Origin: a bacterium
GTDB lineage: Bacteria > Patescibacteriota > Saccharimonadia > Saccharimonadales > SZUA-47
Assembly (NCBI GenBank): GCA_030428125.1
Contig: JAUIBF010000001.1
Location: forward strand, 362,383 to 426,382
Reading direction: 5' to 3'
Length of the DNA: 64,000 bases
Shown here: piece by piece, positions 1 through 64,000 of the stretch
How the letters are laid out: the number at the start of each line of letters is the position of its first letter
Numbering within the stretch: the first letter of the stretch is position 1
The notes under the pieces: model-generated
What the model was told of the DNA's origin: nothing
What the model saw: the letters and a program-made list of their open reading frames with translations, nothing else
Database searches by the model: none
Program-made: the position numbers and the translations under genes

Positions 1-2
1 AA

Positions 3-665
3 ATCGAACGGGAGTTGAAATTCAACATTCTCCAGGAAACTGACGAAGTGTTTGATGGGTACTATTTAAGTCCAGGGGAGACAAAGTACTGCTATATCGG
101 AAACTTCGAACGTCATATTCAGACATCTGTTGAGGCTGTTTGTGAGAACAATTTCCCGTACTTAAGATGGAATGTGAGCGCAAACTTTACTCCGACACAG
201 TTCATAATCGAATGGTTTACCGAATCAGGAAATGATGCAAATGATCCGGCAGGGACGCTTGTTCAGACTGATACATTATCGCCAGGCGACGCAGGTGTAT
301 CATTCGATGGTACAACTTATAGCGGAACGCTACTATGGCCAGGTGCAAATGATGATCCAGCAAATGAGGATTGGCCAGGTTGGACAGAAGTAAATGGCAT
401 ATGGGAAGAAGATGTGAGCGACTTCGGTGGAAACTTACGACCAAGTGCAAATGTTTCGATTACAGTGAATCCTACAGTGGATACACCATCAGCATATCCC
501 GATGCCAATGAGGATTGTAATCCAAGTAACCCAGCAGTGCTCTCGGCTACAACAACGACGCTTGCTTCAACGGGTGAGACGCTATACGTTGATTTTCTAG
601 TCGCACTACTACTATTTGGCTCTGTTGCTGGTCTTTACAAAATTTCTCAAAAAGAAACTGAATAA
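3..665 (+). CDS. cell-surface protein, C-terminal part (5' end runs off the window) with a sortase-type sorting signal
   Basis: The frame is open to the window edge upstream of the TTG at 15. The C-terminus has LASTG (LPXTG-like), a hydrophobic segment (LYVDFLVALLLFGSVAGLY) and a charged tail (KISQKETE). Confidence 0.6.
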   Translation: MERELKFNILQETDEVFDGYYLSPGETKYCYIGNFERHIQTSVEAVCENNFPYLRWNVSANFTPTQFIIEWFTESGNDANDPAGTLVQTDTLSPGDAGVSFDGTTYSGTLLWPGANDDPANEDWPGWTEVNGIWEEDVSDFGGNLRPSANVSITVNPTVDTPSAYPDANEDCNPSNPAVLSATTTTLASTGETLYVDFLVALLLFGSVAGLYKISQKETE

Positions 666-720
666 ATCGTAAATTTCCCCTTAAATCATCGCAGTTAATT
701 CTGTATACTAGAGGGTAACG

Positions 721-1014
721 ATGTCAAAACTTAACCCTGAAGAAGTATTAAAGTTGGCCCGATTAGCTAGGCTAAAATTAACAGATGAAGAAGTCGAAAA
801 ATATTCTGAAGAACTCGGGACTATTATGGACTACTTTAAACTTCTAGATGAGGCTGACCTAAGTAAACTTGAACCTACTAGTCAGGTTACAGGTCTTGTA
901 AACCAGTTCAGGGCAGATGAGGTAGTTGAAGATCAGAAAGCTACACCGGATGATTTGTTAGAAATAGCTCCTGAATCAAAAGACAGATACCTAAAAGTCA
1001 AAAGGATGATTTAG
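721..1014 (+). CDS. gatC: Asp/Glu-tRNA(Asn/Gln) amidotransferase subunit C
   Basis: 97 aa and acidic, with a GatC-like N-terminus (VLKLARLARLKLTDEE). It sits directly upstream of gatA, and a GAGGG sequence lies upstream of the ATG. Confidence 0.9.
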   Translation: MSKLNPEEVLKLARLARLKLTDEEVEKYSEELGTIMDYFKLLDEADLSKLEPTSQVTGLVNQFRADEVVEDQKATPDDLLEIAPESKDRYLKVKRMI

Positions 1015-1017
1015 GTA

Positions 1018-2445
1018 ATGAGTATCTGGCCATCAATTAATGATATTGCTAAAGACGTAAAGAGTGGAAAGACTACGGCACTAGAACAGGTTGAAAAATC
1101 GCTGAAACAAATTGCTGATAAAGATGCTGATTTCAATTCCGTTCTATGGCTATGTGAAGAACGTGCAAAACAGCGCGCAAATGAAATTGACCAAAAAGTT
1201 AATAATGGTGAAGAACCTGGTCGACTGGCCGGAGTGCCTTTTATCGCTAAAGATAATTATTTAGTATTCGGTGCACAAACTACTGCTGCTAGTAATATGC
1301 TAAAAGGGTTTGAGGCTCCATACCAGTCAACAGCAATAGAAAAATTAGAAGCAGAAGGTGCAATCTGTGTCGCAAAAGCGAATCTGGACGCATTTGCGCA
1401 TGGTGGCTCAACAGAAAATAGTGATTTTGGTGTTACAAAAAACCCACATGACAAAACACGTGTTGCAGGTGGAAGTAGTGGTGGTTCGGCAGCCGCAGTC
1501 GCACTAGACTTAGCGCCTTTTGCGATGGGTTCTGATACAGGGGGTTCTATAAGGCAACCGGCAAGCTTTTGTGGGATTGTAGGATATAAGCCAACATACG
1601 GACTAGTTTCTCGTAGTGGAGTTGTGGCTATGGCAAGTAGTACTGACGTGCTTGGGCCTCTGACGAGAAGTGTCGAAGACTCAGCGCTGCTACTCGACGT
1701 AGTTAGTGGTAAAGATTCACTAGATGGTACGACAATCGACAGAGATGAAAAATCTTATCTGGATTTTGATGAAGATTCTGTAAAAGGCAAAAAAATTGGA
1801 ATTATCAAGGAATATTTTGGAGAAGGAGTAGATGAAGGTGTTGAAAGTAGCGTACGGGAAGCAATTAAAAAACTAGAAGATGCCGGTGCAAAAGTCGAAG
1901 AAATTAGCTTGCCTAGTCTGCCGCTTGCTTTGGCTGTTTACTACGTCGTAGTACCTGCCGAGCTTAGTAGCAATCTTTCACGTCATGATGGACAAAGGTA
2001 TCAGTACTCTGCGCTAGGCTCTAACTCTTTAGATGAATCATACGAAAACTCTAGGACCCAAGGGTTTGGTATGGAGGCAAAGCGACGAATAATGATTGGA
2101 ACGCATGTTTTGAGTTCTGGATATTACGATGCGTACTACAAAAAAGCTCAGACCGTTAGAACTAAATTGATAAACGAGTTCAAGCAAGCATTTGAGGAGT
2201 ACGATTTTCTAGTCGGCCCTGTTATCCCGACAGTAGCATTTAAAATCGGAGAATTAAACCAGCATCCGTTAAGTATGTACTTGCAGGACATAATGACCGT
2301 GGCCGTTAGTCTTGCAGGCCTGCCTGCAGTTAGCTTGCCATGTGGAGAATCGGAAGGAATGCCAGTTGGCCTTCAGATAATTGCAGGTCAGAAAAAAGAC
2401 AGGCAACTTCTGTCAATATCAAAAGTATTTGAGGAGATTAATTAA
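1018..2445 (+). CDS. gatA: Asp/Glu-tRNA(Asn/Gln) amidotransferase subunit A
   Basis: 475 aa with amidase signature motifs GGSSGGSAAAVA and GSDTGGSIRQPA. Confidence 0.95.
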   Translation: MSIWPSINDIAKDVKSGKTTALEQVEKSLKQIADKDADFNSVLWLCEERAKQRANEIDQKVNNGEEPGRLAGVPFIAKDNYLVFGAQTTAASNMLKGFEAPYQSTAIEKLEAEGAICVAKANLDAFAHGGSTENSDFGVTKNPHDKTRVAGGSSGGSAAAVALDLAPFAMGSDTGGSIRQPASFCGIVGYKPTYGLVSRSGVVAMASSTDVLGPLTRSVEDSALLLDVVSGKDSLDGTTIDRDEKSYLDFDEDSVKGKKIGIIKEYFGEGVDEGVESSVREAIKKLEDAGAKVEEISLPSLPLALAVYYVVVPAELSSNLSRHDGQRYQYSALGSNSLDESYENSRTQGFGMEAKRRIMIGTHVLSSGYYDAYYKKAQTVRTKLINEFKQAFEEYDFLVGPVIPTVAFKIGELNQHPLSMYLQDIMTVAVSLAGLPAVSLPCGESEGMPVGLQIIAGQKKDRQLLSISKVFEEIN

Positions 2446-2856
2446 GTGAGCCCTGAATCGATTTTAGCAATAACTGGAGCTGTTGTGGCAATTGGAGGCG
2501 CAACTGTTATATTGATGAGGAAGTTGCCAAAACGCATTAAGACCACTCACTATCGTCGTAAATGGAGAGAGCTGCAAAGAATGTGTGGCAACAAGCAAAC
2601 TTGGCCCGATGCTATCGTTGGCGCTGATAAGCTGCTTGATGATGTGTTGAAGAAACGTAGAAAACCAGGAAAGAAAATGGGCGAGCGAATGGTGGCAGCG
2701 CAGAAAAGCTTCACAAATAACGACGCCATCTGGAAAGCTCACAAATTAGCTGATCATATTGCACATAGCGAAGAGGAGGTCAAGCTTAAAGAAGATGATG
2801 TAAAAGATTCTCTGGTAGCTTTCCGTGAAGCCCTGAGAGATCTAGGAGCTATTTAG
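2446..2856 (+). CDS. membrane-anchored hypothetical protein embedded between gatA and gatB
   Basis: Its GTG directly follows the gatA TAA (2443-2445) and its TAG (2854-2856) abuts the gatB ATG. It has one N-terminal TM segment (ILAITGAVVAIGGATVILM) followed by a basic helical tail. Confidence 0.6.
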   Translation: MSPESILAITGAVVAIGGATVILMRKLPKRIKTTHYRRKWRELQRMCGNKQTWPDAIVGADKLLDDVLKKRRKPGKKMGERMVAAQKSFTNNDAIWKAHKLADHIAHSEEEVKLKEDDVKDSLVAFREALRDLGAI

Positions 2857-4341
2857 ATGGTCGATGAAAAGTACAAGGTTAAAGATTACTACCCAACGAT
2901 TGGGATAGAGTGCCATGTACAGCTAAAGACCAAAACAAAGTTGTTCAGTAGTGTCAGTAACGAGGCGATTGATGCCGAACCCAACACGTTGGTTAATCAT
3001 ATCTGTTTCGGTCTTCCTGGTGCATTACCAGTACTAAATGAGGAGGCGGTTAGGCTAGCATCTAAGGCAGCGTTTGCACTTGGCACAACACCACAGAAAT
3101 TCTCTAAGTTCGACAGAAAACATTATTTTTATCCAGACCTTCCAAAAGGCTACCAAATAAGCCAATTTGACGAACCAATTATTTTAGACGGTTCTATAGT
3201 AATACACCTCGAAGACGGTAGTCAGAAGACTATAAACATAACTCGTGCTCACATGGAAGAGGACGCCGGAAAATCCACTCATCCTAGCGGAGAAGATTTT
3301 TCATTAGTGGATTTGAATCGAGCTGGAACACCACTTCTTGAAATTGTTTCGGAGCCAGAAATTCACAGTTCTGCAGAAGCGAAAGCATATGCAAAAGAGT
3401 TATGGTTGAGAATGAAGTATGCAGGCGTGTCAGACGTAGATTTGTATCACGGCAATATGCGTTTCGATGTAAATGTAAGCGTTAGCAAAGACTCACAAAA
3501 ATTTGGTACAAGGACAGAAACTAAAAATCTAAATAGTTTTAAAAGCGTGGAACGAGCAGTCGACTACGAAATAGAACGTCAAATAAAAGCATTAGAAAAA
3601 GGTGAAAAAATTGTCCAGGAGACCAGGGGTTGGCTGGATGATAAACAGAAAACTGTTTCTCAGCGATCTAAAGAGGATGCGCACGACTATCGTTATTTCC
3701 CTGACCCCGATATCCCTCCAATTGTTTTGAGTGATGAATATATAGCTGAAATCAAAAAGTCTGTACAGAGAATGCCAGAAGAAATCCGCGAAGAATTATC
3801 AGAAGCAGGAATTGCTAAAGCAACGATCGAGGCTTTGATGGAGTCTAGCGGCAATGAGGATTACGTCGGACTTGTTATTGAAGCCCAAAAAGATGGCAAT
3901 AAGTTCGCAGCTTTTGTCGCTAACTTTATTGTAAACGATTACTTCAAGCTAATTTCTGATTCAAGAACGCAAACGAATGGTGCTGAGTCACTCAACAAAC
4001 TTCCTGGCATAAAGGTATTTAGCGATGTATTTGAGCTATTTAGCAGCAATGACATCAGCTCCAACAGTGTAGTGATGATTCTTTTTAAATTTTCACAAGG
4101 CACAACAGGATCGGTAAATGATTTCGTTGATAAAAATAACTTGCGGCAGATGAGCAATAGCGGAGAGATAGAAAAAATAGTAGATCAAGTTATAATTGAC
4201 AATCCAAAACCAGTTGAGGATGTAAAAAACGGTGAGATGAAGGCGATTGGATTCTTGGTCGGGCAAGTGATGAAGGCAAGCCAGGGTAAAGCAAATCCTG
4301 GGCTAGCAAAAGATCTAATTAAGAAAAAAATCGGGGTATAA
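2857..4341 (+). CDS. gatB: Asp/Glu-tRNA(Asn/Gln) amidotransferase subunit B
   Basis: 494 aa with a GatB-type N-terminus (YYPTIGIECHVQLKT) and a YqeY-like C-terminus (GFLVGQVMKASQGKANP). Confidence 0.95.
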   Translation: MVDEKYKVKDYYPTIGIECHVQLKTKTKLFSSVSNEAIDAEPNTLVNHICFGLPGALPVLNEEAVRLASKAAFALGTTPQKFSKFDRKHYFYPDLPKGYQISQFDEPIILDGSIVIHLEDGSQKTINITRAHMEEDAGKSTHPSGEDFSLVDLNRAGTPLLEIVSEPEIHSSAEAKAYAKELWLRMKYAGVSDVDLYHGNMRFDVNVSVSKDSQKFGTRTETKNLNSFKSVERAVDYEIERQIKALEKGEKIVQETRGWLDDKQKTVSQRSKEDAHDYRYFPDPDIPPIVLSDEYIAEIKKSVQRMPEEIREELSEAGIAKATIEALMESSGNEDYVGLVIEAQKDGNKFAAFVANFIVNDYFKLISDSRTQTNGAESLNKLPGIKVFSDVFELFSSNDISSNSVVMILFKFSQGTTGSVNDFVDKNNLRQMSNSGEIEKIVDQVIIDNPKPVEDVKNGEMKAIGFLVGQVMKASQGKANPGLAKDLIKKKIGV

Positions 4342-4343
4342 TC

Positions 4344-4553
4344 ATGACTATGTTTGATAAGGTATCCACTCCTAATCAAAGTGATCTTGAAATGTTAGCA
4401 GCAATGCTTGAAGGAAATAGGCCGCCAATAGGAACAGAAATACCTGCTAACGTCGGGAGGATGATCACAAGACTTGATTACCTGACAGGCTTAAGAGAAA
4501 TTGGTAGCGTACTAACACCAAAAAAAGTAATATTTGTAGGGAGATTTGATTAA
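4344..4553 (+). CDS. hypothetical 69-aa protein coupled to gatB and galU
   Basis: The ATG lies 2 nt after the gatB stop, and its TAA overlaps the galU ATG (TAATG at 4551-4555). No family recognised. Confidence 0.45.
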   Translation: MTMFDKVSTPNQSDLEMLAAMLEGNRPPIGTEIPANVGRMITRLDYLTGLREIGSVLTPKKVIFVGRFD

Positions 4554-5428
4554 TGAAAAAAGTTAGAAAAGCAGTCATAGCAGCAGCCGGTATGGGCACA
4601 AGGTTCTTGCCTCAGACCAAAGCAATGCCAAAAGAAATGTTGCCGATTATCGATAAGCCTGTAATTCAGTTGGTTGTTGAAGGACTTGTGGAGGCCGGAG
4701 TAGAAGACATCATTATTGTCACAGGCCCAACAAAACGTGCCATTGAAGATCATTTTGACAGAAGTCTAGAGCTTGAAGAAGAGCTAGAAAAGAAAGGCAA
4801 GTCCGAAATTAAAAGCCAGCTGGTTTCAATTGCAGAAATGGCTAATTTTATATACATCAGGCAAAAAGGCGAGCCTAAGGGTAACGGTCGACCAATTCTA
4901 AACGCAGCGCACATGATAGGCGATGAACCATTTTTTTTCTTCTTTGCCGACGACTTCTTTAGTGGACATAAATCTACAGCTAGTCAGATGCTAGAAGCCT
5001 ATGAAAGAACCGGCAAGAGTGTTGTCGCGCTTCGTGAAGTTCCGGAAAGTGAAGTTAGTAGTTATGGAGTAGCGATTGTTCACGGGGAAGTAGAAGATGG
5101 CGTTGTGGACGTTGGTGGAATATATGAAAAACCAAAACTTGAAGATGCCCCATCAAACTTAGCAGTAGGAACTGGCTATTTGTTGACACCTGGAGTGCTG
5201 CCAATATTAGAGCAAATAAAAGTAGGTACAGGTGGAGAAATACAGATTGCCGATGCTGTTGAAGGCCTGGCAAAGACAGAAGGTTTCAGTGGCAGAGTCA
5301 TAGAGGGTGATTATCATGATACTGGTAACCCTATGGCGTATTTACGGACTTTAGTTACATTCGCACTCAAGGACGACGAGTATGGACCAGAGCTGAGAGA
5401 TTTCTTACAGCATAAATTATCAGAATAG
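4553..5428 (+). CDS. galU: UTP--glucose-1-phosphate uridylyltransferase
   Basis: 291 aa with the N-terminal nucleotidyltransferase motif AAGMGTRFLPQTKAMPKEMLP and a VEKP-like YEKPK. Confidence 0.9.
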   Translation: MKKVRKAVIAAAGMGTRFLPQTKAMPKEMLPIIDKPVIQLVVEGLVEAGVEDIIIVTGPTKRAIEDHFDRSLELEEELEKKGKSEIKSQLVSIAEMANFIYIRQKGEPKGNGRPILNAAHMIGDEPFFFFFADDFFSGHKSTASQMLEAYERTGKSVVALREVPESEVSSYGVAIVHGEVEDGVVDVGGIYEKPKLEDAPSNLAVGTGYLLTPGVLPILEQIKVGTGGEIQIADAVEGLAKTEGFSGRVIEGDYHDTGNPMAYLRTLVTFALKDDEYGPELRDFLQHKLSE

Positions 5429-5464
5429 TCTATACTGGACCTATAAGGAGAAAGGGTCTAGCAT

Positions 5465-5713
5465 ATGGATTCATACGATATATTAGTAATACTATTGGCT
5501 ATTGCACTGGCGATTTCGTTAATAGTTTGGATTGTAGTTGGGGTGCTTGCAATTCAAATACTAAAGAGAGTAAAGATAGCATCTGAAACTGCTCAGCAAG
5601 CTGTTGAGAATGTCGAAGAGTTTACCGAGCAGCTGAAAAATGCCGGTAAAATGAGTGCTGTCGGTAGTGCAGTAAGTCAAATAACTAAAATGTTTAAAGG
5701 AAAGGGTAAATAA
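5465..5713 (+). CDS. small membrane protein, YtxG/DUF948-like
   Basis: 82 aa with an N-terminal TM segment then a coiled helical tail. AAGGAG SD upstream. It sits directly upstream of a YtxH-like gene, as in the Bacillus ytxGH pair. Confidence 0.6.
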   Translation: MDSYDILVILLAIALAISLIVWIVVGVLAIQILKRVKIASETAQQAVENVEEFTEQLKNAGKMSAVGSAVSQITKMFKGKGK

Positions 5714-5715
5714 TT

Positions 5716-6120
5716 ATGGGTAAGGAACGAAATAAAGGCGTAGCAGCTGGAGTAGCAATTGGAGCAGTAGTAGGCGTTATAACGGGAATTCTATTTGCCC
5801 CAAAAAGCGGTAAAGAAACACGTCAAGACATTAAGGACGGGGCATCGAGGGCTGCACAGAAGTTTGAAAAACAGGCAAGACTTTTGCAAGCTGAGATTAC
5901 TGACCTCATTAAAAAAGTAGAAAATCAGGTCAAAGATAAAAAGGGAGCAGTGGCTAAAAAAGCTAAAGAACTCATTGAACAGGCTAAGAAAGCTCAAGCC
6001 CAACTAAAAGTTGTAGCAAAATCAGTTAAAGAAGGTGAAGCTGACGACAAAGATTTAGATAAAGCTATCAAAAAAGCCCAAGAAGCAAAAGATTCACTTG
6101 CTAAGTACCTAAAGAAATAA
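5716..6120 (+). CDS. YtxH-like protein
   Basis: 134 aa with a Gly/Ala-rich N-terminal hydrophobic segment followed by APKSGKETRQDIKD, then a long Lys/Ala-rich helix. Confidence 0.7.
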   Translation: MGKERNKGVAAGVAIGAVVGVITGILFAPKSGKETRQDIKDGASRAAQKFEKQARLLQAEITDLIKKVENQVKDKKGAVAKKAKELIEQAKKAQAQLKVVAKSVKEGEADDKDLDKAIKKAQEAKDSLAKYLKK

Positions 6121-6413
6121 TGGCTAAAAAAGAGTCTGAAAAGATAGCAAAATCTAAAAAGCAAAACCTAAATCCGGTAAATTACGAAAGAGTCGGTCGG
6201 ATGTTTGTTGACATAGTTGCATCCACATATGCTAAGAAGTGGCGAATATACTGGCTGAGTATAGTTAAAGGATTCTTTGGAGGCTTAGGAGGGGTTATTG
6301 GAGCAACGGTAGGTGTGGCTTTGCTTTTGTATTTATTGTCTTTCTTTGATTCGATTCCGTTTATTGATCACTTTATAAGATTAATAGAAACAGACTCGCC
6401 CGGGACTCCGTAG
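6120..6413 (+). CDS. small membrane protein (Gly-rich TM hairpin)
   Basis: 97 aa. TAATG overlap with the upstream gene. Contains WRIYWLSIVKGFFGGLGGVIGATVGVALLLYLL. Confidence 0.55.
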   Translation: MAKKESEKIAKSKKQNLNPVNYERVGRMFVDIVASTYAKKWRIYWLSIVKGFFGGLGGVIGATVGVALLLYLLSFFDSIPFIDHFIRLIETDSPGTP

Positions 6414-6475
6414 CGAATTAAGTCGTTATTTTAACGACAGACAAACCTCCGTCGAACAACTATAATCATATATAG

Positions 6476-9400
6476 ATGGCGGATAATAATAGCTTTAGCG
6501 CAAAAGATTTTGTGCATTTACATAATCATACTCATTACAGCTTGCTGGACGGCTTGCAGAAGATTAAGCCCATGATCTCGCATGTTAAAGAGCTGGGTAT
6601 GGAAGCTGTTGCTATGACTGATCACGGAACAATGTCCGGGGTAATTGAATTTTACAAAGAGGCAGGTGAACAAGATGTAAAGCCGGTTATCGGCATGGAG
6701 ACATACATTGCCTCCCGAAAACATACCGACAAGGAGCCGGGCAAGGACAAGCTGAATTTTCACTTAATACTGATAGCCATGAACGAGACAGGCTATAAGA
6801 ATTTGATGCGCCTCAGCACTATAGCGAATTTAGACGGTTATTATTATCGACCCAGAATTGACCATGAGCTGCTAGAGAAGTATAACGAGGGCTTAATTGT
6901 GCTATCAGGCTGTATTGGTGGTGAGGTTGGAGATGCACTGCGTCAGAATCAGTATGACCAAGCCGTAGAAATTGCAAAATGGTACAAAAAAATATTCGGT
7001 GATAGGTATTATTTAGAGCTACAAGATCATGGCCACCCAGACCATCCACACAAGTGGGATGAACAAGTCGCAGTAAATAAACAGTTGATAGAACTCTCAG
7101 AACACCTGGACATCTCACCTGTTGTAACTTGTGACGCGCACTATCTCAAAAAAGAGGACCAGGAAGCTCATGAAATACTGCTATGTGTGCAGACCGGATC
7201 TTTCCTGGACGAGGAAAAAAGGATGAGCCTCAAGGAATTCGAGTTGTTTGTCGCAGACCCCGTTGAAATTAACAAGCGATGGAAAGATACGTTGCCAGAA
7301 GCTATTACTAACACAAAAAAGATTGCAGATCGCTGCAAAATTGAAATAGAACTAGGTAAAATCTTAATTCCTAAGTTCCCACTACCTAAAGGCGTCACTG
7401 AAAAATCATATCTAGATGAATGTGTTTACCGAGGGCTCATAAAAAAATACGGTGATGACGGGCCTTCAAAACAAACAAATAAACTAAAAGTTTCTGATGC
7501 TAAGAAGCTGCTCCCTAAAGAAGTTCTAGAGCGAGCACAATTTGAATTGCAGGTTGTTGATCAAATGGGCTTCAACGGCTACTTCCTTATTATTGCTGAT
7601 TTTATGGACTGGGGTAAGGCTCAGGGAATCGTGTTCGGACCAGGAAGAGGTAGTGCGGCTGGATCAATCATTGCCTATGCGCTCGGCATAACAGAGCTAG
7701 ACCCTCTTGAGTACGACCTTCTTTTTGAACGTTTTTTGAATCCCGACAGGATAAGTATGCCGGATATCGATATAGATATTCAGGATTCACGTCGTGACGA
7801 AGTAATTCAGTATTGTGTAGACAAGTACGGCAGCGATAGAGTTGCCAACATAGTAACATTCGGTAAGATGGCTGCTCGTAATGCAGTAAGAGATGTATCA
7901 AGGGTTTTGAGGGTTCCGTACGGCGAAGCGGATAGGTTAGCGAAAATGATTCCTCCACCAATCCAGGGTAGACACATTCCACTAGCAGCTTCGCTAAAAG
8001 AGAATAAAGATTTGGCTAACGAATATGAAAACAATGAGATTGCTAAAAAAGTATTCGACCTTGCTACAAAACTAGAAGGAACTATTAGAAGTCATGGAGT
8101 CCATGCAGCCGGTGTGGTGATTGCTCCGGATGATATCGTGAACTTTGTACCACTAGAAAAAGCTCAGAAAGGGGTTGTCTCGACACAGTACTCCATGAAT
8201 CCGGTAGAAGAACTCGGATTGCTTAAGATGGACTTTTTAGGCCTATCTAATCTTACGATTATTAATAATGCTTTGAGAATTATAAAAAAAGTCTACAACA
8301 AAGAAATTGATATCAATACTGTGCCACTTGATGACAAAAAGACTTATGAGCTACTACAAAGAGGTGAAACTACTGGGATATTTCAGTTTGAATCTTCAGG
8401 GATGAAACGGTACTTAAAAGAGCTAAAGCCCACAGAGTTCAATGATTTAATTGCCATGGGTGCTTTATATCGCCCTGGTCCGTTGACTGCGGGGCTAACG
8501 GATAGCTTCGTTAAGCGAAAAAATGGCCTGGAAGAAGTTTCTTATGTTCACGAGAAGTTTAAGGGTGCTCTAGGTTCTACATTCGGGGTTTTAGTCTACC
8601 AAGAGCAGGTTATGCGTATTTCCAGAGATGTTTGTGGCTTCTCTGGTGGTGATGCCGACACATTGCGTAAGGCAATAGGAAAGAAAAAACGCGATGTGAT
8701 GATAAAAATGAAGAAGCAGTTCATTGAGGGTGGAGAAAAGCACGGTGGTGTCCCGAGAGCTGTAATGGAGAAATTCTGGGAAGATTTAATGGGCTTTGCC
8801 GATTATGCATTCAACAAATCGCATTCGTCATGTTACGGATTAATTTCTTACCAGACTGCATACCTAAAAGCGCACTATCCAGCTGCATTCATGGCTGCAC
8901 TAATGACTAGTGATTATGATGATACGGAACGACTGACTATTGAAATGAATGAATGTCAACACATGGGAATCTCAGTACTGCCACCTGATATAAACGAATC
9001 ATTTGTAGAATTTGCTATTGTTCCGGGTAAAGATGAAATACGTTTCGGGATGAGTGCGATAAAAAATGTCGGTGTGGGAGCAGTAGAGGAAATATTGGCC
9101 GAACGAAAATCAGGTCCTTTCGTAAGTCTAGAGGATTTCTTTAACAGAGTAAGCTCAAGATCCGTAAACCGAAAAACTATTGAAAGTTTGATTAAAACAG
9201 GTGCTTTTGACAAGTTTGGTACCAGGTCTCTTCTGCTAAACAATATCGATGCAATGATTTCATATTCCCAGAAAAGACAGAAAGAAAAAGAAAGTGGTCA
9301 AGTAGATTTATTCGGGGGCTCAGGTGATGAGGCCACCGTTACAACAGAAATAACTCTTGGGCCTGAAGATACTAAGTATACAGAATCAGATTACTTGCAA

Positions 9401-10096
9401 TGGGAGAGAGAATTGATGGGATTGTATTTGTCAGATCATCCGTTGTCGAATTTTGAAGTATATCTACGAGAGAAAACTTACCCCTTGAAGTCAATAACCA
9501 AAGAGCATGACTCCAAGAAAGCTAAGGTTGGAGGAATAGTAAACACAGTAAGGGTCATACAAACCAAAAAAGGCGATAACATGGCGTTTGTCGGTATTAG
9601 TGATAGTACCGGAGAAATAGAGTTGTTGCTGTTCCCGGCAACATACGAGCAAACAGCATGGCTTTGGGAAGTCGACAAAGTAGTTTATGTGGAAGGAAGC
9701 GTGAACGCAAAAGATAGAGATGGGCAGTTAATCGATGACGTTAAGGTAAATGTTTCTACAGCAAGGGAGGTTTTACCTGAGGAAGCGAAGGCTTACAAAG
9801 AAAAGGGCAAAACTCTAAAGCCTTTAGGAGAAGTTTCTACGAAAAAACTAGTAAAGAATAAGCCTCCAAAGCTCGATAGAATTTTTATCAGGCTAATGTC
9901 GACCGACAATACTGAACAGCTAACTTCACTGAAGTCACATATAGATAGCTATCCTGGTGAAAGTGAGGTGGTGTTAGTGGTGGGGCCGGTAGATTCTAAA
10001 CAGGCCATACGTGTTCCCGATAGGACTAGTAGAGATGACGAAAGCGTTGATGAGCTAGTTAAGTTGTTTGGCCCAGAGAACGTTAAGCTGAGCTAA
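6476..10096 (+). CDS. dnaE: DNA polymerase III alpha subunit
   Basis: 1206 aa with PHP domain HLHNHTHYSLLDG, Pol III alpha core motifs (GPGRGSAAGS, PDIDID) and a C-terminal OB-like region. TATAAT (6461-6466) lies 9 nt upstream of the ATG. Confidence 0.95.
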   Translation: MADNNSFSAKDFVHLHNHTHYSLLDGLQKIKPMISHVKELGMEAVAMTDHGTMSGVIEFYKEAGEQDVKPVIGMETYIASRKHTDKEPGKDKLNFHLILIAMNETGYKNLMRLSTIANLDGYYYRPRIDHELLEKYNEGLIVLSGCIGGEVGDALRQNQYDQAVEIAKWYKKIFGDRYYLELQDHGHPDHPHKWDEQVAVNKQLIELSEHLDISPVVTCDAHYLKKEDQEAHEILLCVQTGSFLDEEKRMSLKEFELFVADPVEINKRWKDTLPEAITNTKKIADRCKIEIELGKILIPKFPLPKGVTEKSYLDECVYRGLIKKYGDDGPSKQTNKLKVSDAKKLLPKEVLERAQFELQVVDQMGFNGYFLIIADFMDWGKAQGIVFGPGRGSAAGSIIAYALGITELDPLEYDLLFERFLNPDRISMPDIDIDIQDSRRDEVIQYCVDKYGSDRVANIVTFGKMAARNAVRDVSRVLRVPYGEADRLAKMIPPPIQGRHIPLAASLKENKDLANEYENNEIAKKVFDLATKLEGTIRSHGVHAAGVVIAPDDIVNFVPLEKAQKGVVSTQYSMNPVEELGLLKMDFLGLSNLTIINNALRIIKKVYNKEIDINTVPLDDKKTYELLQRGETTGIFQFESSGMKRYLKELKPTEFNDLIAMGALYRPGPLTAGLTDSFVKRKNGLEEVSYVHEKFKGALGSTFGVLVYQEQVMRISRDVCGFSGGDADTLRKAIGKKKRDVMIKMKKQFIEGGEKHGGVPRAVMEKFWEDLMGFADYAFNKSHSSCYGLISYQTAYLKAHYPAAFMAALMTSDYDDTERLTIEMNECQHMGISVLPPDINESFVEFAIVPGKDEIRFGMSAIKNVGVGAVEEILAERKSGPFVSLEDFFNRVSSRSVNRKTIESLIKTGAFDKFGTRSLLLNNIDAMISYSQKRQKEKESGQVDLFGGSGDEATVTTEITLGPEDTKYTESDYLQWERELMGLYLSDHPLSNFEVYLREKTYPLKSITKEHDSKKAKVGGIVNTVRVIQTKKGDNMAFVGISDSTGEIELLLFPATYEQTAWLWEVDKVVYVEGSVNAKDRDGQLIDDVKVNVSTAREVLPEEAKAYKEKGKTLKPLGEVSTKKLVKNKPPKLDRIFIRLMSTDNTEQLTSLKSHIDSYPGESEVVLVVGPVDSKQAIRVPDRTSRDDESVDELVKLFGPENVKLS

Positions 10097-11127
10097 AGTA
10101 CAACTCCAGCGCTTTGGCTCAGGTATACCGCCAAAGCAACAATTAAGAGCACGATTACGTCGAGTATAGGGTGGTGAGCAACAAAGTGCTCTCCTTCTAT
10201 TACAAATTTTCTAACAATTACATAGTGCTTGAATAGCCAAGCGACTGCCAGTCCTAATGCTGCGGTACTGAGGACTATGGCGATCCAAGGGGCTTTACCG
10301 TCAGTTAATTGCTGGGAAAGCGTAATTCTTTGGGATGATGCACCTTCAGGCACTGGATTGTCTGTATTGACCGGTTGGTTTACTCTTTCTGGACTTACTG
10401 GTTCAAATTGTTCAATGGGTTCAGTGTCTTCTTTGGTTTTTTCAGCAGGTTCAGGTGTAGAGCTTTCATTTGAAGCATTTTGAGTTTGCGGCTGATTGAC
10501 AGGCGCAGGAGTAGTTGTAGGCTCCGGTGATGATGAAGCACCCAAAACTGGCGCACCGTAATGTGCCACAACTATAGTTTCATTACCAGTTCCTACGAAG
10601 TTCGGACTGTTGGCGAATCCAAAACCAACTTCAGTGTATGCCCCGTCTAACATATTCTCCTTATGGCTCGGGCTATTCATCCAACCAGTAACGGTGTTGT
10701 CACTTGTTGCAAAACCGTAAGCTAAGTTCTCACCTGCTTTCTTATAATTGTAGCCTTGAGCGTCTATAAATACCCAAGGCTCTTCGCCCTCTGGGGTGTT
10801 GTGCGACCAATAGTCTCTAGCAACCATGTCATCAGCTTTTGCTTGAGCAGCTGCATTCAACTTACTGTTTAACGTTAGTGCAGCTTTGCCGTTGTTAGCC
10901 CTGCGTTGATTTGTCGAACTTAGTAGGTTATCTCTACTCATTTCTGTAGCGTATGCGAGGGTCGCTGGCTTAGAAGACTGCAGAGGCTGCCATACGTTTA
11001 GGAACAAACCTCCGATTAGCAAAATAAGCAACGGCAAGTAAGGCCAGTAGACTTTGGCATGGGTCTTGGTAAAGTGTTTTTTAGGTGGTCGTTTGCCTTT
11101 AGTAGTTAGCTTTTGTTTTTTAGACAT
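10093..11127 (-). CDS. membrane-anchored CAP/SCP (YkwD-like) domain protein
   Basis: 344 aa with a basic N-terminus and TM segment, a CAP-like core (DYWSHNTPEGEEPW, GENLAYG, GWMNSPSHKENML), a Pro/Thr/Glu linker and C-terminal TM segments. Its stop overlaps the dnaE stop. Confidence 0.75.
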   Translation of the reverse strand: MSKKQKLTTKGKRPPKKHFTKTHAKVYWPYLPLLILLIGGLFLNVWQPLQSSKPATLAYATEMSRDNLLSSTNQRRANNGKAALTLNSKLNAAAQAKADDMVARDYWSHNTPEGEEPWVFIDAQGYNYKKAGENLAYGFATSDNTVTGWMNSPSHKENMLDGAYTEVGFGFANSPNFVGTGNETIVVAHYGAPVLGASSSPEPTTTPAPVNQPQTQNASNESSTPEPAEKTKEDTEPIEQFEPVSPERVNQPVNTDNPVPEGASSQRITLSQQLTDGKAPWIAIVLSTAALGLAVAWLFKHYVIVRKFVIEGEHFVAHHPILDVIVLLIVALAVYLSQSAGVVL

Positions 11128-11138
11128 AATTTATGAGT

Positions 11139-11645
11139 TCATTTTAGCATAAGCGGACTTCTAGTAGCCTGATATAGTGCTATTCCTGCGACAACTGAAA
11201 CGTTAAATGATTCTTTGTCTCCTCTCATTGGTATTTCGAAAATTTCATCAAAAAGCTCTAGGTCTTCTTTAGAAAACCCTGTAACTTCAGGTCCAACGAA
11301 AAGTGCTGTCGGTTCGTCAGAATTAATCAGGCTTATATCCTTTGATTTGGTATGCTGTTCTACGGCGTAAATTCGATAACCTTTCTGTTTTAAAAACTTT
11401 ATTGATTCTTGTAGAGTTTCGAAATAATCCCACTCAACAGTTTCCTCGGCACCAAGCGCTGTTTTACTTATGGCAGCGTGAGCCTTTTTGCCAATATGGG
11501 GGAGTCTATCATCGCGCTTACCTGAAGGTCTGGGCGTTATACCAACAAGTATTAAACTAGCCCCGAATCCATCGCAGGTTCTAAACAGCGAACCAACGTT
11601 GTGGGTGCTTCTAATATCGGCCGCCACCAAAACAATTTTTTTCAT
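11139..11645 (-). CDS. SpoU/TrmH-family RNA 2'-O-methyltransferase
   Basis: 168 aa with SpoU motifs NVGSLFRTCDGFG, FVGPEVTGF and PMRGDKESFNVSVVAGIALY. Confidence 0.8.
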   Translation of the reverse strand: MKKIVLVAADIRSTHNVGSLFRTCDGFGASLILVGITPRPSGKRDDRLPHIGKKAHAAISKTALGAEETVEWDYFETLQESIKFLKQKGYRIYAVEQHTKSKDISLINSDEPTALFVGPEVTGFSKEDLELFDEIFEIPMRGDKESFNVSVVAGIALYQATRSPLMLK

Positions 11646-11713
11646 TATCTTTTATTTTACAGCGAAAGGTATGTACGCAAAAAACACTTATGCTTTATAA
11701 TAAGCGTTAAGTT

Positions 11714-13312
11714 ATGTCACAAGACGCTCGAATTGCTGAAGAACAATCAACTAGACGTCGTGCTCAGGTATTGGGGATGGGGTATACTGACACGTCTCAA
11801 ATCCAGCAAAAAATTCTCTATAAAGACCTACTTTCAATTCCAGAGCTCAAATCTTTAAAAGTAATTCCGATTTATGCGACAGATCATAGAATTGATTTTG
11901 GCGTGACTACTACAACCTCACAAAAAACAATGCATAATCTAAAGATGCGCTTTCCTGATCAACAAGTTAACTTTTCTATCATTAGTGATTTCGGATTCAG
12001 GGAATACGTGCAACTTTACGATCCACCTCAGAAAGTTGAATATGCGGATATAAATATCAATAAGTCGCAGTCGCCTGATTTATTGGAGCAAGTTTCAGCG
12101 ACTTTAAGTCAGGTTAAGTCAGATGACATGCTCGCCTACCTGGTGCAACAAGCATTCAGATTGCAAGCCAGCGATATCCATCTAGAGAGTAAGTTAGAAG
12201 GTGCTAGGGTTCGGATTCGTGTTCACGGTGTACTGCACACTGTGGCGATTTTGGATAAAGAAAAATATCGGATGCTGATCGCGGCACTGGCTAGTTCTGC
12301 AAATATTAGTACTAGCGCTGATTCTGACCAAACAGGACATATTAATCGTGCCTATAAAATGGCTACGGGCGAGGAGGTAACTGTAAACCTTCGTGTTGAA
12401 ACAGTTCCGGCCGTAAATGGGATTGATGCAGTACTTCGAATCTTTAACTTTAATGTGGAAATGATGAAACTCGACAACCTAGGCTTGAGTGAGCATGAAT
12501 CGACTGTGATTAGAGACATTATTAAAAATCCGTCCGGACTAGTACTGATAGTTGGACCTACGGGGTCAGGTAAAACCACAACACTCTATAGTATTCTAAA
12601 TGAGCTTAACAGTGACGAAAGAAAGATTATTACTCTTGAAGATCCTGTTGAGTATCAGATTGACGGTTTATCTCAGATTCCGGTTAAATCACGCGACGGA
12701 CAAAGTTTCGCTGACAAGTTCAGAGCAGTTTTGCGATTAGACCCAGACGTGATTATGGTTGGCGAAATTCGAGACACCGATACAGCTAAAACAGCCCTGC
12801 AGGCTGCACTTACAGGTCATCTGGTTCTGAGTACTTACCACGCAAGTTCTGCAGCGGCAGCAGTAACCAGATTGCTTGACGCCATCGGCGAAAACCCATT
12901 GTATGCAAGCGCCATCAGGCTCATACAGGCACAGAGACTAGTCAGAAGACTAGATGACTCAACCAAACAACAAATTCAACCAACACCAGAGCTGGAAGCT
13001 CATCTAAAATCCGTTATTGACGATATCCACGGGAGTGCGGATCTATCGTTCTTGCCAGAGGCAAAATTATTCAAACCAGGCACATCAGCAGAACATCCAT
13101 TTGGGTTTAACGGCCAAGTAGCGATTCGCGAATTGCTTACGATGACACCAGAGATGCAAAAATTACTTGCTAGACCAGCACATGAGCTAACAACTGATGT
13201 AATAGAGCAGACTGCTAAAAGTACGGGCATGCTTACAATGAAGCAAGAAGGCGTTGTCAAGGCACTTAAGGGCGAGACAACCTATCAAGAAATCACCCGA
13301 GTCCTTGGCTAA
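11714..13312 (+). CDS. pilB: type IV pilus / type II secretion assembly ATPase (PilB/GspE family)
   Basis: 532 aa with Walker A GPTGSGKTTT, Asp box/Walker B DPDVIMVGEIRD and His box GHLVLSTYHA. Confidence 0.85.
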   Translation: MSQDARIAEEQSTRRRAQVLGMGYTDTSQIQQKILYKDLLSIPELKSLKVIPIYATDHRIDFGVTTTTSQKTMHNLKMRFPDQQVNFSIISDFGFREYVQLYDPPQKVEYADININKSQSPDLLEQVSATLSQVKSDDMLAYLVQQAFRLQASDIHLESKLEGARVRIRVHGVLHTVAILDKEKYRMLIAALASSANISTSADSDQTGHINRAYKMATGEEVTVNLRVETVPAVNGIDAVLRIFNFNVEMMKLDNLGLSEHESTVIRDIIKNPSGLVLIVGPTGSGKTTTLYSILNELNSDERKIITLEDPVEYQIDGLSQIPVKSRDGQSFADKFRAVLRLDPDVIMVGEIRDTDTAKTALQAALTGHLVLSTYHASSAAAAVTRLLDAIGENPLYASAIRLIQAQRLVRRLDDSTKQQIQPTPELEAHLKSVIDDIHGSADLSFLPEAKLFKPGTSAEHPFGFNGQVAIRELLTMTPEMQKLLARPAHELTTDVIEQTAKSTGMLTMKQEGVVKALKGETTYQEITRVLG

Positions 13313-13355
13313 TTAGTGATATTCATCACTCGAAATGATATAATAAACATAACAA

Positions 13356-14042
13356 ATGAGTTACGAAAATCTACAAAGATCAGATATTGGTCCAGGGTCT
13401 GCTTTTGCGTTTGATAACCTACGTGAACTTGATATATTCCAGGATGTATTAGCTGGACTGATAAAACCACAATTGAATGAAAAGGTCTGGAGTAGAAGAA
13501 CTAAAATTTCTGATTTACTTCGACCTGACGGGTTTAATGGAAATATTGACGATATTGTTCTGCAAGGTATCGAAGACCCATACGAAAGATTAGTAACTTC
13601 TGAGCTTGAATTCCCTGGGCTATCAATACCTAGATACTTTCCAGCAGAAACACCGGACAGAGATTTTCTGGACGAAACAACTTTCGGGTTTGAATTCAGG
13701 GCTATTGGTTCTAGTAGTCGGGGGTTACTAGGCCTGATAAAAGCAGAAGTGTACTTTGTTGACTTAAACCCAACCAGAAAAGCTGCACGGAAGCCAAAAA
13801 AACCTTATGTTCCACAATCTGACCAAGTTGATTATGCATACTATGATGAAGAGCGCGGTGAAAAGGTCACAGTGTGGGCATGGAAAAAAGGAACACCTGA
13901 TGTGACACTTCGTAGAGTTGTGTCTAGGCCTGAGAGAGACGAAGCAGCTATGGCACAAATTCAAAATACTGGTTCTATATCTGGTGCAGGCGGACGAGGC
14001 ACTCTAGTAGGGTCTATGCCTTCTTCAAACTACAATTCTTAA
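13356..14042 (+). CDS. hypothetical protein (orphan)
   Basis: 228 aa, no motif recognised. TATAAT lies 11 nt upstream of the ATG. Codon habits match the neighbouring genes. Confidence 0.5.
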   Translation: MSYENLQRSDIGPGSAFAFDNLRELDIFQDVLAGLIKPQLNEKVWSRRTKISDLLRPDGFNGNIDDIVLQGIEDPYERLVTSELEFPGLSIPRYFPAETPDRDFLDETTFGFEFRAIGSSSRGLLGLIKAEVYFVDLNPTRKAARKPKKPYVPQSDQVDYAYYDEERGEKVTVWAWKKGTPDVTLRRVVSRPERDEAAMAQIQNTGSISGAGGRGTLVGSMPSSNYNS

Positions 14043-14047
14043 AGCTT

Positions 14048-15178
14048 TTATTTAATTGAACTTGCAACAGCCTCAACAACACCTTCATCGAATGGATTAG
14101 GGACTATTTTATCTGCAGTTGGATTTTCTACTAGAGCAGCCAAAGCTTCAGCTGCTGCAACTTTGTGATCGTCAGTAATCTTGGTAACTCCATTGTCTAG
14201 TGCGCCTCGGAATATTCCAGGAAAACCAAGAGCGTTGTTTACTTGATTAGGGAAGTCACTTCTACCCGTAGCAATTATGCTAGCTCCAGCTTCTTTTGCG
14301 ATATCCGGCATGATTTCCGGAGTCGGGTTGGCGAGTGCAAAAATCACAGGATTTTTATCCATCGATTTAACCATCGCTGCACTTAGGAGTCCTGCCTTGG
14401 AAACTCCGATAAATACATCCGCCCCTTCTACGGCGTTCTCTAAACTGCCATCTATGTTTGACCTGTTTGAGAATTCTAGTAGCTTCTTCTTTTCTTCGTT
14501 TAAGTCGGTTCGATTTGCGCTAATTATCCCTTTACTGTCAACCGCAAAGATTCTAGGTTGAGCGTACTTATGCAAGAGTTTTGCTATCGCAATTCCCGCA
14601 GCACCAGCGCCAACCAAGACAATCTTCATGTCTTTAATTTCTTTTCCGGTGACTCTCGCGGCATTTATTAGTCCTGCAAGAGTAACAATTGCAGTACCAT
14701 GCTGATCATCATGCATAATTGGCATGTCTAATTCAGCCTTTAATCTTTCCTCGATCTCAAAACATTTAGGGGCTGAGATATCTTCTAAGTTAATCCCTCC
14801 GAAACTTGGAGCGATTGCCTTCACGGCAGAAATAATTTCTTCGGTATCATGGACATCTAGAACAATGGGTACAGCATCAACGTCGGCGAAGTGCTTAAAC
14901 AACATAGCTTTACCTTCCATGACAGGCATAGCTCCCTCTGGTCCGATATCGCCAAGGCCTAAAACAGCTGAACCGTCAGATACAATCGCAACAGTGTTAT
15001 TGGTCCAAGCAACTTCTTTCAATTTTTTCGCGTTATCAGTAGCATAGCGAGATGCCTCAGCTACACCTGGTGAATAGAACAATTTCAATGTGTCAGGCGT
15101 AACTTCGCCTCGCAAGCCTGTATAAATTTTTCCTTTTAGTTTTTTATGTAGATTTAAAGCTTCTTCGTTTAAGTCCAT
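14048..15178 (-). CDS. NAD(P)-dependent malic enzyme (short form)
   Basis: 376 aa with malic-enzyme motifs VVSDGSAVLGLGDIG-like (IVSDGSAVLGLGDIGPEGAMPVMEGK), FGGINLEDI and Rossmann VLVGAGAAG. Confidence 0.9.
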   Translation of the reverse strand: MDLNEEALNLHKKLKGKIYTGLRGEVTPDTLKLFYSPGVAEASRYATDNAKKLKEVAWTNNTVAIVSDGSAVLGLGDIGPEGAMPVMEGKAMLFKHFADVDAVPIVLDVHDTEEIISAVKAIAPSFGGINLEDISAPKCFEIEERLKAELDMPIMHDDQHGTAIVTLAGLINAARVTGKEIKDMKIVLVGAGAAGIAIAKLLHKYAQPRIFAVDSKGIISANRTDLNEEKKKLLEFSNRSNIDGSLENAVEGADVFIGVSKAGLLSAAMVKSMDKNPVIFALANPTPEIMPDIAKEAGASIIATGRSDFPNQVNNALGFPGIFRGALDNGVTKITDDHKVAAAEALAALVENPTADKIVPNPFDEGVVEAVASSIK

Positions 15179-15296
15179 TTATCCCTCATTTCTTATACAT
15201 AGTTTAACGTATTTTCGGAGTACTTTACCCCTTTTAATTTGTTACCGCAAATGGTATAATGACTACAAACGAATAAAAGGTTAAGAGAAGAAAACT

Positions 15297-15818
15297 ATGC
15301 AATCTGTAATTAAAGACGTGTCCGATAGCTTCAAGAAGAAGGCTGTAGTTGACGTAAAAAGTGGTGATACAGTACGTGTCCACCAAAAGATTAAAGAAGG
15401 TAATAAAGAGCGTGTGCAGGTATTTGAAGGTTTGGTTATCAAAGTTTCTAAGAAGAACAGCCACACGGCATCAATTCTAGTTCGAAGACAAACTGGTGGT
15501 TTAGGAGTTGAAAAGAGCTACCTAATCCATAGCCCTCTTGTAACCAAGATCGAAATTACTAAGCGTGGTAAAGTCCGTCGAAACTACCTAACATACATGC
15601 GAGATCGTCGAGGTAAATCTGCACGACTTACTAATAGAGATTTTGATCGTGCTGCAGTAAACGATATTGTAGACGAAGAAGCAGAAAAAGTTGAAGCAGA
15701 AGCAAAAGCAGCTAAAGAAGCAGAACACGCAGCAAAAGCAGCTAAAGAAGCTGAAGAGAAAGCCGAACTAGAAGCAAAGCAAGCAGAAGTAGAAGCAGCT
15801 CACAAAGCATCTGAGTAA
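15297..15818 (+). CDS. rplS: 50S ribosomal protein L19 with an Ala/Glu/Lys-rich C-terminal extension
   Basis: Has an L19 core (GDTVRVHQKIKEGNKERVQVFEGLVI, HSPLVTKIEI). The roughly 50-aa tail contains a repeated AAKEAE. An extended -10 (TGgTATAAT) ends at 15260. Confidence 0.9.
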   Translation: MQSVIKDVSDSFKKKAVVDVKSGDTVRVHQKIKEGNKERVQVFEGLVIKVSKKNSHTASILVRRQTGGLGVEKSYLIHSPLVTKIEITKRGKVRRNYLTYMRDRRGKSARLTNRDFDRAAVNDIVDEEAEKVEAEAKAAKEAEHAAKAAKEAEEKAELEAKQAEVEAAHKASE

Positions 15819-15837
15819 GATTTAAATCTGATTACTA

Positions 15838-15865
15838 AAGAGACTGCAGATAGAGGTCTCTTTTT
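15838..15865 (+). terminator. intrinsic terminator after rplS
   Basis: A 7-bp stem (AAGAGAC/GTCTCTT) with an 11-nt loop, running into a T-run (to 15865). Confidence 0.6.
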
Positions 15866-15881
15866 AGTTTATGCGTTATAT

Positions 15882-16460
15882 ATGGCGTATCATGAATATA
15901 TGATTGGGGTTGATGAAGTTGGTAGAGGGGCATGGGCTGGGCCATTGCTGGTTGTAGCTGCTAGAGCAAAGCTCCATCTAGAATTACCCGAAGGCTTAAC
16001 AGATTCAAAAATGCTAACCCAAAAACAAAAGGAGCAGTTCTATGAGCAACTCTTAATTGTTTGTGATTTCGGTGAAGGTTGGGTTGAGGTTGAAGAAATT
16101 AATGAGCTTGGGCTCGCTGCTTGCTTGAGAATTGGTGTCGGTAGAGCGCTAACCAATCTAGGTGCTGAATCGGACGAGGAAATTTGTATTGATGGAAAAG
16201 TAAATATGGCTGATGATAGCTACACCCAGGCTTATGCCAGAGTAGGTGCCGACATCAGTGAGCCGGTTGTTTCAGCGGCAAGTGTTTACGCAAAAGTTAA
16301 ACGAGATAAATATATGTGGAAACTTCATTACCGAATGCCGAATTATGGTTTTAAAGAAAATGTTGGTTACGGCACCACAAAACACATCGAGGCACTAAAA
16401 AAGTTTGGCGTCACAAACCAACACCGTAAAACCTTCAAGCCAATAATGGAACTCCTCTAA
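15882..16460 (+). CDS. rnhB: ribonuclease HII
   Basis: 192 aa with active-site motif GVDEVGRGAWAGPL and DSKMLT. An alternative ATG exists at 15897. Confidence 0.9.
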   Translation: MAYHEYMIGVDEVGRGAWAGPLLVVAARAKLHLELPEGLTDSKMLTQKQKEQFYEQLLIVCDFGEGWVEVEEINELGLAACLRIGVGRALTNLGAESDEEICIDGKVNMADDSYTQAYARVGADISEPVVSAASVYAKVKRDKYMWKLHYRMPNYGFKENVGYGTTKHIEALKKFGVTNQHRKTFKPIMELL

Positions 16461-16485
16461 CTGTACAAGGACGTTCCTTGTACAG
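16461..16485 (+). other. perfect 11-bp hairpin between rnhB and yraN
   Basis: CTGTACAAGGA-CGT-TCCTTGTACAG sits directly after the rnhB stop. No T-run follows, so this may be a processing or stability element rather than a terminator. Confidence 0.5.
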
Positions 16486-16497
16486 TAAACTTTCAGC

Positions 16498-16830
16498 ATG
16501 AGTACAACAGATTCAGGTAGAAAAGCAGAGAAGCTTGTTGCAGAATACCTGAAGAAGCAGGGGCACAAAATTCTCGAAATTAACTGGCGTACCAGATGGT
16601 GTGAAATTGATATTGTCACTAAATATAAGAAAACTATTTACTTTACGGAGGTAAAATTTCGTAGCTCTGATGCGTGGGGTGATGGTTTTAGTTATATCAC
16701 TAATATGAAACTGAAACAGATGAAATTCGCAGCAGAATTCTGGATTTCAGAGAATAATTGGAGTGGAGAAGCAATTTTGCAGGCAGCTTCAGTTGACCTA
16801 GAAAACAACATAGAAATTATCGAGATTTGA
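16498..16830 (+). CDS. yraN: YraN-family (UPF0102) endonuclease-like protein
   Basis: 110 aa with the typical YraN pattern GRKAEKLVAEYLKKQGHKILEINWRTRWCEIDIV...FTEVKFR. Confidence 0.8.
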   Translation: MSTTDSGRKAEKLVAEYLKKQGHKILEINWRTRWCEIDIVTKYKKTIYFTEVKFRSSDAWGDGFSYITNMKLKQMKFAAEFWISENNWSGEAILQAASVDLENNIEIIEI

Positions 16831-16862
16831 GTAATATGAGAAATAGCTTATAATATCTTTTA

Positions 16863-17282
16863 ATGTATTTAGCAAGCCCTGAAATGTTAGCAGGTGGAAA
16901 CCCTAGGGTTGTAGAAGCCGAGCCGCAACATAGCCTAGAGAGTAGAGAAGAGTTAATTAGGTCTTTGTACCATGCTTCTTCAGCATTGGTTAAAGCTCTT
17001 GGCTTAAGATACGGAAAATTATCACCACTAGATATTTCGCTACTACCAACAGCATCTCTAACGACAAGATACGAAGACATTTCCGGTACACGATTAAGCC
17101 TTAATGCGTATTGTGATGCTTCCGACTCGCCCTATTCGCACCAGTACATGGTCAGGAACTCAGGCGGCATAATTGACCCAGTGAAACCAAATTTAAGAAC
17201 CCTGGATCAATCAATGAGTTGCTATGAATTACAGGATAGGGTATCTGCAATAGTTATAGCTGGTGCTATGCTTGATCTCTAA
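16863..17282 (+). CDS. hypothetical protein (orphan)
   Basis: 139 aa. Promoter layout is TTGAGT-N16-TATAAT(16849-16854)-N8-ATG. The 3' end overlaps the pepN 3' end by 17 nt (convergent). Confidence 0.45.
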   Translation: MYLASPEMLAGGNPRVVEAEPQHSLESREELIRSLYHASSALVKALGLRYGKLSPLDISLLPTASLTTRYEDISGTRLSLNAYCDASDSPYSHQYMVRNSGGIIDPVKPNLRTLDQSMSCYELQDRVSAIVIAGAMLDL

Positions 17283-19845
17283 ACCACTTTAGAGCGACTT
17301 CGGAATCTCGCTTTCGCCAGTCACAATTCGTTTCAATCATTTCAACTCCTTGATTGTAAGAACGCTCCAGCATCGGTTCCATGTTTGCTTCAAAAAATTT
17401 CTTAAACTCAGCCAAATACTCTTCGTCAGCAAAGTTACGAGCAGCATAAATAGGCATACGTGAGAAGCTTAAATCTGTGCCATTTGTTTCTTTAAGCCAC
17501 TTCCAGTTTTCTTTAAGCCACTTCCAAGTTTCTGCCCGTGCATATCTATTCATAAAACTATAGGCTATCCAATATGCGACATCTTGAGTTCTAATTGTGT
17601 CAGATTTTATTAAATCAAAAACTTTTTTGTGAATATTAGGTTGCTCAAAACTACACATAGCAGCCGTCAACGATAGCTTTTCGTCGCTAGACTTACTATT
17701 TTCATAGATGTTCAGTAGTTCCTTAAACTCTTTTTCATCCCCGTGACGAGCAGCTGTTGTATAAACGATGCCTCTCATATCAGGATTAATGTGGTTCTTG
17801 CCTGAAATCTTATCCTTGTAAAGTTCTAGGGCTTTTTTTACCGCATCATCCTCGTCAGCTCCAGCTGCCACCCCAATAACTAACGGTCTAAGTAATGAGT
17901 CCAAATGAGATTCATTTTCTACCTCATCCCACCCCAACCTTGCAGACTGCTTGTCGACAAGTTTATGTATGAAAGGTTTCATCGCTTCGCGCAGCGAGTT
18001 ATCTAGGTCATTTACTGATAACGTGCTACGAATGGACCCAACTGAGCCGGCAATTATTTCCCAGACGGATAAACTGTCTTCCTCAGAATAATTTAATAGC
18101 AAGTCTAGGTATTCAGAAACAGGTTGATAACCAGCTTTTGTAGCTTCAATACTATCTGCAAGAAGGCCCATCCTGTCAATGTCATCGAATTTACCTGATT
18201 TTAATGCGTTAATTTGCTTTGTTTGAATATCGTGCGAGTAATTGACGCGATAGAATCCAGTTTGGCTACGATTTAGTTTCAGAGTTCTATCCTTGCCAGA
18301 AAAAGGTACGTTTTCGCTAGGTTTACTTACAGTTTGTCTATCGAGTCCATTGGTAAGAAGTGGAATCGGCCAGATAGTCTTGTCTGAACGAGCTTTAGAT
18401 TCTGGGTTGGTAACAAATCTCTTCTGAGTAATCTTAAGGTGGTCATTATTTTCCTCAACCTCCAACAGAGGGAAGCCACTCGCAGAAGTCCAAGCGTGCA
18501 TAAATTCTTTGACAGGTTTTTTCGTAACATCTTCAAGAGCCTGCCACAAATCAACGGTGTCAGTATTTTTGTATGCGTGAGTTTTTAGGTAGTGCCGCAA
18601 TCCGTCTCTGAATCCGTCTGGTCCCAGGTAATCATGGAGCATATGTATTACGCTTGCGCCCTTTTGATAGCTGATAGCATCAAATATTGTTCTGATTTCG
18701 TCAGGGTGTTTTACTTCTACTTCGATTGGGTGCGTGTACTCTAGGGCATCAAGCTTCAATGCTAACTGCTGTTCGTCTACTACAAATTGTGTCCACAGAT
18801 GCCAATCCGGGAAAAGTTTATCGACAGCAAGATACTCCATCCAGCTAGCGAATCCTTCGTTTAACCACAAGTCAGTCCACCAGCGCATTGTTACCAGATT
18901 GCCGAACCATTGGTGAGTTAATTCATGCGCTACAACCAGAGCCACCCACTGCTTTGTGCTTTTAGACGTTTGCTCCGGGTTAAATAGTAGAGCTTGTTCT
19001 CTGAACGTAATTAAGCCCCAGTTTTCCATAGCTCCACTAGCAAAATCAGGTAATGCAACAAAGTCGCATTTTTCTAAAGGGAATGGGATATCATAGTAGT
19101 CCTCGTAGAAGTCCATGCATTTTGCTGCAACATCTAACGCAAACTCGGTATTCTCTATTTGGTCAGTAGTAGCGAACGTTCGGATCAATACTCCACTTTT
19201 ACTTTTTGTCTCTTTAGATTCTATATCTCCGACTACAAAAGCCAGAAGGTAGGTGCTCATTATTGGAGTTTTGGCGAATGTTGTAATAGTTTTCATCCCT
19301 GTAGTTTTCTCATTAACCGAAGATGTATTACTAAGCGCAACTTCGTCTTTAGAGTGCGTAAGTGTAAATTCAAACGTAGCCTTGGCTTCAGGTTCATCGA
19401 CACAGGGGAAAGCTTCGCGAGCATGATGGCTTTCGAATTGTGTGGCAATGATTTTCTTTGTTTCATCGCCTACTTTAAATTTACTAGGGTAAACACCGTC
19501 CATATTGTCGGTAATTTTGCCAGAGAATTCTAGCTCGATCTTATATTCGCCAGGATATACTGTTTCGTCGAAATGGAATCTTACTTCGTCGAGGCTATTT
19601 TGAATAACAGATCTACTAATCTTTAATTCTCTTGGACCTGACTTTTTGTCGAGTTTCGTTACTTTGGGGTTGGTGATTTTCAAGCCCTTTTGATGAAGTG
19701 TAATCCGCTCTGAGGGTTTGCCGGTTTTAGACCCATCAATCACCACCGAACCAGAGAAAGAGCTCTTGTCTTTGGAAATTTCAAAATTAATATTGTAGTT
19801 TGTCGGAGCAAATTGCTCATATAGTCTCGTTACCTTTTTAGCCAT
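17266..19845 (-). CDS. pepN: aminopeptidase N (M1 family)
   Basis: 859 aa with the GAMENWG exopeptidase motif and HELTHQWFGNLVT...WLNEGFA zinc site. Confidence 0.9.
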   Translation of the reverse strand: MAKKVTRLYEQFAPTNYNINFEISKDKSSFSGSVVIDGSKTGKPSERITLHQKGLKITNPKVTKLDKKSGPRELKISRSVIQNSLDEVRFHFDETVYPGEYKIELEFSGKITDNMDGVYPSKFKVGDETKKIIATQFESHHAREAFPCVDEPEAKATFEFTLTHSKDEVALSNTSSVNEKTTGMKTITTFAKTPIMSTYLLAFVVGDIESKETKSKSGVLIRTFATTDQIENTEFALDVAAKCMDFYEDYYDIPFPLEKCDFVALPDFASGAMENWGLITFREQALLFNPEQTSKSTKQWVALVVAHELTHQWFGNLVTMRWWTDLWLNEGFASWMEYLAVDKLFPDWHLWTQFVVDEQQLALKLDALEYTHPIEVEVKHPDEIRTIFDAISYQKGASVIHMLHDYLGPDGFRDGLRHYLKTHAYKNTDTVDLWQALEDVTKKPVKEFMHAWTSASGFPLLEVEENNDHLKITQKRFVTNPESKARSDKTIWPIPLLTNGLDRQTVSKPSENVPFSGKDRTLKLNRSQTGFYRVNYSHDIQTKQINALKSGKFDDIDRMGLLADSIEATKAGYQPVSEYLDLLLNYSEEDSLSVWEIIAGSVGSIRSTLSVNDLDNSLREAMKPFIHKLVDKQSARLGWDEVENESHLDSLLRPLVIGVAAGADEDDAVKKALELYKDKISGKNHINPDMRGIVYTTAARHGDEKEFKELLNIYENSKSSDEKLSLTAAMCSFEQPNIHKKVFDLIKSDTIRTQDVAYWIAYSFMNRYARAETWKWLKENWKWLKETNGTDLSFSRMPIYAARNFADEEYLAEFKKFFEANMEPMLERSYNQGVEMIETNCDWRKRDSEVALKWFRDQA

Positions 19846-19948
19846 CCCAGTAGTAAAACCCCTTATTCCTTAGATTTTAGCCGTTTAGTAGTTTATAAAC
19901 GGGCTCATATTACATCTAGTGTAACAGGGATGAGGTAACTATTACTAC

Positions 19949-19977
19949 TTGACTTATAGTAAAAAGTATGATATTAT
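19949..19977 (+). promoter_or_regulatory. sigma-70-type promoter at the head of the nusA leader
   Basis: TTGACT(19949-19954)-N17-TATTAT(19972-19977). A second extended -10, TGgTATACT, lies at 20007-20015. Confidence 0.5.
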
Positions 19978-20025
19978 GAAGGTATAGGGTGTATTTCATA
20001 ATTATGTGGTATACTGGACTTAGTA

Positions 20026-20051
20026 TCCGACCGACTCAGGCCGGATTTTTT
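20026..20051 (+). terminator. intrinsic terminator-like hairpin in the nusA leader
   Basis: Stem TCCGACC/GGCCGGA (one mismatch), 6-nt loop, then T6 (20046-20051). Confidence 0.55.
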
Positions 20052-20153
20052 CTTTAAAAAGCCAGGTCATCAATTCTCTGCCGAACAGCAGAGCTGTCCG
20101 CACTAGAATTGACTCTTGGAATATATTGTTTGTTTTTCAGCAAAATACTCATC

Positions 20154-20183
20154 GCTGTATTTAATACAGCTCTTCCGTTTTTT
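20154..20183 (+). terminator. second terminator-like hairpin in the nusA leader
   Basis: Stem GCTGTAT-TTA-ATACAGC (7 bp, perfect). T6 at 20178-20183 follows a 7-nt spacer. Confidence 0.4.
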
Positions 20184-20279
20184 GCCAAAAGAACAAAGCA
20201 ATCTATTCTCAAGCCTGACATTTTTAAGAAATTCAAGAGACTTTTAAATTTAGTAAAAAATGAAAAGGAGGAACTCGAA

Positions 20280-21467
20280 ATGGAGTTCGACATTAAACAA
20301 CTAGCACAAGCTATGAAGCTTATTGCTGAAGAAAAAAATCTACCAGAAGATATGGTTCAGGAAATCGTAGAACAAGCACTAGCTGCTGCATATAAAAGAG
20401 ATTACGGTGACAGAGAACAAGAGGTTCGCGTATCAGTAAACCTCTCTACGGGCGCAGTTGATGTATTTGTAGAAAAGGAAGTCGTAGAAACAGTTGGCGA
20501 CGGTAATTTCGAAATTGCATTAACTGATGCCAAAAAAGCTAAAAAAGACGCTAAAGTTGGCGATATGATTGAGCAATTTGTTGAAGTAAAGACTTTTGGT
20601 CGTGTTGCAGCACAAACAGCTAAGCAAGTAATCATGCAGAGACTTCGCGAAGCAGAGCGAGAAATCGTAATGGCTGAGTATGAAGATAAGATTGGACAAG
20701 TTGTTAACGCTGTAGTTACTAGAATCGAATCTAGAATTGTTCGCCTAGAAATTGGTAAAGCTCAAGCTATCATGCCACAGAGTGAACAGTCTAAATCCGA
20801 GCGATACTTTCCAGGTCAAAGACTACGTGTCTACTTAAAAGACATTGAAAAAGGTTTCCGAGGACCACAGTTAGTAGTTAGTCGTGGTGCATCAGAACTC
20901 GTTCGTGCGTTGTTCGAAGCTGAAGTTCCAGAAATGGAAAGTGGCGCCGTGGAGATTAAAGCTCTAGCCCGTGAAGCAGGAATCAGAACAAAGCTAGCTG
21001 TTCATTCAACTGTTCAGGGTGTTGACCCAGTTGGAACATTCGTAGGCGGTCACGGTACACGTGTGAACGCTATCGTTTCAGAGATTGGTGAGCAGGAAAA
21101 AATCGATATCGTTGTTTGGGATGAAAGCCCAGAAGTATTCATTGCTAGTGCATTAAGCCCGACTAAAGTTTCAAGCGTTAAGATTGATAAAGAAGGAAAA
21201 CGAGCACAAGTAATCGTACCTGAAGATCAGCTAAGTGTTGCTATTGGTAAGGGTGGACAAAATGTTCGACTCGCTAGCAAATTAACTGGAATCGAATTAG
21301 ATATCGAAGCTGAAAAATCAGCTCCAGAAGCTAAATCCGATGATTCAGGCGATAAAGCTGAAAAGCCTAAGTCAGAAACAGTAGCAGATTCGAAGAAGCC
21401 AAAGCTTAAGAGGAAGTCAGAGCTAGAATCTAGCTTGCTTTCAGCTATCGACGAACACGGAGAGTAG
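20280..21467 (+). CDS. nusA: transcription termination/antitermination factor NusA
   Basis: Start set at the ATG preceded by AAGGAGG (the track ORF from 20109 adds 57 unlikely residues). Has a NusA N-terminus, S1 and two KH domains (GKGGQNVRLASKLTG) and an acidic/basic tail. Confidence 0.92.
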   Translation: MEFDIKQLAQAMKLIAEEKNLPEDMVQEIVEQALAAAYKRDYGDREQEVRVSVNLSTGAVDVFVEKEVVETVGDGNFEIALTDAKKAKKDAKVGDMIEQFVEVKTFGRVAAQTAKQVIMQRLREAEREIVMAEYEDKIGQVVNAVVTRIESRIVRLEIGKAQAIMPQSEQSKSERYFPGQRLRVYLKDIEKGFRGPQLVVSRGASELVRALFEAEVPEMESGAVEIKALAREAGIRTKLAVHSTVQGVDPVGTFVGGHGTRVNAIVSEIGEQEKIDIVVWDESPEVFIASALSPTKVSSVKIDKEGKRAQVIVPEDQLSVAIGKGGQNVRLASKLTGIELDIEAEKSAPEAKSDDSGDKAEKPKSETVADSKKPKLKRKSELESSLLSAIDEHGE

Positions 21468-21468
21468 T

Positions 21469-22080
21469 ATGGCAGAACCTCAGCCAATGGGTGGGGTTCA
21501 AGTTTTAGATGCGAAATCAGTAGATTTGTGTCCGTGGGTAGAATTTTATCCGGAAGTTTTAACGGATGATGAAGATATATCTAGTTACTGGTTAACCACA
21601 GCTATGCTAATTGAGGCGATACACGACTTTGGTGTAAAGAACCTGGAATCTGAGTTTGCAAGAATTAAGGTTAGAGACGGAAGCGATCTAGTCGCTCTAA
21701 AGTTCGGAGAACATACTCAAGACCAGTGGACCAGATATGCAACTTCGGGAATGTTTGGGGTCGACATAGACCCAATAATCGAGCTAGGTTACAAACTCGA
21801 TAGTTTAGTTGATTTTGAGCATAACGGAGAAGTTGTAGTCTATCGGTCAGAAGGTTTTCACGACCTTCACATAGATGGAAATAAAAAAAGGCCGATTAGC
21901 GTTAGGCGTTGTTTGCTGACTCTAGATGGAGAGAAAATTAATACATTTGGGAATCCTCAGACAAAACAAATCGTTTCATCGCTAACGGTTCCTGGCAGTG
22001 CAGTTACTATCAGTCATGGTGCTATTAGACATGCAGCAAGATACGAAGGCGAGAACTACGCAGTATACATCCAGTCTTAA
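21469..22080 (+). CDS. hypothetical protein (orphan), possibly a double-stranded beta-helix fold
   Basis: 203 aa. The ATG lies 1 nt after the nusA stop. The LHID...TVPGSAVTISHGAIRHAARY spacing is reminiscent of HxD...H 2OG/Fe(II)-oxygenase-like proteins, but this is a weak call by eye. Confidence 0.5.
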   Translation: MAEPQPMGGVQVLDAKSVDLCPWVEFYPEVLTDDEDISSYWLTTAMLIEAIHDFGVKNLESEFARIKVRDGSDLVALKFGEHTQDQWTRYATSGMFGVDIDPIIELGYKLDSLVDFEHNGEVVVYRSEGFHDLHIDGNKKRPISVRRCLLTLDGEKINTFGNPQTKQIVSSLTVPGSAVTISHGAIRHAARYEGENYAVYIQS

Positions 22081-22087
22081 TAAGTAA

Positions 22088-22114
22088 TTAGCACTCGGGG
22101 TTGACGAGTGCTAA
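22088..22114. promoter_or_regulatory. CIRCE operator (HrcA binding site) upstream of clpC
   Basis: TTAGCACTC-GGGGTTGAC-GAGTGCTAA, a perfect match to the CIRCE consensus TTAGCACTC-N9-GAGTGCTAA. Confidence 0.85.
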
Positions 22115-22130
22115 TTTGCTAATATATACT
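22101..22130 (+). promoter_or_regulatory. clpC promoter (leaderless geometry)
   Basis: TTGACG(22101-22106, inside CIRCE)-N18-TATACT(22125-22130), then 7 nt to the ATG at 22138. Confidence 0.65.
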
Positions 22131-22137
22131 TGGGCGT

Positions 22138-24627
22138 ATGAATAATAACGATGACTTTCAAGACTTCTTGCATAACCTAAGCGATAATGCGCTTCAGAGT
22201 CTGAAGCATGCTGATGCTATTGCTCGTGCTGCTGGTTCTGCCTACGTAGGCACAGAACACTTGTTACTTGGTGTTTTAGCTCAAGAATCGTCTATGGGTG
22301 CCAAGTTACTCAAAGATAATGGTGTAACTCTAGAAAAAGCACGACTTGCTATGAACTTGAAGCCTCAAACCATTGTTATGAGTATGGGTGCAAAAGGTTT
22401 GTCAGAAGCTGCTAAGTTAACGCTAAAAATGAGTTGGGAAGTTGCTCAAGAATATGCGCAAGAAACATGTGGGACTGAACACATCGTCTACAGTATTTTG
22501 AGCCAGAAAAATGCTTCTGCGACTGTACTGCTAAAAAACATGAATGTCCGAACCGATGAAGTGTTGAATGAGCTAGAAGCTCTATTAAATAGACAAAGTT
22601 ATGAAAGCGCTGATAGTACTGGTACAACAAAGAGGCGTCGCAAAGGTAAGAAAACACTCCTAGACCAGTACTCTACAGATTTAACATTACAGGCAAAAGA
22701 GAACAAATTAGACCCTGTCGTCGGTCGTGAGATGCAGATTAGACGATTAGTCACAATCCTAAATCGTCGTACTAAAAATAATCCGGTCCTAATCGGAGAA
22801 CCCGGTGTAGGTAAAACTGCAATAGTTGAAGGTGTAGCTACTAGAATTGCTGCCGATGATGTACCTGATGCCTTAGTTGACAAGCGAATTGTAATGCTTG
22901 ATCTGGCTGCAATGATTGCTGGTACTAAGTACCGTGGTGAGTTTGAAGACAGACTAAAAAAGGTCATGAAAGAACTAGAGTCAGACGACCAGACAATCGT
23001 ATTCATAGATGAAGTTCATCAACTTGTGGGTGCAGGCTCTGCAGAAGGTTCAATGGATGCTGGTAACATCTTAAAACCAGCGCTTGCTCGTGGAAAAATA
23101 CAGATGAGTGGCGCTACTACAACGGATGAATACACTAAACATATCGAAAAAGATGCAGCTCTAGAGCGTCGCTTACAACCTATTATCGTCCCAGAAACTA
23201 CAGAACAAGAAACCTTGGCTATCCTAAGGGGGTTAAAAAAACATTATGAGGATTTTCACGCTGTAAAAATTAGCGATGAAGTATTAGTCGACACAGTACA
23301 TTTAGCAGGACGCTACATCCAAGACCGGTATATGCCTGACAAGGCTATAGACTTGCTTGATGAAACCGCAGCTCATCTGCGTGTAGATAAAGGAAAAACT
23401 CCACCGCGAGTTAGAGAACTGCAAAAGGAGCGAAAATTGGTTCAGGTAAGAATTGATGACGCTGTTGACGCTGAAGATTACGAAAAAGCAGCTCGAGAAA
23501 AACAACGAGCAAGCCAGATTGATTCCGAGCTTGCTGAGCTTGCTAAATCCGATAAAGGTGCAAAACGCTTGAAAGTATCCAGTGACGATATCGCCGATAC
23601 TGTCTCAAGGATGACAGGCGTGCCTGTTAGTAAAGTTATTCGTTCAGAGGTTAAATACTTGCTAAATCTAGAAGACAACCTAGGAAAACACGTCATCGGT
23701 CAGAGCGAAGCTGTAGAAGCAGTCTCAAAAGCTGTGCGACGTTCACGCAGCGGCGTATCAAGTGAGAAACGTCCAATCGGTTCATTTATTTTCATGGGTC
23801 CTACCGGTGTTGGTAAAACTGAGCTAGCTCGTGTTCTGGCTTCTGAGTTTTTCGGCAACAAAGACGCTCTAATTAAGATTGATATGAGTGAGTTTTCTGA
23901 AAAGCATACAAGTTCACGACTGGTAGGAGCACCAGCAGGTTATGTTGGATATGATGATGGTGGACAACTGACTGATAAAATACGCCGTCAACCGTACTCC
24001 GTGGTGTTGTTCGATGAAATAGAAAAGGCTCATCCCGACGTGTTCAATATGCTCCTCCAGATTCTAGAAGATGGAGTGTTGACAGATGGTAAAGGTCGTA
24101 AGATTAACTTCACAAACACAATTATCATCATGACTAGTAACGTCGGAGCCGACAAGCTTCAGAAAGAAGCCAGATTGGGCTTTAGCGCCGATGATAAAAC
24201 TGATTTCAAGAACCTTGATGAAATGCACTCTAAAAACCAAGAAGATGTTAAAAGCGAACTAAAGAAATTGATGAGGCCGGAGCTACTTAACAGAATTGAC
24301 AAAGTATTAGTATTTAGAGCCTTGACTAAACCCGATGCCACTAAGATAGTAGACTTACAACTACAGGAACTTAAAGGTAGACTCGTTAGACAGGGGGTAA
24401 GCATTGATGCTTCGAAAGCTGCTAAAGAATATTTAGTAGACAAAGGATATGATGCAAAAAATGGCGCTAGACCATTGCGTAGGCTAATCCAAGATGACAT
24501 TGAGAATTATATAGCCGACAAGCTAATTTCTGATGAGTTGCCAAAAGGCTCGGTAGTAAAAATCGGTGTTAAAAAGGGTGAACTCGATTTCTCTGTAACT
24601 CACGAGACTAAAACTACTAAAAAGTAA
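22138..24627 (+). CDS. clpC: ATP-dependent Clp protease ATP-binding subunit ClpC
   Basis: 829 aa with two Clp_N repeats, Walker A sites [10 protein letters not shown] and [10 protein letters not shown], and a UVR-like linker ([17 protein letters not shown]). Confidence 0.92.
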
Positions 24628-24654
24628 CCCGAACTCGGTGGTAAACTGTAAGTA

Positions 24655-25608
24655 ATGAGAATTAAAACTGTTCTAGGTATGACTTTAACAGTCGTAATAA
24701 TGGCGACTAGTATTTGGATAGTCACAAACCAGCAAGCCATCGTAGACTGGTGGAAACTAAGAGATTATCAAGCTTCTGCAGAGATTATCCAATTGGTTAC
24801 AGATTCTGGTATGAGCGAGGAAGGAGAGCGTTTATTCTTCATTCACGCTCCAGAACTTCTTGATAAAGAGGGTTTTAAAGGTAAGTGCGACATCGGCGAA
24901 GAAACTATAATCCTAGGTTGCTATATAACGCACGACAAAATTTATATCTTCAATGTTAACGATGAAAGATTAGGTGGAATAGAAGAAGTTACAGCAGCAC
25001 ATGAAATGTTGCACGCCGTCTACGACAGGTTAAATGACTCAGTTAAAGAGGAGCTTGAGCCGATACTTCTAAGTACGTTTGAGGATTTAAATGATGACCG
25101 ACTAAACAATACTATCGAAAGTTATCGCGAGCGCGACCCAAGCATAGTAGTTAATGAGCTTCACTCTATTCTTGCCACTGAAGTTCGAGAGTTACCTACA
25201 GAGCTCGAAGAGCATTATAGTAAGTATTTTGACGACAGATTAGAAGTCGTGACGCTTGCGGAAGCTTATGAAGCTGAATTTACAAACCTAGAGACCCAGA
25301 TAGAAGATTATGATAAACAAATTGATGAGCTCGGCAAAGACATAACTTTGCGTCAGTCTGATTTAGAGCAGCTATCAAGTGCTCTGCAAACTGAACAACA
25401 GCAGCTAGAATCCTTGCGCTCAAGTCCGTCGCAGTACAACAATGCTGTTCCTGCCTATAATCAGAAGGTCAGAGAATACAATACTCAACTTAATCAGTTG
25501 AGAGATTTGATCAACTCCTACAACCAGCTAGTAGAACAACGAAATGCAATCGCGGTTGAAGAGCAAGATTTAATTCAGTCTATCGACAGCAACTACAGCG
25601 AACTGTAA
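24655..25608 (+). CDS. membrane-anchored putative zinc metalloprotease-like protein with a coiled-coil tail
   Basis: 317 aa with an N-terminal TM segment, an HEXXH motif (AAHEMLHAVY) and a Gln/Glu/Leu-rich C-terminal coiled coil. TGgTAAACT lies 7 nt upstream of the ATG. Confidence 0.6.
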   Translation: MRIKTVLGMTLTVVIMATSIWIVTNQQAIVDWWKLRDYQASAEIIQLVTDSGMSEEGERLFFIHAPELLDKEGFKGKCDIGEETIILGCYITHDKIYIFNVNDERLGGIEEVTAAHEMLHAVYDRLNDSVKEELEPILLSTFEDLNDDRLNNTIESYRERDPSIVVNELHSILATEVRELPTELEEHYSKYFDDRLEVVTLAEAYEAEFTNLETQIEDYDKQIDELGKDITLRQSDLEQLSSALQTEQQQLESLRSSPSQYNNAVPAYNQKVREYNTQLNQLRDLINSYNQLVEQRNAIAVEEQDLIQSIDSNYSEL

Positions 25609-25620
25609 ACTAGTTAATAT

Positions 25621-26970
25621 ATGGCTAAAGCAAAAGTTAGATATGAGTGCAGTTCTTGTGGAGCTCAGTATGGTTCATGGGCAGGGAAATGCAATACTTG
25701 TGGCGAGTGGAATACTATCGACAAGCAACTTGATGTTGACAGTGTCGAGATTAAAAAATCTGGACATGTAATAAAAGCTAGTAAAATCTCAGAAATAAAA
25801 GCCAGTTCTAAGAAATCTGAAATAAGGATTTCGACACGTGATAAGCAGTTAGATGAAGTTTTGGGTGGAGGCTTGGTATCTGGAAGTGTAATTTTGCTAG
25901 CTGGCCAACCTGGTATAGGTAAAAGTACTCTTTTGATGCAGGTGGCACATTCTGTGTCTAAAGATAGTGAAGTACTTTATATAAGTGGTGAAGAGTCGGT
26001 AAATCAAGTTGCGTCACGAGCAGGGCGACTAAATACTGTAAACGATAAACTCGAGCTTGCCTCTAGCACCAACGCAGATGACATAGCTCATACTATCGCC
26101 ACAACAGACAAGGATGTGGTTATTATTGATTCAATTCAAACGATTACTGTGTCCTCTCTAACTTCGGCAGCAGGCACCGTCAGTCAAATAACTAACAGTA
26201 CACAACTACTAACAAAAGCAGCTAAACAGTCAGACACAGTTCTTATTTTAGTTGGTCATGTTACTAAAGAAGGTTCAATCGCTGGCCCTAAGGTTTTAGA
26301 GCATAGTGTAGATGCTGTATTGCAGTTTGAAGGAGACAGATACGGTGGTTTCAAAGTAATTCGTTCGGTAAAGAATCGCTACGGTTCAACAAATGAAGTT
26401 GCAATTTATGAAATGGAAAGTGGAGGATTGAAGGCAGTAAATAATCCATCCGCTGCGTTACTAGAAGAAAGACAAGTTGTTGATGGTTCAGTAGTTCTGG
26501 CGACAATGGAAGGAACTAGGCCAGTGCTGGTTGAAATTCAAGCGTTAGTTAACACGACTAGTTATGGTTATCCAAAGCGCGCTGCCAGTGGATTTGACCT
26601 AAACAGACTTAATTTGCTAGTAGCGATGTTAGAACGACGTACAAAACTGGTACTAAACGACAAAGATATTTATATAAATGTTGTAGGTGGAATTGCTGTA
26701 AACGAACCAGCAGCAGATCTTGCCATTGCTATGGCGGTAGCAAGTGCCTGCAAAGGCATGCTACTGGCCAAAAACGCTGTTGTTTTTGGTGAAGTTGGCT
26801 TATCAGGAGAAGTGCGTCATGTGCCTCACATTGATAAGCGCATAGCTGAGGCAAAAAAGCTTGGATTCGAAGGTGCGATTGGACCAATGGTTAAATCAGG
26901 TAAGACGCCTGACTATCTGACTAGTGTTAGAGATGTTCGTTCTGCTTTAAATACCTTTTTAGAAAAGTAG
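25621..26970 (+). CDS. radA: DNA repair protein RadA/Sms
   Basis: 449 aa with zinc finger CSSCGAQYGSWAGKCNTCGEW, Walker A GQPGIGKST, a KNRYGST motif and a Lon-like C-terminal domain. Confidence 0.93.
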   Translation: MAKAKVRYECSSCGAQYGSWAGKCNTCGEWNTIDKQLDVDSVEIKKSGHVIKASKISEIKASSKKSEIRISTRDKQLDEVLGGGLVSGSVILLAGQPGIGKSTLLMQVAHSVSKDSEVLYISGEESVNQVASRAGRLNTVNDKLELASSTNADDIAHTIATTDKDVVIIDSIQTITVSSLTSAAGTVSQITNSTQLLTKAAKQSDTVLILVGHVTKEGSIAGPKVLEHSVDAVLQFEGDRYGGFKVIRSVKNRYGSTNEVAIYEMESGGLKAVNNPSAALLEERQVVDGSVVLATMEGTRPVLVEIQALVNTTSYGYPKRAASGFDLNRLNLLVAMLERRTKLVLNDKDIYINVVGGIAVNEPAADLAIAMAVASACKGMLLAKNAVVFGEVGLSGEVRHVPHIDKRIAEAKKLGFEGAIGPMVKSGKTPDYLTSVRDVRSALNTFLEK

Positions 26971-26971
26971 T

Positions 26972-29815
26972 TTAATCGTCGTCTTCAGGTTCTGGCTCGT
27001 CATCCGAGCTACCACCGTTGTTGTTTCCGGCTGGTAGATTGAAGTTGACATCACGCGCGTCTATTGTGCTATATAGAACACTATCAATGACCTCGACCTT
27101 TACAGTCTTGGTTGTGTCATAAATGCTGGTGTAAGGAATTTCGTAGACTCCAGGACCTGAAATTTGTATTGAACCGTTCGGTATTGCTTCTCCGTCAACA
27201 GTCACTGTTAGCTGACCTTTGAATTTATCGCCACTTATAGGATGCGTGCCGTTCCCAACTGAAATTTCGAAATTGTAGTTACCGTTGGCGTTTTCGACAA
27301 TACTTAGTGCAACAGTAGGTTTTATGTCTTCACATTTGTGGACATCATCTTCGTCTTCAGAATTAGTTGCAGAGTCATAGAATGGATCAGAACTAAAGCT
27401 TGCAGCATCACCTTGAGTCACTTCTTCTAATGCTAGAGGTGGTGTACACTCCGTTGCTCGCTTACCAGACACTTTGTCCTTGATTATTTTTTCATCTCCA
27501 CGTCCGCCACCCGGTTTTACGTACCAGGACGGGAATAGATCTACTGATGGACTTGGCTCTATGGAGCTTACTCCGACATGACTGCGGACAACATAGGCCG
27601 GGAGCTCTTGAATGCCCTGAGGTCGCTCACGCGTAACTGGGTCTAAGTCGTCATGAGCTCGCTGCATCCAGTCACCCCAAATTGGCTGAGTCATGGTTTC
27701 CATGAAGCCACTCATTTCTACTTCTCCAGTGTGGTGTCCTACCCAGACGCCGGCAGCGTACTTAGTAGAAAAGCCCATTAACCAGCCGTCTTTGTTGTCG
27801 TTTGTTGTTCCTGTTTTTAGGGAGAAGTCCCATCCCTTGTAATCATGCATCTTGCGACTCATATAGCTTGCTCGCGGATCAGACATCATGTCTGCAACAA
27901 TATATGCGGACTCTGACCTCACGACTTGCTCGCCGTTAGATTCTTCCCACTCAGTTAATGTTTTTCCCTCAGAATCTTCAACCTTCAAAATGTACGTTTG
28001 AGGAATTTTATTGCCATTACGTGAAATGGTTGCATAGCTGTGAACGTGTTTATCAAGATGCAGATAGGCACCATCTCCGATAGCAGAGCTTGGGTAGCAT
28101 TGTTCTTCGTTTTCTGCAGTAAATTCAGTTGTGCCGGGTACATAGCATTTATAGCCTCCAGTTTCTGTATCTGAGTCATATAGTCCCAAGCTGTTTGCAG
28201 TTTCTATTGTTTTGTCTACGCCAGCGATCAACATTGCTTTTACGGCAGGAACGTTCCGAGAACCACCCAATGAATAGCGCAATGTCACTGGTCCAGGATA
28301 TCTAAAGTCGTAGTCCCACAGACAGTTACCACCACTTCTAGGTCGAGCTTTGTTTGTGCACGGATAGCCTTCTATGGGGCCTTGAGTATCATAAATAACA
28401 GATCCTGCACCACTGTTTTCTGTGTTTTCTATTAGTGCTAAGTAATCATAAGGCTTAAAACTTGAACCCGGAGGTAGAGGTTGCTGGGCAAAGTTTACCT
28501 CTCCAGCTCTGTCTTTGTCATTGAAGTCACCTCCACCCACTAGCGCTACTACTTGGCCGTTGGTAACGTCTTCCGCTACGAATGCTGCAGTGTTACCTCT
28601 TTGTCGTTCTATCTGGGCAACACCTGCAGTTACTTCTTCTTCAGCGATTTTTTGTAGATCCATATCTAGAGTTGTAGTTACTTTCCAGCCACCATTTTGA
28701 TAACTGCTGCCTTGCTCAAGAAGTAGCTGGTTTTTTGCTGCTAAAACAAAGTGTGGCGCCAGTATGCCTGTGTATTTACTCGGTGAACGAGGTACAATGC
28801 TTGCAACTGTATCGTGATCTTTTGCTTCATCTCGTTCTGCTTCGTCAATGTACCCGAGTTCGTACATAACATCGATTGTGTAATCTTGTCGGGCCTCGAG
28901 TTCGAGTTTATTGAATGCAGGGCTATGAGGTGTGTAGGTTGGTGGTGATTTAGGAATTGCCGCCAAAAAAGCCGACTCGGCGACACTTAAGTCTTTGGCC
29001 GACTTATTAAAGTAAGTCCTAGCAGCAACCTCTGCTCCGTATTCGATAGTTCCATACGGAGCAGCGTTTAGATAACCTGTTAGAATTTCGTCTTTAGAAT
29101 AGCTTCGCTCTAACTCTACGGCGATAATTAATTCTTTAATCTTACGTGCCACAGTTTGCTCGTCTGAGAATCCAGGAGTAGTTAGCTTAACCAGCTGCTG
29201 AGTTATAGTAGAACCACCCTGGGTATCGCCACCAAAGGCGTTATTCCAGGCTGCACGTGATATACCACGAACGTTAAACCCACTGTGATCGTAGAAGTTT
29301 CTATCTTCGAGAGCGATTGTGGCGTCTTTTAAGTTTTGTGATATCTGTTCACTTTCTACAGGCACTCTCTTAACGGCATCGTAGTCCTCCCAGAGAAGGA
29401 TCTCACCACTTCTGTCGTAGTATCTGATGCTTCCGCCAATTGTATCGCCCGATATATCACGCAAATTAGGCAGGTCTTTTCTGAAGTAGGCAAATAAACC
29501 GACCAGGAAGAAGAAGCCAAGTACAATGGCAATACCAGAAATTTTGAGAGCCATAACAGCGCCGTCTCTACTAAACCAGTACTTATACTGCCGTCTAGGT
29601 GATAGCTTATAAATAGTTCGCTTGATGCGTCCTTTAGGCAGGCCTTTATTGCGCTCTGCTTTGCGCAGCGCCTTAGCATCTTTGCGAGCCTTAGATTTCT
29701 CTGTCAAAGTTCTATGTACTTTAATAGTTTTTCCTGATTTTGTAGTAAATTTATTGCCTTTTACTCTTTTGGACTTTTTACCACTTAAATTAGGGGACTT
29801 TTTCTTATCTGCCAT
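26972..29815 (-). CDS. ponA: class A penicillin-binding protein (glycosyltransferase/transpeptidase) with a C-terminal extension
   Basis: 947 aa with GT51 motifs EDRNFYDHSGF and GGSTITQQ and transpeptidase motifs SSFKP, SRN and KTGTT. A roughly 200-aa beta-rich C-terminal region ends in an acidic tail, SSDDEPEPEDDD. Confidence 0.9.
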   Translation of the reverse strand: MADKKKSPNLSGKKSKRVKGNKFTTKSGKTIKVHRTLTEKSKARKDAKALRKAERNKGLPKGRIKRTIYKLSPRRQYKYWFSRDGAVMALKISGIAIVLGFFFLVGLFAYFRKDLPNLRDISGDTIGGSIRYYDRSGEILLWEDYDAVKRVPVESEQISQNLKDATIALEDRNFYDHSGFNVRGISRAAWNNAFGGDTQGGSTITQQLVKLTTPGFSDEQTVARKIKELIIAVELERSYSKDEILTGYLNAAPYGTIEYGAEVAARTYFNKSAKDLSVAESAFLAAIPKSPPTYTPHSPAFNKLELEARQDYTIDVMYELGYIDEAERDEAKDHDTVASIVPRSPSKYTGILAPHFVLAAKNQLLLEQGSSYQNGGWKVTTTLDMDLQKIAEEEVTAGVAQIERQRGNTAAFVAEDVTNGQVVALVGGGDFNDKDRAGEVNFAQQPLPPGSSFKPYDYLALIENTENSGAGSVIYDTQGPIEGYPCTNKARPRSGGNCLWDYDFRYPGPVTLRYSLGGSRNVPAVKAMLIAGVDKTIETANSLGLYDSDTETGGYKCYVPGTTEFTAENEEQCYPSSAIGDGAYLHLDKHVHSYATISRNGNKIPQTYILKVEDSEGKTLTEWEESNGEQVVRSESAYIVADMMSDPRASYMSRKMHDYKGWDFSLKTGTTNDNKDGWLMGFSTKYAAGVWVGHHTGEVEMSGFMETMTQPIWGDWMQRAHDDLDPVTRERPQGIQELPAYVVRSHVGVSSIEPSPSVDLFPSWYVKPGGGRGDEKIIKDKVSGKRATECTPPLALEEVTQGDAASFSSDPFYDSATNSEDEDDVHKCEDIKPTVALSIVENANGNYNFEISVGNGTHPISGDKFKGQLTVTVDGEAIPNGSIQISGPGVYEIPYTSIYDTTKTVKVEVIDSVLYSTIDARDVNFNLPAGNNNGGSSDDEPEPEDDD

Positions 29816-29921
29816 GAGCTGTATTTGTTCAAAAACTCCTTAAACATGTCTATTATAGCAAAATATAAGCATTATTTAGCTACTTTTAACTCTTATTCTA
29901 CTTCTGTATACTGAGAGGAAC

Positions 29922-31169
29922 ATGAGTAAAATGACACTATCTGAAGAACTTGCTTGGCGTGGTTTTGTTAATCAGATGACGTTTGCTGATATATCTGAAC
30001 TAGATAATGAAAAAAGAACTTTTTATTTTGGGGTAGACCCTAGTGCTGATTCGATGCAAATTGGTAACCTGGCGGCTGCCATGATGTGTCGAGTTTTTAT
30101 AAATCACGGATTCAAGGCAGTGCTGTTAGTTGGTGGTGCAACAGGTATGATAGGTGACCCAGACGGCAAAAAACAAGAGCGCGAGTTAAAAACCCTAGAA
30201 GTTATAGAAGCCAATAAAAGTGCAATCGCAGCTCAATACAAGAAAGTATTTGATGGTGAGGAGTTCACACTTGTAGACAACTATGACTGGTTTAAAGACA
30301 TTAATTACCTAGATTTCTTACGAGATGTTGGAAAACACGCACCAATGCGAGTAATGGTCAATAGAGAGTTTGTCAGAGAACGATTGAGTGAGGACGGCGA
30401 AGGTATTAGCTATGCTGAATTCAGCTATTCGCTAATCCAGGGCTTTGATTTTGTACATTTGTTCAGGGAGCACGGAGTAACTATGCAGGTTGCTGGAGCC
30501 GATCAGTGGGGTAATAGTATCGCTGGAGTTGATTTGATTCGCAGGATGGAAGCCAGCGAAGCTCACGTATTCACTGTTCCGTTAATAGTAAATAAAGCAA
30601 CAGGTCAAAAGTTCGGGAAGACTGAAGGTGGAGCTGTTTGGCTAGACGAGAATAAAACCAGCGTCTATAAATTTTACCAGTTCTGGATAAACGCAGATGA
30701 TGAAGGTGTCGAAGATTACCTGAAAGTCTATACAGTGTTAGATAAGCCTACGATTGATGACATTATGTCTGCTCATAATGAAGCACGAAGTAATAGACTA
30801 GCTCAGAAACACTTAGCCTATGAGGTAACTAAGCTTGTTCACGGAGAAGTGAGGGCAAAGTCTATCCAAGTTCTAAGCGAAACGCTTTTTGGAGGTAAAC
30901 CGTACAGTGAACTAACAGCTGTAGATTTTAGAGAGCTAGAGACCGAGTTGCCGGTTGTATCAGGGGTAGATTTAGTAGAGCTTATTGTCTCGGGTGGCCT
31001 GGCATCGTCAAATGGTGAAGCTAGACGATTTTTAAGTAGCAATGCAATCTACGTAAACGGTATGCAGCTGCCACTAGAAAAAACTACACTCGATGAGAGT
31101 GATTTTATTGACGGCTATTGTGTTATTCGAAGAGGCAAAAACTCTAACGCTCTAGTTAAACGAGCTTAA
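29922..31169 (+). CDS. tyrS: tyrosine--tRNA ligase (HIGH signature reads QIGN)
   Basis: 415 aa with DPSADSMQIGNL in place of DPTADSLHIGHL, an intact KFGKTEGG (KMSKS equivalent) and a C-terminal S4-like domain. Confidence 0.9.
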   Translation: MSKMTLSEELAWRGFVNQMTFADISELDNEKRTFYFGVDPSADSMQIGNLAAAMMCRVFINHGFKAVLLVGGATGMIGDPDGKKQERELKTLEVIEANKSAIAAQYKKVFDGEEFTLVDNYDWFKDINYLDFLRDVGKHAPMRVMVNREFVRERLSEDGEGISYAEFSYSLIQGFDFVHLFREHGVTMQVAGADQWGNSIAGVDLIRRMEASEAHVFTVPLIVNKATGQKFGKTEGGAVWLDENKTSVYKFYQFWINADDEGVEDYLKVYTVLDKPTIDDIMSAHNEARSNRLAQKHLAYEVTKLVHGEVRAKSIQVLSETLFGGKPYSELTAVDFRELETELPVVSGVDLVELIVSGGLASSNGEARRFLSSNAIYVNGMQLPLEKTTLDESDFIDGYCVIRRGKNSNALVKRA

Positions 31170-31221
31170 TTTTGCTACACTCATACGTCGAATCATTTGA
31201 TAAATAATTTAGGAACAATTA

Positions 31222-31983
31222 ATGACAAACAACAAATCTATGAAGTTAAATAAAGCCGACCAGTACAACGACCCATCGCACAATTACCTCAAATACTGGG
31301 ATGGTCGTGATTATGAACAGGCAGCAGAAGAAATCGCTATTCGTAGACTATTAAAGGGTAAAAAGTTCAAACACGCTGTCGATGTTGGTGGAGGCTACGG
31401 ACGTCTATCTGTAGTATTACGCGACTTTGCTGACAAAGTGACCTTAGCTGAACCATCTCAGCAGCAACTAGATATATCTAAAGATTTCCTAAAAGACAAA
31501 CCAAAAGTTGAAGCTAAATTAGCTCAGGCCGAAAAGCTTCCGTTTAAAGACGGCGAATTAGATCTCGCGATGGTTGTGCGCGTTATTCACCATCTTCCAA
31601 ACCCAGTTCCGGCATTCGAAGAGATAAATCGTGTGCTTAAAAAAGATGGATACTTCTTAATTGAGTTTGCTAATTATTCAAACTTCAAAAACCGTGTTAA
31701 ACATGCTGCAAAAATGAAAAAAATGCCACTTGATCCGGTTGATATTCGAACCAAAGAAAGCAACATACCTTTCGTAAACCACAACCCAAAGACTGTTAAA
31801 AAGCAGCTTGCTCAGTGTGGCTTCAAACTAGAAGACGTCTTGTCGGTATCTAACTTTCGTTCTGCAACGTTAAAGAAGTATGTGCCAAAATCTACTCTGG
31901 TCAAGATGGAAAAAGCAATCCAGAAGCCACTTGCTAAAACTTACTTTGGTCCTTCGACTGTTTACTTACTGCGAAAGGTCTAA
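31222..31983 (+). CDS. class I SAM-dependent methyltransferase
   Basis: 253 aa with motif I VDVGGGYGRLS and a post-I acidic residue (LAEPS). Confidence 0.75.
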   Translation: MTNNKSMKLNKADQYNDPSHNYLKYWDGRDYEQAAEEIAIRRLLKGKKFKHAVDVGGGYGRLSVVLRDFADKVTLAEPSQQQLDISKDFLKDKPKVEAKLAQAEKLPFKDGELDLAMVVRVIHHLPNPVPAFEEINRVLKKDGYFLIEFANYSNFKNRVKHAAKMKKMPLDPVDIRTKESNIPFVNHNPKTVKKQLAQCGFKLEDVLSVSNFRSATLKKYVPKSTLVKMEKAIQKPLAKTYFGPSTVYLLRKV

Positions 31984-31987
31984 TCCA

Positions 31988-32233
31988 CTAAGTAGACTGT
32001 CCGGCTTTATGTCGTATAGCCGCGCCTCCAATTGATACTGCCGAGGCAGAATCTAGCACTACAGCGGCAACTATATTTAATGCAGAAGGGTTCATTATTG
32101 CTTCAATTGTTGTGTATGACCCAGCAGCAAACACTGCTGCTCTACCGTAGGCTATGTGTTTTGGTGTGCGAGTAACTCTTTCAAGCAAAGAGTTACTTTC
32201 TATATAACTAGCCATTCTTTCAATCACGAACAT
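31988..32233 (-). CDS. hypothetical small protein
   Basis: 81 aa, Ala/Ser-rich and hydrophobic. An AGGTAGGTGA SD-like sequence lies upstream on the minus strand. It is the only minus-strand ORF between two + strand genes here. Confidence 0.4.
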   Translation of the reverse strand: MFVIERMASYIESNSLLERVTRTPKHIAYGRAAVFAAGSYTTIEAIMNPSALNIVAAVVLDSASAVSIGGAAIRHKAGQST

Positions 32234-32268
32234 AATAATATCACCTACCTTTGTGTAATACTTTAAGT

Positions 32269-34287
32269 ATGGACATAAAAAAGGTTAAAGGTGTTGGCGA
32301 TGCTTTAGCTCAAAAATTTGCCAAGTTAAAAATCCATACCGTTCAAGATCTAGTAGACAACGTACCCCGACGTTATGACGATTATTCGGAAGTTATTTGT
32401 GTTAGTCAGATTCGTCCAGGTCCAGTGACAATTAAAGTTACACTTTCGGCAGTCAAGTCCAGGTATTCACGCAAAGGTTTGCATATAACAGAGGCCACTG
32501 CATCAGATGACTCAGGAAGCGTTAAGCTAGTTTGGTTTAATCAACCTTATAGGGCAAATGCATTAAAACCCGAAGAAGAGTACTTCGTATCTGGAGAATT
32601 TGCGAGTAGCTATAAATTTTTTGCTATTACCAATCCTGCTTGCGAGTTAGTCAGTTCTTTTCCGGTTAATACGGCTAGGCTGGTGCCAATTTATAGACTC
32701 ACCAAAGGACTAGGTCACGCTCAGGTGCGTAGAGTAGTCAAGAATGCCTTAGAATACTACAACCCAGAGGAAACCCTTCCAGAGTGGCTGTTAAATCAGC
32801 AGAAACTTATCCCAAAAGGACAAGCGCTACTAGAAATGCATTTCCCTAGCAGTAATCAAGCACTCGCAGAGGCCAAAAGAAGGTTGGGTTTTGAGGAGGT
32901 GTTCGAGCTGACTCTGGCTAGCGAGCTAAACAGGCAGGAATTCAAAGATAAACATGCTCTAGAAATACCTTTCAAGCAAAAACTTATTAAAGATTTTGTT
33001 TCTAATCTCCCTTTTGAGCTTACTGACGATCAGCGACGTGTTGCATGGGAAGTTTTCCAGGACATGGAAGAAGGAACTCCGATGAATAGGTTAGTTGAGG
33101 GGGATGTCGGTTCTGGTAAAACGGTCGTAGCTGTTTTAGCTGCATTAGGCGCTATAAGCTCTGGGTTCCAAGTTGCATTTATGGCACCAACGGAGCTGCT
33201 CGCTAATCAGCACGCTACCTCAATTTATAAGTTACTTGAATCGATAAACTACCACCAGGATATTCTGCTGCTAACTGGAAGTATGAATGCCAGCCAGAAA
33301 CAAAACGCATTACAAAAGATTAAATCAGGAGACGCAAAATTAGTCATTGGCACCCATGCAGTTTTCCAGGAAAAAGTTAAATTCAATAAACTGGGTCTTC
33401 TGATTGTGGACGAGCAGCATAGATTTGGAGTTGAACAGCGCAAAAAACTTCAGTCGAAGGCAAAACAGATGCCTCATGTACTGAACATGACTGCCACACC
33501 AATTCCGAGAAGCCTGGCCTTGACTCTATATGGAGAAATGGACGTTTCGATAATTTCTAAACTTCCGAAGGGACGTAAACAAGTAAAGACAGCTCTAGAA
33601 ATTCCAGAAAATCGTCAGAAATTGTATAAAAAAATATCTTCAGAAATCGATGCAGGGCGTCAAGTATTTGTGGTTTGTCCTCAGATTGAAGAAGGGGATA
33701 ATGCTCGGCTTTCAGCTGTTAAAACGCACGAACAGCTAACAAAAACCTGGCTAAAAGGCTATGAAGTTGGATTGTTGCATGGACAGATGAAATCAGAAAA
33801 CAAAGACAAAATTATGCAACAGTTCCTTGAAAAGAAGCTCGACGTATTGGTATCAACTACGGTAATTGAAGTCGGAGTTGACGTACCGAATGCTAGTGTC
33901 ATGATTATTGAAGGAGCAGATAAATTTGGCTTGGCACAGCTTCATCAGTTACGAGGGCGTGTAGGTAGAGGTTCAGACGAGGCGTACTGTTATCTTGTCT
34001 TGAGTGATAATGACGAGCCAACCAGAAGACTAAAGGTGTTAGAGCACGAGAGCAATGGGTTCCGCTTAGCAGAGTACGACTTAGAACTTCGTGGCCCAGG
34101 AGCCATTTACGGGACGATGCAACACGGCGAACTTGACTTAAGGGTTGCTAAGTTAACAGATGTAGAGCTAATCAAAAGCGCCAGGTTGTCTGCACAGGAA
34201 TTCGCACGGAGGGGCGAAAATCTGCTAAAATATAGTGAGTTGAATCGGCGCGTGAGCACGCTCCGTACTATAAACAATTTAAACTAG
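32269..34287 (+). CDS. recG: ATP-dependent DNA helicase RecG
   Basis: Has an OB wedge domain, Walker A GDVGSGKTVVA, VDEQHRFG and QLRGRVGRG. Start taken at the ATG 7 nt after TAATAC (32256-32261); the track ORF begins at the TTG at 32251. Confidence 0.92.
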   Translation: MDIKKVKGVGDALAQKFAKLKIHTVQDLVDNVPRRYDDYSEVICVSQIRPGPVTIKVTLSAVKSRYSRKGLHITEATASDDSGSVKLVWFNQPYRANALKPEEEYFVSGEFASSYKFFAITNPACELVSSFPVNTARLVPIYRLTKGLGHAQVRRVVKNALEYYNPEETLPEWLLNQQKLIPKGQALLEMHFPSSNQALAEAKRRLGFEEVFELTLASELNRQEFKDKHALEIPFKQKLIKDFVSNLPFELTDDQRRVAWEVFQDMEEGTPMNRLVEGDVGSGKTVVAVLAALGAISSGFQVAFMAPTELLANQHATSIYKLLESINYHQDILLLTGSMNASQKQNALQKIKSGDAKLVIGTHAVFQEKVKFNKLGLLIVDEQHRFGVEQRKKLQSKAKQMPHVLNMTATPIPRSLALTLYGEMDVSIISKLPKGRKQVKTALEIPENRQKLYKKISSEIDAGRQVFVVCPQIEEGDNARLSAVKTHEQLTKTWLKGYEVGLLHGQMKSENKDKIMQQFLEKKLDVLVSTTVIEVGVDVPNASVMIIEGADKFGLAQLHQLRGRVGRGSDEAYCYLVLSDNDEPTRRLKVLEHESNGFRLAEYDLELRGPGAIYGTMQHGELDLRVAKLTDVELIKSARLSAQEFARRGENLLKYSELNRRVSTLRTINNLN

Positions 34288-34296
34288 GAAAAACCA

Positions 34297-35124
34297 TTGT
34301 ATTCGGGTACGACCTTAACCAATAAATCAGGTGCAATTTTAGGTGCGCATCAAAAAATTGATCGCGTTGCATATAAGTACTTGCAAAAAATTACGCCTGG
34401 TGAAGATGTTAAGGATTTTCCCTCGCTGAAGAGCATTTTACATTTTGAGGGTAAAAATGGTCCTGACGGGATTAAACGCAAGAGCCCTGCCAAAGATGAG
34501 CCATGGCATTTTTATGATCCTTTTGATTCCGACGACACACAACTATTGGAAATAATTGACAATCACTATAAGGAGCTGGTTAAACAGCTAAAGAAAGGCA
34601 CACCTGAAAAAGCTGCATTCGATACAGCTTGGCTAGCACACGCAGTGGTAGATGGTTTGACGCCGGCTCACCACTTCCCGTATGAAGAAAAGCTAGAGGA
34701 ACTTCGTGGAGGTGGAATGCACGAACGTGACTCAATAAAAAATAAGATACTAATCCCAGGCGAAACTCCCGGGGAAAGCGTAAAGAACAATTGGCAGATG
34801 TGGGGTTTTGGTGGGTTAATGAGTATGCATGCAGCTTTTGAAGCCGGCGTAGCAATAATCATGGCGCCTATTAGCATGAAAAAGGCCATCCCAACTGATA
34901 CGGATTTAGAGTTGCTTGCAGAAATTGGTTATGAGGAATATTTCAAGCGTGCAGCACGAGAGATAGCCATGCTCGATATGTATGACCGATTCCACGACAA
35001 GGGTTGGACCCCTAAACTAGTTCGTGATGTACGAAACCATCTTGGTCCCGTAATAATCAAAACAGTCTGTATGGTCTGGTACTCTGCAATGCGCGAAGCC
35101 GGAATGCTCAAAGGTAAGAAGTAA
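34297..35124 (+). CDS. hypothetical protein, possibly a zinc-dependent phospholipase C / S1-P1 nuclease-like fold
   Basis: 275 aa with a TTG start. His/Asp clusters (GAHQKIDRVA, PWHFYD, WLAHAVVDGLTPAHH) resemble the metal ligand pattern of that superfamily, but this is a weak call by eye. Confidence 0.5.
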   Translation: MYSGTTLTNKSGAILGAHQKIDRVAYKYLQKITPGEDVKDFPSLKSILHFEGKNGPDGIKRKSPAKDEPWHFYDPFDSDDTQLLEIIDNHYKELVKQLKKGTPEKAAFDTAWLAHAVVDGLTPAHHFPYEEKLEELRGGGMHERDSIKNKILIPGETPGESVKNNWQMWGFGGLMSMHAAFEAGVAIIMAPISMKKAIPTDTDLELLAEIGYEEYFKRAAREIAMLDMYDRFHDKGWTPKLVRDVRNHLGPVIIKTVCMVWYSAMREAGMLKGKK

Positions 35125-35126
35125 AA

Positions 35127-35155
35127 TTGACAAAAGTAAGCATTAGTGGTATTAT
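35127..35155 (+). promoter_or_regulatory. near-consensus sigma-70 promoter ahead of a long untranslated region
   Basis: TTGACA(35127-35132)-N17-TATTAT(35150-35155) with an extended-10 TGg. About 185 nt then precede the rsmD ATG. Confidence 0.65.
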
Positions 35156-35347
35156 GATACTATAGGCACATTATGCGCTCGCTCATCTCAAGCACTTGTA
35201 GATAGTTTGGCTTTACTTCTTGAGAATCGGAACAAAGCGTATATATAATACGGAGTAGTGAGAATCGCAAAGAATAAAGTCAAAATATCACAAGAACTAC
35301 TTTCAAGACCACAACTTGATTGTGATTTGGAAAGTAGTGTTGCTTAG

Positions 35348-35875
35348 ATGAGAATAATATCTGGTAAATATAAATCTCGTATCATTTCCGATACAAAAAA
35401 CAACCGAACTCACCCAATGAGTGAGAAAATTAGGGGCGCGCTATTTAACTCTATTGGTGACATTGAAGGATTGAGTTTTTTGGACGCTTTCTCAGGCACA
35501 GGCGCAGTAGCTATAGAAGCGTTAAGTCGTGGGGCAGTGGGTGTTCACGCTGTCGAGATTAACGCAGACAGCTTCGAAACACTTAAAGGAAATAGAGATA
35601 AGATTACTGATGAAGATGAATTGCAGGTTCATAGAGCTAATGTCAGGACTTGGCTAAAAAATTACGATAAATACTTCGACATAGTAGTAGCTGACCCTCC
35701 TTATGACGCAATCGGAATGAAAGCGCTTGATGCTTGCGCCGAATATGTGAATTCCAAAGGTTTGCTAATCGTCTCTTTGCCTGTTGCAGAGCATATAGAT
35801 TTCAAGGGATTTAAAAAAGTAGACGAAAAACGATACGGCAACGCAAAACTAGTCTTTTATAAGAAGTTAAAATAG
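35348..35875 (+). CDS. rsmD: 16S rRNA (guanine966-N2)-methyltransferase RsmD
   Basis: 175 aa with FLDAFSGTGAVAIEALSRGA (SAM motif) and VADPPYD. Confidence 0.85.
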   Translation: MRIISGKYKSRIISDTKNNRTHPMSEKIRGALFNSIGDIEGLSFLDAFSGTGAVAIEALSRGAVGVHAVEINADSFETLKGNRDKITDEDELQVHRANVRTWLKNYDKYFDIVVADPPYDAIGMKALDACAEYVNSKGLLIVSLPVAEHIDFKGFKKVDEKRYGNAKLVFYKKLK

Positions 35876-35901
35876 GTTATAATTGCCCAGAGCAAATCCA
35901 T

Positions 35902-35926
35902 GCGGATGTGGTGGAATTGGTAGACA
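35902..35926 (+). pseudogene. 5' fragment (positions about 1-24) of a second tRNA-Leu
   Basis: GCGGATGTGGTGGAATTGGTAGACA. The 18 nt of the D-arm are identical to the intact tRNA at 35961-35978. The acceptor strand GCGGATG is complementary to CATCCGC at 36142-36148. Confidence 0.7.
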
Positions 35927-35953
35927 TTTAACATATAGTAGAATTTTTTGGAC

Positions 35954-36038
35954 GCGCGAGTGGTGGAATTGGTAGACACGCTAGTCTTAGGAACTAGTGC
36001 AGCAATGCGTGAAGGTTCAAGTCCTTTCTCGCGCACCA
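35954..36038 (+). tRNA. tRNA-Leu (anticodon UAG), CCA encoded
   Basis: Folded by hand: acceptor GCGCGAG/CTCGCGC, D-arm GTGGAATTGGTAGACAC, anticodon stem CTAGT/ACTAG with loop CTTAGGA, a long variable arm, T-arm GAAGG-TTCAAGT-CCTTT, and discriminator A plus CCA. Confidence 0.9.
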
Positions 36039-36064
36039 AAAAATCTTACTATTGTGTCGCTGGT

Positions 36065-36095
36065 CCCCAGTAGTAAGCCAAAGGCTACTACGGGG
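36065..36095 (+). other. 13-bp hairpin abutting the tRNA 3' fragment
   Basis: CCCCAGTAGTAAGCC-AAA-GGCTACTACGGGG with two bulged A residues and no T-run. Confidence 0.5.
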
Positions 36096-36099
36096 CATG

Positions 36100-36152
36100 C
36101 TTAGGAACTAGTGCAGCAATGCGTGAAGGTTCAAGTCCTTTCATCCGCACCA
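36100..36152 (+). pseudogene. 3' fragment (anticodon loop to CCA) of the second tRNA-Leu
   Basis: The 43 nt at 36100-36142 are identical to 35986-36028 of the intact tRNA. Its acceptor strand CATCCGC pairs with the 5' fragment at 35902-35908. The 5' strand of the anticodon stem is missing. Confidence 0.75.
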
Positions 36153-36190
36153 AAACAACCTGCCGACTCTTGAGGTCGGCTTGTTGTTTT
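36152..36190 (+). terminator. intrinsic terminator of the tRNA-Leu transcription unit
   Basis: Stem GCCGAC/GTCGGC within a longer helix (AAAACAAC..GTTGTTTT), followed by the T-rich run TTGTTGTTTT. Confidence 0.65.
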
Positions 36191-36286
36191 GTGGGAAAAA
36201 CGACTTGAACCGGAGGGGAGGAATGCCAGTGGCATTCTGAGCAGGAGCTTCACTTGAAAACTTGTTTTCAAAGTAAGCGACGATCC

Positions 36287-36306
36287 TCAAGTCCTTTCAT
36301 CCACAC
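36287..36306 (+). repeat. third copy of the tRNA-Leu 3' end (T-loop to acceptor)
   Basis: TCAAGTCCTTTCATCCACAC matches 36131-36150 with one mismatch. It looks like an att-type direct-repeat remnant. Confidence 0.6.
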
Positions 36307-36364
36307 AGGAACTAACAGGCGTATAAAATCGCAATAATTAAAAAATTATTGTAAAATAGCGTTT

Positions 36365-37003
36365 ATGAGTTTTGAGTTTGAACCCGAAGGCGTGGACTTT
36401 AAGGGCGTAGAGCAGGATTATGCAGATGAAACGTTCTTATCAATACTTGAAGAGCAAAAAAGAAAGCTAGAGGCAGATAAGACCTCGACAGTTGACTTTA
36501 GCTGTGGGAAAACCAGAATTGATAGCTATCGGCAGCTTAGAAACAGGATACTTGCATTTGGGGGAATTGTCTTTCCAGATGTGTATCGTGAAAACAAACG
36601 AGCGTCTCATTTTGGCATCGGCATGATATATGCTCACAAAAGTTTAGGGCTAGGCTGGGCGAGAACGCGACGCTTAGCTGGAAGTAAATATAGAGCCTTG
36701 ACCTTTCAGGTTGGTGAAGCAGTAAATCTGGAAGGAGAAATTGCTACGGCTACAGACCCGGAATATCACGTCCGGGCAATTACTGACGAGAGGTTTACTG
36801 ACCCGATGGGTGCATACTGGAAAGCGATACCTAGGCATGGTGCTGATGACGATGACAAGGCACACTTCATGCTAGGTTCTGGATTAGTTTTAACAATAGC
36901 TCAGGATGTAGAGACATTGAAGTTTACGGGCGATGAGCACGCCCAGGCCATGGCTAAGATACGGGATCAGGCTAACATGCTTCGAGGGCAATCTGGTAGT
37001 TAG
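36365..37003 (+). CDS. hypothetical protein (orphan island gene 1)
   Basis: 212 aa. TAAAAT(36352-36357)-N7-ATG, a leaderless-type start. The 7-bp inverted repeat AATAATT/AATTATT lies just upstream. No family recognised. Confidence 0.55.
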   Translation: MSFEFEPEGVDFKGVEQDYADETFLSILEEQKRKLEADKTSTVDFSCGKTRIDSYRQLRNRILAFGGIVFPDVYRENKRASHFGIGMIYAHKSLGLGWARTRRLAGSKYRALTFQVGEAVNLEGEIATATDPEYHVRAITDERFTDPMGAYWKAIPRHGADDDDKAHFMLGSGLVLTIAQDVETLKFTGDEHAQAMAKIRDQANMLRGQSGS

Positions 37004-37104
37004 CGCAGAATTATTTTTAAGTGTGATTTTTATGATACTTTCAAACTCGTAGCTTCTAAAGTAAACTAACATTACTAGTTAAGCTAGATGCGGGAAGATT
37101 TGTC

Positions 37105-37692
37105 ATGGGATGTAACGAGCTGTCAGAGAACGGTTTCACCGACTTAGTACAACATCACCTAGTGGTTGCTGAAGACCCGAATGTTTCGCACGGCACTCGT
37201 AGCATAGATGTAGAGATTCACGACACAAAGCAGGTCATCAGGACTTTTCATAAAACATCACTGCTGCTGACTGCATATCCTGGGTATTTCGACTTGTCAT
37301 TTCAATCGAGCGAGCCAGACCCCGACATCGCCGTCGAGAGAATGATTAGTCTGATAAGCAGTAAAAACGCCCCTTATGATCAAGACCTAGAAAGTCTTCG
37401 GGTTAGCAGGCTTGAACAAGAGCCAGGCATAGATGAGCGCGAGTATTGTACTGTTTTAGTATTTGACGAGCTTGGTCGCAGTGCAGTAAAACTCAGCGAC
37501 ACATTTGTGCAACTAAGGATACCAAGCAGGGTTGTTTTAGGGGACGTTTTTAGCCTCCAGGCTTTAATGGGGGTAGCCTGGCGGGCTACCGGAGCCGACA
37601 AAATTCATAGTGCTGATGTACCAAGTGTTTCGCCAAAAATATTCGCGCATGGATTTAATTTGTCAATGTACGCCGAACAAATGTTTCAATAA
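37105..37692 (+). CDS. hypothetical protein (orphan island gene 2)
   Basis: 195 aa and acidic. No motif recognised. Confidence 0.5.
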   Translation: MGCNELSENGFTDLVQHHLVVAEDPNVSHGTRSIDVEIHDTKQVIRTFHKTSLLLTAYPGYFDLSFQSSEPDPDIAVERMISLISSKNAPYDQDLESLRVSRLEQEPGIDEREYCTVLVFDELGRSAVKLSDTFVQLRIPSRVVLGDVFSLQALMGVAWRATGADKIHSADVPSVSPKIFAHGFNLSMYAEQMFQ

Positions 37693-37740
37693 GTGACATA
37701 AGCAATATCTAATTCACGGTTGTTTTGATACATTTATCTC

Positions 37741-38670
37741 ATGGTAGAAACTTACAGACCGAATTTTGTTGTGGCAGCTGAATATTATGCTACAAGAGGT
37801 TCTGAGACTTCAGAGCTAGCGACACTACTAAAGCCTGAAGGTGATTTTCCTGACTTCGCTCAAAATGTATCTGGTATATGGGTTCCTCACGAGATCTCTG
37901 AAGACCATGAAAGATTCGACAAGCTAAACTTACTAGCTAATACCGTTTCACAACAGCGTGTCGACGAAGGTGAAGAACCGCTTCGGCTCTATTGTGATTT
38001 GTCTTGTTCTGGGTCGGTAAAGGATGTCATTAAATATCTGGGGAGGTTTTATAGAAGAACTTTTGCGCCTCATGTAACTGTTACGTTTGCACCAAAAGTT
38101 GAACCAGAATTAATCAAAGCCGTACTTGAGGATCATGCAGTACTGGAGGGTAAATGGGTTCATGACTTCATGCTCTCAGGTGTATTGCCAGAGGACAATC
38201 CTAATCCGGGAGAGTTCAACATGAAAAGGAGTCCAAAGAAAGAGATAAACAGAACTCGCAAAAGATCTAAGTTAGTTGCTCAGTTTGAAGAAAAAGGATA
38301 TCCAGGCTTAGTAGGGTTGTGCGGTCTAGGTTCCTTGGCATTACACACACTTCACGATCAACCCTATTTAGCAATGGGTGTAGATGACGGCGAAGGCTAC
38401 GTAGTTAAGTTAGGTGAAGACGATTTAGTCTTTAAGCGAGGTAGTACTTTAGCTGAGACTTTGCCACAAGCTACAATGACAGATTTGTTATTTGGTAGGG
38501 CTTTATTCAAAGACGCTACAGGCGAGCATACATCATTCGATATGGTTGATAAATCCGGTCGTCCGGAAGACCTGAAAAGGATATACGAAACAGTTGTTGC
38601 TAATATTAAAGACCGTAGGCAAAGAGTTGCTGAATACATAGCAAGTCGAGAGGAATTTGTAATTGCCTAA
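37741..38670 (+). CDS. hypothetical protein (orphan island gene 3)
   Basis: 309 aa. TGaTACATT-N6-ATG. Contains a central basic patch, KRSPKKEINRTRKRSK. No family recognised. Confidence 0.55.
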   Translation: MVETYRPNFVVAAEYYATRGSETSELATLLKPEGDFPDFAQNVSGIWVPHEISEDHERFDKLNLLANTVSQQRVDEGEEPLRLYCDLSCSGSVKDVIKYLGRFYRRTFAPHVTVTFAPKVEPELIKAVLEDHAVLEGKWVHDFMLSGVLPEDNPNPGEFNMKRSPKKEINRTRKRSKLVAQFEEKGYPGLVGLCGLGSLALHTLHDQPYLAMGVDDGEGYVVKLGEDDLVFKRGSTLAETLPQATMTDLLFGRALFKDATGEHTSFDMVDKSGRPEDLKRIYETVVANIKDRRQRVAEYIASREEFVIA

Positions 38671-38692
38671 TAAAAGTATTATAATTAGTCTT

Positions 38693-38749
38693 ATGTTTAA
38701 ACCAGAAAGCATAATGACACATATGCAGCCGGGGTCAGTTCTTCGGTAA
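38693..38749 (+). CDS. candidate 18-aa micro-ORF (or the 5' part of a small RNA)
   Basis: TATAAT(38680-38685)-N7-ATG. Encodes MFKPESIMTHMQPGSVLR. A strong terminator follows 24 nt downstream. Confidence 0.25.
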   Translation: MFKPESIMTHMQPGSVLR

Positions 38750-38772
38750 GTTTTCTAGTTGTTTGAAATCTC

Positions 38773-38798
38773 ACGCCGGAGGACACTCCGGCGTTTTT
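38773..38798 (+). terminator. strong intrinsic terminator
   Basis: Perfect 9-bp stem ACGCCGGAG/CTCCGGCGT, loop GACA, then T5. Confidence 0.85.
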
Positions 38799-38836
38799 AG
38801 TTTGTAAAAATTTAATGAATCAATTTAGGAAATAAT

Positions 38837-39109
38837 ATGAATACAAGAAAAGAAGACACAGGAATTGAAAGCCAGGAGCGTGGCCTTGACGTACCTAAGA
38901 TAGAGGGAGAGTTTTTTGGCGTTGATGGCAAGAGGTATCTTGATAGAAGATACACTGCTGAATATGTAGAACAAAGCACTGTTCTTACTCCAAGGACAGC
39001 CGATCTAAACATAGTTGGGCCTGCAATAGTGGAGCTCTCCACACCGGCAACAAGAGCAAGTGTAAAGAAAGCACTTCTTAATAAAAACTTGCCCGGTGTA
39101 AACCTGTAG
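38837..39109 (+). CDS. hypothetical 90-aa protein (monocistronic, flanked by terminators)
   Basis: AGGA lies 7 nt upstream of the ATG. No family recognised. Confidence 0.5.
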   Translation: MNTRKEDTGIESQERGLDVPKIEGEFFGVDGKRYLDRRYTAEYVEQSTVLTPRTADLNIVGPAIVELSTPATRASVKKALLNKNLPGVNL

Positions 39110-39138
39110 AAAGGAGGAGGTTTAAACCACCTCCTTTC
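39109..39138 (+). terminator. terminator-like hairpin before hisS
   Basis: GAAAGGAGGAGG-TTTAAA-CCACCTCCTTTC (11 bp, one mismatch). A T5 run lies 9 nt further downstream. Confidence 0.5.
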
Positions 39139-39185
39139 GTACTTAATTTTTAAAGCACATGCATATATGTGAAGGAATAGTTATA

Positions 39186-40487
39186 ATGGATGAAATGAAA
39201 GCAAATACGCAACCTTACAAAGGCGCGAGAGATTTTTACCCGGAAGACAAACGCTTCCAGCAATGGATGTTCCAAAAGTGGCGCGATGTTGTCGAAAGTT
39301 ACGGTTACGAGGAGTACGACGCACCTATACTGGAGCCGACGGAGCTTTACCTCATGAAAGGTAGCGAAGAAATAGTAAATGAGCAAACATATACGTTTAA
39401 GGACCGTGGCAACAGAAGTGTGACAGTCAGGACCGAGATGACGCCGAGCGTCAGTCGAATGGTAGCCGGCAGGCGTCAGGAACTGGCCTATCCGCTGAGG
39501 TGGTATTCGTTTCCAAACTTATGGCGTTATGAGCGCATGCAAAAAGGAAGGCTAAGAGAGTTCTGGCAGCCGAATGTCGATTTATTCGGAGTTAGTTCTA
39601 TATATGGCGAGTTCGAGATGGTGCAAATCATCGATGATTTGCTGCAAGTTTTCAAAGCCAAAAGGACTAGCTATACAATAAAAATTTCTAGTCGAAAAAT
39701 AGTTAATGCATTGATGGAACAATGTGGGCTAGACGAAGAAACGCAAATTCAAGTTATCCGGTTGGTAGATAAAGTTGATAAAATGCCGGCAGATAAGTTT
39801 GAATCTGAGTTAGACAGAATTACAAAATCAAAAGATGTAAGTGTTAAGATAGTAAATTTTCTGGGCGCGAAGGATATTACTGATATCAATGCATCGCTGA
39901 AAGAAATACCATCATATAAAGACATGGTTAAGCTTTTTGAGCTTTTTAAATCCAGAGGTATTACCAACGCAGTGTTTTCCTCGTCGGTGATGAGGGGCTT
40001 TGACTACTATACAGACATCGTTTTTGAAGTGTTTGATAATAACCCTGACAATCCGAGATCTATGATGGGTGGAGGGCGCTATGATGGATTGGTCGGACAA
40101 TTCGGAGTTGAACCAGTACCGACAATCGGGTTTGCGTGGGGTGACGTAGTTTTTGCCGAATTTTTGAAATCCAATAAATTAATATCGACCCTACAGACCA
40201 CAGTTGACGTAATGGTTTTAATTAGAGACGATTCACTTGATGAAGCTCAGTTTGCCGCTCAGGAGCTGAGAGAAATGGGCATTAATGTCGCGATTGATAT
40301 AAGTGAGCGTAAGCTAGATAAGCAGCTAAAAAGCGCCTATAAGAGTGGAGTCAGGTATGTGATGTTTGTAGGGAAGAGTGAATTGTCGGAGCAAGTTTAT
40401 ACGCTCAAAGATCTCAAAACAGACAAAGAAGAAAAGCATACCTTGGCGAGAATAGTTAGTATCGTAAAAGATTCACGTAAAAAATAA
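39186..40487 (+). CDS. hisS: histidine--tRNA ligase
   Basis: Class II motifs: PYKGARDFYP, RYERMQKGRLREFWQ and GGGRYDGL. Start chosen at the ATG after GAAGGA; the track ORF begins at 39159. Confidence 0.9.
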   Translation: MDEMKANTQPYKGARDFYPEDKRFQQWMFQKWRDVVESYGYEEYDAPILEPTELYLMKGSEEIVNEQTYTFKDRGNRSVTVRTEMTPSVSRMVAGRRQELAYPLRWYSFPNLWRYERMQKGRLREFWQPNVDLFGVSSIYGEFEMVQIIDDLLQVFKAKRTSYTIKISSRKIVNALMEQCGLDEETQIQVIRLVDKVDKMPADKFESELDRITKSKDVSVKIVNFLGAKDITDINASLKEIPSYKDMVKLFELFKSRGITNAVFSSSVMRGFDYYTDIVFEVFDNNPDNPRSMMGGGRYDGLVGQFGVEPVPTIGFAWGDVVFAEFLKSNKLISTLQTTVDVMVLIRDDSLDEAQFAAQELREMGINVAIDISERKLDKQLKSAYKSGVRYVMFVGKSELSEQVYTLKDLKTDKEEKHTLARIVSIVKDSRKK

Positions 40488-40515
40488 ACTGTAAATTAGA
40501 CAAACCAATTTAGAT

Positions 40516-40776
40516 TTGTTAATTTGGATGACGATGGAAATTTTAGTAAGAGATACTTTCATTGAATATCCACAAGACAGATCAAGACAATGGGGTGCAG
40601 TCGTTGTGGCCGAAGCAGATGGCAACAAACTAAGAGGTCAGTATCCTCCGGTCAATGGGATGCCAGGCGCTGAATCTGCTACACAGGCTCTAGAGCTGGC
40701 AAATCTGGATCTTCACAGAGTCGCTAGAGGCTTAGGAGTCGGAGCTGCAACAGTGGCTAAGATTCACGCAGTATAG
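40516..40776 (+). CDS. hypothetical small protein with an HTH-like C-terminus
   Basis: 80-86 aa (ATGs at 40528 and 40534 are alternatives; TAATTT lies 8 nt before 40534). The C-terminal LHRVARGLGVGAATVAKI fits a helix-turn-helix pattern by eye. Confidence 0.45.
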   Translation: MLIWMTMEILVRDTFIEYPQDRSRQWGAVVVAEADGNKLRGQYPPVNGMPGAESATQALELANLDLHRVARGLGVGAATVAKIHAV

Positions 40777-40871
40777 ACAAATCACCCCTGTTATGCTAGA
40801 CTGGTAAGTCATTGGTTCTTGAGAGATTTTGAGAACGATTAATAACTACTAATTGAAAGTAAAGAAGACGA

Positions 40872-42143
40872 ATGAAACTTCATATTGAACGTAAAGAAGA
40901 CACGCTAGCAATGATTGATATCTCTGCTACTGAAGACGAATTGGCAAAGATTAAGCAAAAGGTACTAAAGAAGCTACAGCCGCAGGTAAAAGTAGCGGGC
41001 TTCAGAGACGGTAAAGTACCACTAGAAGTTGTCGAGAAGAACATTGACGGCCAGAGACTGCAAACAGAATTCATCGACGAAGCAATCAATACTCTATACA
41101 TCGCAGCTCTACGTGAAGACAGAATTCGACCAGTCGGACAACCAAAAGTAGAGATTAAGAAGTTCGTACCTTTTACGACATTAGATGTTGAGTTAGAGCT
41201 TCCGGTTGTTGGTGAGGTTAAGCTTCCTGATTACAAAAAACTAAACGTTAAAAGACCTGAAGTTAAGGTTGAAGCAAAGCAAGTTACTGAAGTCATAGAA
41301 AACTTACGTCTTCGTGCTGCAGAAAAAGAAGAAGTGAAACGTGCCGCAAAAGATGGTGATGAAGCTGTAATAGATTTTAAAGGTGTAGACGCTAAAGGCG
41401 AAGACGTTAAGGGTGCTGATGGTAACGATTACCCACTGGCGCTAGGTTCAGGAACATTTATCCCAGGGTTTGAAGAAAATGTTGTCGGAATGAAGCCAGG
41501 AGATGATAAAGAGTTCAAAGTTACCTTTCCTAAAGATTACGGCGCTAAAGCTCTGCAGAATGCAAAAGTAACCTTTACCGTAAAACTTAAAAAAGTAATG
41601 GAAGTGAAAAAGCCTAAAGCAGATGACGAGCTTGCTAAGAAGGTGGGCCCATTCGAGACACTAGCTGATTTGAAAAAAGATATTAAGAAACAACTAGAGC
41701 ATGACGCGAAGCACAAAGCAGAGCGTGACTACGAAGCAGCAATAGTTGAAGCCGTAACTGAAAAGACCAAGGTAAAGATTCCTGAAAGTCTGATTACCGA
41801 ACAAGAAGATATGGTGATTAATGAAGTAAAGCAAAACACAGTTCAAAGAGGCTTGACCTACCAAGAGTACCTAAAACAATTAGGTGTGAGTGAAGAGGAG
41901 TACCGAAAGACTGAGATTAATAAAGAAGCAGAACGCCGGATTAAAGCAGGATTAGTTTTGTCAGAAATTGCTGATATCGAAGGTATTGATGTTACTCCTG
42001 AAGAATTAGAATCTAGACTGCAACAGCTAAAGGGCCAGTACCAAGACAAGCAAATGCAAGCTCAGCTTGATCAGCCAGAAAATCGTCGAGAAATAAACGC
42101 TCGTTTGCGATCTGAAAAAGTTATTAACCTCCTGAAGAAGTAA
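40872..42143 (+). CDS. tig: trigger factor
   Basis: 423 aa with ribosome-binding signature AGFRDGKVP, a central FKBP-type PPIase segment (IDFKG...GFEENVVGMKPGD) and a C-terminal helical domain. Confidence 0.92.
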   Translation: MKLHIERKEDTLAMIDISATEDELAKIKQKVLKKLQPQVKVAGFRDGKVPLEVVEKNIDGQRLQTEFIDEAINTLYIAALREDRIRPVGQPKVEIKKFVPFTTLDVELELPVVGEVKLPDYKKLNVKRPEVKVEAKQVTEVIENLRLRAAEKEEVKRAAKDGDEAVIDFKGVDAKGEDVKGADGNDYPLALGSGTFIPGFEENVVGMKPGDDKEFKVTFPKDYGAKALQNAKVTFTVKLKKVMEVKKPKADDELAKKVGPFETLADLKKDIKKQLEHDAKHKAERDYEAAIVEAVTEKTKVKIPESLITEQEDMVINEVKQNTVQRGLTYQEYLKQLGVSEEEYRKTEINKEAERRIKAGLVLSEIADIEGIDVTPEELESRLQQLKGQYQDKQMQAQLDQPENRREINARLRSEKVINLLKK

Positions 42144-42153
42144 CAGCTACAAA

Positions 42154-42372
42154 ATGGATAGACTAGAACCTGGTGTTGATTCTTTATTTAGTGCTGCCGA
42201 TTTACGTAACGCAGCAGAAGCCAGCCCTGACCCTGAACAGTGTCGCCGGACAGCAGCCTGGGCTATAAAAGGGGTTGCTGACACTGGAGTCCCAGATGAT
42301 GTGGCTACTGAATATTTCAAAATTGTTGCAAGTAAATTTCAATACTTAGCACTCAAGCTTGACGAGTGCTAA
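42154..42372 (+). CDS. hypothetical 72-aa ORF whose last nine codons are the clpP CIRCE operator
   Basis: GNN-rich codons look coding, but there is no SD or promoter, and the 3' end ([10 protein letters not shown]-stop) coincides exactly with CIRCE at 42346-42372. Confidence 0.35.
42346..42372. promoter_or_regulatory. CIRCE operator (HrcA binding site) upstream of clpP
   Basis: TTAGCACTC-AAGCTTGAC-GAGTGCTAA, a perfect consensus match. Confidence 0.85.
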
Positions 42373-42388
42373 GTATAGAGTGTATATT
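42359..42388 (+). promoter_or_regulatory. clpP promoter (leaderless geometry)
   Basis: TTGACG(42359-42364, inside CIRCE)-N18-TATATT(42383-42388), then 7 nt to the ATG at 42396. Confidence 0.65.
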
Positions 42389-42395
42389 CAATATT

Positions 42396-43001
42396 ATGAA
42401 AGACGAGAATTCTAATCCAACAAGTTCAGTTTTAGTACCAACAGTCATTGAGTCTGACGGTCGAATGGAGAGGGCATATGATATTTATAGTCGCTTGCTT
42501 AAAGAGCGAATTATATTTCTAGGAACAGACGTAAATGCACATACTGCGAATCTAATCGTTGCACAGCTTTTGTTTCTTCAAAATGAAGATCCGAAAAAAG
42601 ACATCATGCTTTATATAAACAGCCCTGGTGGAAGTGTTTATGACGGCATGGCTATATTTGATACTATTCGCCATATAAAAAACGACGTCTCTACAGTCGG
42701 CATTGGTTTGCAAGCTAGTATGGGTGCGTTTCTGCTAAGTTCAGGAACTAAAGGTAAACGTTATGTCTTGCCTCACTCTAAAGTCATGATTCACCAGCCA
42801 TCTAGTGGGACTAGAGGTAAAGTCTCAGACATGGAAATCGATTTGAAACAGTCATTAGAACTACGTAAAGAGTTAAATGAAATTCTGGCTAAAAACACTG
42901 GTCAGAAACTATCTAAAATCGAAAAAGACGTCGACAGAGATTTCTGGATGTCTGCACAAGAAGCAGTTGACTACGGTATCGCCGACAAAGTTCTAGGATA
43001 A
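42396..43001 (+). CDS. clpP: ATP-dependent Clp protease proteolytic subunit
   Basis: Catalytic triad context [15 protein letters not shown] and DRDFWMSA. Start set at the ATG 7 nt after the -10; the track ORF begins at 42366. Confidence 0.93.
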
Positions 43002-43006
43002 ATATA

Positions 43007-43035
43007 TTGAATATATTTAACAAAAGCAGTATAAT
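43007..43035 (+). promoter_or_regulatory. promoter of the orphan ORF at 43044
   Basis: TTGAAT-N17-TATAAT, then 8 nt to the GTG. It overlaps the AT-only palindrome AAATATAT-TGA-ATATATTT (43000-43018). Confidence 0.55.
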
Positions 43036-43043
43036 ATGTTTTT

Positions 43044-43601
43044 GTGAGTAAAAATATACAACTAATTCCCTTGTCTGATGTAAAAGAGCGTGATCACCCC
43101 CACTATCCACTAAGATTAGGTGACAGGTTACGAAACGATGATTCGGTATTTTCTAGACGACCTCAGTTCGAAGTAGTAAATTTTACAGGTGAAGGCGTGC
43201 TAAAAAGGTACACCCAGCTAGAAGAAGGAAATAAAGGCGACAGTGGATTTCTAGTTACCGTTGAGAATGAGGATCACACACTTGCACCTATAGGATTAGG
43301 TTCGATTGCTACGAGAGAACTGTTTGTTAAAACTGGACGGATAAGCTATGAATGCATGGGTCAATTTACGCTCGTGAGTGCTGTAGTATTGAATGCTGAC
43401 GCGAACTTTGAACCAGCAATGGGAGCTTTAGTTAAAGAGGCAATAAATTCAGACAGAGAATCCGTTGCTGCAATAGAACCAATTTATACGGATGGTGTAG
43501 TAGTTGACGCCTTAGTAGCTACTGTTGGTGATCTAAAAGAAGTAGGCAAAATTGGTGGTCCTGGTATACCTAAGCGTCCAATGCAACTATTTGTGGCTTG
43601 A
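43044..43601 (+). CDS. hypothetical protein (orphan) between clpP and rpoB
   Basis: 185 aa with a GTG start. No family recognised. Confidence 0.5.
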   Translation: MSKNIQLIPLSDVKERDHPHYPLRLGDRLRNDDSVFSRRPQFEVVNFTGEGVLKRYTQLEEGNKGDSGFLVTVENEDHTLAPIGLGSIATRELFVKTGRISYECMGQFTLVSAVVLNADANFEPAMGALVKEAINSDRESVAAIEPIYTDGVVVDALVATVGDLKEVGKIGGPGIPKRPMQLFVA

Positions 43602-43794
43602 CAGAAATAGGTTAAATCAATTAAAGTCTTATACTAAGAAGTAGTATGCATGCGAGCTGTTTTAGTCTCTTCGACTTAAAACGGGATCCGGCTCGTGATT
43701 GCTGTGTTCTTCCTGGCAAAACACTATTAAATTTAACTAAACAAAACAAACTGGCAATATTCGGAAATTGTGCAGGTTGTTTTAGGAGTCGCAA

Positions 43795-46700
43795 GTGGCA
43801 AAAGGCACTAAGAGTGCGCCGCTCCCCGGAGCAGACGCAAGAAAGTTCTTTAAAAAAAAGAAAGAAATTATCAATCTGCCAAATCTCGTAGACCATCAGA
43901 ACAAATCATTTCAGTGGTTTGTCGATGAAGGTCTCGGCGAGATTTTGAGTGAAATCAGTCCTATAGATGATTACACCGGCACTAAATTAAGCATTCGGTT
44001 CAAAGATTATCACTTTGAAGATCCAAAAATGACCGAAGCAGAGGCGCGTGAAAACAACGTAAGCTTCGAAGCTCCGCTAAAAGCTGTTGCAGAGCTAACA
44101 AACAAAGTTACGGGTGAAGTTAAAGACCAAGAAATCTACCTTGGTGATTACCCATGGATGACATCACGTGGAACCTTCGTTATTAACGGAGCTGAGCGTG
44201 TCGTAGTATCACAATTAATTAGAAGTGCTGGTGTATTCTTTACTGCTGAAAATCACAGTGGCGGAAAGAACCTCTATGGTGCAAAAGTAATCCCTGGTCG
44301 TGGTGCATGGCTAGAGTTTGAAACAGCAGCAAACGGTGCGCTATTCGTAAAAATAGACCGTAAGCGTAAGATTGCTGTTACGACATTGCTAAGAGCACTT
44401 GGTATGAGTGAAACTAAAATGCGTGAAGCATTTGCTGGAATCGATGACCCTAAGAATTCACACATTACTGCAACCTTAGATAAAGACCCTGCTAAGGGTG
44501 TCAATGAATCGCTAATTGAAGTTTACCGACGATTGCGTCCAGGTGACCTTGCGACTGTAGATAACGCTCGTTCATTGATCGAAAACATGTTCTTCAACTA
44601 CAAGAGATTTGATTTCTCTCGAGTTGGACGATACAAAATCAACAAGCGACTTAAGCTTGACGTGCCTAACACTATTGAAAATCGTGTGATGCGCCTAGAA
44701 GATTTAACAGCGATTGTTGCTGAGCTAATCCGATTGAACGTAACTCAAGATACACCAGATGATATCGACAGTCTTTCAAACCGACGTATTAAGTTAGTCG
44801 GTGAACTAGTTCAAAGACAATTCCGAATTGGTCTGCTTCGTATGGAACGAAACGCAAAAGACCGAATGTCTATGTCCGAAATCGAAACTGTGACTCCTTC
44901 ACAACTAATCAATGCTAGGCCAGTTGTTGCTGCAGTTCGCGAATTCTTCGCCAGCTCTCAGTTGTCGCAGTTCATGGATCAGATTAACCCGCTATCAGAG
45001 CTTGCTCACAAGCGACGTCTAAGTTCTATGGGTCCTGGTGGACTTTCTCGTGAACGTGCAGGATTCGAAGTCCGTGACGCTCATGCAACTCACTACGGAC
45101 GTATTTGTCCGGTAGAAACACCGGAAGGTGCAAACATTGGTCTTGTGTTGAACATGGCTATGTATGCACGAATTAATGACTACGGATTCATGGAAACTCC
45201 ATACCGAGTAGTTAAAAAAGGAAAAGTTACAGACGAAATCGTTTACCTAGATGCTGCTGATGAAGCAGAAGCTGTTATTGCGAGTGCAGGTGAAGAACTA
45301 AAAGAAAACGGAAGTTTTGTAAATTCTCGTGTTTCTGCTCGTAACAAATTGGTTTCAACTGAAGTTGATACAAAAGAAGTTACTCACATCGACGCAGCTG
45401 ACCGACAGATTATCGGTTCAAGCGCTGGTTTGATTCCATTCATCGAAAAGAACTACGTTTACCGAAGTTTGATGGGTAGTAACCAGCAACGTCAGGCAGT
45501 TCCACTAATAACTCCAGAAGCGCCAATTGTTGGTACTGGTCTGGAAGGTGAAGTTGCTAAAAACTCTGGACAGGTTGTTATGGCCGAAGAGGCTGGTGAA
45601 GTTTTGGAAGCTAGCGCAAACAAAGTGGTCGTCGCTTACAAAAAGCGAAAAGCTACTTATGAACCAGTTCATTTCCTACGCTCTAACGAAGGCTCATCAA
45701 TTAACCAAAAAGTTATGGTTAACAAAGGTGACAAAGTTAAAGCTGGGGACATCCTTGTAGAAGGTATGTCAGTAGATCACGGAGAATTAGCACTAGGTAA
45801 AAACTTGCTTGTAGCATTCATGCCATGGCAAGGTTATAACTTCGAAGATGCGATTGTTGTGTCCCGAAGACTAGTACAAGACGACACTCTTACATCTGTT
45901 CACATTGTTGATTACATGACAGAGGTACGTGAAACAAAGCTAGGTCCTGAAATCGTAACTCGAGATATCCCTAACGTATCAGAAGAAGCACTACGTCACT
46001 TAGACGAGGATGGAATTGTCCGAATCGGTGCTGAAGTACATCCTGGAGATATCTTGGTTGGTAAAATTACACCAAAGGGTGAGCAAGAACTTTCAAGCGA
46101 AGAGCGTCTATTGCGCGCAATCTTCGGTGAAAAAGCTAAAGAAGTACGTGATACTTCACAGCGAATGAGTAACGGTAAGCACGGAAAAGTTGTGGGAGTA
46201 AAAGTATTCTCACGAGCAAACGGTCACGAGCTAAAAGCTGGTGTAATTATGCAAATCCAAGTGTTCGTTGCTCAGATGCGTAAGATTGCAGTTGGAGACA
46301 AACTTGGTGGTCGTCACGGCAACAAAGGTGTTATCGCTCGAGTTCTACCAGAAGAAGATATGCCATTTACAGAAAATGGAACACCAATTGACGTAGTATT
46401 GAACCCGCTAGGTGTGCCTAGCCGTATGAACATCGGACAGTTGTTCGAAGTCCACTTAGGAATGGCTGCTAGTGCTCTAGGCTTTAATGTAGCTAGTCCA
46501 TCATTTGACGGTGTAGAAACATCAAAAATTCGTGAACTGCTTGCCGAAGCTAAATTACCAGAAGACGGAAAACAACAATTGTTTGACGGACGAACTGGTG
46601 AACCATTTAGTGAGCGAACTACAGTTGGTTCTATGTACATGATTAAGCTAAACCACATGATTGTCGATAAGATTCACGCACGAAGCACTGGACCATACAC

Positions 46701-47229
46701 AATGGTTACCCAGCAACCTCTTGGTGGTAAAGCACAAAACGGTGGTCAGAGATTTGGTGAAATGGAAGTTTGGGCACTTGAAGCTTATGGTGCCGCAAAC
46801 ACATTGCAAGAAATGTTGACATTGAAGTCTGACGACGTTTATGGACGTTCAAAGGCCTACGAATCAATCATTAAAGGCACTGAAATCGTCGGACCGAAAG
46901 TTCCAGAAAGCTTTAACGTTCTTGTGAAAGAACTTCAAGGCCTAGGACTTAAAGTTGACTTAGTTGAAGGTGAAACAGCAGAAATTTTGGATGCTGAAAA
47001 AGTATTGCAGGAAAACGTAAAAGACGAAGGCGACCACATGCCTGAAGTTGAAGTTCCTACTGATGCAATTTCTGACGTAGATGTAACAGAAGACGCTGCT
47101 ACTGAAGGTGAATTTGCAGTTACTGACGCTGACGGAAACGAAGTTGAAGCTGAAAACAATGATGCGGAGGATGCCAATGCTGAGCATGAATACGCCGCAG
47201 ACTCTGAAGATGAGAAGGAGGTAGCGTAA
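43795..47229 (+). CDS. rpoB: DNA-directed RNA polymerase subunit beta, with an acidic C-terminal tail
   Basis: 1144 aa with a GTG start after AGGAG and the GDKLGGRHGNKGV motif. The last roughly 90 aa are Asp/Glu/Ala-rich. Confidence 0.95.
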   Translation: MAKGTKSAPLPGADARKFFKKKKEIINLPNLVDHQNKSFQWFVDEGLGEILSEISPIDDYTGTKLSIRFKDYHFEDPKMTEAEARENNVSFEAPLKAVAELTNKVTGEVKDQEIYLGDYPWMTSRGTFVINGAERVVVSQLIRSAGVFFTAENHSGGKNLYGAKVIPGRGAWLEFETAANGALFVKIDRKRKIAVTTLLRALGMSETKMREAFAGIDDPKNSHITATLDKDPAKGVNESLIEVYRRLRPGDLATVDNARSLIENMFFNYKRFDFSRVGRYKINKRLKLDVPNTIENRVMRLEDLTAIVAELIRLNVTQDTPDDIDSLSNRRIKLVGELVQRQFRIGLLRMERNAKDRMSMSEIETVTPSQLINARPVVAAVREFFASSQLSQFMDQINPLSELAHKRRLSSMGPGGLSRERAGFEVRDAHATHYGRICPVETPEGANIGLVLNMAMYARINDYGFMETPYRVVKKGKVTDEIVYLDAADEAEAVIASAGEELKENGSFVNSRVSARNKLVSTEVDTKEVTHIDAADRQIIGSSAGLIPFIEKNYVYRSLMGSNQQRQAVPLITPEAPIVGTGLEGEVAKNSGQVVMAEEAGEVLEASANKVVVAYKKRKATYEPVHFLRSNEGSSINQKVMVNKGDKVKAGDILVEGMSVDHGELALGKNLLVAFMPWQGYNFEDAIVVSRRLVQDDTLTSVHIVDYMTEVRETKLGPEIVTRDIPNVSEEALRHLDEDGIVRIGAEVHPGDILVGKITPKGEQELSSEERLLRAIFGEKAKEVRDTSQRMSNGKHGKVVGVKVFSRANGHELKAGVIMQIQVFVAQMRKIAVGDKLGGRHGNKGVIARVLPEEDMPFTENGTPIDVVLNPLGVPSRMNIGQLFEVHLGMAASALGFNVASPSFDGVETSKIRELLAEAKLPEDGKQQLFDGRTGEPFSERTTVGSMYMIKLNHMIVDKIHARSTGPYTMVTQQPLGGKAQNGGQRFGEMEVWALEAYGAANTLQEMLTLKSDDVYGRSKAYESIIKGTEIVGPKVPESFNVLVKELQGLGLKVDLVEGETAEILDAEKVLQENVKDEGDHMPEVEVPTDAISDVDVTEDAATEGEFAVTDADGNEVEAENNDAEDANAEHEYAADSEDEKEVA

Positions 47230-50200
47230 TGAGACGTTATACATCTAGCATAAATATTGAAGATTTTGATGCAGTACGACTTGCAGTCGCTAGTCCAGAT
47301 GACATCCTTGATTGGAGTCATGGTGAAGTTACCAAGCCAGAAACTATCAACTATCGAACACAAAAACCTGAACGTGATGGACTATTCTGTGAGAGAATTT
47401 TCGGCCCAGTAAAAGACATCAACCCGCATGACGCTAAGTTCAAAGGTGTAAGAAGCCGAGAAGCAGCAGTTGATAAAAAAGGTGAGCTTGTTACAAAAAG
47501 CATCGTTCGACGTGAGCGAATGGGTCACATCCAACTAGCTGCACCAGTTGCACACATTTGGTTCCTTCGTGGAACTCCATCAGCAATCGGATTGCTACTA
47601 GGAATGACTGTTAAGAACTTAGAGCGTATCGCTTACTTTGCTAGCTACGTCGTGATTTCAGTCGATGGGGAAGCTAAAGACAAATTGCTTGCTGACAAAG
47701 AAGCAGAATTTGCTGCTGCAAAAGAAGCTATCAAGTCACGATACGAAACAGAAGCAAAAGAAGAAGGTGCAAACGTAAAAGCGCTTGCAGAAATGCAGAC
47801 TAAAGAAATTGAAGAGCTTGAAGCTGATTTCGCTACTTACAAAGAACAGCTTGTTGGCCTTGAGAAAAAAGCACTGCTTTCTGAAACTGACTACCGAAAC
47901 CTTCCTGAAGAAATGGAAGACATCATTGAAGTCGGAATGGGTGGTTCAGCACTAAAAGACCTACTTCAAGAAGTAGACCTAGACGAGCTAATTGAACGAC
48001 TTCAGACTGAAGTTGAAGAAGCTAAAGGTCAACGACGCAAGAAGTTGATGAAACGACTTCGACTGCTAGAAAGCATGCAAAAAGCTGGCATCAAGCCTGC
48101 AAGTATGTGTGTATCTGTACTACCAGTCATCCCACCAGATCTTCGTCCGATGGTTCAACTAACTGGTGGTCGATTCGCTACATCTGACCTAAACGACCTA
48201 TACCGACGTGTAATTAACAGAAACAATCGTCTGCGAAAGCTTATCGATTTGAATGCACCAGAAGTTATTCGCCGAAACGAACAACGTATGTTGCAAGAAG
48301 CCGTTGATGCACTAATCGACAACAACTCAACTCGTTCAGGACGTGCAATTGCATCAACAGGACAGAGACGGCGCCTAAAATCACTATCTGACATGCTAAA
48401 AGGTAAGCAAGGTCGATTCCGACAAAACTTGCTTGGTAAGCGTGTAGACTACTCTGGTCGTTCGGTAATTGTTGCCGGTCCAGAACTGTCTATTGATGAA
48501 TGTGGTCTGCCGAAGATGATGGCTCTTGAATTGTTCAAACCATTCGTAATCGGTTACCTAATTGAGCGTGACCTTGCACATAACATTCGTTCTGCAACCA
48601 GAATGATTGAACTTGGTGAAACAGCTGTTTGGGATGCCCTAGACTACGTAATCGAAGGTAAGTACGTGCTACTTAACCGTGCACCATCTCTTCACCGATT
48701 GTCTATCCAAGCATTCAAACCACGACTAATCGAAGGTAAGGCTATCCAGCTTCACCCACTAGTTTGTAAAGGTTTCAACGCTGACTTCGACGGTGACCAG
48801 ATGGCTGTTCACCTTCCATTGTCTAAGAAAGCACAAGCTGAAGCTCGAGAAATCATGGCTGCTAACAAGAACTTGCTTAAGCCTGCTGATGGTTCTCCAA
48901 TCCTTCATATCGAACAAGACATCGTGCTTGGTTGTTACTACTTAACCTATAACCGTGCTTCACACGCAAAAGAAAAAGCGAAAACTTTCTCATCTGTATC
49001 TGAAGCTGTTATGGCTCGTGATAAAGGTGAACTAACACTTCAGAATCCTATCATCACAACTTTCCGTGGTGAAAAGATTGAAACAACTCTAGGTAGAATT
49101 CTGTTCAACGAAATTCTTCCAGAAGATTTTCCATTCCAAAACGAAGATATGACTAAGAAGCGCCTAAATGGCGTGATGGCAGAAATCTTCGCTAAATATG
49201 GGCAGGAAAAAACTGCACGTGTAGCTGACGACCTAAAACGACTTGGTTTCGAATACGCAACACGTTCAGGCCTATCAATGGGTATGACCGACTTTATCGA
49301 CGTACCAGAAGTTAAGAAGATTCTTGATGCTGGTGAAAAGAAAGCCACCGAGATCGACGAACAGTATGAACAAGGTTTCATTACTGACGAAGAACGATAT
49401 CGATTGACTGTAGAAACTTGGATGGACGCTGATGCCAAAGTTCAGGACACGTTAGCAGAACAATTCGTAAAAGAAGATAGCGCTATGTCAACTGCTGTTA
49501 ACTCTGGTGCTCGTGGTAACATTGGTCAGGTTAAAACCGCAGTCGGTTTACTTGGTGTGGTTACAGACGCGACCGGTAAAGCTGTAGAGCTCCCAATTAA
49601 GAACAACTATAAAGGTGGCCTAACGCCGCTAGAGTACTTTACGGCAACTCGTGGTGCTCGAAAAGGTATGATTGACACTGCGCTTAAGACGGCTGACTCT
49701 GGATACCTAACTCGACGTCTAGTTGATGTTTCTCAAGACGTATTTACTACAGAAGAAGACATTGTTGACCCAGGATTTGCTCTGTACCGTGAAGGTGCTA
49801 AAGAAATTGGCGTAAGCTACGGTTCTCGTCTTGAAGGACGCTACTCTGCTGAAGATGTAGATGGTCACATCAAGAAGGGTGAACTATTTACAGCTGAAAT
49901 CGCAGAAGCAATTGACGCTGACGAAAAAGTTGATGGAGTGAAAATAATGAGCATCCTATCTGTCCCGTCAGTACGTGGTATTCCACAGAAGAGCTACGGA
50001 CTTGACCCAGCCACAGGAAGCCTAGTAAGCCTTTACCATCCAGTTGGTGTTATTGCTGCACAAAGTATCGGTGAGCCTGGTACGCAGTTGACACTTCGAA
50101 CATTCCACTCCGGTGGTACGGCTGGCGAAGACATCACTACAGGTCTTCCACGTGTTGAAGAGTTGTTTGAAGTTCGAACGCCGAAAGGACAAGCATTCCT

Positions 50201-51074
50201 AACTGAAGTAGCTGGAAAAGCGAAAGTTTGGGAAGAAGGCGAAAAGTACATCGTCCAAGTTACTCCAGATGAACAACGAACTGAAGAGATTAAAGTTGGA
50301 AAACGAAACATTGTTGTTGCTCCAGAAACTGACGTACAAGTCGGCGAACTGTTAGCTGCAAACGAAGACGGAACAGATCCACTTAGCGCTCCTTTCGCTG
50401 GAATCGTAGAAGTTAAAGGTAAAGATACAATCGTTCTTGTAGAAGGCAAGCAGTCTCCTGCGCGATACGAAATCCCTAACTTCAAACAAATGTCTATCAA
50501 AGATGGCGATAAAGTTAAAGCAGGTCAAAGACTTACAAATGGTTCGATTCACCTGCATGAACTGATGCAACTCGCTGGCGTAGAAGCTACACAGCGCTAT
50601 ATCATGAACGAAATTTTGCGTATCTTTGCAGGTCAAGGTCAGAATATTGCTGATAAGCACCTTGAAGTTATAGTGCGACAAATGTTCAGCCGTGTTCAGA
50701 TTGATGAACCTGGTGATAGCGAATTCGTTACTGGTGATGTAGTAAGTAAGCAGACTGTGCTTGAAACTAACGAAAGACTTGCCGGTGAAGGCAAAGCACT
50801 AGTTAAGTACAACCAGTTGCTGCTTGGTATTACCAAGGCATCTCTAGCTACAGAGTCGTTCTTGAGTGCAGCAAGCTTCCAAGACACTACTCGTGTCCTA
50901 ATCGGCGCTGCTACAAGTGGTAAAGTCGACAATCTGTTTGGTCTTAAAGAAAACGTTATCTTAGGACGACTAATTCCTGTAGGAACTGGCGTTGTAGAAG
51001 ACGAAGAAGTTGAAGAGACTGAAGAAGAAGCAGAAGTTCAGCCTGAAGCTCCAGCGAGTGCCGAAGTAGCTTAG
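47229..51074 (+). CDS. rpoC: DNA-directed RNA polymerase subunit beta'
   Basis: 1281 aa. TAATG overlap with rpoB. Catalytic motif NADFDGDQMAVH. Confidence 0.95.
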   Translation: MRRYTSSINIEDFDAVRLAVASPDDILDWSHGEVTKPETINYRTQKPERDGLFCERIFGPVKDINPHDAKFKGVRSREAAVDKKGELVTKSIVRRERMGHIQLAAPVAHIWFLRGTPSAIGLLLGMTVKNLERIAYFASYVVISVDGEAKDKLLADKEAEFAAAKEAIKSRYETEAKEEGANVKALAEMQTKEIEELEADFATYKEQLVGLEKKALLSETDYRNLPEEMEDIIEVGMGGSALKDLLQEVDLDELIERLQTEVEEAKGQRRKKLMKRLRLLESMQKAGIKPASMCVSVLPVIPPDLRPMVQLTGGRFATSDLNDLYRRVINRNNRLRKLIDLNAPEVIRRNEQRMLQEAVDALIDNNSTRSGRAIASTGQRRRLKSLSDMLKGKQGRFRQNLLGKRVDYSGRSVIVAGPELSIDECGLPKMMALELFKPFVIGYLIERDLAHNIRSATRMIELGETAVWDALDYVIEGKYVLLNRAPSLHRLSIQAFKPRLIEGKAIQLHPLVCKGFNADFDGDQMAVHLPLSKKAQAEAREIMAANKNLLKPADGSPILHIEQDIVLGCYYLTYNRASHAKEKAKTFSSVSEAVMARDKGELTLQNPIITTFRGEKIETTLGRILFNEILPEDFPFQNEDMTKKRLNGVMAEIFAKYGQEKTARVADDLKRLGFEYATRSGLSMGMTDFIDVPEVKKILDAGEKKATEIDEQYEQGFITDEERYRLTVETWMDADAKVQDTLAEQFVKEDSAMSTAVNSGARGNIGQVKTAVGLLGVVTDATGKAVELPIKNNYKGGLTPLEYFTATRGARKGMIDTALKTADSGYLTRRLVDVSQDVFTTEEDIVDPGFALYREGAKEIGVSYGSRLEGRYSAEDVDGHIKKGELFTAEIAEAIDADEKVDGVKIMSILSVPSVRGIPQKSYGLDPATGSLVSLYHPVGVIAAQSIGEPGTQLTLRTFHSGGTAGEDITTGLPRVEELFEVRTPKGQAFLTEVAGKAKVWEEGEKYIVQVTPDEQRTEEIKVGKRNIVVAPETDVQVGELLAANEDGTDPLSAPFAGIVEVKGKDTIVLVEGKQSPARYEIPNFKQMSIKDGDKVKAGQRLTNGSIHLHELMQLAGVEATQRYIMNEILRIFAGQGQNIADKHLEVIVRQMFSRVQIDEPGDSEFVTGDVVSKQTVLETNERLAGEGKALVKYNQLLLGITKASLATESFLSAASFQDTTRVLIGAATSGKVDNLFGLKENVILGRLIPVGTGVVEDEEVEETEEEAEVQPEAPASAEVA

Positions 51075-51089
51075 AGCTTACTTCTGGTA

Positions 51090-51118
51090 TTGAAGCTTAA
51101 GCCTAAATCTGTTACAAT
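51090..51118 (+). promoter_or_regulatory. rpsL (str operon) promoter
   Basis: TTGAAG-N17-TACAAT with an extended-10 TGt. The same TGTTACAATAA core occurs in the tuf promoter. Confidence 0.6.
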
Positions 51119-51227
51119 AAGTTTACAAATTTAATGTGTGCTCGAGCCGTGAGATCATTCTGAATTACTAGGCATAAGGTAATCGGAACTCATGCAGCGG
51201 GAAGTGCACGACATATGAAAGGAATTT

Positions 51228-51641
51228 ATGCCAACAATCAATCAGTTAGTGCGTAAACCACGCAAGACGCCTAAGGACAAATCTAAGTCTCCTGCGCTTC
51301 ATCGTGTGGTTAACAATCTAAAAACTACAAACTATGAAAAACCAGCGCCACTAAAAAGAGGTGTCTGCGTTAAAGTAACAACTAAAACACCTAAGAAGCC
51401 AAACTCTGCTTTGCGTAAAGTTGCACGTGTTCGTTTGAACAACGGATACGAAGTTTGGGCTTACATCGGTGGTGAAGGTCACAACCTACAAGAGCACGCC
51501 GTTGTTCTGATCCGTGGTGGACGTGTGCCTGACCTTCCTGGTGTTCGATACCACATTGTACGAGGTTCATTGGACTTGCAAGGTGTAGAAAACCGAAAAT
51601 CTGGCCGTTCTAAATACGGTACGAAAAAGGCAGGTAAATAA
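51228..51641 (+). CDS. rpsL: 30S ribosomal protein S12
   Basis: 137 aa with PTINQLVRK and [16 protein letters not shown]. Confidence 0.97.
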
Positions 51642-51643
51642 CC

Positions 51644-52120
51644 ATGCCACGTAAAACTACAAAAGCCTTAGTGCGACCTAAGCTACCTGACCGAAAATAC
51701 AATTCAGAAATGGTACAACGACTAATCAACAGAGTAATGTTGAATGGTAAAAAGCAACTAGCAGAACGAATCGTTTATGACGCAATGGCAGAAGCTGCAC
51801 GTCTAGTTAAGAACGATAACGAGCTAGAAGTTTTTGATAAAGCGATGAAGAACGTAACTCCATACATGGAAACTCGTTCACGTCGTGTAGGTGGTGCTAA
51901 CTACCAAATTCCTTTTGAAGTTAAAGGCCAACGACAGAAACACCTTACAATTATGTGGTTTGTTGCTGCTGCTAGATCTAAAAAAGGTATGCCAATGAGC
52001 AAAAGAATTGCTACAGAGCTAGCTGATGCTTACAACCAGACGGGTACAGCCTTCAAGAAGAAGGAGGACACTCACAAGATGGCAGAGTCTAACCGAGCCT
52101 TTGCTCACTTTGCACGATAA
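51644..52120 (+). CDS. rpsG: 30S ribosomal protein S7
   Basis: 158 aa with an S7 core (GKKQLAERIVYDA, RRVGGANYQIP). Confidence 0.97.
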   Translation: MPRKTTKALVRPKLPDRKYNSEMVQRLINRVMLNGKKQLAERIVYDAMAEAARLVKNDNELEVFDKAMKNVTPYMETRSRRVGGANYQIPFEVKGQRQKHLTIMWFVAAARSKKGMPMSKRIATELADAYNQTGTAFKKKEDTHKMAESNRAFAHFAR

Positions 52121-52434
52121 TGGAACGATTTCAGGATTCAGACACAGGCTCTAGAATCGAGGAAGCTTTAACAGATCAACCTGGAGATGCACCGTCGTCA
52201 AAATATTTCAGAATAGCAAGGATGCTTGCACAAGGTGTAAGCGTTTCAGTAGAAGCTGGATTTAACTTTGGCTCTATCGTATCAACTGACGACGAGTTAG
52301 CTGCAGAGCTAAATGCAACTGAGCATTTAGCATCAAGATTAGCAACAAGGGCATCCTACGCAGATTTCGCAAATGGAAACGATGATCAACTAAAAAACTT
52401 AATTGGAGCAATTAGAGGAAACAATGGCAGTTAA
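52120..52434 (+). CDS. hypothetical 104-aa protein inserted between rpsG and fusA
   Basis: The ATG overlaps the rpsG stop (TAATG at 52118-52122) and the 3' end overlaps the fusA start by 11 nt. GNN-rich codons, acidic. No family recognised. Confidence 0.5.
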
Positions 52435-54511
52435 GAAAACACCACTAGGAAAAATTAGAAACATTGGTATTATCGCGCACATCGATGCAGGTAAGACTAC
52501 AACAACAGAAGGTATCTTGTACCGAACTGGACTCAGCCACAAAATTGGTGCAGTTCATGATGGTGAAACAACTACCGACTGGATGGAACAAGAACGAGAA
52601 CGCGGTATCACAATCGTATCCGCGGCCGTTACTTGTTATTGGAAAGATCACCAAATCAACATCATTGATACACCGGGACACATCGACTTTACAGTAGAGG
52701 TAGAACGTTCACTTCGTGTGCTTGATGGTGCTGTCGTAGTATTCGACGGTAAAATGGGTGTTGAATCACAGTCTGAAACAGTGTGGCGACAAGCTGATAA
52801 GTACGGTGTACCTCGTATCTGTTTCATTAACAAAATCAACCAAACTGGTGGTGATTTCTACAAATCACTTGAGAGCATCCACAACCGACTTTCAAAAGCT
52901 GCTTTTCCTATTCACTTGCCAATTGGCTTTGAACAAAGCATCAACGGTGTAGTCGACCTTGTTGACATGAAAGCCTACAACTACAAAGAATTTGCCGACA
53001 AAGAGCTAGTTGAAAGTGAAATTCCTGAAGATATGAAGGAAAAAGTAGCACGGTACAGAAGCTTGCTAATCGAAAACGCTGTAGCAGAAGACGAAGAATA
53101 CCTAGAAAAATACCTTGAAAAAGGTGAAGAAGGATTAACAGAAGACGAAATCCGACACGCTATCCGTTCAGCAGTTCTTGGTGGTAAATTCTACGCTGTA
53201 ACTGGTGGTGATGGCCGTGGTGTTATCGTTGAAAAAGTTCTAGACCTAATTAACGACTTAATGCCAAGTCCTGAAGACAGGGGTTCAACTTGGGGTAAGG
53301 ACGCAAAATCTGGCGACGAAATCGAACGAAAACCTTCCGATTCAGAACCTATGAGTGGACTAGCTTTCAAGATTACAACCGACCCATTTGTTGGTAAGCT
53401 TGCTTATTTCCGTGTTTATTCAGGAACACTTAAAGCTGGTTCATATGTAATGAACAGCTCAACCGGTAATAAAGAGCGTATCGGACGTATCGTTCGTATG
53501 CAGGCTGATAAGCGAGAAGAAATTGATGAAGTACAAGCTGGTGATATTGCTGCAATCGTCGGACTGAAAGCAACTACAACCGGAAATACACTTTGTGATT
53601 TAGATAAGCAGATTATATTAGAAAGCATCGACTTCCCAGAACCTCCAGTATCGATTGCTATCGAACCAAATACAAAGAGCGACCAAGAAAAAATGTCTAT
53701 TGCCTTGCAACGTCTTGCTGAAGAAGATCCAACTTTCCGAGTAAAGGTTGATGATGAAACAGGTCAAACTGTTATTTCAGGAATGGGTGAGCTTCACTTG
53801 GAAATCCTAGTAGACAGAATGAAGCGAGAATTTAAGGTTGAAGCTAACATCGGAGCACCTCAGGTTGCATACCGAGAAACTATCCGAAAAGACGGAGTAG
53901 AAATCCAAGGAAAATTCATCAAGCAGTCTGGTGGTCGTGGTCAATACGGTGATGTATGGCTAAGACTATCACAAAATACTGCCGGTGAAGGATTCGAATT
54001 CATTAACTCTATCAAGGGCGGTGTAGTTCCTCAGGAATACATCAAGCCTGTTGAGCAAGGAATCATCGAAGCAATGAACAACGGTGTTCTTGCTGGATAT
54101 CCGGTAGTAGACATCAAAGCAGAACTTTACGATGGTTCATACCACGATGTTGACTCAAGCGAAGCAGCCTTTAAGGTAGCTGGATCAATGGCGCTTAAAG
54201 ACGGCGTTAAAGCTGCAAAGCCTGTAATCCTAGAGCCTGTTATGAAAGTTGTTGTTGTAACTCCGGAAGAATTCATGGGTGACTGTATTGGGGATCTTAA
54301 CGCTAAGCGTGGACGAGTAGAATCTATGGAAGATTTGTCTGCTGGTGTTAAAGAAATTACTGCCTTCGTACCTCTAGGTGAAATGTTTGGATACACAACT
54401 AACCTTCGTTCAATGACTCAAGGTCGAGCAAGCTCAAGCATGGAGCTCGATCATTACGCTGATGTTCCTAACAACGTTGCAGAAGCAATCATTGCCAACA
54501 ACTCAAAGTAA
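52424..54511 (+). CDS. fusA: elongation factor G
   Basis: Start set at [29 protein letters not shown], preceded by AGAGGA; the track ORF begins at 52403. Full EF-G domain set. Confidence 0.95.
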
Positions 54512-54523
54512 AGGGTTTATACC

Positions 54524-55090
54524 ATGCCAAATGTCAGTGAACATACACTAGAGCACTTAGCGCTAGATGTTGAAAACTATTTTGACGCAGTGGCTAGAAA
54601 CCATGGTCATAATGCAGTTTGGTACCTTTCTCCAATCGGGGAGCGTATGATAGACCTGACTCAAGACCCAGATGACAGTAGTCACATGCCTTACGTATAC
54701 AATGATGTTACTGCCCAAATAGGAGCGGAAATTTTTGGAGAGTATAACGGCGTTCACTACACAGTTAATGATGATCTGACGGCTCTAGCAAAGTTGCCCG
54801 TGAGAGTAAGCCTAGGGCTTTTGCCACCCCTCGAAGAATTTCGCCTACCAATTGATGAAGCAGCCGAACAACTGGCAGCAATAATACCCGCAGTAAGGGA
54901 TGGTGCGGCGCTCATAAAGTCAGCGTACAGTGTCGATACTCATATTAAATCTATGGCTACTGCTGTAGAAAGAGTTAGCGTTACAGAAAGTAGACGAAGC
55001 TTAACTAGGATACCGTTCTTTGGTAAGTTAGTTCCCACAGAGAACGTTCCAACCTATGAAGCAAAAGTAGCACAACTACTTGATAGTTAG
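54524..55090 (+). CDS. hypothetical 188-aa protein inserted between fusA and tuf
   Basis: The ATG lies 12 nt after the fusA stop. The -35 of the tuf promoter lies in its last codons. No family recognised. Confidence 0.5.
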   Translation: MPNVSEHTLEHLALDVENYFDAVARNHGHNAVWYLSPIGERMIDLTQDPDDSSHMPYVYNDVTAQIGAEIFGEYNGVHYTVNDDLTALAKLPVRVSLGLLPPLEEFRLPIDEAAEQLAAIIPAVRDGAALIKSAYSVDTHIKSMATAVERVSVTESRRSLTRIPFFGKLVPTENVPTYEAKVAQLLDS

Positions 55091-55109
55091 TAGCAGAATT
55101 TGTTACAAT
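55080..55109 (+). promoter_or_regulatory. tuf promoter
   Basis: TTGATA-N18-TACAAT with an extended-10 TGt. Confidence 0.6.
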
Positions 55110-55216
55110 AACACTTGTAACTCGTGAGAGGGCTTTTGTTGATGCGCTCAACAAATATGGATCACGAAACTACGTAAAATAATTCATAAAACCCTTTAAA
55201 ATCTACAGGAGATAAA

Positions 55217-56401
<1,185 letters not shown>

Positions 56402-56423
56402 CCTAAAAACTAATACCAAACAG

Positions 56424-56457
56424 AAGGGCTCTTGGTATTACACTGAGAGCTCTTTTT
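56424..56457 (+). terminator. intrinsic terminator after tuf
   Basis: Stem AAGGGCTCT/AGAGCTCTT (one mismatch), 13-nt loop, T5. Confidence 0.6.
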
Positions 56458-56472
56458 AATGCGAAAGAAAAT

Positions 56473-56868
56473 ATGACAGACACTATAAACAACGGACTTA
56501 GTCCAGATTCTTATGAACACGTTAGCCCTATTATCGGAGCTATTCAAGATACTAGTGATAGATTAAAAAGCTTTTGGTGGAACGTTGGTTCAGGAAACAG
56601 GCCTAAGCCACGACTAGAACGTAGATTAGCCCCTCTAAGGGAAGGTATAGCAATGATGATTCTTGATCATCGAATGCCGGACGAGGTTTTTACGGAGTTA
56701 TCTAGACTTAATGGTGCATATAACACCGAACTTGATGCTTTCTCGGCCCATAGTTACGACTACTATGAACTGGGCGTAAGAACGTCTGCAAACCAGCTAC
56801 ATATGGTAATTGGCGCAGAAGCTACTAAGCCATTTGTTCTGGTTGGCGAACCAGTAATTGTTTCTTGA
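56473..56868 (+). CDS. hypothetical 131-aa protein (tuf-rpsJ insert, gene 1)
   Basis: No family recognised. Its own terminator follows. Confidence 0.5.
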   Translation: MTDTINNGLSPDSYEHVSPIIGAIQDTSDRLKSFWWNVGSGNRPKPRLERRLAPLREGIAMMILDHRMPDEVFTELSRLNGAYNTELDAFSAHSYDYYELGVRTSANQLHMVIGAEATKPFVLVGEPVIVS

Positions 56869-56903
56869 TTATTTAATCTAGGGTATGGCTAGACAATATT
56901 GAG

Positions 56904-56932
56904 ACTCGGGATGAAATATTCCCGAGTTTTTT
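56904..56932 (+). terminator. intrinsic terminator
   Basis: Perfect 8-bp stem ACTCGGGA/TCCCGAGT, 8-nt loop, T6. Confidence 0.8.
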
Positions 56933-56947
56933 GTTACACTTTACAAG

Positions 56948-57349
56948 ATGAGTTTTTCATACACAAAGACAGAAACAGCGATTTTTCAAGCCGCTGAACG
57001 TGCTGAATCTAAGGTTCGTGTTTTGGATTCTGGCATCGTTAGCTGGCCTGCAGAAGATTGGAGTGTAGTACTGTATCCTATAAAATATTTCGAAGGTTTT
57101 GAGGATTATGGTGCTCTAACAGCTGCAAAGGCAGATGAAGGTGTCGTAGAGTCAAAAGTGTTTGTATTTACAGCACTAAAGCTAGGCATGTGTGTATCAT
57201 TAGTTAGAGACGAAACTATACCAATGACTTCAGACTCAAATATCTTAGCCGATGCGATAACTAGCACTATGGATTTGCCGGGCTACTCTGCCCCCAACCA
57301 GGGAGACATGTCAGACTTTGAAACTTTTCTAGGTTACGCACTAATTTAA
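56948..57349 (+). CDS. hypothetical 133-aa protein (tuf-rpsJ insert, gene 2)
   Basis: TGtTACACT(56932-56940)-N7-ATG, a leaderless-type start. Acidic. No family recognised. Confidence 0.5.
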   Translation: MSFSYTKTETAIFQAAERAESKVRVLDSGIVSWPAEDWSVVLYPIKYFEGFEDYGALTAAKADEGVVESKVFVFTALKLGMCVSLVRDETIPMTSDSNILADAITSTMDLPGYSAPNQGDMSDFETFLGYALI

Positions 57350-57486
57350 TTTTTCATAAAACTTGGCTGATCTAGCGAACTTGAAATATACATCACTAAT
57401 CACATGCTAAACAAATAATCAAATATGTGATATTGTATTCTTTATGACAATGGAAAAAATACAGAAGGTTAGTTGACACGAATAGC

Positions 57487-58950
57487 GTGTTTACACAGGA
57501 GGTAGGCGTACTATTACCTTCAGTTATCGAATATGCACAGTTGAGTATTGAAGCCACAGATGCAAACGGTTTTTTCGTACATTCGGGCATGGGTCCAAAA
57601 ACAAGTAAAAGAGTAGCTGACAACTCTCAGAGAAGAAAACTTACTGATGATGAAGTAGATTTAATGAGGTTTTCGAATGCTTTATTGTTTCAAGTAAGAG
57701 ATCCAGAAGAGTTTGTAGAAATTAACCTAAGGGCTGTAGGCACTGCGGTTGATAACTTTTCTGAAGACAATGGCTTATCTAGACTTGGTAGACAAGAAAC
57801 TCTAGACACAGTTGAGGCAACTCTTAGAAATGGCTTAATTTATATGCTGCCCAAGGTGGTGCTGGTGAGCGATGTACACGAACAGTACAAAGCACTAGAT
57901 AATGATGAAAAAACTCATCTAAAAGGTGTGTTTGCTCATCCTGTAGCACAGGTAGGCTCAAGCGACTCACATACTTATGGTTCGCTTGCAACAACGCTGG
58001 CGTTTCCCGGACAAGACGGTGAGGCACCTATAGATCCAATCATTGCTTCTGTTAAAGAAGGTGAATTAGACGCAGAGCTTTATCGATATCTCATTCGCTA
58101 TCCAGAACTATTTCAGAAGTATCCTTCACTTGTGGCCATTACTAAATTTGCCGTATCAGTACTAAATGGTGCTCAAGATGAGCTGGAAGCTAGTGTTGGT
58201 AGTCAAGCAGAACGACTAGTATCCGATAAGCACGGTGATTTAACAGGACCAGCACATGAAGAATTAATTAAGCTACGAAATACTACACTCAACATGATTA
58301 CTAGCAGTATTCGCCTCGCTCGTTTAACTGGAGCAGGGTTACATTACACACCAGAACAACTAGAAGAATTACTTGCCTTAAGCCATGAATCTGAGATGTA
58401 CAGAATCAATTCAAGACTTGGTTTGGTTAGAGACACTAGGAGTGCGGCAGTTAAAAAGAAAAGAATACAGGCAACAAAAACAGCAGTAGCGAAGGGCCTG
58501 GATCCCGACATGACTTCTGAAGTAAAAAAAGTTATATCAAGACAAGCTGGAGCGCTAACAAATACAGTTAGCAGAGAATCGGAATATGGAGATGAGCCGG
58601 TAAGATCATTTATAGCAGATTTTGTTGGTAAGCGACCTAATGCAGAAGAAATAATCAAACAACTTGTAAAGTCAATAAAACACGTTAGTGCAGCAGACTT
58701 ATCTGGCGGTAATGTTAGAGGCTTAAGGACAATCAAAAATTGTGATAGAAAAATTGAAATTGACGGAGTAACACATACTGTCTTTGAGCTAAAGCCCAGG
58801 GACATATCAGATTTAGGTGCCGGTAAATCAAGAAATATAAATGATATCCGTATGATCGTCGCTATTAACGGAGATGAATCTTTGGTAATTTTAGGCATCG
58901 TAAAGAGAGATAAACTTTACGACAAAACCAAAACGCTTGGGTTGAGATAA
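57487..58950 (+). CDS. hypothetical 487-aa protein with a possible RelE/ParE-superfamily C-terminal domain (tuf-rpsJ insert, gene 3)
   Basis: GTG start is uncertain. The C-terminus, VFELKPRD...DIRMIVAINGDESLVILGIVKRDKLYDKT, resembles the yElR...yRiiY.i.gd.ivil.i..R pattern of RelE/ParE/HigB-like toxins. The N-terminal roughly 390 aa are unassigned. Confidence 0.55.
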   Translation: MFTQEVGVLLPSVIEYAQLSIEATDANGFFVHSGMGPKTSKRVADNSQRRKLTDDEVDLMRFSNALLFQVRDPEEFVEINLRAVGTAVDNFSEDNGLSRLGRQETLDTVEATLRNGLIYMLPKVVLVSDVHEQYKALDNDEKTHLKGVFAHPVAQVGSSDSHTYGSLATTLAFPGQDGEAPIDPIIASVKEGELDAELYRYLIRYPELFQKYPSLVAITKFAVSVLNGAQDELEASVGSQAERLVSDKHGDLTGPAHEELIKLRNTTLNMITSSIRLARLTGAGLHYTPEQLEELLALSHESEMYRINSRLGLVRDTRSAAVKKKRIQATKTAVAKGLDPDMTSEVKKVISRQAGALTNTVSRESEYGDEPVRSFIADFVGKRPNAEEIIKQLVKSIKHVSAADLSGGNVRGLRTIKNCDRKIEIDGVTHTVFELKPRDISDLGAGKSRNINDIRMIVAINGDESLVILGIVKRDKLYDKTKTLGLR

Positions 58951-59166
58951 ATTAAAACTATTGCTTAAAGCGCTAGAAAGAGATTATCCGGGTTCAAGCG
59001 CAGCTTTTACTTGTGAACTTCCACCTAATGCTTTACGAAAGACCATCAGTATTGTAGAATAATAGTACAAATTAATTGTGCGTGACTAAAAGTCATCCCT
59101 GGAAACACCACTAAATGCCCAAGGAAGATGTTACACCACATAAATATCAAATAGGAGATATTTATT

Positions 59167-59550
59167 ATGGCTGAAGCCAAAAAACCAGCTGCTAAAAAAG
59201 CGGCAACAAAGAAAACAGCAGCGCCTGCTGCACCAGCAAAGCCTGGAATGCAACGAATTCGTATTCGTCTGAAAGCCTATGATCATAAAGTAATCGACCA
59301 GTCTGCAAAACAGATTGTTGATACAGCACTGCGTAACGGTGCTAAGATTGCTGGCCCAATTCCACTACCTACACGTAAGAGTACTTTTACTGTCGTTAAG
59401 AGCCCTCACGTTTACAAAAAAGGTCGTGAACAGTTCGAAATGCGTGTCCATAAGCGACTTATCGACGTTCTAGAACCAACTCCAAAGACTATCGATTCAT
59501 TAATGAATTTATCTTTGCCAGCCGGTTGTGACGCTGAAATAAAAATGTAA
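59167..59550 (+). CDS. rpsJ: 30S ribosomal protein S10 with a Lys/Ala/Pro-rich N-terminal extension
   Basis: AGGAG SD before 59167. The S10 core begins at [19 protein letters not shown] (an internal ATG at 59248 would give a conventional length). Confidence 0.93.
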
Positions 59551-59567
59551 CCATATTAAATTACCTT

Positions 59568-60266
59568 ATGTCCAAGCCTAGAACTGAAACCGGCAGAGTC
59601 CTTAGGACTGCGGGAAATATAGTAAATTCATTTTCAGCCTACAGTAGAACAGAAATTCATGAACATGAAGAAAGTGCTTTAACGAAGCTTGATGCCGAGT
59701 CTGGGAGGTTCATAAGGGAAGTCTTAGAAATGTCAGGTAGATTCGGTAATCCAATGGATGCGGACATTTGCCCTACGGATAGGGTTCGTTCACATATCGA
59801 TCCACACTTAGAATTCATGAGACCATCTTTAGCTAAAGTATACAAAAAGCTTACGGAAACTATGTACGAGCTGAAGCAGCGTACAATTCCTCGTTTAACT
59901 CCGGGAATACTCAATTTGGTAAGTGAAGTTAATAAGGCAGGTGAGGTTACGCGCGAAGAGCTAGAATCAATGGCGAGAGAGTATTTCGATGATGAAGGTA
60001 TCGAAAGGCATTTATTCTTTATGGGATACACTGTCGGGGGAAAGACTTACGAACACGCCGAAACAGTACAAAAGCCCGAAACCTTTAGTGAGGCACTAGC
60101 GCTAGGCTTAGATAGGATTTGGACTCCTATTTTTCTCGAACGGGTCCTTCAGACTAGTAACTACATTGTTTCATCGCTGGGCGCGTGTTCACTGAAAGTG
60201 ACAATGGATTGTTTTGAAGCTAGTCCTCAAGAGCCAATAGCTGGCAGTATGCTACAATACCGCTAA
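59568..60266 (+). CDS. hypothetical 232-aa protein (rpsJ-rplC insert, gene 1)
   Basis: The ATG lies 17 nt after the rpsJ stop. No family recognised. Confidence 0.5.
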   Translation: MSKPRTETGRVLRTAGNIVNSFSAYSRTEIHEHEESALTKLDAESGRFIREVLEMSGRFGNPMDADICPTDRVRSHIDPHLEFMRPSLAKVYKKLTETMYELKQRTIPRLTPGILNLVSEVNKAGEVTREELESMAREYFDDEGIERHLFFMGYTVGGKTYEHAETVQKPETFSEALALGLDRIWTPIFLERVLQTSNYIVSSLGACSLKVTMDCFEASPQEPIAGSMLQYR

Positions 60267-60544
60267 TGGCTAAGAAAAAACAGACACGAAAAAACAAAGC
60301 ACTTATTGAGCCGGATTCGTTATTTTTCCTAAAATTAGTAGTTCTACTAATCATCGGTTCACAATGGATATTTATAAATAGCGGCGACAGTTGGCAGATT
60401 CCTATCCCAATTGGTTTTATATTGGGATTGGTTTTAGTTACTCACGAGCACTTCCAGATAGACAGAAAGATTGAGTACGCTCTGCTGCTTATAGCGTCGT
60501 TCATAGCCTTTTGGCTACCAGTCGGTCTAGTTATACAGCTATAG
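60266..60544 (+). CDS. small membrane protein (rpsJ-rplC insert, gene 2)
   Basis: 92 aa. TAATG overlap with the upstream ORF. Basic N-terminus then about three hydrophobic segments. Confidence 0.55.
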   Translation: MAKKKQTRKNKALIEPDSLFFLKLVVLLIIGSQWIFINSGDSWQIPIPIGFILGLVLVTHEHFQIDRKIEYALLLIASFIAFWLPVGLVIQL

Positions 60545-60580
60545 CTTGCAAAATAATGTGCTAAGTGTAATTGTGTACCT

Positions 60581-60955
60581 ATGAGTAGACTTACTAGAGT
60601 GGTTGCAACATCTTTGCTTTTAGCACCTTCGGCGTGTGGTCAAGATAGTTCTCTCGAGATTGAAGCACGGGATCCTTTCGCGCTAAATACGGCTATGGTT
60701 AAAGAAATAGAAGACAGAGACTATGACTGGAGCTCTGACTATATAGAAGGCTTCGCTGTTGGGGCTGCCTCAAGGTGTATAGATCTCGCCAGAGAGCGAC
60801 ACTACGCCATCGGAGATCAATACTTAGAAGAGGATATATCGGTTGAAGACAGAGAAGATTATAGTAGTGGTATAGAAAACTCGGCTGCAGTAGGAGAGTC
60901 ATTGATTGTGCATTTGTGTTCGGAGGCATTGGAAAGAATCAAACACACAGTGTAG
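60581..60955 (+). CDS. putative secreted protein/lipoprotein (rpsJ-rplC insert, gene 3)
   Basis: 124 aa. Layout TTGCAA-N16-TAATTG-N7-ATG. Signal-peptide-like MSRLTRVVATSLLLAPSAC, with Cys at a weak lipobox. Confidence 0.5.
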   Translation: MSRLTRVVATSLLLAPSACGQDSSLEIEARDPFALNTAMVKEIEDRDYDWSSDYIEGFAVGAASRCIDLARERHYAIGDQYLEEDISVEDREDYSSGIENSAAVGESLIVHLCSEALERIKHTV

Positions 60956-61037
60956 TAGAATAGTCAACCACAGTAGTGAGCACTACGTGCTACTACATGG
61001 CAGGCATATTGACACTAAGTGTAGTAATATAGTCAAC
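60949..61037 (+). repeat. 20-nt direct repeat pair flanking a hairpin, upstream of the rplC promoter
   Basis: AGTGTAGTAGAATAGTCAAC (60949-60968) and AGTGTAGTAATATAGTCAAC (61018-61037) match at 18/20. A 10-bp hairpin lies at 60973-60996. The inverted repeat TAGTCAA-CGTA-TTGACTA lies at 61030-61047. Confidence 0.6.
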
Positions 61038-61040
61038 GTA

Positions 61041-61070
61041 TTGACTAAAGTTAATACTTTGTGCTAAGAT
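61041..61070 (+). promoter_or_regulatory. promoter for rplC-rplD-rplW-rplB-rpsS
   Basis: TTGACT-N18-TAAGAT with an extended-10 TGc. Confidence 0.55.
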
Positions 61071-61232
61071 GTAAGTCAATCGCAAAACTTGGTGAATCAG
61101 AAAGTCTGATAAAAAAGAAACTCCTGACACCAAGAATTTTTATGTCTAAGAGACATGCAAAAATGCCCGCGGTGCCGGTATCACTAACAACTAAATATGA
61201 AAGGTACAGGAGTAAAACTCTGTAACCACACT

Positions 61233-61853
61233 ATGAAAGCGCTCATAACGAGAAAACTTGGCATGACTAGTACCATCGAAGAAGACGGTACAGTTACTGC
61301 TGTTACATTGCTTTCCGCTAGTCCATGCGTAATTACGCAGATCAAAGATGCTGAAAAAGACGGTTATCAGTCTATTCAGGTTGGCTTTGAAGAAACTAAG
61401 CGGGTAAATAAGGCACAAGAAAACCACTTTAAGAAGTCTAAGGCTATGCCGAAGATTATTCGCGAATTCCGCACAGAAGGCTTAGAGCTTCCAGAAGACC
61501 TCGCCGTTGGATCAAAACTAACAGCAGAGGTCTTTTCAGTTGGAGACGTAGTCGACGTAACCGGAACTAGCAAAGGTAAAGGTTTCACATCTACAATCAA
61601 ACGACACAACTTCCACCGTCAGCGAAAGACTCATGGTGGTAAAGGAAATACACGTCAGCCTGGTTCTATCGGTTCTATGTACCCGCAGAAGATTTTCAAA
61701 GGTAAGAAAATGGCCGGTCAGTCTGGTGCTGAACGAGTAACAGTAAAGAACCTAAAAGTTGCTATCGTAGATACCGATAAAGGTGTTTTGGCTGTAACTG
61801 GTGCAGTTCCTGGACCGCGAAAAAGTATTGTTCTAGTGAAAGGAGCTAAATAA
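61233..61853 (+). CDS. rplC: 50S ribosomal protein L3
   Basis: Start set at MKALITRKLGMTS, a typical L3 N-terminus; the track ORF begins at 61197. Confidence 0.95.
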   Translation: MKALITRKLGMTSTIEEDGTVTAVTLLSASPCVITQIKDAEKDGYQSIQVGFEETKRVNKAQENHFKKSKAMPKIIREFRTEGLELPEDLAVGSKLTAEVFSVGDVVDVTGTSKGKGFTSTIKRHNFHRQRKTHGGKGNTRQPGSIGSMYPQKIFKGKKMAGQSGAERVTVKNLKVAIVDTDKGVLAVTGAVPGPRKSIVLVKGAK

Positions 61854-62494
61854 TGGCTGTTGCAACCTATACAAAGTCTGGCTCTAAAGCTAGCGCACCT
61901 GCAAAACTGGATAAAGCAGTTTTCGATGTAGAGATTAAGAATCACGAGTTAGTTAAGCAAGCATATACTGCATACTTAGCTAACGGACGTGAAAACCTAA
62001 GCAAGACACTGCGACGTGGTGAAGTACGTGGTGGTGGTAAGAAGCCTTGGAAACAAAAAGGTACTGGACGTGCACGTTTCGGTTCCATCCGTGTTCCAAT
62101 CTGGCGTGGTGGTGGTATTACTTTTGGTCCATTGGGCGAAGAGAACTATTCTAAGAAACTTACAAAAGCTGCTAAACAAACAGCTATCCGCCAAGCTCTA
62201 ACTATGAATAAAGACAATGTTAAAGTTGTAGATTCTGTCGAAGCTAAAGATGGCAAGACAGCTGAATTAGCGAAACTTCTTAAGAAAGTTGAAGCTAAGG
62301 GAAACGTCCTTGTAGCTGTAGAGACCAAAGACGAAACTGTTGTTCGTGCTAGTAACAATCTAGAAAACGTAAAGCTAGTTAACGCGTCTTACCTAAACGT
62401 TTACGACATCATGAATGCTGACACGATTGTAATTAGCAAAAAAGGCCTAGACTTGGTTCACGAGTGGCTAGGTGTTAAGAAGGAGGCTAAATAA
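61853..62494 (+). CDS. rplD: 50S ribosomal protein L4
   Basis: 213 aa. TAATG overlap with rplC. Contains GGGKKPWKQKGTGRAR. Confidence 0.96.
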   Translation: MAVATYTKSGSKASAPAKLDKAVFDVEIKNHELVKQAYTAYLANGRENLSKTLRRGEVRGGGKKPWKQKGTGRARFGSIRVPIWRGGGITFGPLGEENYSKKLTKAAKQTAIRQALTMNKDNVKVVDSVEAKDGKTAELAKLLKKVEAKGNVLVAVETKDETVVRASNNLENVKLVNASYLNVYDIMNADTIVISKKGLDLVHEWLGVKKEAK

Positions 62495-62871
62495 TGAGTG
62501 CAATTACCCTAAAGCCTCGAATGAGCGAAAAGACTTACGCACAAAGTGCAAACGGTGTATACGTATTCGAAGTTGACAAATCAGTTAACAAGCACGAAAT
62601 TGCTGACGCAGTAGAGAAAGTTTACGGCGTATCAGTAGTTGATGTGCGAACAGTTATCGCTAAAGGTAAAGTTAAGAGAATTTACCGAAATCGACGATTT
62701 ACTACTGGTAAGCGAAACGATATCAAGAAAGCTTATGTAACTTTGAAAGCTGGAGACCAAATCCCGATTTTTGCTGCTGTTGAAGAAGCTGAAGCTCAAG
62801 AAGAAAAAGTTGTAGCAAAGCAAGAGAAAAAGGCTAAAAAAGAAGCCAAGAAAGAAAAGAAGGAGAAATAG
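62494..62871 (+). CDS. rplW: 50S ribosomal protein L23 with a Lys/Glu-rich C-terminal tail
   Basis: 125 aa. TAATG overlap with rplD. L23 core (LKPRMSEKT...KKAYVTL) followed by the tail KKAKKEAKKEKKEK. Confidence 0.95.
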   Translation: MSAITLKPRMSEKTYAQSANGVYVFEVDKSVNKHEIADAVEKVYGVSVVDVRTVIAKGKVKRIYRNRRFTTGKRNDIKKAYVTLKAGDQIPIFAAVEEAEAQEEKVVAKQEKKAKKEAKKEKKEK

Positions 62872-62874
62872 GCG

Positions 62875-63732
62875 ATGGCTGTTAAAACCCTAAAACCAAC
62901 CACCCCCGGCAGAAGAGGCATGACCACTCGTGATTTCTCAGATATTACGACTTCAAAGCCAGTTAAAAGCTTGGTTAAGTCTAAGAAAATTACTGCTGGC
63001 CGAAACAACCAAGGACGAATCACAACTCGTCACAAAGGTTCTGGAGTAAAGAAAAACATTCGTATTGTAAACTTCAACTTACCTGTTGGAACTGAAGCTG
63101 TTGTAGAGCATATCGAATACGATCCAGGTCGCAGTGCAAATATTGCAAGAATCAAAGACCAAGATGGACGCTATCACTATATTATTGCTCCAAACAAGCT
63201 TAAAGTCGGCAAGAAAATTTCTTGTGGCCCTGAAGCACCTGTATCAACCGGCAACCGTCTTCCACTTCGGAACATACCTGCCGGTTCTGTAATTCACGCT
63301 GTTGAACTAACTGCAGGTAAAGGTGCACAAATCGTACGTTCTGCTGGAAACAGTGCACAGTTAGTTGCTAAAGAAGATGATTATTCTCAAGTCCGCTTAC
63401 CATCAGGTGAAGTACGAAAAGTACGTTCTGACTGCATGGCTAGTATTGGAAGTATCGGTAACGAACAGCACCAGAACATCAAGTATGGTAAAGCTGGTCG
63501 AAAGCGAAAAATGGGAATTCGTCCAACAGTTCGTGGTGTAGTTATGAACGCTGCAGATCACCCACACGGTGGTGGTGACGGTGGTAGACACGGTGTTGGT
63601 GGTTCAGTTAATCACGGTGCGGCTCCTCGTACACCATGGGGTCAAAAGACTCTTGGATACAAGACTCGCAAGCGAAGTAAAACAAGTAATAAATTTATCG
63701 TGCGCAGCCGCCACGAGGCTAAAAGGAAGTAA
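62875..63732 (+). CDS. rplB: 50S ribosomal protein L2
   Basis: 285 aa with MNAADHPHGGGDGG and GRRGMTT. Confidence 0.97.
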   Translation: MAVKTLKPTTPGRRGMTTRDFSDITTSKPVKSLVKSKKITAGRNNQGRITTRHKGSGVKKNIRIVNFNLPVGTEAVVEHIEYDPGRSANIARIKDQDGRYHYIIAPNKLKVGKKISCGPEAPVSTGNRLPLRNIPAGSVIHAVELTAGKGAQIVRSAGNSAQLVAKEDDYSQVRLPSGEVRKVRSDCMASIGSIGNEQHQNIKYGKAGRKRKMGIRPTVRGVVMNAADHPHGGGDGGRHGVGGSVNHGAAPRTPWGQKTLGYKTRKRSKTSNKFIVRSRHEAKRK

Positions 63733-63741
63733 GGATTAGAT

Positions 63742-64000
63742 ATGTCTAGATCACTGAAAAAAGGTCCTTTTATCGATCCAAAGCTTGCAAAGAAGGTTGG
63801 AGCACTAGGTAAAGAAGACCGAACAATTATCAAGACTTGGGCACGAAGTTCAACTATACCACCAGAATTTGTTGGTAGAACTATCGCTGTTCATAACGGA
63901 AAAGTTCACGTTCCAGTTTTTATTACTGAAAACATGGTAGGCCACAAACTTGGCGAGTTTGCACCAACACGTAAGTTCCGGCGTCACGGTGGAAAGTTGG
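63742..64000 (+). CDS. rpsS: 30S ribosomal protein S19 (3' end runs off the window)
   Basis: Not in the ORF track because no stop is reached. My translation is [19 protein letters not shown]...[35 protein letters not shown]. Confidence 0.93.

Follow-up and report, generated by a model that had tools for sequence, protein, structure and literature searches.

Probable accessory-gene hotspots between housekeeping genes, several of them inside the str/S10 operons, in a Saccharimonadales genome

Natural competence is established in Saccharibacteria, which integrate DNA by way of ~1-kb arms (PMC10633639), and their genomes show high synteny and an open pangenome (PMC7427843). In Patescibacteria, tuf and ribosomal-protein genes are often among those transferred, and many unique genes come with predicted islands (PMC12455944). 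Transformable species are enriched in hotspots that lack mobile elements and are fuelled by recombination in the flanking core genes (PMC5635113). The window analysed here, a stretch of 64,000 nucleotides from a 558-kb contig of a Saccharimonadales (Saccharibacteria/TM7) genome, contains 20 unassigned ORFs, named below by their start positions (Table 1). We think it rather probable that they mark accessory-gene hotspots without visible mobile elements, shaped by rapid divergence and turnover and probably fed by recombination. Genome plasticity of this kind is known; the main peculiarity here would be that several hotspots fall within the ribosomal str/S10 operons.

All 20 ORFs listed in the preliminary description were found at their starts on the + strand, and the flanking genes are those it named (gatC/A/B, galU, nusA, clpC, hisS, tig, clpP, rpoB/C, rpsL, rpsG, fusA, tuf, rpsJ and rplC). 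Their shared orientation says little, since 56 of the 62 genes in the window lie on this strand. The statement that they fill almost every junction is overstated: counted from gene order, 13 of 37 core–core junctions are occupied, or 15 once other unassigned ORFs are included, with 8 of 11 occupied between 35 and 61 kb. As described, the proteins show no obvious similarity to one another, the best of 190 all-against-all pairs having E=0.15. They had also been said either to abut the upstream stop codon or to carry a −10 element. Several do abut or overlap a neighbour, through TAATG at 52120 and 60266 and through stop and start codons without a gap at both ends of 2446 (positions 2446 and 2857), and others (13356, 16863, 36365 and 43044) have a TATAAT-like hexamer 8–12 nt 5′ of the start.

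Table 1. Coordinates and properties of the ORFs and regulatory or RNA features in the window
Feature	Coordinates	Strand	Size	Junction	Homologue among ~100 related loci	Codon z	Remarks
ORF	2446..2856	+	136 aa	gatA/gatB	see text		N-terminal TM helix; pI 9.9
ORF	4344..4553	+	69 aa	gatB/galU	see text	2.1	in ~200-nt lineage-specific insertion
ORF	13356..14042	+	228 aa	pilB/malic	see text	5.5	acidic; own TATAAT
ORF	16863..17282	+	139 aa	yraN (UPF0102)/convergent M1 aminopeptidase gene	outside comparison	2.3	TATAAT ends 10 nt 5′ of ATG
ORF	21469..22080	+	203 aa	nusA/clpC	outside comparison	4.7	acidic; begins 1 nt past nusA stop; GGAG Shine-Dalgarno motif
CIRCE operator, perfect	22088..22114	+		nusA/clpC			TTAGCACTC-N9-GAGTGCTAA; upstream of clpC, 3′ of 21469
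tRNA-Leu(UAG)	35954..36038	+		rsmD/hisS			ARAGORN and Rfam; left edge of slot
tRNA-Leu 3′ half, duplicated	36100..36155	+	56 nt	rsmD/hisS			95% identical
ORF	36365..37003	+	212 aa	rsmD/hisS	see text		
ORF	37105..37692	+	195 aa	rsmD/hisS	none	2.9	acidic
ORF	37741..38670	+	309 aa	rsmD/hisS	see text	7.1	
ORF	38837..39109	+	90 aa	rsmD/hisS	see text		
ORF	40516..40776	+	86 aa	hisS/tig	none		82 aa in source gene call
ORF	42154..42372	+	72 aa	tig/clpP	see text		
ORF	43044..43601	+	185 aa	clpP/rpoB	none		TTGAAT-17-TATAAT upstream
ORF	52120..52434	+	104 aa	rpsG/fusA	none	4.3	acidic; overlaps rpsG stop
ORF	54524..55090	+	188 aa	fusA/tuf	none		acidic
ORF	56473..56868	+	131 aa	tuf/rpsJ	none	4.7	first of 3
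ORF	56948..57349	+	133 aa	tuf/rpsJ	none	5.6	second of 3; pI 4.2; noted as top codon score of set
ORF	57487..58950	+	487 aa	tuf/rpsJ	see text		
ORF	59568..60266	+	232 aa	rpsJ/rplC	none	3.3	first of 3
ORF	60266..60544	+	92 aa	rpsJ/rplC	see text		polytopic membrane protein; TM-like segments
ORF	60581..60955	+	124 aa	rpsJ/rplC	none	2.7	very acidic; lipoprotein-like N-terminus (..LLLAPSAC)

The density of these ORFs had been called unexpected for a genome that otherwise looks streamlined; it is not peculiar to this genome, as the architecture recurs across the clade in ~100 related loci. Relatives with a name are Saccharimonadales/Saccharibacteria, and the core gene order is conserved. Gaps of more than 300 nt are present in 100% of relatives at rsmD/hisS, 90% at clpP/rpoB (9 of 10), 85% at fusA/tuf, 84% at rpsJ/rplC, 67% at rpsG/fusA, 61% at tuf/rpsJ and 54% at tig/clpP, and in 0% at rpoB/rpoC, rpsL/rpsG, rplC/rplD, rplD/rplW and rplW/rplB; hisS/tig is 300 nt or shorter in 11 of 14. 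Slot length ranges among relatives from 8 to 2606 nt at tuf/rpsJ and from 118 to 6272 nt at fusA/tuf (median 900 nt in 27 relatives), and ORF numbers differ; between tuf and rpsJ, one of the two closest relatives (L053) has 252 nt against 2768 nt here. The slot ORFs of at least 80 aa in relatives (n=247), called mechanically on metagenome contigs without taxonomy, lie on the operon strand in 85% of cases; 181 of 211 show the coding GC pattern, and their Lys content is 4.4% versus 8.7%. Across 149 sampled slot ORFs there are 37 Pfam families and no more, among them NUDIX, sugar transferases, amylase, peptidases and chorismate mutase, so that by estimate about three quarters are without a family. 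The clpP/rpoB slot holds mutually unrelated ORFs of 121–271 aa. Homologues in the same slot are shared in 0 of 48 comparisons at EF-Tu identities of 95–98%, in 33% at L3 identities of 90–95% and in 27% at EF-G identities of 90–95%. The suggestion of gene capture at intergenic sites thus fits, the same junctions holding other, mostly unrelated ORFs in related genomes, and the lineage-restricted status of the ORFs is supported.

The ORFs do not form one class. Two encode conserved clade-specific membrane proteins, with identities in relatives summarised as 44–83%. The slot of 2446 holds an ORF of 135–136 aa, 51–83% identical, in four relatives (L136, L137, L138 and L141); the protein has no Pfam, NCBIfam or PDB-sequence match, and its AF2 model from a single sequence is all-helical (pLDDT 54). 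ORF 60266 belongs to a conserved Saccharibacteria family of the rpsJ/rplC slot, with homologues in at least 25 loci at 37–69% identity. A second class (57487, 36365, 37741, 38837 and perhaps 42154) would comprise old genes that have kept their position while changing several-fold faster than their neighbours. ORF 36365 is 35% identical over 209 aa to an ORF in the same slot of L006 (6510–7139), where the flanking core genes are 62–69% identical, and 37741 is 29% identical over 273 aa to L003:5025–6026, also in the same slot; each is a putative fast-evolving gene with a positional homologue in one relative. The match of 38837 to L006:8265–8552 at the same position is weak (53% over 36 aa, E=1e-8 pairwise). 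ORF 42154 ends in the CIRCE operator of clpP, which makes up its final 27 nt (42346–42372); outside the operator it is weakly similar to the 65-aa ORF that L004 has in this slot (30% over 47 aa, E=9e-4 in a search limited to the slot).

The third class, recent lineage-specific insertions or replacements, is represented by 4344 and 13356, both cleanly inserted when compared with the nearest relatives, whose core proteins nearby are 70–87% identical. The gatB–galU gap is 0–14 nt in L136, L137, L138 and L141, and the alignment shows a clean insertion at 4344. ORF 13356 lies in an insertion of ~740 nt between the convergent stops of a T2SSE-family ATPase gene ('pilB') and a malic-enzyme gene; it is absent from L137 and L138, where the two stops are ~11 nt apart, while L136 has an unrelated 193-aa ORF in the slot and L141 lacks the slot itself. 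The nine ORFs without homologue are likely a mixture of the second and third classes. In short proteins, orthologues no more than 20–25% identical escape BLASTP and phmmer; the turnover is therefore an upper bound, and some of the nine may be diverged orthologues at the same position.

No significant match to Pfam, NCBIfam or PHROGs was obtained for any of the 20 ORFs. The label of orphan nevertheless does not suit 6–7 or more of them, namely 2446, 60266, 57487, 36365, 37741, 38837 and, weakly, 42154, which have homologues in other Saccharibacteria; there the label stems from extreme divergence or from incomplete family libraries, and 2446 and 60266, being conserved in relatives, are not orphans. 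Exhaustive database searching covered 57487 alone, and 37741 found only itself in a word-limited search of 5.8 billion clusters.

We propose that the hotspots are rsmD-tRNALeu/hisS, tig/clpP, clpP/rpoB, rpsG/fusA, fusA/tuf, tuf/rpsJ and rpsJ/rplC, with gatB/galU and pilB/malic as additional ones in this lineage, and that the 20 ORFs are their present occupants and genuine protein-coding genes. They would be transcribed with, or just 3′ of, strongly expressed housekeeping operons and expressed by translational coupling, from abutting stops or from a −10 element of their own. Natural transformation would deliver DNA, and slot contents would then be swapped, for the most part, through double homologous recombination within the core genes on either side, which are highly conserved; recombination or integration at tRNA-Leu may contribute in one slot, and translationally coupled junctions would admit no insertion. 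We infer this mechanism from the literature and one incongruent gene: gatB is the only one to cluster with L136, five genes in its neighbourhood going with L138. The near relatives covered are 100% identical contigs only.

The foremost alternative is that each slot carries one ancient, vertically inherited gene set whose homology has been lost, with no capture or replacement. It draws on 57487, down to 22% identity yet kept in position, on the 36365, 37741 and 38837 pairs at 29–53%, and on the broadly similar lengths of the clpP/rpoB ORFs in all relatives. We nonetheless regard divergence alone as unlikely, given the variable slot lengths and ORF numbers, the clean presence or absence of 4344 and 13356, the unrelated recognisable enzymes in relatives' slots, and the lack of any sharing even at EF-Tu identities of 95–98%.

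Compatible with the hotspot explanation, and a rather improbable addition to it, is the functional reading that the soluble Lys-poor proteins form a diversifying effector or immunity pool in epibiont–host or phage conflict. That the ORFs are Lys-poor was borne out (median 4.5% versus 8.5% in core proteins, p=7e-7; Arg 6.7% versus 4.7%), 2446 and 60266, which are basic, Lys-rich membrane proteins, being exceptions. Their acidic look derives from low Lys rather than extra Asp+Glu (14.4% versus 14.2%, p=0.77), and low Lys may merely mean 'not nucleic-acid-binding', as many proteins of the core set are ribosomal or serve translation. Fast divergence and turnover and the clade-wide consistency of the composition favour such a pool; against it, 17 of 20 lack any hydrophobic segment resembling a TM helix or a signal, in agreement with the earlier remark on export signals, and PADLOC (10 largest ORFs), PHROGs and Pfam gave no match. 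Best characterised is 57487, for which 1.84 billion representatives yielded 8 homologues of 22–25% identity, lying between tuf and rpsJ in 6 of 6 looked up, at loci where EF-Tu is 86–89% and L4 54–60% identical; it appears to belong to a very fast-evolving family of ~500 aa always found in this slot. Its AF2 model from nine sequences (pLDDT 74.6, pTM 0.60) matches no PDB or viral fold significantly. The predicted C-terminal domain weakly and locally matches a HigB-type toxin (6af4; prob 0.87, TMt 0.45), a resemblance with E=0.96 for which sequence support was sought and not found. The rate and turnover of the soluble proteins suggest functions tied to a niche or to conflict, not housekeeping.

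Gene birth in situ, by which spacer DNA read through from strong operons yields new ORFs, had been offered alongside capture and is still less probable. Thirteen ORFs are without homologue wherever searched, the ORFs are short, their codon scores are intermediate between core and neutral, and their composition correlates with random translation at r=0.72, against 0.64 for core proteins. Composition is still far nearer that of core proteins (r=0.94), however; lengths of 185–309 aa are long for newborn genes, the largest ORF belongs to an old family, and birth failed in both testable cases, 4344 and 13356, where the sister genomes lack the DNA and hold no non-genic counterpart.

The preliminary description allowed that the ORFs might be spurious frames in long spacers; on this reading the junctions would be non-coding DNA with promoters, operators and leaders, and the frames open by chance. 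The junctions do hold regulatory DNA: two CIRCE matches occur in the window versus 0.04 expected, in tig/clpP and in nusA/clpC, which the match at 22088 shows to be regulatory also, besides promoter-like and terminator-like sites, including a strong hairpin at 38773–38794 3′ of 37741. Sequence conservation is missing for most ORFs, and each of the four of 69–90 aa would arise by chance at ~4–5% (estimated with a stop-codon frequency of 0.06). Yet 16 ORFs span 104–487 aa, where 130 codons without a stop have a chance of ~3e-4; 85% of relatives' slot ORFs are co-oriented with a coding GC pattern, seven ORFs have protein-level homologues, and 57487 is modelled as folded at a pLDDT of 75. Codon usage is core-like in 20 of 20, only in the annotated frame, and we conclude from this that the ORFs are coding. 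All show GC1>GC2>GC3 and exceed neutral stop-free ORFs of equal length (z 2.1–8.5); 14 outscore all 59 out-of-frame 'shadow' ORFs and six fall within the top 2–8% of those scores, not above. Exact sequences match gene calls in the source record for 19 of 20, 4344 included, and junctions with neighbouring genes look operon-like. Nearly all are thus borne out, and spurious frames are very improbable as a general explanation; the four shortest are individually only marginally beyond a chance open frame, so that 4344, 40516, 42154 and 38837 could be non-coding, 4344 having the weakest status.

Remnants of prophages or integrative/mobilisable elements targeting these junctions are scarcely credible. 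The rsmD/hisS slot does open with tRNA-Leu and has duplicated tRNA 3′ fragments, as site-specific integration classically leaves behind. Yet Pfam, NCBIfam and PHROGs revealed no integrase, transposase or phage family in the 20 ORFs, the repeats stay within 350 nt of the tRNA instead of flanking the ORF cluster on both sides, the other slots lack shared flanking repeats, and GC content matches the genome's. Further tRNA-Leu fragments lie at 35908–35926 and 36287–36306, and together the fragments look like marks left by recombination or integration at this tRNA. Similar fragments are present in L001 and L006, and tRNA-Leu itself occurs in the rsmD/hisS slot of eight relatives, inverted in two of them.

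Inspection of the window confirmed all 20 of the unassigned plus-strand ORFs, which are named here by their start coordinates, together with the core genes among which they lie: gatC, gatA, gatB, galU and dnaE; hisS, tig, clpP and rpoB; and rpsL, rpsG, fusA, tuf, rpsJ, rplC and rsmD are as the preliminary description had named them. Further flanking genes in the window are rplS, rnhB, yraN, nusA, clpC, radA, tyrS, recG and those for an M1 peptidase and PBP1. The proposal that the ORFs fill almost every junction does not hold, since they occupy 13 of the 37 core–core junctions counted from the gene order. They make up 16% of the window, which has a GC content of about 42% throughout, carries 56 of its 62 genes on the plus strand and, with the ORFs included, has a coding density of 94%. 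Searches of Pfam, NCBIfam and PHROGs gave no match for any of the 20, and PADLOC gave none for the ten largest. The ORFs are indeed dissimilar to one another (best pair, E=0.15). Their products had been described as acidic and poor in lysine; the low lysine content is borne out (4.5% versus 8.5% in core proteins, p=7e-7), but Asp+Glu is not raised, and Arg is somewhat raised. As had been thought, most lack signal peptides: 17 of the 20 have no hydrophobic signal or transmembrane segments, the exceptions being the lipoprotein-like 60581 and the two basic, lysine-rich membrane outliers of the set, 2446 and 60266.

The alternative that the ORFs are spurious frames is excluded for the long ones by their length and codon signal. 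A codon model fitted to the core genes gives all 20 a positive score in the annotated frame and a negative one in each of the five others, and all show the GC1>GC2>GC3 pattern of core genes. Compared with neutral stop-free ORFs of equal length, they have z values of 2.1–8.5, and 14 of the 20 outscore every one of the 59 out-of-frame shadow ORFs of the window. The mean codon score lies below the core mean, as expected of accessory genes. The pooled amino acid composition has a correlation of 0.94 with core proteins, versus 0.72 with random translation. Several ORFs are joined to their neighbours, either overlapping them at a TAATG or with the start directly abutting the stop, and others have a TATAAT 8–12 nt upstream of the start; the promoter and terminator counts in the window are not above shuffled expectation, so we make no general claim of separate transcription units. 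The gene calls of the source record match 19 of the 20 sequences exactly, with cluster sizes of one or two at 90% identity. On these sequence grounds, the 16 ORFs of at least 104 aa are taken as real genes and the four of 69–90 aa as probable ones. The most doubtful coding call is 42154, because its 3′ end is the CIRCE operator (the operator of HrcA) of clpP.

Two starts given by mechanical ORF calling probably lie too far upstream. In the TTG-started ORF at 52403–54511, alignment to the EF-G model begins at residue 11, so that the overlap of this gene with ORF 52120 is smaller than is apparent, and the hisS|tig ORF at 40516–40776 starts at ATG 40528 in the source annotation (82 aa).

The surroundings of the ORFs were compared with three sets of related loci: 14 around tig, from a scan of species representatives with trigger factor (Candidatus Saccharimonadales/Saccharibacteria MAGs at 50–73% identity); 80 metagenome contigs around rpsJ, which carry no taxonomy; and 11 reached through protein look-ups. 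The trigger-factor result assigns the window to a small chromosome of the Saccharibacteria (TM7, Patescibacteria). ORFs in these relatives were called mechanically. Two Logan contigs are 100% identical to positions 1–12856 and 36132–48803 of the window; beyond these, protein identity to the next relatives does not exceed 87% in the best-conserved of the core genes compared. The gene order rsmD-hisS-tig-clpP-rpoB-rpoC-rpsL-rpsG-fusA-tuf-rpsJ-rplC-D-W-B is kept in 14 + 80 + 9 related loci. Within this constant order, the junctions divide into two classes: a gap longer than 300 nt is present in 54–100% of relatives at seven junctions and never at eight. The ORFs of the window fall in the hot class, and the architecture is that of the clade and not of this genome.

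Gaps between neighbouring core genes in the related loci
Junction	Relatives with gap >300 nt	Gap length
rsmD|hisS	100%	median 2.6 kb
clpP|rpoB	90%	
fusA|tuf	85%	median 900 nt, up to 6.3 kb
rpsJ|rplC	84%	
rpsG|fusA	67%	
tuf|rpsJ	61%	
tig|clpP	54%	
rpoB|rpoC	0%	
rpsL|rpsG	0%	
rplC|D	0%	
rplD|W	0%	
rplW|B	0%	
tyrS|MTase	0%	
recG|34297	0%	
34297|rsmD	0%	

The relatives have 247 ORFs of at least 80 aa between their core anchors, 85% of them on the operon strand; the coding GC pattern is present in 181 of 211 slot ORFs, a slot being the interval between two core genes. These ORFs are also poor in lysine (4.4% versus 8.7%, p=6e-48, against a core set rich in ribosomal proteins). Among 149 drawn at random, we found 37 Pfam families, the commoner being NUDIX (five), sugar transferase (four), acyltransferase (three) and DUF2207_C (three), with single cases including amylase, M29 peptidase, FAD oxidase, chorismate mutase, LD-carboxypeptidase, glycosyltransferases and DnaJ. 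We estimate that roughly three quarters of the relatives' slot ORFs are unassignable. Clustering gave 435 clusters, 344 of them singletons.

Turnover within the slots is high. Sharing was scored pairwise as the ORFs with a homologue (E<1e-3) in the same slot of the partner genome, an estimate that misses orthologues below about 25% identity; it was 0 of 48 at 95–98% EF-Tu identity, 33% at 90–95% L3 identity and 27% at 90–95% EF-G identity, and the shared ORFs are only 25–56% identical. At tuf|rpsJ, the gap is 252 nt in L053, one of the two nearest relatives there, versus 2768 nt with three ORFs in the window. A separate observation concerns a 134-aa lysine-rich, YtxH-like ORF (Pfam E=1.9e-18) that follows galU in the window at 5716–6120; it has weak homologues in the rpsJ|rplC slot of three relatives (L072:6129–6488, L107:627–992 and L128:1757–2122), so that one family fills different slots in different genomes.

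Comparison with the relatives, which covered all of the ORFs but 16863 and 21469, separated several classes; a viral-contig scan with nusA returned no relatives for the nusA|clpC slot. Two ORFs are conserved clade-specific genes. A 135–136-aa counterpart of 2446 occupies the gatA|gatB slot in four of four relatives at 51–83% identity, a conservation equal to that of GatA and GatB, and 60266, a 92-aa membrane protein, occupies the rpsJ|rplC slot in at least 25 loci. A PDB profile search with 2446 gave no matches, and its single-sequence AF2 model (pLDDT 54) was too poor for a structure search. Four others, 57487, 36365, 37741 and 38837, are fast-evolving genes that have kept their position: 36365 is 35% identical to the ORF in the same slot of locus L006, 37741 is 29% identical to that in L003, and 38837 has a same-slot match in L006 at E=1e-8. 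A word-limited database search with 37741 returned only itself. We place 42154 provisionally with this class on a weak match to the same slot of L004, the CIRCE sequence being no part of the matched stretch. No homologue of 37105, 40516, 43044, 52120, 54524, 56473, 56948, 59568 or 60581 was found in the loci covering their slots. Among the 20, only 60266 was matched by profile HMMs built from 88 families of ORFs in the relatives. At the sensitivity used, 13 of the 20 have no homologue outside the lineage; the exhaustive search was made for 57487 only, and there it found homologues.

That search, of 1.84 billion representatives, returned eight homologues of 57487, of 490–539 aa and 22–25% identity, and all six that were looked up lie between tuf and rpsJ. 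The loci concerned share with the window 86–89% identity in EF-Tu, about 65% in L3 and 54–60% in L4. An HMM of the family found nothing significant among the relatives' ORFs. Prediction of the 487-aa protein by AF2 with the nine-sequence alignment gave a mean pLDDT of 74.6 and a pTM of 0.60, and in the model a C-terminal α/β domain follows a long N-terminal part made of helices. Foldseek returned no significant match among PDB and viral models. The only notable local match of the C-terminal domain is to the HigB-type toxin 6af4 (prob 0.87, TMt 0.45, E=0.96); at the sequence level, none of the nine family members has a Pfam match and no PDB sequence matches. Lacking such profile support, the possible resemblance of the modelled domain to a HigB-type toxin is recorded as a lead only. 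Four of the loci carrying 57487 homologues (L133, L135, L139 and L140, from more distant Saccharibacteria) again have the same four junctions of str/S10 occupied by unannotated ORFs, such as one of 88 aa after rpsG, one of 210 aa after fusA and one of 743 aa after tuf, and NUDIX and DUF2207_C genes recur in their rpsJ|rplC slots.

The slots are thus fixed and bounded by highly conserved genes, and their content changes by insertion or replacement of whole genes together with very fast divergence. Searches of Pfam and PHROGs and for repeats revealed no integrase, transposase or shared repeat accompanying the 20 ORFs; apart from tRNA fragments and CIRCE, no repeats are common to their flanks or ends and there are no attC-like elements. 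DNA taken up by Saccharibacteria is integrated through homologous recombination (PMC10633639), and mobile-element-free hotspots in transformable bacteria have been explained by double recombination in the core genes on either side (PMC5635113). In view of these two reports, the most economical mechanism would be exchange of slot contents with tuf, rpsJ, fusA, clpP, rpoB and similar genes acting as homology arms. Such exchange would agree with transfers among Patescibacteria, which, according to PMC12455944, often involve tuf and ribosomal-protein genes, predicted islands bringing unique genes. The cold junctions are boundaries of 2 nt or overlaps, where, to judge from the gap data, insertion would break translational coupling.

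One gene carries a possible trace of this process. In gatB (2857–4341), the window is closest to L136 (78% versus 71% to L138), unlike 2446, galU, dnaE, CAP and pilB (the T2SSE-family ATPase gene), where it groups with L138 at 76–87%. Recombination seems to have replaced a stretch about one gene in size here, probably in the L138 lineage. The str/S10 region shows no clear mosaic between L052 and L053.

Birth of the genes in situ, which the preliminary description had suggested, fails for the two ORFs that permitted a test. ORF 4344 lies within an insertion of about 200 nt and 13356 within one of about 740 nt that has a −10 of its own; neither is present in L137, L138 or L141, and the slot of 13356 holds an unrelated ORF in L136. 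The sister genomes lack the DNA and do not carry a non-coding version of it, which argues for insertion.

A tRNA-linked integrative island was considered for the rsmD|hisS slot. This slot opens with a tRNA-Leu(UAG) (35954–36038), which is present in the slot of eight relatives, and nt 33–75 of the tRNA are copied exactly at 36100–36155 (56 nt, 95% identity), a duplicated 3′ half 114 nt downstream. Further 5′ and 3′ fragments lie at 35908–35926 and 36287–36306; similar fragments are found in relatives (L001:7242–7286 and L006:6385–6402), and L005 and L006 have the tRNA in inverted orientation. The fragments indicate that recombination or integration has taken place repeatedly at this tRNA, the only RNA family matched by Rfam in the window. 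The slot resembles tRNA-linked islands in these respects but spans only 1–5.6 kb, and its repeats do not bracket the cargo: those at 36100–36155 and 36287–36306 are upstream of the four ORFs, and none lies near hisS. Nor is there an integrase or recombinase, 36365, 37105, 37741 and 38837 having no match in Pfam, NCBIfam or PHROGs, and the remaining slots have no tRNA. Integron cassette arrays are likewise composed of small co-oriented, mostly promoter-less ORFs annotated without function and subject to high turnover; unlike these, the present ORFs are dispersed singly between essential genes, with no array, attC-like repeats or intI. Lineage-specific ribosomal proteins were dismissed because the ORFs are not conserved, and transfer from high-GC actinobacterial hosts because there are no homologues and GC3 matches the genome.

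The findings reveal no new mechanism and fit the known model, in which hotspots are driven by recombination. The slots resemble the mobile-element-free, core-flanked hotspots of Oliveira et al. (2017, PMC5635113) in being bounded by the same two core genes across genomes, in that variable genes are confined to a minority of intervals with most intervals empty, in the diversity and turnover of gene families within intervals, in the lack of integrases and transposases and in a naturally transformable host. They differ in that several interrupt the str and S10 ribosomal operons and that the cargo is mostly single small ORFs. Furthermore, that concept applies within species pangenomes, whereas here the slots are hot across an order or class (tig 50–73%, S10 79–94% identity), and recombination in the flanks, which is part of it, is hinted at here by one incongruent gene. 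A syntenic backbone with an open pangenome has been described for Saccharibacteria (McLean et al. 2020, PMC7427843); in the sections of that report and of PMC12455944, on Patescibacteria transfer and islands, that we draw on, there is similar synteny with single-gene gain and loss and many unique hypothetical genes, and transfers are mostly among Patescibacteria. Those sections, unlike the present analysis, do not map variable genes to fixed junctions and do not mention the tuf|rpsJ and rpsJ|rplC slots or the ~500-aa tuf-rpsJ family of 57487. What appear to be new are the persistence of the hotspots across the whole group, including four str/S10 junctions, and this family; our literature search found no description of either. 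The ORFs share with ORFans and taxonomically restricted fast-evolving genes their shortness, lack of family, intermediate codon adaptation and homology that fades at modest phylogenetic distance, but several are old and stable in position (57487), and 2446 and 60266 are well conserved in the clade.

The genomes of Saccharibacteria, as of other Patescibacteria, are tiny, yet a large fraction of the genes in them has no assigned function. Here such genes concentrate in a few fixed junctions that are variable clade-wide, and some are old, evolving several-fold faster than their neighbours. Fast change and replacement beside near-static neighbours suggests niche-specific or conflict-related roles for the soluble lysine-poor slot proteins. 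A far more speculative idea, which we consider improbable, is that the slots, including those of str/S10, form a dedicated 'diversity compartment' giving strong constitutive expression to a clade-wide class of soluble lysine-poor proteins that diversify or are swapped at arms-race speed as effectors or immunity factors in epibiont–host or phage conflict, the oldest member being the ~500-aa family, whose C-terminal domain is toxin-like. Were this true, low lysine might aid evasion of lysine-targeted host degradation, such as actinobacterial pupylation. The junction map indicates where to seek strain-specific adaptive genes, which 'orphans' are conserved targets (2446, 60266 and the tuf-rpsJ family) and which sites tolerate insertion in these now genetically tractable bacteria. 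Interruption of str/S10 at rpsG|fusA|tuf|rpsJ|rplC, and never within rplC-D-W-B, is a constraint on operon expression in the group.

Several other features of the window were recorded. Family-less ORFs outside the 20 are found at 5465–5713 (82 aa, 61–74% conserved in relatives), at 24655–25608 (a 317-aa acidic coiled-coil protein with 3.5% lysine, between clpC and radA), at 34297–35124 (275 aa, 46–70% conserved) and, doubtfully, at 31988–32233 on the minus strand (81 aa). S10 (59167–59550, 127 aa) has an N-terminal extension of about 27 residues, the family model aligning from residue 28; relatives have 112–118 aa, so that the extension is variable or the start miscalled. The CIRCE/HrcA system classically controls groESL and dnaK. 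Perfect CIRCE operators (TTAGCACTC-N9-GAGTGCTAA; chance expectation 0.04) lie directly upstream of clpC (22088–22114) and clpP (42346–42372), and from this placement the Clp protease genes appear to belong to the HrcA regulon here. The operator upstream of clpP is kept in seven relatives (L002, L004, L006, L009, L010, L012 and L038).

Follow-up and report, generated by a model that had tools for sequence, protein, structure and literature searches.

The window, the whole 64-kb stretch of DNA analysed here, belongs to the genome of an ultra-small bacterium of Candidatus Saccharibacteria (TM7; CPR/Patescibacteria). We consider it probable that its CIRCE palindromes upstream of clpC and clpP are working HrcA operators fused to sigma-70-type promoters, and that HrcA represses both genes. 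A single HrcA would then probably couple the genes for protein folding with those for protein degradation in Saccharibacteria. This reading draws on the anatomy of the two promoters, on the conservation of their operators across the lineage and on the hrcA loci of related contigs.

The clpC operator, a perfect TTAGCACTC-N9-GAGTGCTAA, occupies 22088–22114 on the forward strand (pattern search, 0 mismatches), with its left arm at 22088–22096, its loop GGGGTTGAC at 22097–22105 and its right arm at 22106–22114. The −35 hexamer TTGACG (22101–22106, forward strand) takes its first five bases from the end of the loop and its sixth from the start of the right arm. The −10 hexamer TATACT (22125–22130, forward strand) follows 18 nt past the −35, and the clpC ATG at 22138 comes after a further 7 nt (TGGGCGT). 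This is the arrangement that a first-pass annotation had described, with a perfect CIRCE, a −35 across loop and right arm, and the same two spacings, and both the sequence and the pattern search bear it out in each element. Between 21800 and 22400, a promoter scan returned TTGACG-18-TATACT as the sole promoter-like site, with 10 of 12 matches. Because the −10 lies only 7 nt before the ATG, the clpC mRNA is probably leaderless or near-leaderless, without a Shine-Dalgarno sequence.

The pattern search also recovered a second perfect CIRCE, TTAGCACTC-AAGCTTGAC-GAGTGCTAA, absent from the first-pass annotation, in the clpP promoter at 42346–42372 on the forward strand (0 mismatches). The promoter itself (42359–42388, forward strand) comprises −35 TTGACG at 42359–42364, an 18-nt spacer and −10 TATATT at 42383–42388, and its geometry, including the final 7 nt to the ATG, is identical to that of clpC. 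In the promoter scan of this region the CIRCE-embedded site reached 10 of 12 matches, and two others just 9 of 12. The gene encodes a protein of 201 aa from ATG 42396 (42396–43001, forward strand), with 263.7 bits against PF00574 and 298.5 bits, above the cut-off, against NF001368. The ClpP N-terminus obtained from this ATG agrees with homologues; the mechanically assigned ORF start, GTG 42366, falls within the CIRCE and probably does not serve as a start.

The product of clpC (22138–24627, forward strand; 829 aa) was assigned as a ClpC-type AAA+ unfoldase from its Pfam architecture, which comprises two Clp_N repeats, two AAA modules and a ClpB_D2-small domain. It has a short middle domain, Walker A motifs at residues 220 and 554, and a ClpP-docking loop LGF at residues 679–681 that fits the pattern [LIV]-G-[FL]. 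The protein scored below the cut-offs of the curated ClpB and ClpA models, and no ClpC-specific curated model was among those listed. Downstream on the same strand lie a gene for a 317-aa coiled-coil protein (24655–25608), 27 nt after clpC, and, after a 12-nt gap, radA (25621–26970; TIGR00416 RadA, 515 bits). Both may be co-transcribed with clpC; as each has its own TAAACT 7–9 nt ahead of its ATG, their operon status is uncertain.

A palindrome of this kind might be an accident of composition or a relic without present function, a reading to which we give hardly any weight. The window contains two perfect 18-base matches, against 0.04 matches expected even when up to three mismatches are allowed, and none of 100 shuffled windows reached two. 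Among relatives, clpC is preceded by a CIRCE at a distance of at most about 120 nt in all five reference Saccharibacteria loci (L001–L005; ClpC identity 49–70%), which were picked by ClpC protein similarity, independently of the operator; none of 75 clpC loci of other phyla has one on the clpC promoter. In L002 a double change, TTGGCACTC...GAGTGCCAA, affects both arms symmetrically, and the site remains palindromic. A CIRCE also stands upstream of clpP in L003 and in at least four further loci (L112, L129, L162 and L188), and syntenic metagenome contigs repeat the order tig-CIRCE-clpP-rpoB, with tig/hisS on one flank and rpoB on the other. The metagenome scan used as its query a lineage-style CIRCE with a loop beginning TTG; the matches listed are of mixed taxa, including Streptococcus-like hrcA loci, and synteny and similarity served to pick out the Saccharibacteria among them. 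In a set of 20 clp promoters from Saccharibacteria, conservation is about 99% in the arms and 44–48% in the flanks, although 12 of the 20 were retrieved by a pattern demanding perfect arms, so that the six protein-anchored sites alone are unbiased. With sites kept across genomes whose ClpC proteins are only 49–70% identical and whose flanks have diverged this far, the conservation data effectively refute a functionless palindrome.

The two promoter hexamers move as a pair. In the relatives a TTG-type −35 lies within the loop at positions 1–6 and the −10 lies 5–6 nt past the CIRCE; in the window both elements have moved by about 4–5 nt, with the spacing of 17–18 nt preserved. This conserved −35 also bears on a reading at the RNA level, in which the palindrome would form a 3′ stem-loop terminating or stabilising the upstream transcript, that of orf203 at clpC or of tig and a 72-aa ORF at clpP. 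The predicted folds are indeed stable (−19.7 and −20.2 kcal/mol; z about −4.5 to −4.9), and the clpC palindrome starts 8 nt past the stop codon of orf203. We nevertheless regard an RNA element as very improbable: a U-tract is missing, the exact CIRCE sequence is kept in both arms beyond what mere base pairing would demand, the loop holds the conserved −35, and the same sequence precedes hrcA, dnaK, dnaJ and clpB in the lineage regardless of the upstream gene. The intrinsic-terminator form of this reading was rejected, as the scan found no terminator between 21800 and 22400 and none at the clpP CIRCE. Homologues of orf203 and of the 72-aa ORF, which ends within the clpP CIRCE, were absent from the related loci compared.

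For an operator that a protein would bind, other regulators of clp genes have to be weighed. CtsR is a regulator of Firmicutes. Its boxes (A/GGTCAAA-NAN-A/GGTCAAA) occur in the window at chance level (10 versus 11.07 expected), with none near clpC or clpP, and in none of 20 Saccharibacteria clpC/clpP promoter regions, in agreement with the earlier remark that no CtsR heptad repeats were visible. An HspR/HAIR operator was likewise rejected: the single HAIR-like match was a CIRCE arm, and the 20 clp promoter regions contained no HAIR operators. The first-pass annotation had further proposed that HrcA took over the Clp regulon. The twin site at clpP, the conservation among relatives, a site at clpB and an hrcA gene in the lineage all argue for HrcA/CIRCE rather than CtsR. 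A takeover, however, would imply an ancestral CtsR system, for which we know of no evidence, and it is safer to speak of an "expanded HrcA regulon".

HrcA might still set only part of the output, the CIRCE being a real HrcA operator while a second regulator or promoter also drives or modulates clpC and clpP, much as in streptococci, whose clpP is dually regulated. We regard such dual control as possible though unlikely. In a transcriptome of the cultivated Saccharibacterium TM7x, in which GroES and GroEL exist, groES, groEL, dnaK, dnaJ and grpE are lower in stable symbiosis than at initial encounter by log2 1.0–2.9, and clpP (+0.61) and clpB (+0.33) move in the opposite direction, with a putative clpC orthologue at −0.52. 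The TM7x clp genes therefore do not form one block with the chaperones in this contrast, which is one between symbiosis stages and not a heat shock; though ambiguous, it also counts against the main reading. The clp genes, moreover, have a single operator where dnaK has two, and since no terminator precedes either CIRCE, read-through from tig or from the nusA operon is possible. Against a second input, the 20 clp promoter regions are free of CtsR and HAIR boxes, their upstream flanks contain no conserved block outside the CIRCE, and the CIRCE-embedded sites are the only strong (10 of 12) promoter-like sites.

Control by HrcA presupposes the repressor in the lineage. Searches with Pfam and NCBIfam found no hrcA, groESL or dnaK among roughly 40 ORFs scanned in the 64-kb window. 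Other contigs contain hrcA-grpE-dnaK-dnaJ clusters, whose HrcA-family proteins carry PF03444 and PF01628 and are labelled "[Candidatus Saccharibacteria bacterium]" at NCBI and "heat-inducible transcriptional repressor" at JGI. Upstream of hrcA in those clusters lies a perfect CIRCE built like those of the clp promoters, and judging from this placement hrcA is autoregulated in the Saccharibacteria lineage. Single contigs bear CIRCEs at hrcA, at dnaK (in tandem) and at dnaJ, and another stands ahead of clpB on a contig of 820 kb; the rpoB, rpoC and fusA of this contig are 66–73% identical to those of the window. The operator map thus appears to define a Saccharibacteria HrcA regulon of hrcA, dnaK, dnaJ, clpB, clpC and clpP, in a small genome where nothing points to CtsR. 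A CIRCE upstream of groES was seen only in L088, a locus of Parcubacteria-type Patescibacteria outside Saccharibacteria, and the L088 GroEL was for this reason dropped as a route to a Saccharibacteria groES.

The HrcA of the lineage is short, at about 235 aa, and about 100 internal residues are absent from it relative to classical HrcA. In the representative P0048, winged-helix residues 3–78 align to residues 15–92 of 1STZ (E = 3.8e-16). Against TIGR00331 the lineage protein scores 186.7 bits, below the cut-off of 197.2 (classical control, 287.9), and its match falls into two parts, of which the first spans model positions 1–124 of 338. Shorter members of the HrcA family have a curated model of their own (NF003033, 264 positions). 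When the short form was modelled with AlphaFold2 from 28 close homologues, the mean pLDDT was 47 and the winged helix alone was confident. The missing segment of about 100 residues may correspond to the inserted dimerising domain reported in the 1STZ paper; a literature search returned no published HrcA domain boundaries. Given this absence and the score under the TIGR00331 cut-off, neither dimerisation nor GroEL dependence can be assumed for the lineage HrcA.

On the mechanism we propose, an HrcA dimer bound to both CIRCE arms would cover the −35 and the spacer and keep RNA polymerase off. Such occlusion is suggested because the −35 lies within the loop and right arm of the operator and the right arm fills the early spacer. 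Unfolded proteins or a higher temperature would take HrcA out of the form that binds DNA; under the classical model, GroEL keeps HrcA active and its titration releases the repressor, which may or may not hold for the short form. With HrcA off, the clpC and clpP promoters would fire and give probably leaderless mRNAs. Earlier work describes the GroE titration model, as well as operators of HrcA that overlap core promoter elements (PMC6032397).

A broader form of the proposal can be put forward only tentatively. The whole proteostasis network of Saccharibacteria, perhaps of Patescibacteria (DnaK/DnaJ/GrpE, ClpB, ClpC and ClpP, possibly also Hsp20, HtpG and GroESL), might rest on a single minimal HrcA without the segment of about 100 residues, acting through operators integrated into the −35 of such leaderless promoters. 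If this were true, a phylum-level radiation in which transcriptional control is almost unknown would have a single minimal HrcA as its main stress regulator, and the dimerisation and stress sensing of this HrcA would have to differ from those of the textbook GroEL-titrated protein. Transcriptional regulation in CPR/Patescibacteria is scarcely known, and the clp loci offer a clear operator-promoter pair; in the literature searched, we found no paper linking HrcA with Saccharibacteria, Patescibacteria or TM7x. They also yield usable promoter rules for Saccharibacteria, namely a −35 inside the CIRCE, a spacer of 17–18 nt and an ATG 6–7 nt past the −10. Saccharibacteria are now cultivable and genetically manipulable (PMC10633639), and this makes the proposed regulon directly testable.

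Set beside known systems, the proposal leaves the understanding of HrcA/CIRCE unchanged in principle and amounts to a tidy extension of it. The Saccharibacteria sites share the 9-N9-9 consensus of the class I regulon of Bacillus subtilis (dnaK, groESL), and the HrcA winged helix, the hrcA-grpE-dnaK-dnaJ cluster and the autoregulatory operator are common to both. In B. subtilis the CIRCE is placed after the transcription start and ahead of the coding region; the Saccharibacteria operator is merged with the −35 and spacer, clpC, clpP and clpB are among the proposed targets, the mRNAs look leaderless and the repressor is about 100 aa shorter. Overlap of operators with core promoter elements is shared with Helicobacter pylori, where GroE assists HrcA binding (PMC6032397). 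That system differs in that the HspR co-repressor is needed, clp genes are not under HrcA and the operators are CIRCE-like and imperfect.

The first-pass annotation had called HrcA control of clp genes rare, which is broadly right but leaves out clpB and lon of Mollicutes (PMC5138195). Streptococcal clpP is dually regulated by a CIRCE and CtsR boxes (Chastanet and Msadek 2003, as cited in PMC6305308); the Saccharibacteria clpP promoter resembles it in its CIRCE and differs in that CtsR boxes are absent, both in the window and in the 20 related clp promoters. In Oenococcus oeni, CtsR governs a master regulon without HrcA or CIRCE (PMC6305308). There, as proposed here, chaperone genes and clp genes answer to a single repressor and the second classical system is lacking, so that the two are mirror images, with CtsR and no CIRCE in O. 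oeni and HrcA/CIRCE and no CtsR boxes in Saccharibacteria. The Mollicutes, whose HrcA regulon comprises the dnaK operon together with clpB and lon (PMC5138195), likewise combine a reduced genome with HrcA as the sole recognisable stress regulator, a CIRCE on clpB and on a protease gene, and tandem CIRCEs at some promoters. The protease in that group is Lon, whereas in Saccharibacteria, which belong to a different phylum (Patescibacteria), the proposed targets are the ClpC-ClpP pair and clpB. Saccharibacteria would accordingly stand beside the Mollicutes as another case of a reduced genome whose heat-shock control has collapsed onto HrcA.

A perfect CIRCE, the operator of the repressor HrcA, lies at 22088-22114, with its left arm TTAGCACTC at 22088-22096, its loop GGGGTTGAC at 22097-22105 and its right arm GAGTGCTAA at 22106-22114. 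The -35 hexamer TTGACG (22101-22106) takes up the end of the loop (five bases) and extends one base into the right arm. It is separated by an 18-nt spacer from the -10 hexamer TATACT (22125-22130), and the clpC ATG at 22138 follows 7 nt (TGGGCGT) past the -10, an arrangement that matches the first-pass annotation. In a scan of 21800-22400, TTGACG-18-TATACT was the sole promoter-like site by consensus, and no terminator was detected. The clpC ORF (22138-24627, 829 aa) was assigned to the ClpC-type unfoldases based on its two Clp_N repeats, two AAA+ modules and ClpB_D2-small domain, together with a short middle domain and an LGF loop (residues 679-681) of the ClpP-docking kind. Downstream lie a gene for a 317-aa coiled-coil protein and then radA. 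Between nusA and the CIRCE, a 203-aa gene (21469-22080) appears lineage-specific, having neither a Pfam or NCBIfam match nor a homolog among related clpC loci.

A consensus search allowing up to three mismatches identified two CIRCE sites in the window, both perfect, against a chance expectation of about 0.04; none of 100 shuffled sequences yielded two. The second site (42346-42372), absent from the first-pass annotation, lies between tig (40872-42143) and clpP, directly upstream of the latter, and repeats the clpC geometry: -35 TTGACG (42359-42364), 18 nt, -10 TATATT (42383-42388), 7 nt and an ATG at 42396, which is most likely the clpP start. A 72-aa ORF (42154-42372) in the same interval crosses the CIRCE and ends at the right-arm TAA; as no homolog was found in the related loci, it is unlikely to be a conserved gene.

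To assess conservation, clpC loci were retrieved by a ClpC protein scan with one genome per species, which makes the comparison independent of the operator. Among the 80 loci obtained, the five best matches (49-70% identity) were all Saccharibacteria or Nanosyncoccus metagenome-assembled genomes, and the other 75 belonged to other phyla, a result that places the window in Candidatus Saccharibacteria. In all five Saccharibacteria loci a CIRCE was present upstream of clpC, at a distance of no more than about 120 nt, compared with none of the 75 others. In one of the five, L002, a double substitution is symmetric (TTGGCACTC...GAGTGCCAA) and leaves the palindrome intact; another, L003, has a second CIRCE likewise immediately upstream of clpP. 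The CIRCE-clpP arrangement recurs in three metagenome contigs syntenic with the window (L112, L129 and L188), where it lies between rpoB (79-83% identity) and either tig or hisS. Across 20 Saccharibacteria clpC and clpP promoters, arm conservation reached about 99% versus 44-48% in the flanks, although 12 of these promoters were retrieved by a pattern requiring perfect arms, which leaves the six protein-anchored sites as the only unbiased ones. The site statistics and conservation rule out a chance palindrome. An RNA stem-loop or terminator would be compatible with the predicted stability of the hairpin (about -20 kcal/mol), but is unlikely given that no U-tract follows it and that the CIRCE sequence itself is conserved, before six different gene families.

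The promoter geometry supports an operator function. In relatives, the first six loop positions hold the -35 (TTGACA, TTGCAT, TTGATA and similar) and the -10 begins 5-6 nt past the operator, with a spacer of 17-18 nt. In the clpC and clpP promoters of the window, the -35 is displaced to positions 5-9 of the loop and the -10 has moved to match, keeping the spacing, which argues that the hexamers form a real promoter and that operator and -35 are physically interlocked. This design reaches beyond Saccharibacteria, since a groES-groEL pair in a Parcubacteria-type Patescibacteria contig (L088:1223-3327) lies behind a similar CIRCE with TTGACT in its loop. No Shine-Dalgarno sequence precedes clpC or clpP. 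Window-wide, operon-first genes often lack a Shine-Dalgarno sequence and have a TANNNT hexamer 6-9 nt ahead of the ATG (e.g., starts at 6476, 11645 on the minus strand, 16863, 22138, 29922, 36365, 42396, 43044 and 56948), while internal genes possess a Shine-Dalgarno sequence. On these sequence grounds, the clpC and clpP mRNAs are probably leaderless, and the pattern suggests that such mRNAs are widespread in the source organism.

None of the genes in the 64-kb window is hrcA, groESL or dnaK. A metagenome scan with the lineage-style CIRCE returned at least 120 stretches of mixed taxa; the 93 classifiable downstream genes among the matches listed comprised 40 hrcA, 16 dnaK, 7 dnaJ, 7 htpG-like, 7 clpB, 6 clpC, 4 clpP, 3 groES and 3 hsp20. 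CIRCE at groES was seen, among these matches, only in a Parcubacteria-type lineage. One hrcA type (about 235-245 aa) hits both HrcA Pfam domains, and its close homologs are labeled "[Candidatus Saccharibacteria bacterium]" at NCBI and "heat-inducible transcriptional repressor" at JGI. On contigs encoding such a protein, hrcA is the first gene of an hrcA-grpE-dnaK-dnaJ cluster, and upstream of it lies a perfect CIRCE whose loop contains TTGACA. Operators at hrcA, at dnaK (in tandem) and at dnaJ occur together on single contigs. In Saccharibacteria-type contigs, the tandem dnaK sites (L103:2960-3031, L104:1668-1739, L113:3304-3376 and L186:5183-5259) lie about 45-50 nt apart, the first holding the -35 and the second located in the leader. 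Two operators at dnaK and one at clp genes may confer differing induction amplitudes. An 820-kb contig that shares 66-73% identity with the window in rpoB, rpoC and fusA encodes, downstream of a CIRCE, a ClpB lacking the N-terminal domain. Such ClpB proteins of 711-728 aa, without Clp_N, recur behind CIRCE promoters in Saccharibacteria-type contigs (gene at L144:541-2676; CIRCEs at L098:1554, L166:4420 and, on the minus strand, L190:9498).

In Saccharibacteria and other Patescibacteria, HrcA is a short protein (226-245 aa; e.g., P0048 at L201:10001-10708, and others on L118, L163, L116, L085 and further contigs) that retains the winged helix and a C-terminal block but is missing about 100 internal residues, presumably the inserted dimerizing domain known from the 1STZ structure. 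The lineage HrcA matches the NCBI HrcA model in two separate stretches, the first covering positions 1-124 of 338, and scores 186.7 bits against a cut-off of 197.2 (classical control, 287.9); because it falls just under this cut-off, NCBI names it merely "transcriptional regulator". Short HrcAs are not unprecedented, as the curated family model NF003033 (264 positions) recognizes shorter HrcAs elsewhere. An AlphaFold model of the short HrcA (pLDDT 47) was too poor for interpretation.

Steric repression of the clp promoters by HrcA is the best-supported reading. With an HrcA dimer bound to both arms, the -35 and the upstream portion of the spacer would be masked and RNA polymerase shut out; proteotoxic stress would then deplete the DNA-binding form of HrcA, freeing the clp promoters. 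In Bacillus subtilis, Chlamydia trachomatis and Helicobacter pylori, HrcA is maintained in its active state by GroE, which unfolded proteins titrate (PMC6032397), and the cultivated Saccharibacterium TM7x encodes GroES and GroEL (bioRxiv 10.1101/2022.03.25.485537, suppl. file 2). At the clp promoters, HrcA binding and repression are inferred, as are the inducing signal and the involvement of GroEL. In TM7x, a contrast of stable symbiosis with initial encounter, and not of heat shock, showed groES, groEL, dnaK, dnaJ and grpE lower by log2 1.0-2.9, slight rises for clpP (+0.61) and clpB (+0.33), and a change of only -0.52 for the Clp ATPase near radA (bioRxiv 10.1101/2022.03.25.485537). This non-uniform response cautions against treating the regulon as one uniform block. 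Regulon behavior may depend on how many operators a gene has (two at dnaK, one at each clp gene) or on additional inputs. Further regulation of the clp genes on top of HrcA is plausible. A search for CtsR operators found none at clp genes in the window, bearing out the first-pass annotation on the missing heptad repeats, or in the 20 Saccharibacteria clpC and clpP promoter regions, where HspR operators were likewise not found.

HrcA/CIRCE is a textbook system. Its sole constant regulon member has been described as groESL (PMC545781), with clpB and lon under CIRCE in Mollicutes (PMC5138195) and, as cited in PMC6305308, clpP under CIRCE plus CtsR in streptococci. A literature search found no paper connecting HrcA/CIRCE with Saccharibacteria. 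New here are Saccharibacteria as a lineage, the ClpC-ClpP pair as targets with CIRCE as their sole operator, and the -35-embedded operator design with its apparent lack of a leader. H. pylori HrcA sites likewise overlap core promoter elements (PMC6032397). Oenococcus oeni presents the mirror image of Saccharibacteria, with CtsR as the only regulator, controlling dnaK and groEL (PMC6305308).

Follow-up and report, generated by a model that had tools for sequence, protein, structure and literature searches.

Layout of the rsmD–hisS interval

The rsmD–hisS interval of this Candidatus Saccharibacteria chromosome contains the 5' and 3' pieces of one tRNA-Leu(UAG) gene, named here A, placed around a complete tRNA-Leu(UAG) gene, named B. 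The window, which is the whole stretch of DNA that was analysed, is 64 kb long, and all the features described below are on its plus strand. The acceptor stem is GCGGAUG/CAUCCGC in A and GCGCGAG/CUCGCGC in B. The intact B gene (acceptor GCGCGAG/CTCGCGC in the DNA, CCA encoded) scored 58.1 bits with the Rfam tRNA model, is the sole tRNA called by ARAGORN and Rfam in the 64 kb and is presumed to be the working tRNA-Leu(UAG) gene. A first-pass annotation of the same DNA had listed a TATAAT, a 5' fragment, an intact tRNA, a hairpin, a 3' fragment, a terminator and a third copy of the tRNA 3' end at this locus. All of them were recovered where it had placed them, and the intact tRNA-Leu(UAG) was called by ARAGORN at 35954–36038.

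The remains of A start with a promoter-like site, TTTATA-16-TATAAT (35856–35883, with TATAAT at 35878–83), which is likewise positioned ahead of the intact A gene in the related loci L125 and L123. The A 5' relic (35902–35926; GCGGATGTGGTGGAATTGGTAGACA) covers tRNA positions 1–25, that is, the acceptor 5' strand GCGGATG and most of the D arm, and was identical over 25/25 nt to the intact A genes of L122, L123 and L125 (BLAST E 7.7e-9). The A 3' relic (36100–36152; 53 nt) covers positions 33–85 from the anticodon loop to CCA. It is in direct orientation, starts with the first anticodon-loop base and is identical to the intact B over a block of 43/43 nt, after which it ends CATCCGCACCA (E 1.5e-25); it resembles an attR-type fragment. 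The two relics have exactly complementary acceptor halves, and their three differences from the intact B are compensatory. Between the relics 7 nt (CGCTAGT, positions 26–32) are absent and no complementary sequence stands in their place; both the compensation and the missing 7 nt had been noticed earlier and were verified in the sequence. The break in A falls between the D stem and the anticodon loop, and no A gene was called by ARAGORN. The insert between the halves is 173 bp, and its junctions, GACA/TTTAAC on the left and GCATG/CTTAGG on the right, have no core in common. The intrinsic terminator of the old A gene, T1 (36152–36190; hairpin at 36162–80, then a T-run), is 92.5% identical to the terminator behind the intact A gene of L125 and is now the terminator for the whole nested unit.

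The inner gene has flanks of its own. Spacer 1 (35927–35953) is the leader of B and had no homologue among the relatives' loci compared, except in L001, a contig from the same sample. A fusion promoter-like site for B, TTGGTA-16-TAGAAT (35917–35944), was recognised as a consensus match only; its -35 element lies within the A 5' relic and its -10 element in spacer 1, 9 nt upstream of B. A 17-nt inverted repeat of leader and trailer (35935–51 and 36036–52, together enclosing 35935–36052) is 88% complementary, prolongs the acceptor stem of B in the precursor and forms in the MFE fold. The second promoter-like site and this repeat, together with an inverted copy at 36190–36211, had been overlooked in the first-pass annotation. 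Spacer 2 (36039–36099) contains the 13-bp hairpin claimed at 36065–95, which is present although imperfect. Since this hairpin has no T-run, no terminator separates B from the A 3' relic. Spacer 2 gave no match in the compared loci, in viral contigs (hairpin scan, 0 hits) or in GenBank phages (BLAST). The core of B was identical to the composite A core over 69/69 nt, including the variable arm.

The order of these elements was checked against an independent Logan assembly of run ERR3428546, where contig L001 reproduced the rsmD–5' fragment–spacer–B junction and contig L128 reproduced the A 3' end, the terminator and the downstream sequence. The second assembly supports both flanks of the locus, the middle part (about 35984–36131) being outside it. 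The Logan contigs end precisely where B begins and within the A 3' end, a sign that several strains in the sample may share tRNA sequence, and together with the 43-nt repeat in the locus this would suit a chimera of A-type and B-type strains joined via the common tRNA core. However, the GACA/TTTAAC junction lies outside any shared repeat and is seen in the second assembly, spacer 2 has no alternative linear path, and the same kind of architecture is present in L275 and L276 from other samples. An assembly artefact is exceedingly improbable.

The locus in related genomes

An intact A gene was found in most of the syntenic relatives. In L125, rsmD is followed by TATAAT, an intact A gene, the same terminator and a homologous downstream module, in the position seen in the window. 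The intact A gene comes directly after rsmD in L123, L281 and L283, it is intact also in L122, L124, L127 and L284, and an A-type 3' end stands at the end of contig L274. Alignment across related genomes thus gave the uninterrupted state (for example L125), and the earlier proposal that the fragments are halves of a single, once-functional paralogue is borne out by the same gene being intact in the relatives. The comparison shows type A to be the ancestral tRNA-Leu(UAG) gene of this Saccharibacteria sub-clade, located directly 3' of rsmD with its own promoter and terminator. Because the relatives carry A intact, L125 in the same position, A is the former resident, and because the interruption affects the outer gene and leaves the inner one whole, B is the later arrival.

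The acceptor type of the gene changes from one relative to another. In L275 (RsmD 80% identity) the A 5' piece is decayed, with 5 changes in 24 nt, and a 24-nt spacer leads from it to the start of B. In L276 (RsmD 79%) an A-like 5' part and a perfect A-type 3' end flank a C-type gene (GCCGCGG). The B acceptor type belongs to the sole gene in L126, L132, L133, L140, L163, L194 and L238. Types A, B and C were found among relatives with 67–86% RsmD identity, and types A and B were met again in syntenic relatives that are more distant. Some variable-arm sequences are identical between genes of different acceptor type, so that the ends are exchanged on a constant core. The content of the rsmD–hisS interval, the tRNA orientation and the acceptor type all vary among close relatives, and in a relative with 94% RsmD identity the divergence begins right after the rsmD stop codon; this hypervariability supports the claim of a hotspot. 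The metagenome scan behind part of these comparisons used the anticodon arm as query, which is conserved far outside Saccharibacteria, and most of its 120 loci came from other lineages.

Partial copies of tRNA-Leu beside the gene are conserved among relatives, and the relics in the window are perfectly preserved. These features would be expected if the outer halves paired around the inner tRNA and were kept as a split tRNA, a decoy or a processing scaffold. The outer halves offer a 7-bp acceptor helix, a complete T arm and CCA, no terminator separates B from the A 3' piece, and the whole unit folds much better than shuffled sequences (z -5.56) with the A acceptor helix closing it. In Nanoarchaeum and Caldivirga, an endonuclease and a ligase join split tRNA halves into a working tRNA at bulge-helix-bulge motifs, and the A pieces resemble those split genes in being two pieces with complementary acceptor strands. 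Unlike them, the A pieces are short of 7 nt, no bulge-helix-bulge motif is present and the same gene is uninterrupted in relatives. The plain intact A genes of the relatives and the missing 5' strand of the anticodon stem also argue against a functional composite RNA, as do the decay of the A 5' piece in L275 and of the upstream tRNA-like 5' parts in L276 and L277. The spacers are unconserved, and conversion by B accounts for most of the preservation. Nothing at the locus requires the split or decoy tRNA that had been put forward as the less likely alternative, and such a composite RNA is very improbable.

The inverted copy and the structured RNA module downstream

A diverged inverted copy of the tRNA T-loop/acceptor 3' segment (TGTGGGAAAAACGACTTGAACC) lies at 36190–36211. 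Inverted copies matching the resident tRNA exactly were 11 nt long in L127 and L238, 17 nt in L172 and 18 nt in L235/L247, and imperfect ones are present in L281 and L284. Direct-inverted-direct arrangements of tRNA 3'-end copies around terminator hairpins are common at this locus.

The inverted copy is followed by a structured RNA module of the beta variant (36208–36299), closed by a T-stem-like helix, GGAGG/CCTTT. The module is conserved, about 95 nt long and seated in the T-loop of a partial tRNA copy, and its covariation is strong (30/37 pairs). Covariance model R1 matched the window module over the full model with 34.3 bits (E 3e-7 for 140 kb and 1.5e-6 for 726 kb), and the window module is 87–89% identical to those of L125 and L133. 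In its carriers the module is on the tRNA strand, directly upstream or downstream of tRNA-Leu(UAG) and within tRNA-like sequence. The third 3'-end remnant described in the first-pass annotation (36287–36306; CATCCACAC) consists of the T-loop 3' part, the T-stem 3' strand and a decayed A-type acceptor 3' strand. This copy is indeed present, with one mismatch, but it is the 3' closing strand of the conserved module and not an independent scar. At the homologous position, L284 still has TCAAGTCCTTTCATCCGCACCA, with a terminator of its own behind it.

The Rfam scan of the window returned tRNA only, and the module matches no family. The region 35000–37000 searched at E values up to 10 also gave tRNA only, with no group I catalytic core, and in six relatives tRNA was the only hit at the locus. 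Other Rfam hits in the module carriers L124, L125 and L127 were weak, far below the gathering score and away from the tRNA locus. A hammerhead-like CUGAUGA...GAAA string noticed by eye in L127 was off consensus and without an Rfam hit. The module was not taken as a MITE or as IS ends, its terminal sequences following the resident tRNA type and G-U pairs far outnumbering A-C; an integron attC-like site was set aside as there is no IntI gene, and the motifs of a K-turn, a T-box or a bulge-helix-bulge intron were absent on inspection. A search of the window via perfect hairpins gave one candidate for a second module copy, near 47,960–48,013, which was rejected since it falls within an apparent continuous coding sequence. 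The viral scan for the alpha-module pattern produced only 22 chance matches in coding sequence. A literature search on tRNA introns in Saccharibacteria and the candidate phyla radiation, and on tRNA-like or T-loop elements in Patescibacteria, found nothing relevant. Non-coding RNAs are known to ride on tRNA processing, as in the plant tRNA-snoRNA dicistrons, the tRNA-miRNA units of MHV68 and the sponge from the leuZ 3' external transcribed spacer of E. coli. The module is like these in lying on the tRNA strand beside tRNA-Leu(UAG) in tRNA-like sequence, and unlike them in being inserted in the T-loop with the T stem closing it and in matching no described family. In the explanation preferred below, the module, conserved and downstream of the terminator, is older than the arrival of B.

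Origin of the nested tRNA genes

The locus is rather likely a relic of gene replacement in which B is lodged in the broken A. An element carrying a tRNA gene probably inserted at the anticodon loop, after which nearly all of it was deleted. Mobile DNA carrying a tRNA gene would have entered the anticodon loop of A by site-specific recombination, which gives a right-hand junction with a 3' fragment starting exactly at the loop. The old gene would never have been rebuilt, as in tRNA-dependent lysogeny, or would have been rebuilt and then lost. A deletion from A position 26 to just upstream of the promoter of the imported tRNA would have removed what remained of the element, and the cells would have survived it because the imported B supplies the tRNA. 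With two independent boundaries, the "missing 7 nt" would be the gap between them and not one cut; the later deletion could have erased attL as well. Transcripts from the old and the fusion promoters would then extend over B and on across the A 3' relic as far as the old terminator, with B freed by RNase P and 3' processing and the A pieces as by-products, and gene conversion by the identical core of B may keep relic positions 7–25 and 33–75 perfect.

Gene replacement is supported by the recurrence of the nested architecture in L275 and L276, by the left junction being present in two assemblies and by a published precedent, the tRNA-dependent lysogeny of actinobacteriophages, in which the host tRNA is not rebuilt and is complemented by a phage tRNA of the same isotype (Guerrero-Bustamante & Hatfull, 2024; PMC10865867). 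As in that system, a host gene is split and unrebuilt here, and a complete same-isotype tRNA between its halves takes over. Unlike that system, the insert is 173 bp without an integrase or a prophage, no short common core (~10 bp) is found at both junctions, 7 nt of the host gene are lost and the host is a Saccharibacterium. Several findings argue against gene replacement. The interval has no mobile gene, its junctions have no repeated common core, and the flanks of B match no viral contig, GenBank phage or compared locus. Furthermore, the core of B is identical to the A 3' relic, including the variable arm, which calls for gene conversion or for a donor whose core was the same. If the event was shared with L275, the perfect state of the relics in the window needs conversion and some luck, or selection.

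A possible vehicle was looked for inside and outside the interval. No integrase, phage or other mobile-element gene was found in the rsmD–hisS interval of the window or in any of the relatives' intervals examined, and the cargo ORFs had no Pfam or PHROGs match. An initial viral-contig scan with the shared T-arm was too generic, as its 120 hits were mostly phage tRNA-Leu genes. In one family of viral contigs, a tyrosine integrase adjoins an A-type tRNA-Leu(UAG) fragment starting 1–2 nt before the anticodon loop, and at least two of these contigs carry a complete tRNA-Leu(UAG) gene, inverted, 1.7 kb from the att-like fragment. This family is a candidate vehicle, known from sequences outside the window. 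An anticodon-loop breakpoint had been claimed before, and the 3' fragment does start there, at the sublocation used by the integrase-bearing family. Integration at an anticodon-loop sublocation of tRNA genes was reportedly described by Williams in 2002. Set against the candidate vehicle, the tRNA gene of the viral contigs is inverted and 1.7 kb from the att-like fragment versus direct and 61 nt here, and the assignment of these contigs to Saccharibacteria as hosts is putative. The B-type 3' end gave 0 hits in viral contigs, and BLAST of the locus against GenBank phages returned tRNA-Leu genes only.

The same viral family, with its matching att-like fragment, would also fit classical integration scars, in which repeated integration and excision left the direct repeats and the intact gene is the regenerated target. 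The direct 3' fragment starting at the anticodon loop and the 3' fragments with their own terminators stacked downstream in relatives point the same way. In a classical island the target tRNA gene is restored and just a displaced fragment is left, as described for Islander (PMC4383910). The locus is like islands and prophages in tRNA genes in its direct 3' fragment from the anticodon loop, its retained original terminator and the older 3' ends stacked further downstream in relatives. Unlike in islands, the intact B is not a hybrid of host 5' and element 3' parts, the old 5' part stands by itself ahead of it, and the repeats enclose no island. A regenerated target would still have the 5' half of the host gene, but B has two new acceptor strands and lies as a complete gene between the old 5' and 3' pieces; just 61 nt, with neither element nor integrase, separate the gene from the fragment, and the third "scar" belongs to the conserved RNA module. 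Scars alone are therefore improbable as the explanation. The first-pass interpretation was supported for the paralogue halves, the hotspot and the anticodon-loop start, and was not supported for the classical scars and the independent third scar.

An origin in situ needs no mobile element. A local duplication or template switch of A, after which the middle copy had its ends converted to the B allele, would agree with the absence of mobile genes and with the 69/69 identity of the B core to the composite A core, variable arm included. The direct-inverted-direct 3'-end copies around terminator hairpins also resemble template-switch products. However, the difference covers three adjacent base pairs, and other lineages have exactly the B acceptor as their sole allele, which implies import of a pre-existing allele; the -10 region of B and its co-adapted leader and trailer are also unrelated to the flanks of A. 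This origin is unlikely.

Apart from these alternatives, gene replacement at this locus could be part of a wider process. The tRNA-Leu(UAG) locus of Saccharimonadales might be a dedicated exchange platform, where the module and the inverted copies mediate or mark a serial, cassette-like replacement of the gene or its ends and recombinases encoded elsewhere would do the work. We hold this unlikely. If it were true, acceptor alleles (A, B, C and others) would turn over unusually fast while the core stayed constant, tRNA-targeting toxins or phages might supply the pressure, and the window would be an intermediate of the process rather than an accident.

On the preferred reading as gene replacement, the sole tRNA-Leu(UAG) gene of the 64-kb window, which is likely essential, is seen in the middle of a swap for an allele with a different acceptor stem. 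The replacement gene is complete inside the old one, whose halves persist as relics in a bacterium with a reduced genome. The logic of tRNA-dependent lysogeny would thereby be extended to Saccharibacteria and to a minimal, domesticated end state. For annotation, the tRNA fragments at this locus call for caution, as not all of them are integration scars. Two leads follow, the rapid turnover of acceptor-stem alleles at a syntenic locus and a conserved, strongly covarying RNA module placed in a T-loop and outside the known families. The module would represent a new kind of RNA element if it were linked to the exchange process or to conflict directed at tRNAs.

An intact tRNA-Leu(UAG) gene nested in a split one

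Upstream of the locus are chromosomal housekeeping genes (PBP1A, tyrS, a methyltransferase, recG, a gene for a 275-aa protein and rsmD); downstream come three ORFs that matched no family, followed by hisS. The order recG-p275-rsmD-tRNA-Leu(UAG)-...-hisS was kept down to relatives with only ~37% RsmD identity, and the RsmD relatives at 67–78% identity were all Candidatus Saccharibacteria MAGs. ARAGORN and Rfam agreed on a single tRNA in the 64 kb, a tRNA-Leu(UAG) at 35954–36038 (58.1 bits) with acceptor GCGCGAG/CTCGCGC, named here B. The pieces of a second tRNA-Leu, named A, flank it: a 25-nt piece upstream (tRNA positions 1–25; 35902–26; BLAST E 7.7e-9) and a 53-nt piece downstream (positions 33–85; 36100–52; E 1.5e-25). 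The 3' piece is identical to B over 43 nt and then ends in CATCCGCACCA where B has CTCGCGCACCA, and the acceptor strands GCGGATG and CATCCGC of the two pieces are exact complements. The other elements of the first-pass annotation were also located where it had placed them, namely a hairpin (36065–95), a terminator (36162–80 plus T-run) and a third T-loop-to-acceptor copy with one mismatch (36287–36306). It had missed an inverted and diverged T-arm/acceptor copy (36190–36211), a 17-nt leader/trailer inverted repeat around B, and a second promoter-like site that ends 9 nt 5' of B with its -35 within the A 5' piece. The motif TAGTAG/CTACTA occurs four times in 35935–36095 (at 35935, 36045 as complement, 36068 and 36084 as complement), and these copies permit alternative 1:2, 2:3 and 3:4 pairings round the inner tRNA in an attenuator-like layout without a T-run.

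Whether the nested pieces could have been created by assembly was judged from other contigs. A contig of an independent Logan assembly (L001, run ERR3428546) carries rsmD, the A 5' piece, the leader of B (35927–53) and the first 30 nt of B, and a second Logan contig (L128) begins within the A 3' end and runs on through the terminator. Both break at the shared tRNA sequence; they support the two flanks, the central 150 bp lying outside that support. A graph-walk chimera is unlikely because the junction between GACA and TTTAAC is not within any repeat. In the relative L275 (RsmD 80%), a promoter and a decayed A 5' piece (GCAAATGTGGCGGAATTAGTAGAT) come after rsmD, and beyond a 24-nt spacer the contig ends within the start of a B gene (GCGCGAG...); in L276 (79%), a gene of acceptor type C (GCCGCGG) has an A-like 5' part on its upstream side and a perfect A-type 3' end (…AAGTCCTTTCATCCGCACCA) on its downstream side. 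With the flanks in an independent assembly and like designs in these two relatives, an artefact is highly improbable; the nested arrangement is real and recurrent, being seen in other samples too.

The A gene was found intact in five of the six genome relatives and likewise in L281, L283 and L284, and in L274 (RsmD 86%) an A-type 3' end stands where the contig ends. The nearest structural "empty site" is that of L125, where rsmD is followed by TATAAT and an intact A, then by a terminator that shares 92.5% identity with 36153–92 and a downstream element that shares 87% with 36190–36286; relative to it, the window has 173 bp (35927–36099) in place of CGCTAGT (positions 26–32). The intact A genes and this match together indicate, in agreement with the first-pass proposal of one formerly functional gene, that the fragments are the two halves of the former resident A gene and that the B inside came later. 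B has probably replaced A, with the A pieces as relics. One relative also has a tRNA-Leu(CAG), whose acceptor stem is likewise of type A, 210 nt after its tRNA-Leu(UAG) (L123:1174–1260).

Acceptor types and cargo of the rsmD-hisS interval

The integration hotspot that had been proposed was borne out to the extent that interval size, ORFs, tRNA orientation and acceptor type all vary among relatives. Across the window and the first genome relatives compared (L122, L123, L126, L127), the stretch from rsmD to hisS measures between ~1.3 kb and 4.9 kb and holds differing ORFs. Inversion of the tRNA unit was seen in L126, L127, L274, L277 and L284, and homology to the window is lost at the rsmD stop codon in the nearest relative identified (RsmD 94%, 85.6% nucleotide identity). 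The cargo is mostly without family matches and highly variable (window 35876–39158; L122:1872–6759; L123; L126; L127; L276:5529–10021; L277); a 209–235-aa protein family is common to the window, L122 and L127, and hisD- and hisI-like genes adjoin hisS in L122, L123 and L277.

At 67–86% RsmD identity the acceptor was of type A, B (L126, L275) or C (L235, L276, L277), and types A and B were both found again in distant syntenic relatives. The variable arm TGCAGCAATGCG is common to B and the A 3' relic of the window, L124 (A) and L235 (C); TGCCTCACGGCG to L133 (B), L177 and L185 (both A); and TGTCGCAAGACG to L126 and L163 (B) and L127 and L213 (A). Because identical variable arms cross acceptor types, it follows that the gene ends change hands while the core stays nearly constant, which indicates recombination or replacement and not stepwise compensatory mutation. 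Another displaced fragment, with its boundary in the D-loop, lies 3' of a GGGCGAG-type tRNA-Leu(UAG) (L204:1704–1783); it is a partial copy that begins at position 17, and both its T arm, which has diverged, and its acceptor 3' strand (CGTCCCCACCA) differ from those of the gene.

Possible routes of arrival of the inner gene

Ordinary integration scars, as first suggested, explain the 3' fragment and nothing beyond it. At the right junction, the 3' part of A begins precisely with the first anticodon-loop base and retains its original terminator, and this is the hallmark of an att junction. Elements with a matching att-like sequence were found among viral contigs, where a family of five IMG/VR contigs (L032:453–3493, L271, L119, L110, L272) encodes a tyrosine integrase (Pfam Phage_integrase, E 3.6e-26) and carries, ~270 nt from it, an att-like tRNA-Leu(UAG) 3' fragment with A-type acceptor that starts 1–2 nt before the anticodon loop. 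A 430-aa ORF is conserved in the family, and two of the five (L032, L271) have a complete, inverted tRNA-Leu(UAG) 1.7 kb from the fragment. The fragment, ORF (57% protein identity) and tRNA recur as a unit in a metagenome contig (L185:377–2193), whose tRNA-Leu(UAG) has a Saccharibacteria-type anticodon arm. These contigs show that there are integrating elements aimed at the anticodon-loop sublocation and carrying a whole tRNA-Leu(UAG); Saccharibacteria are putative hosts.

In tRNA-dependent lysogeny of actinobacteriophages, integration leaves the host tRNA gene unreconstructed and a phage tRNA of the same isotype complements it (PMC10865867). The two halves of the host gene then stand on either side of an intact foreign tRNA, and the relic in the window is closest to this system, cut down to a minimal end state. 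An element would have integrated at the anticodon loop of A, with A rebuilt or not, and a deletion would then have run from A position 26 to just 5' of the -10 region of the imported gene, the deletion being tolerated because B supplies the tRNA. The 7 nt missing from A would measure how far the deletion endpoint lies from where the att identity block begins. Since relic positions 7–25 and 33–75 are identical to B, gene conversion by B could keep the relics perfect, which would account for the intact relics of the window as against the L275 5' relic with five changes in 24 nt.

On the other side, no integrase was found anywhere in the rsmD-hisS interval, there is no core sequence repeated at both junctions, no donor of B was found, the spacers flanking B (35927–53 and 36039–99) match nothing searched, and the viral contigs scanned do not contain the B 3' end. 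B may instead have arisen by duplication in situ, with its ends converted afterwards. Integration followed by deletion is only tentatively the route by which B came in, and for the locus taken as a whole a replacement relic is the best reading and a reasonably probable one.

A structured RNA module embedded in the T-loop

Partial tRNA copies accompany tRNA-Leu(UAG) in relatives, their T-loop being interrupted between T54 and C56 by an insert of ~95 nt. The upstream form, U, consists of acceptor 5' strand, D arm, remodelled anticodon stem, variable arm, T-stem 5' strand, insert and AAGTCCTTT(CA); it ends right after the T-stem 3' strand, never has the acceptor 3' strand, and is followed by the promoter of the real gene. 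It is clear in L133(-), L188(-), L213(-), L276:5551–5810 and L277(-), and in L127(-) the insert comes after the anticodon loop instead. The U anticodon-stem 5' strand is consistently remodelled (…GGCAC/AGCAC/ACGCAC…), at the spot that coincides with the break point of A (positions 25–32). The downstream form, Y, comes after the terminator of the gene and comprises an inverted T-loop/acceptor copy, T-stem 5' strand, insert, (C)AAGTCC, T-stem 3' strand, acceptor 3' strand, CCA and its own terminator (window, L124, L125, L127, L129, L133, L172, L235, L238, L276, L281, L284); one L124 copy has the insert in the D-loop. Module sites are at 36208–36299 in the window and at L133:1517–1623(-), L213:1183–1290(-), L129:7145–7251(-), L124:1681–1789, L188:3086–3196(-), L235:4217–4324, L276:5706–5812 and 6011–6117, and L281:4710–4816. 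Directly 3' of the tRNA terminator, a complement of the T-loop/acceptor 3' segment of the resident tRNA, exact over up to 18 nt, tracks the resident acceptor type (window 36190–36211; L235:4187–4204; L172:1311–1327; L127; L281; L284), so that a much longer inverted repeat has the terminator at its tip.

Six inserts align as a four-way junction closed by the T stem, with compensatory changes in 19 of 37 pairs. The covariance model trained on these six recovered 18 sites in 12 loci, including 36208–36299 (34.3 bits, whole model matched, E 3e-7 over 140 kb), and matched further sites in newly fetched relatives; it found none in roughly 100 tRNA-Leu(UAG) loci of other lineages. In the alignment fitted to the model, a bias toward the structure, 94.7% of cells were paired, 30 of the 37 pairs had changes on both sides, and the covariation score was 0.391 against at most 0.073 with partners slid 1–3 columns; 0 of 500 shuffles reached the score of 0.391. 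G-U pairs exceed A-C pairs 39 to 4, which points to a fold on the sense strand of the tRNA, that is, to an RNA. No Rfam family matches the module, and its pattern is absent from the viral contigs scanned.

The window copy is a "beta" variant without the third hairpin. Its 3' end is 36287–36306, and at the corresponding position L284 still has …CATCCGCACCA and, after it, a terminator; the third copy, first taken as an integration scar, is real and a decayed A-type 3' end, but it belongs to this conserved module. Because the tRNA-like 5' parts of U are decaying in L276 and L277 while the module there is intact, it is the module, not tRNA mimicry, that is conserved. Another insert family, different from the Saccharibacteria module, was seen upstream of GGGCATG-acceptor tRNA-Leu(UAG) genes in assorted metagenomes, with several genes of this acceptor type coming from human gut, as one to three tandem ~101-nt units (L195(-), oriented coordinates 2690–3005; L198:3600–3845; also L141, L153, L216, L223), each with TTGACAAYTAAATAT, tRNA positions 1–11, a ~45-nt hairpin insert in the D-loop, positions 17–27 and a hairpin.

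As a low-confidence guess, the module may be a small RNA that makes use of tRNA-like flanks to be processed, or it may be an element linked to the exchange of tRNA genes or their ends. More surprising than the relic itself are two by-products of this analysis, the turnover of acceptor alleles and this unclassified RNA module embedded in the T-loop.
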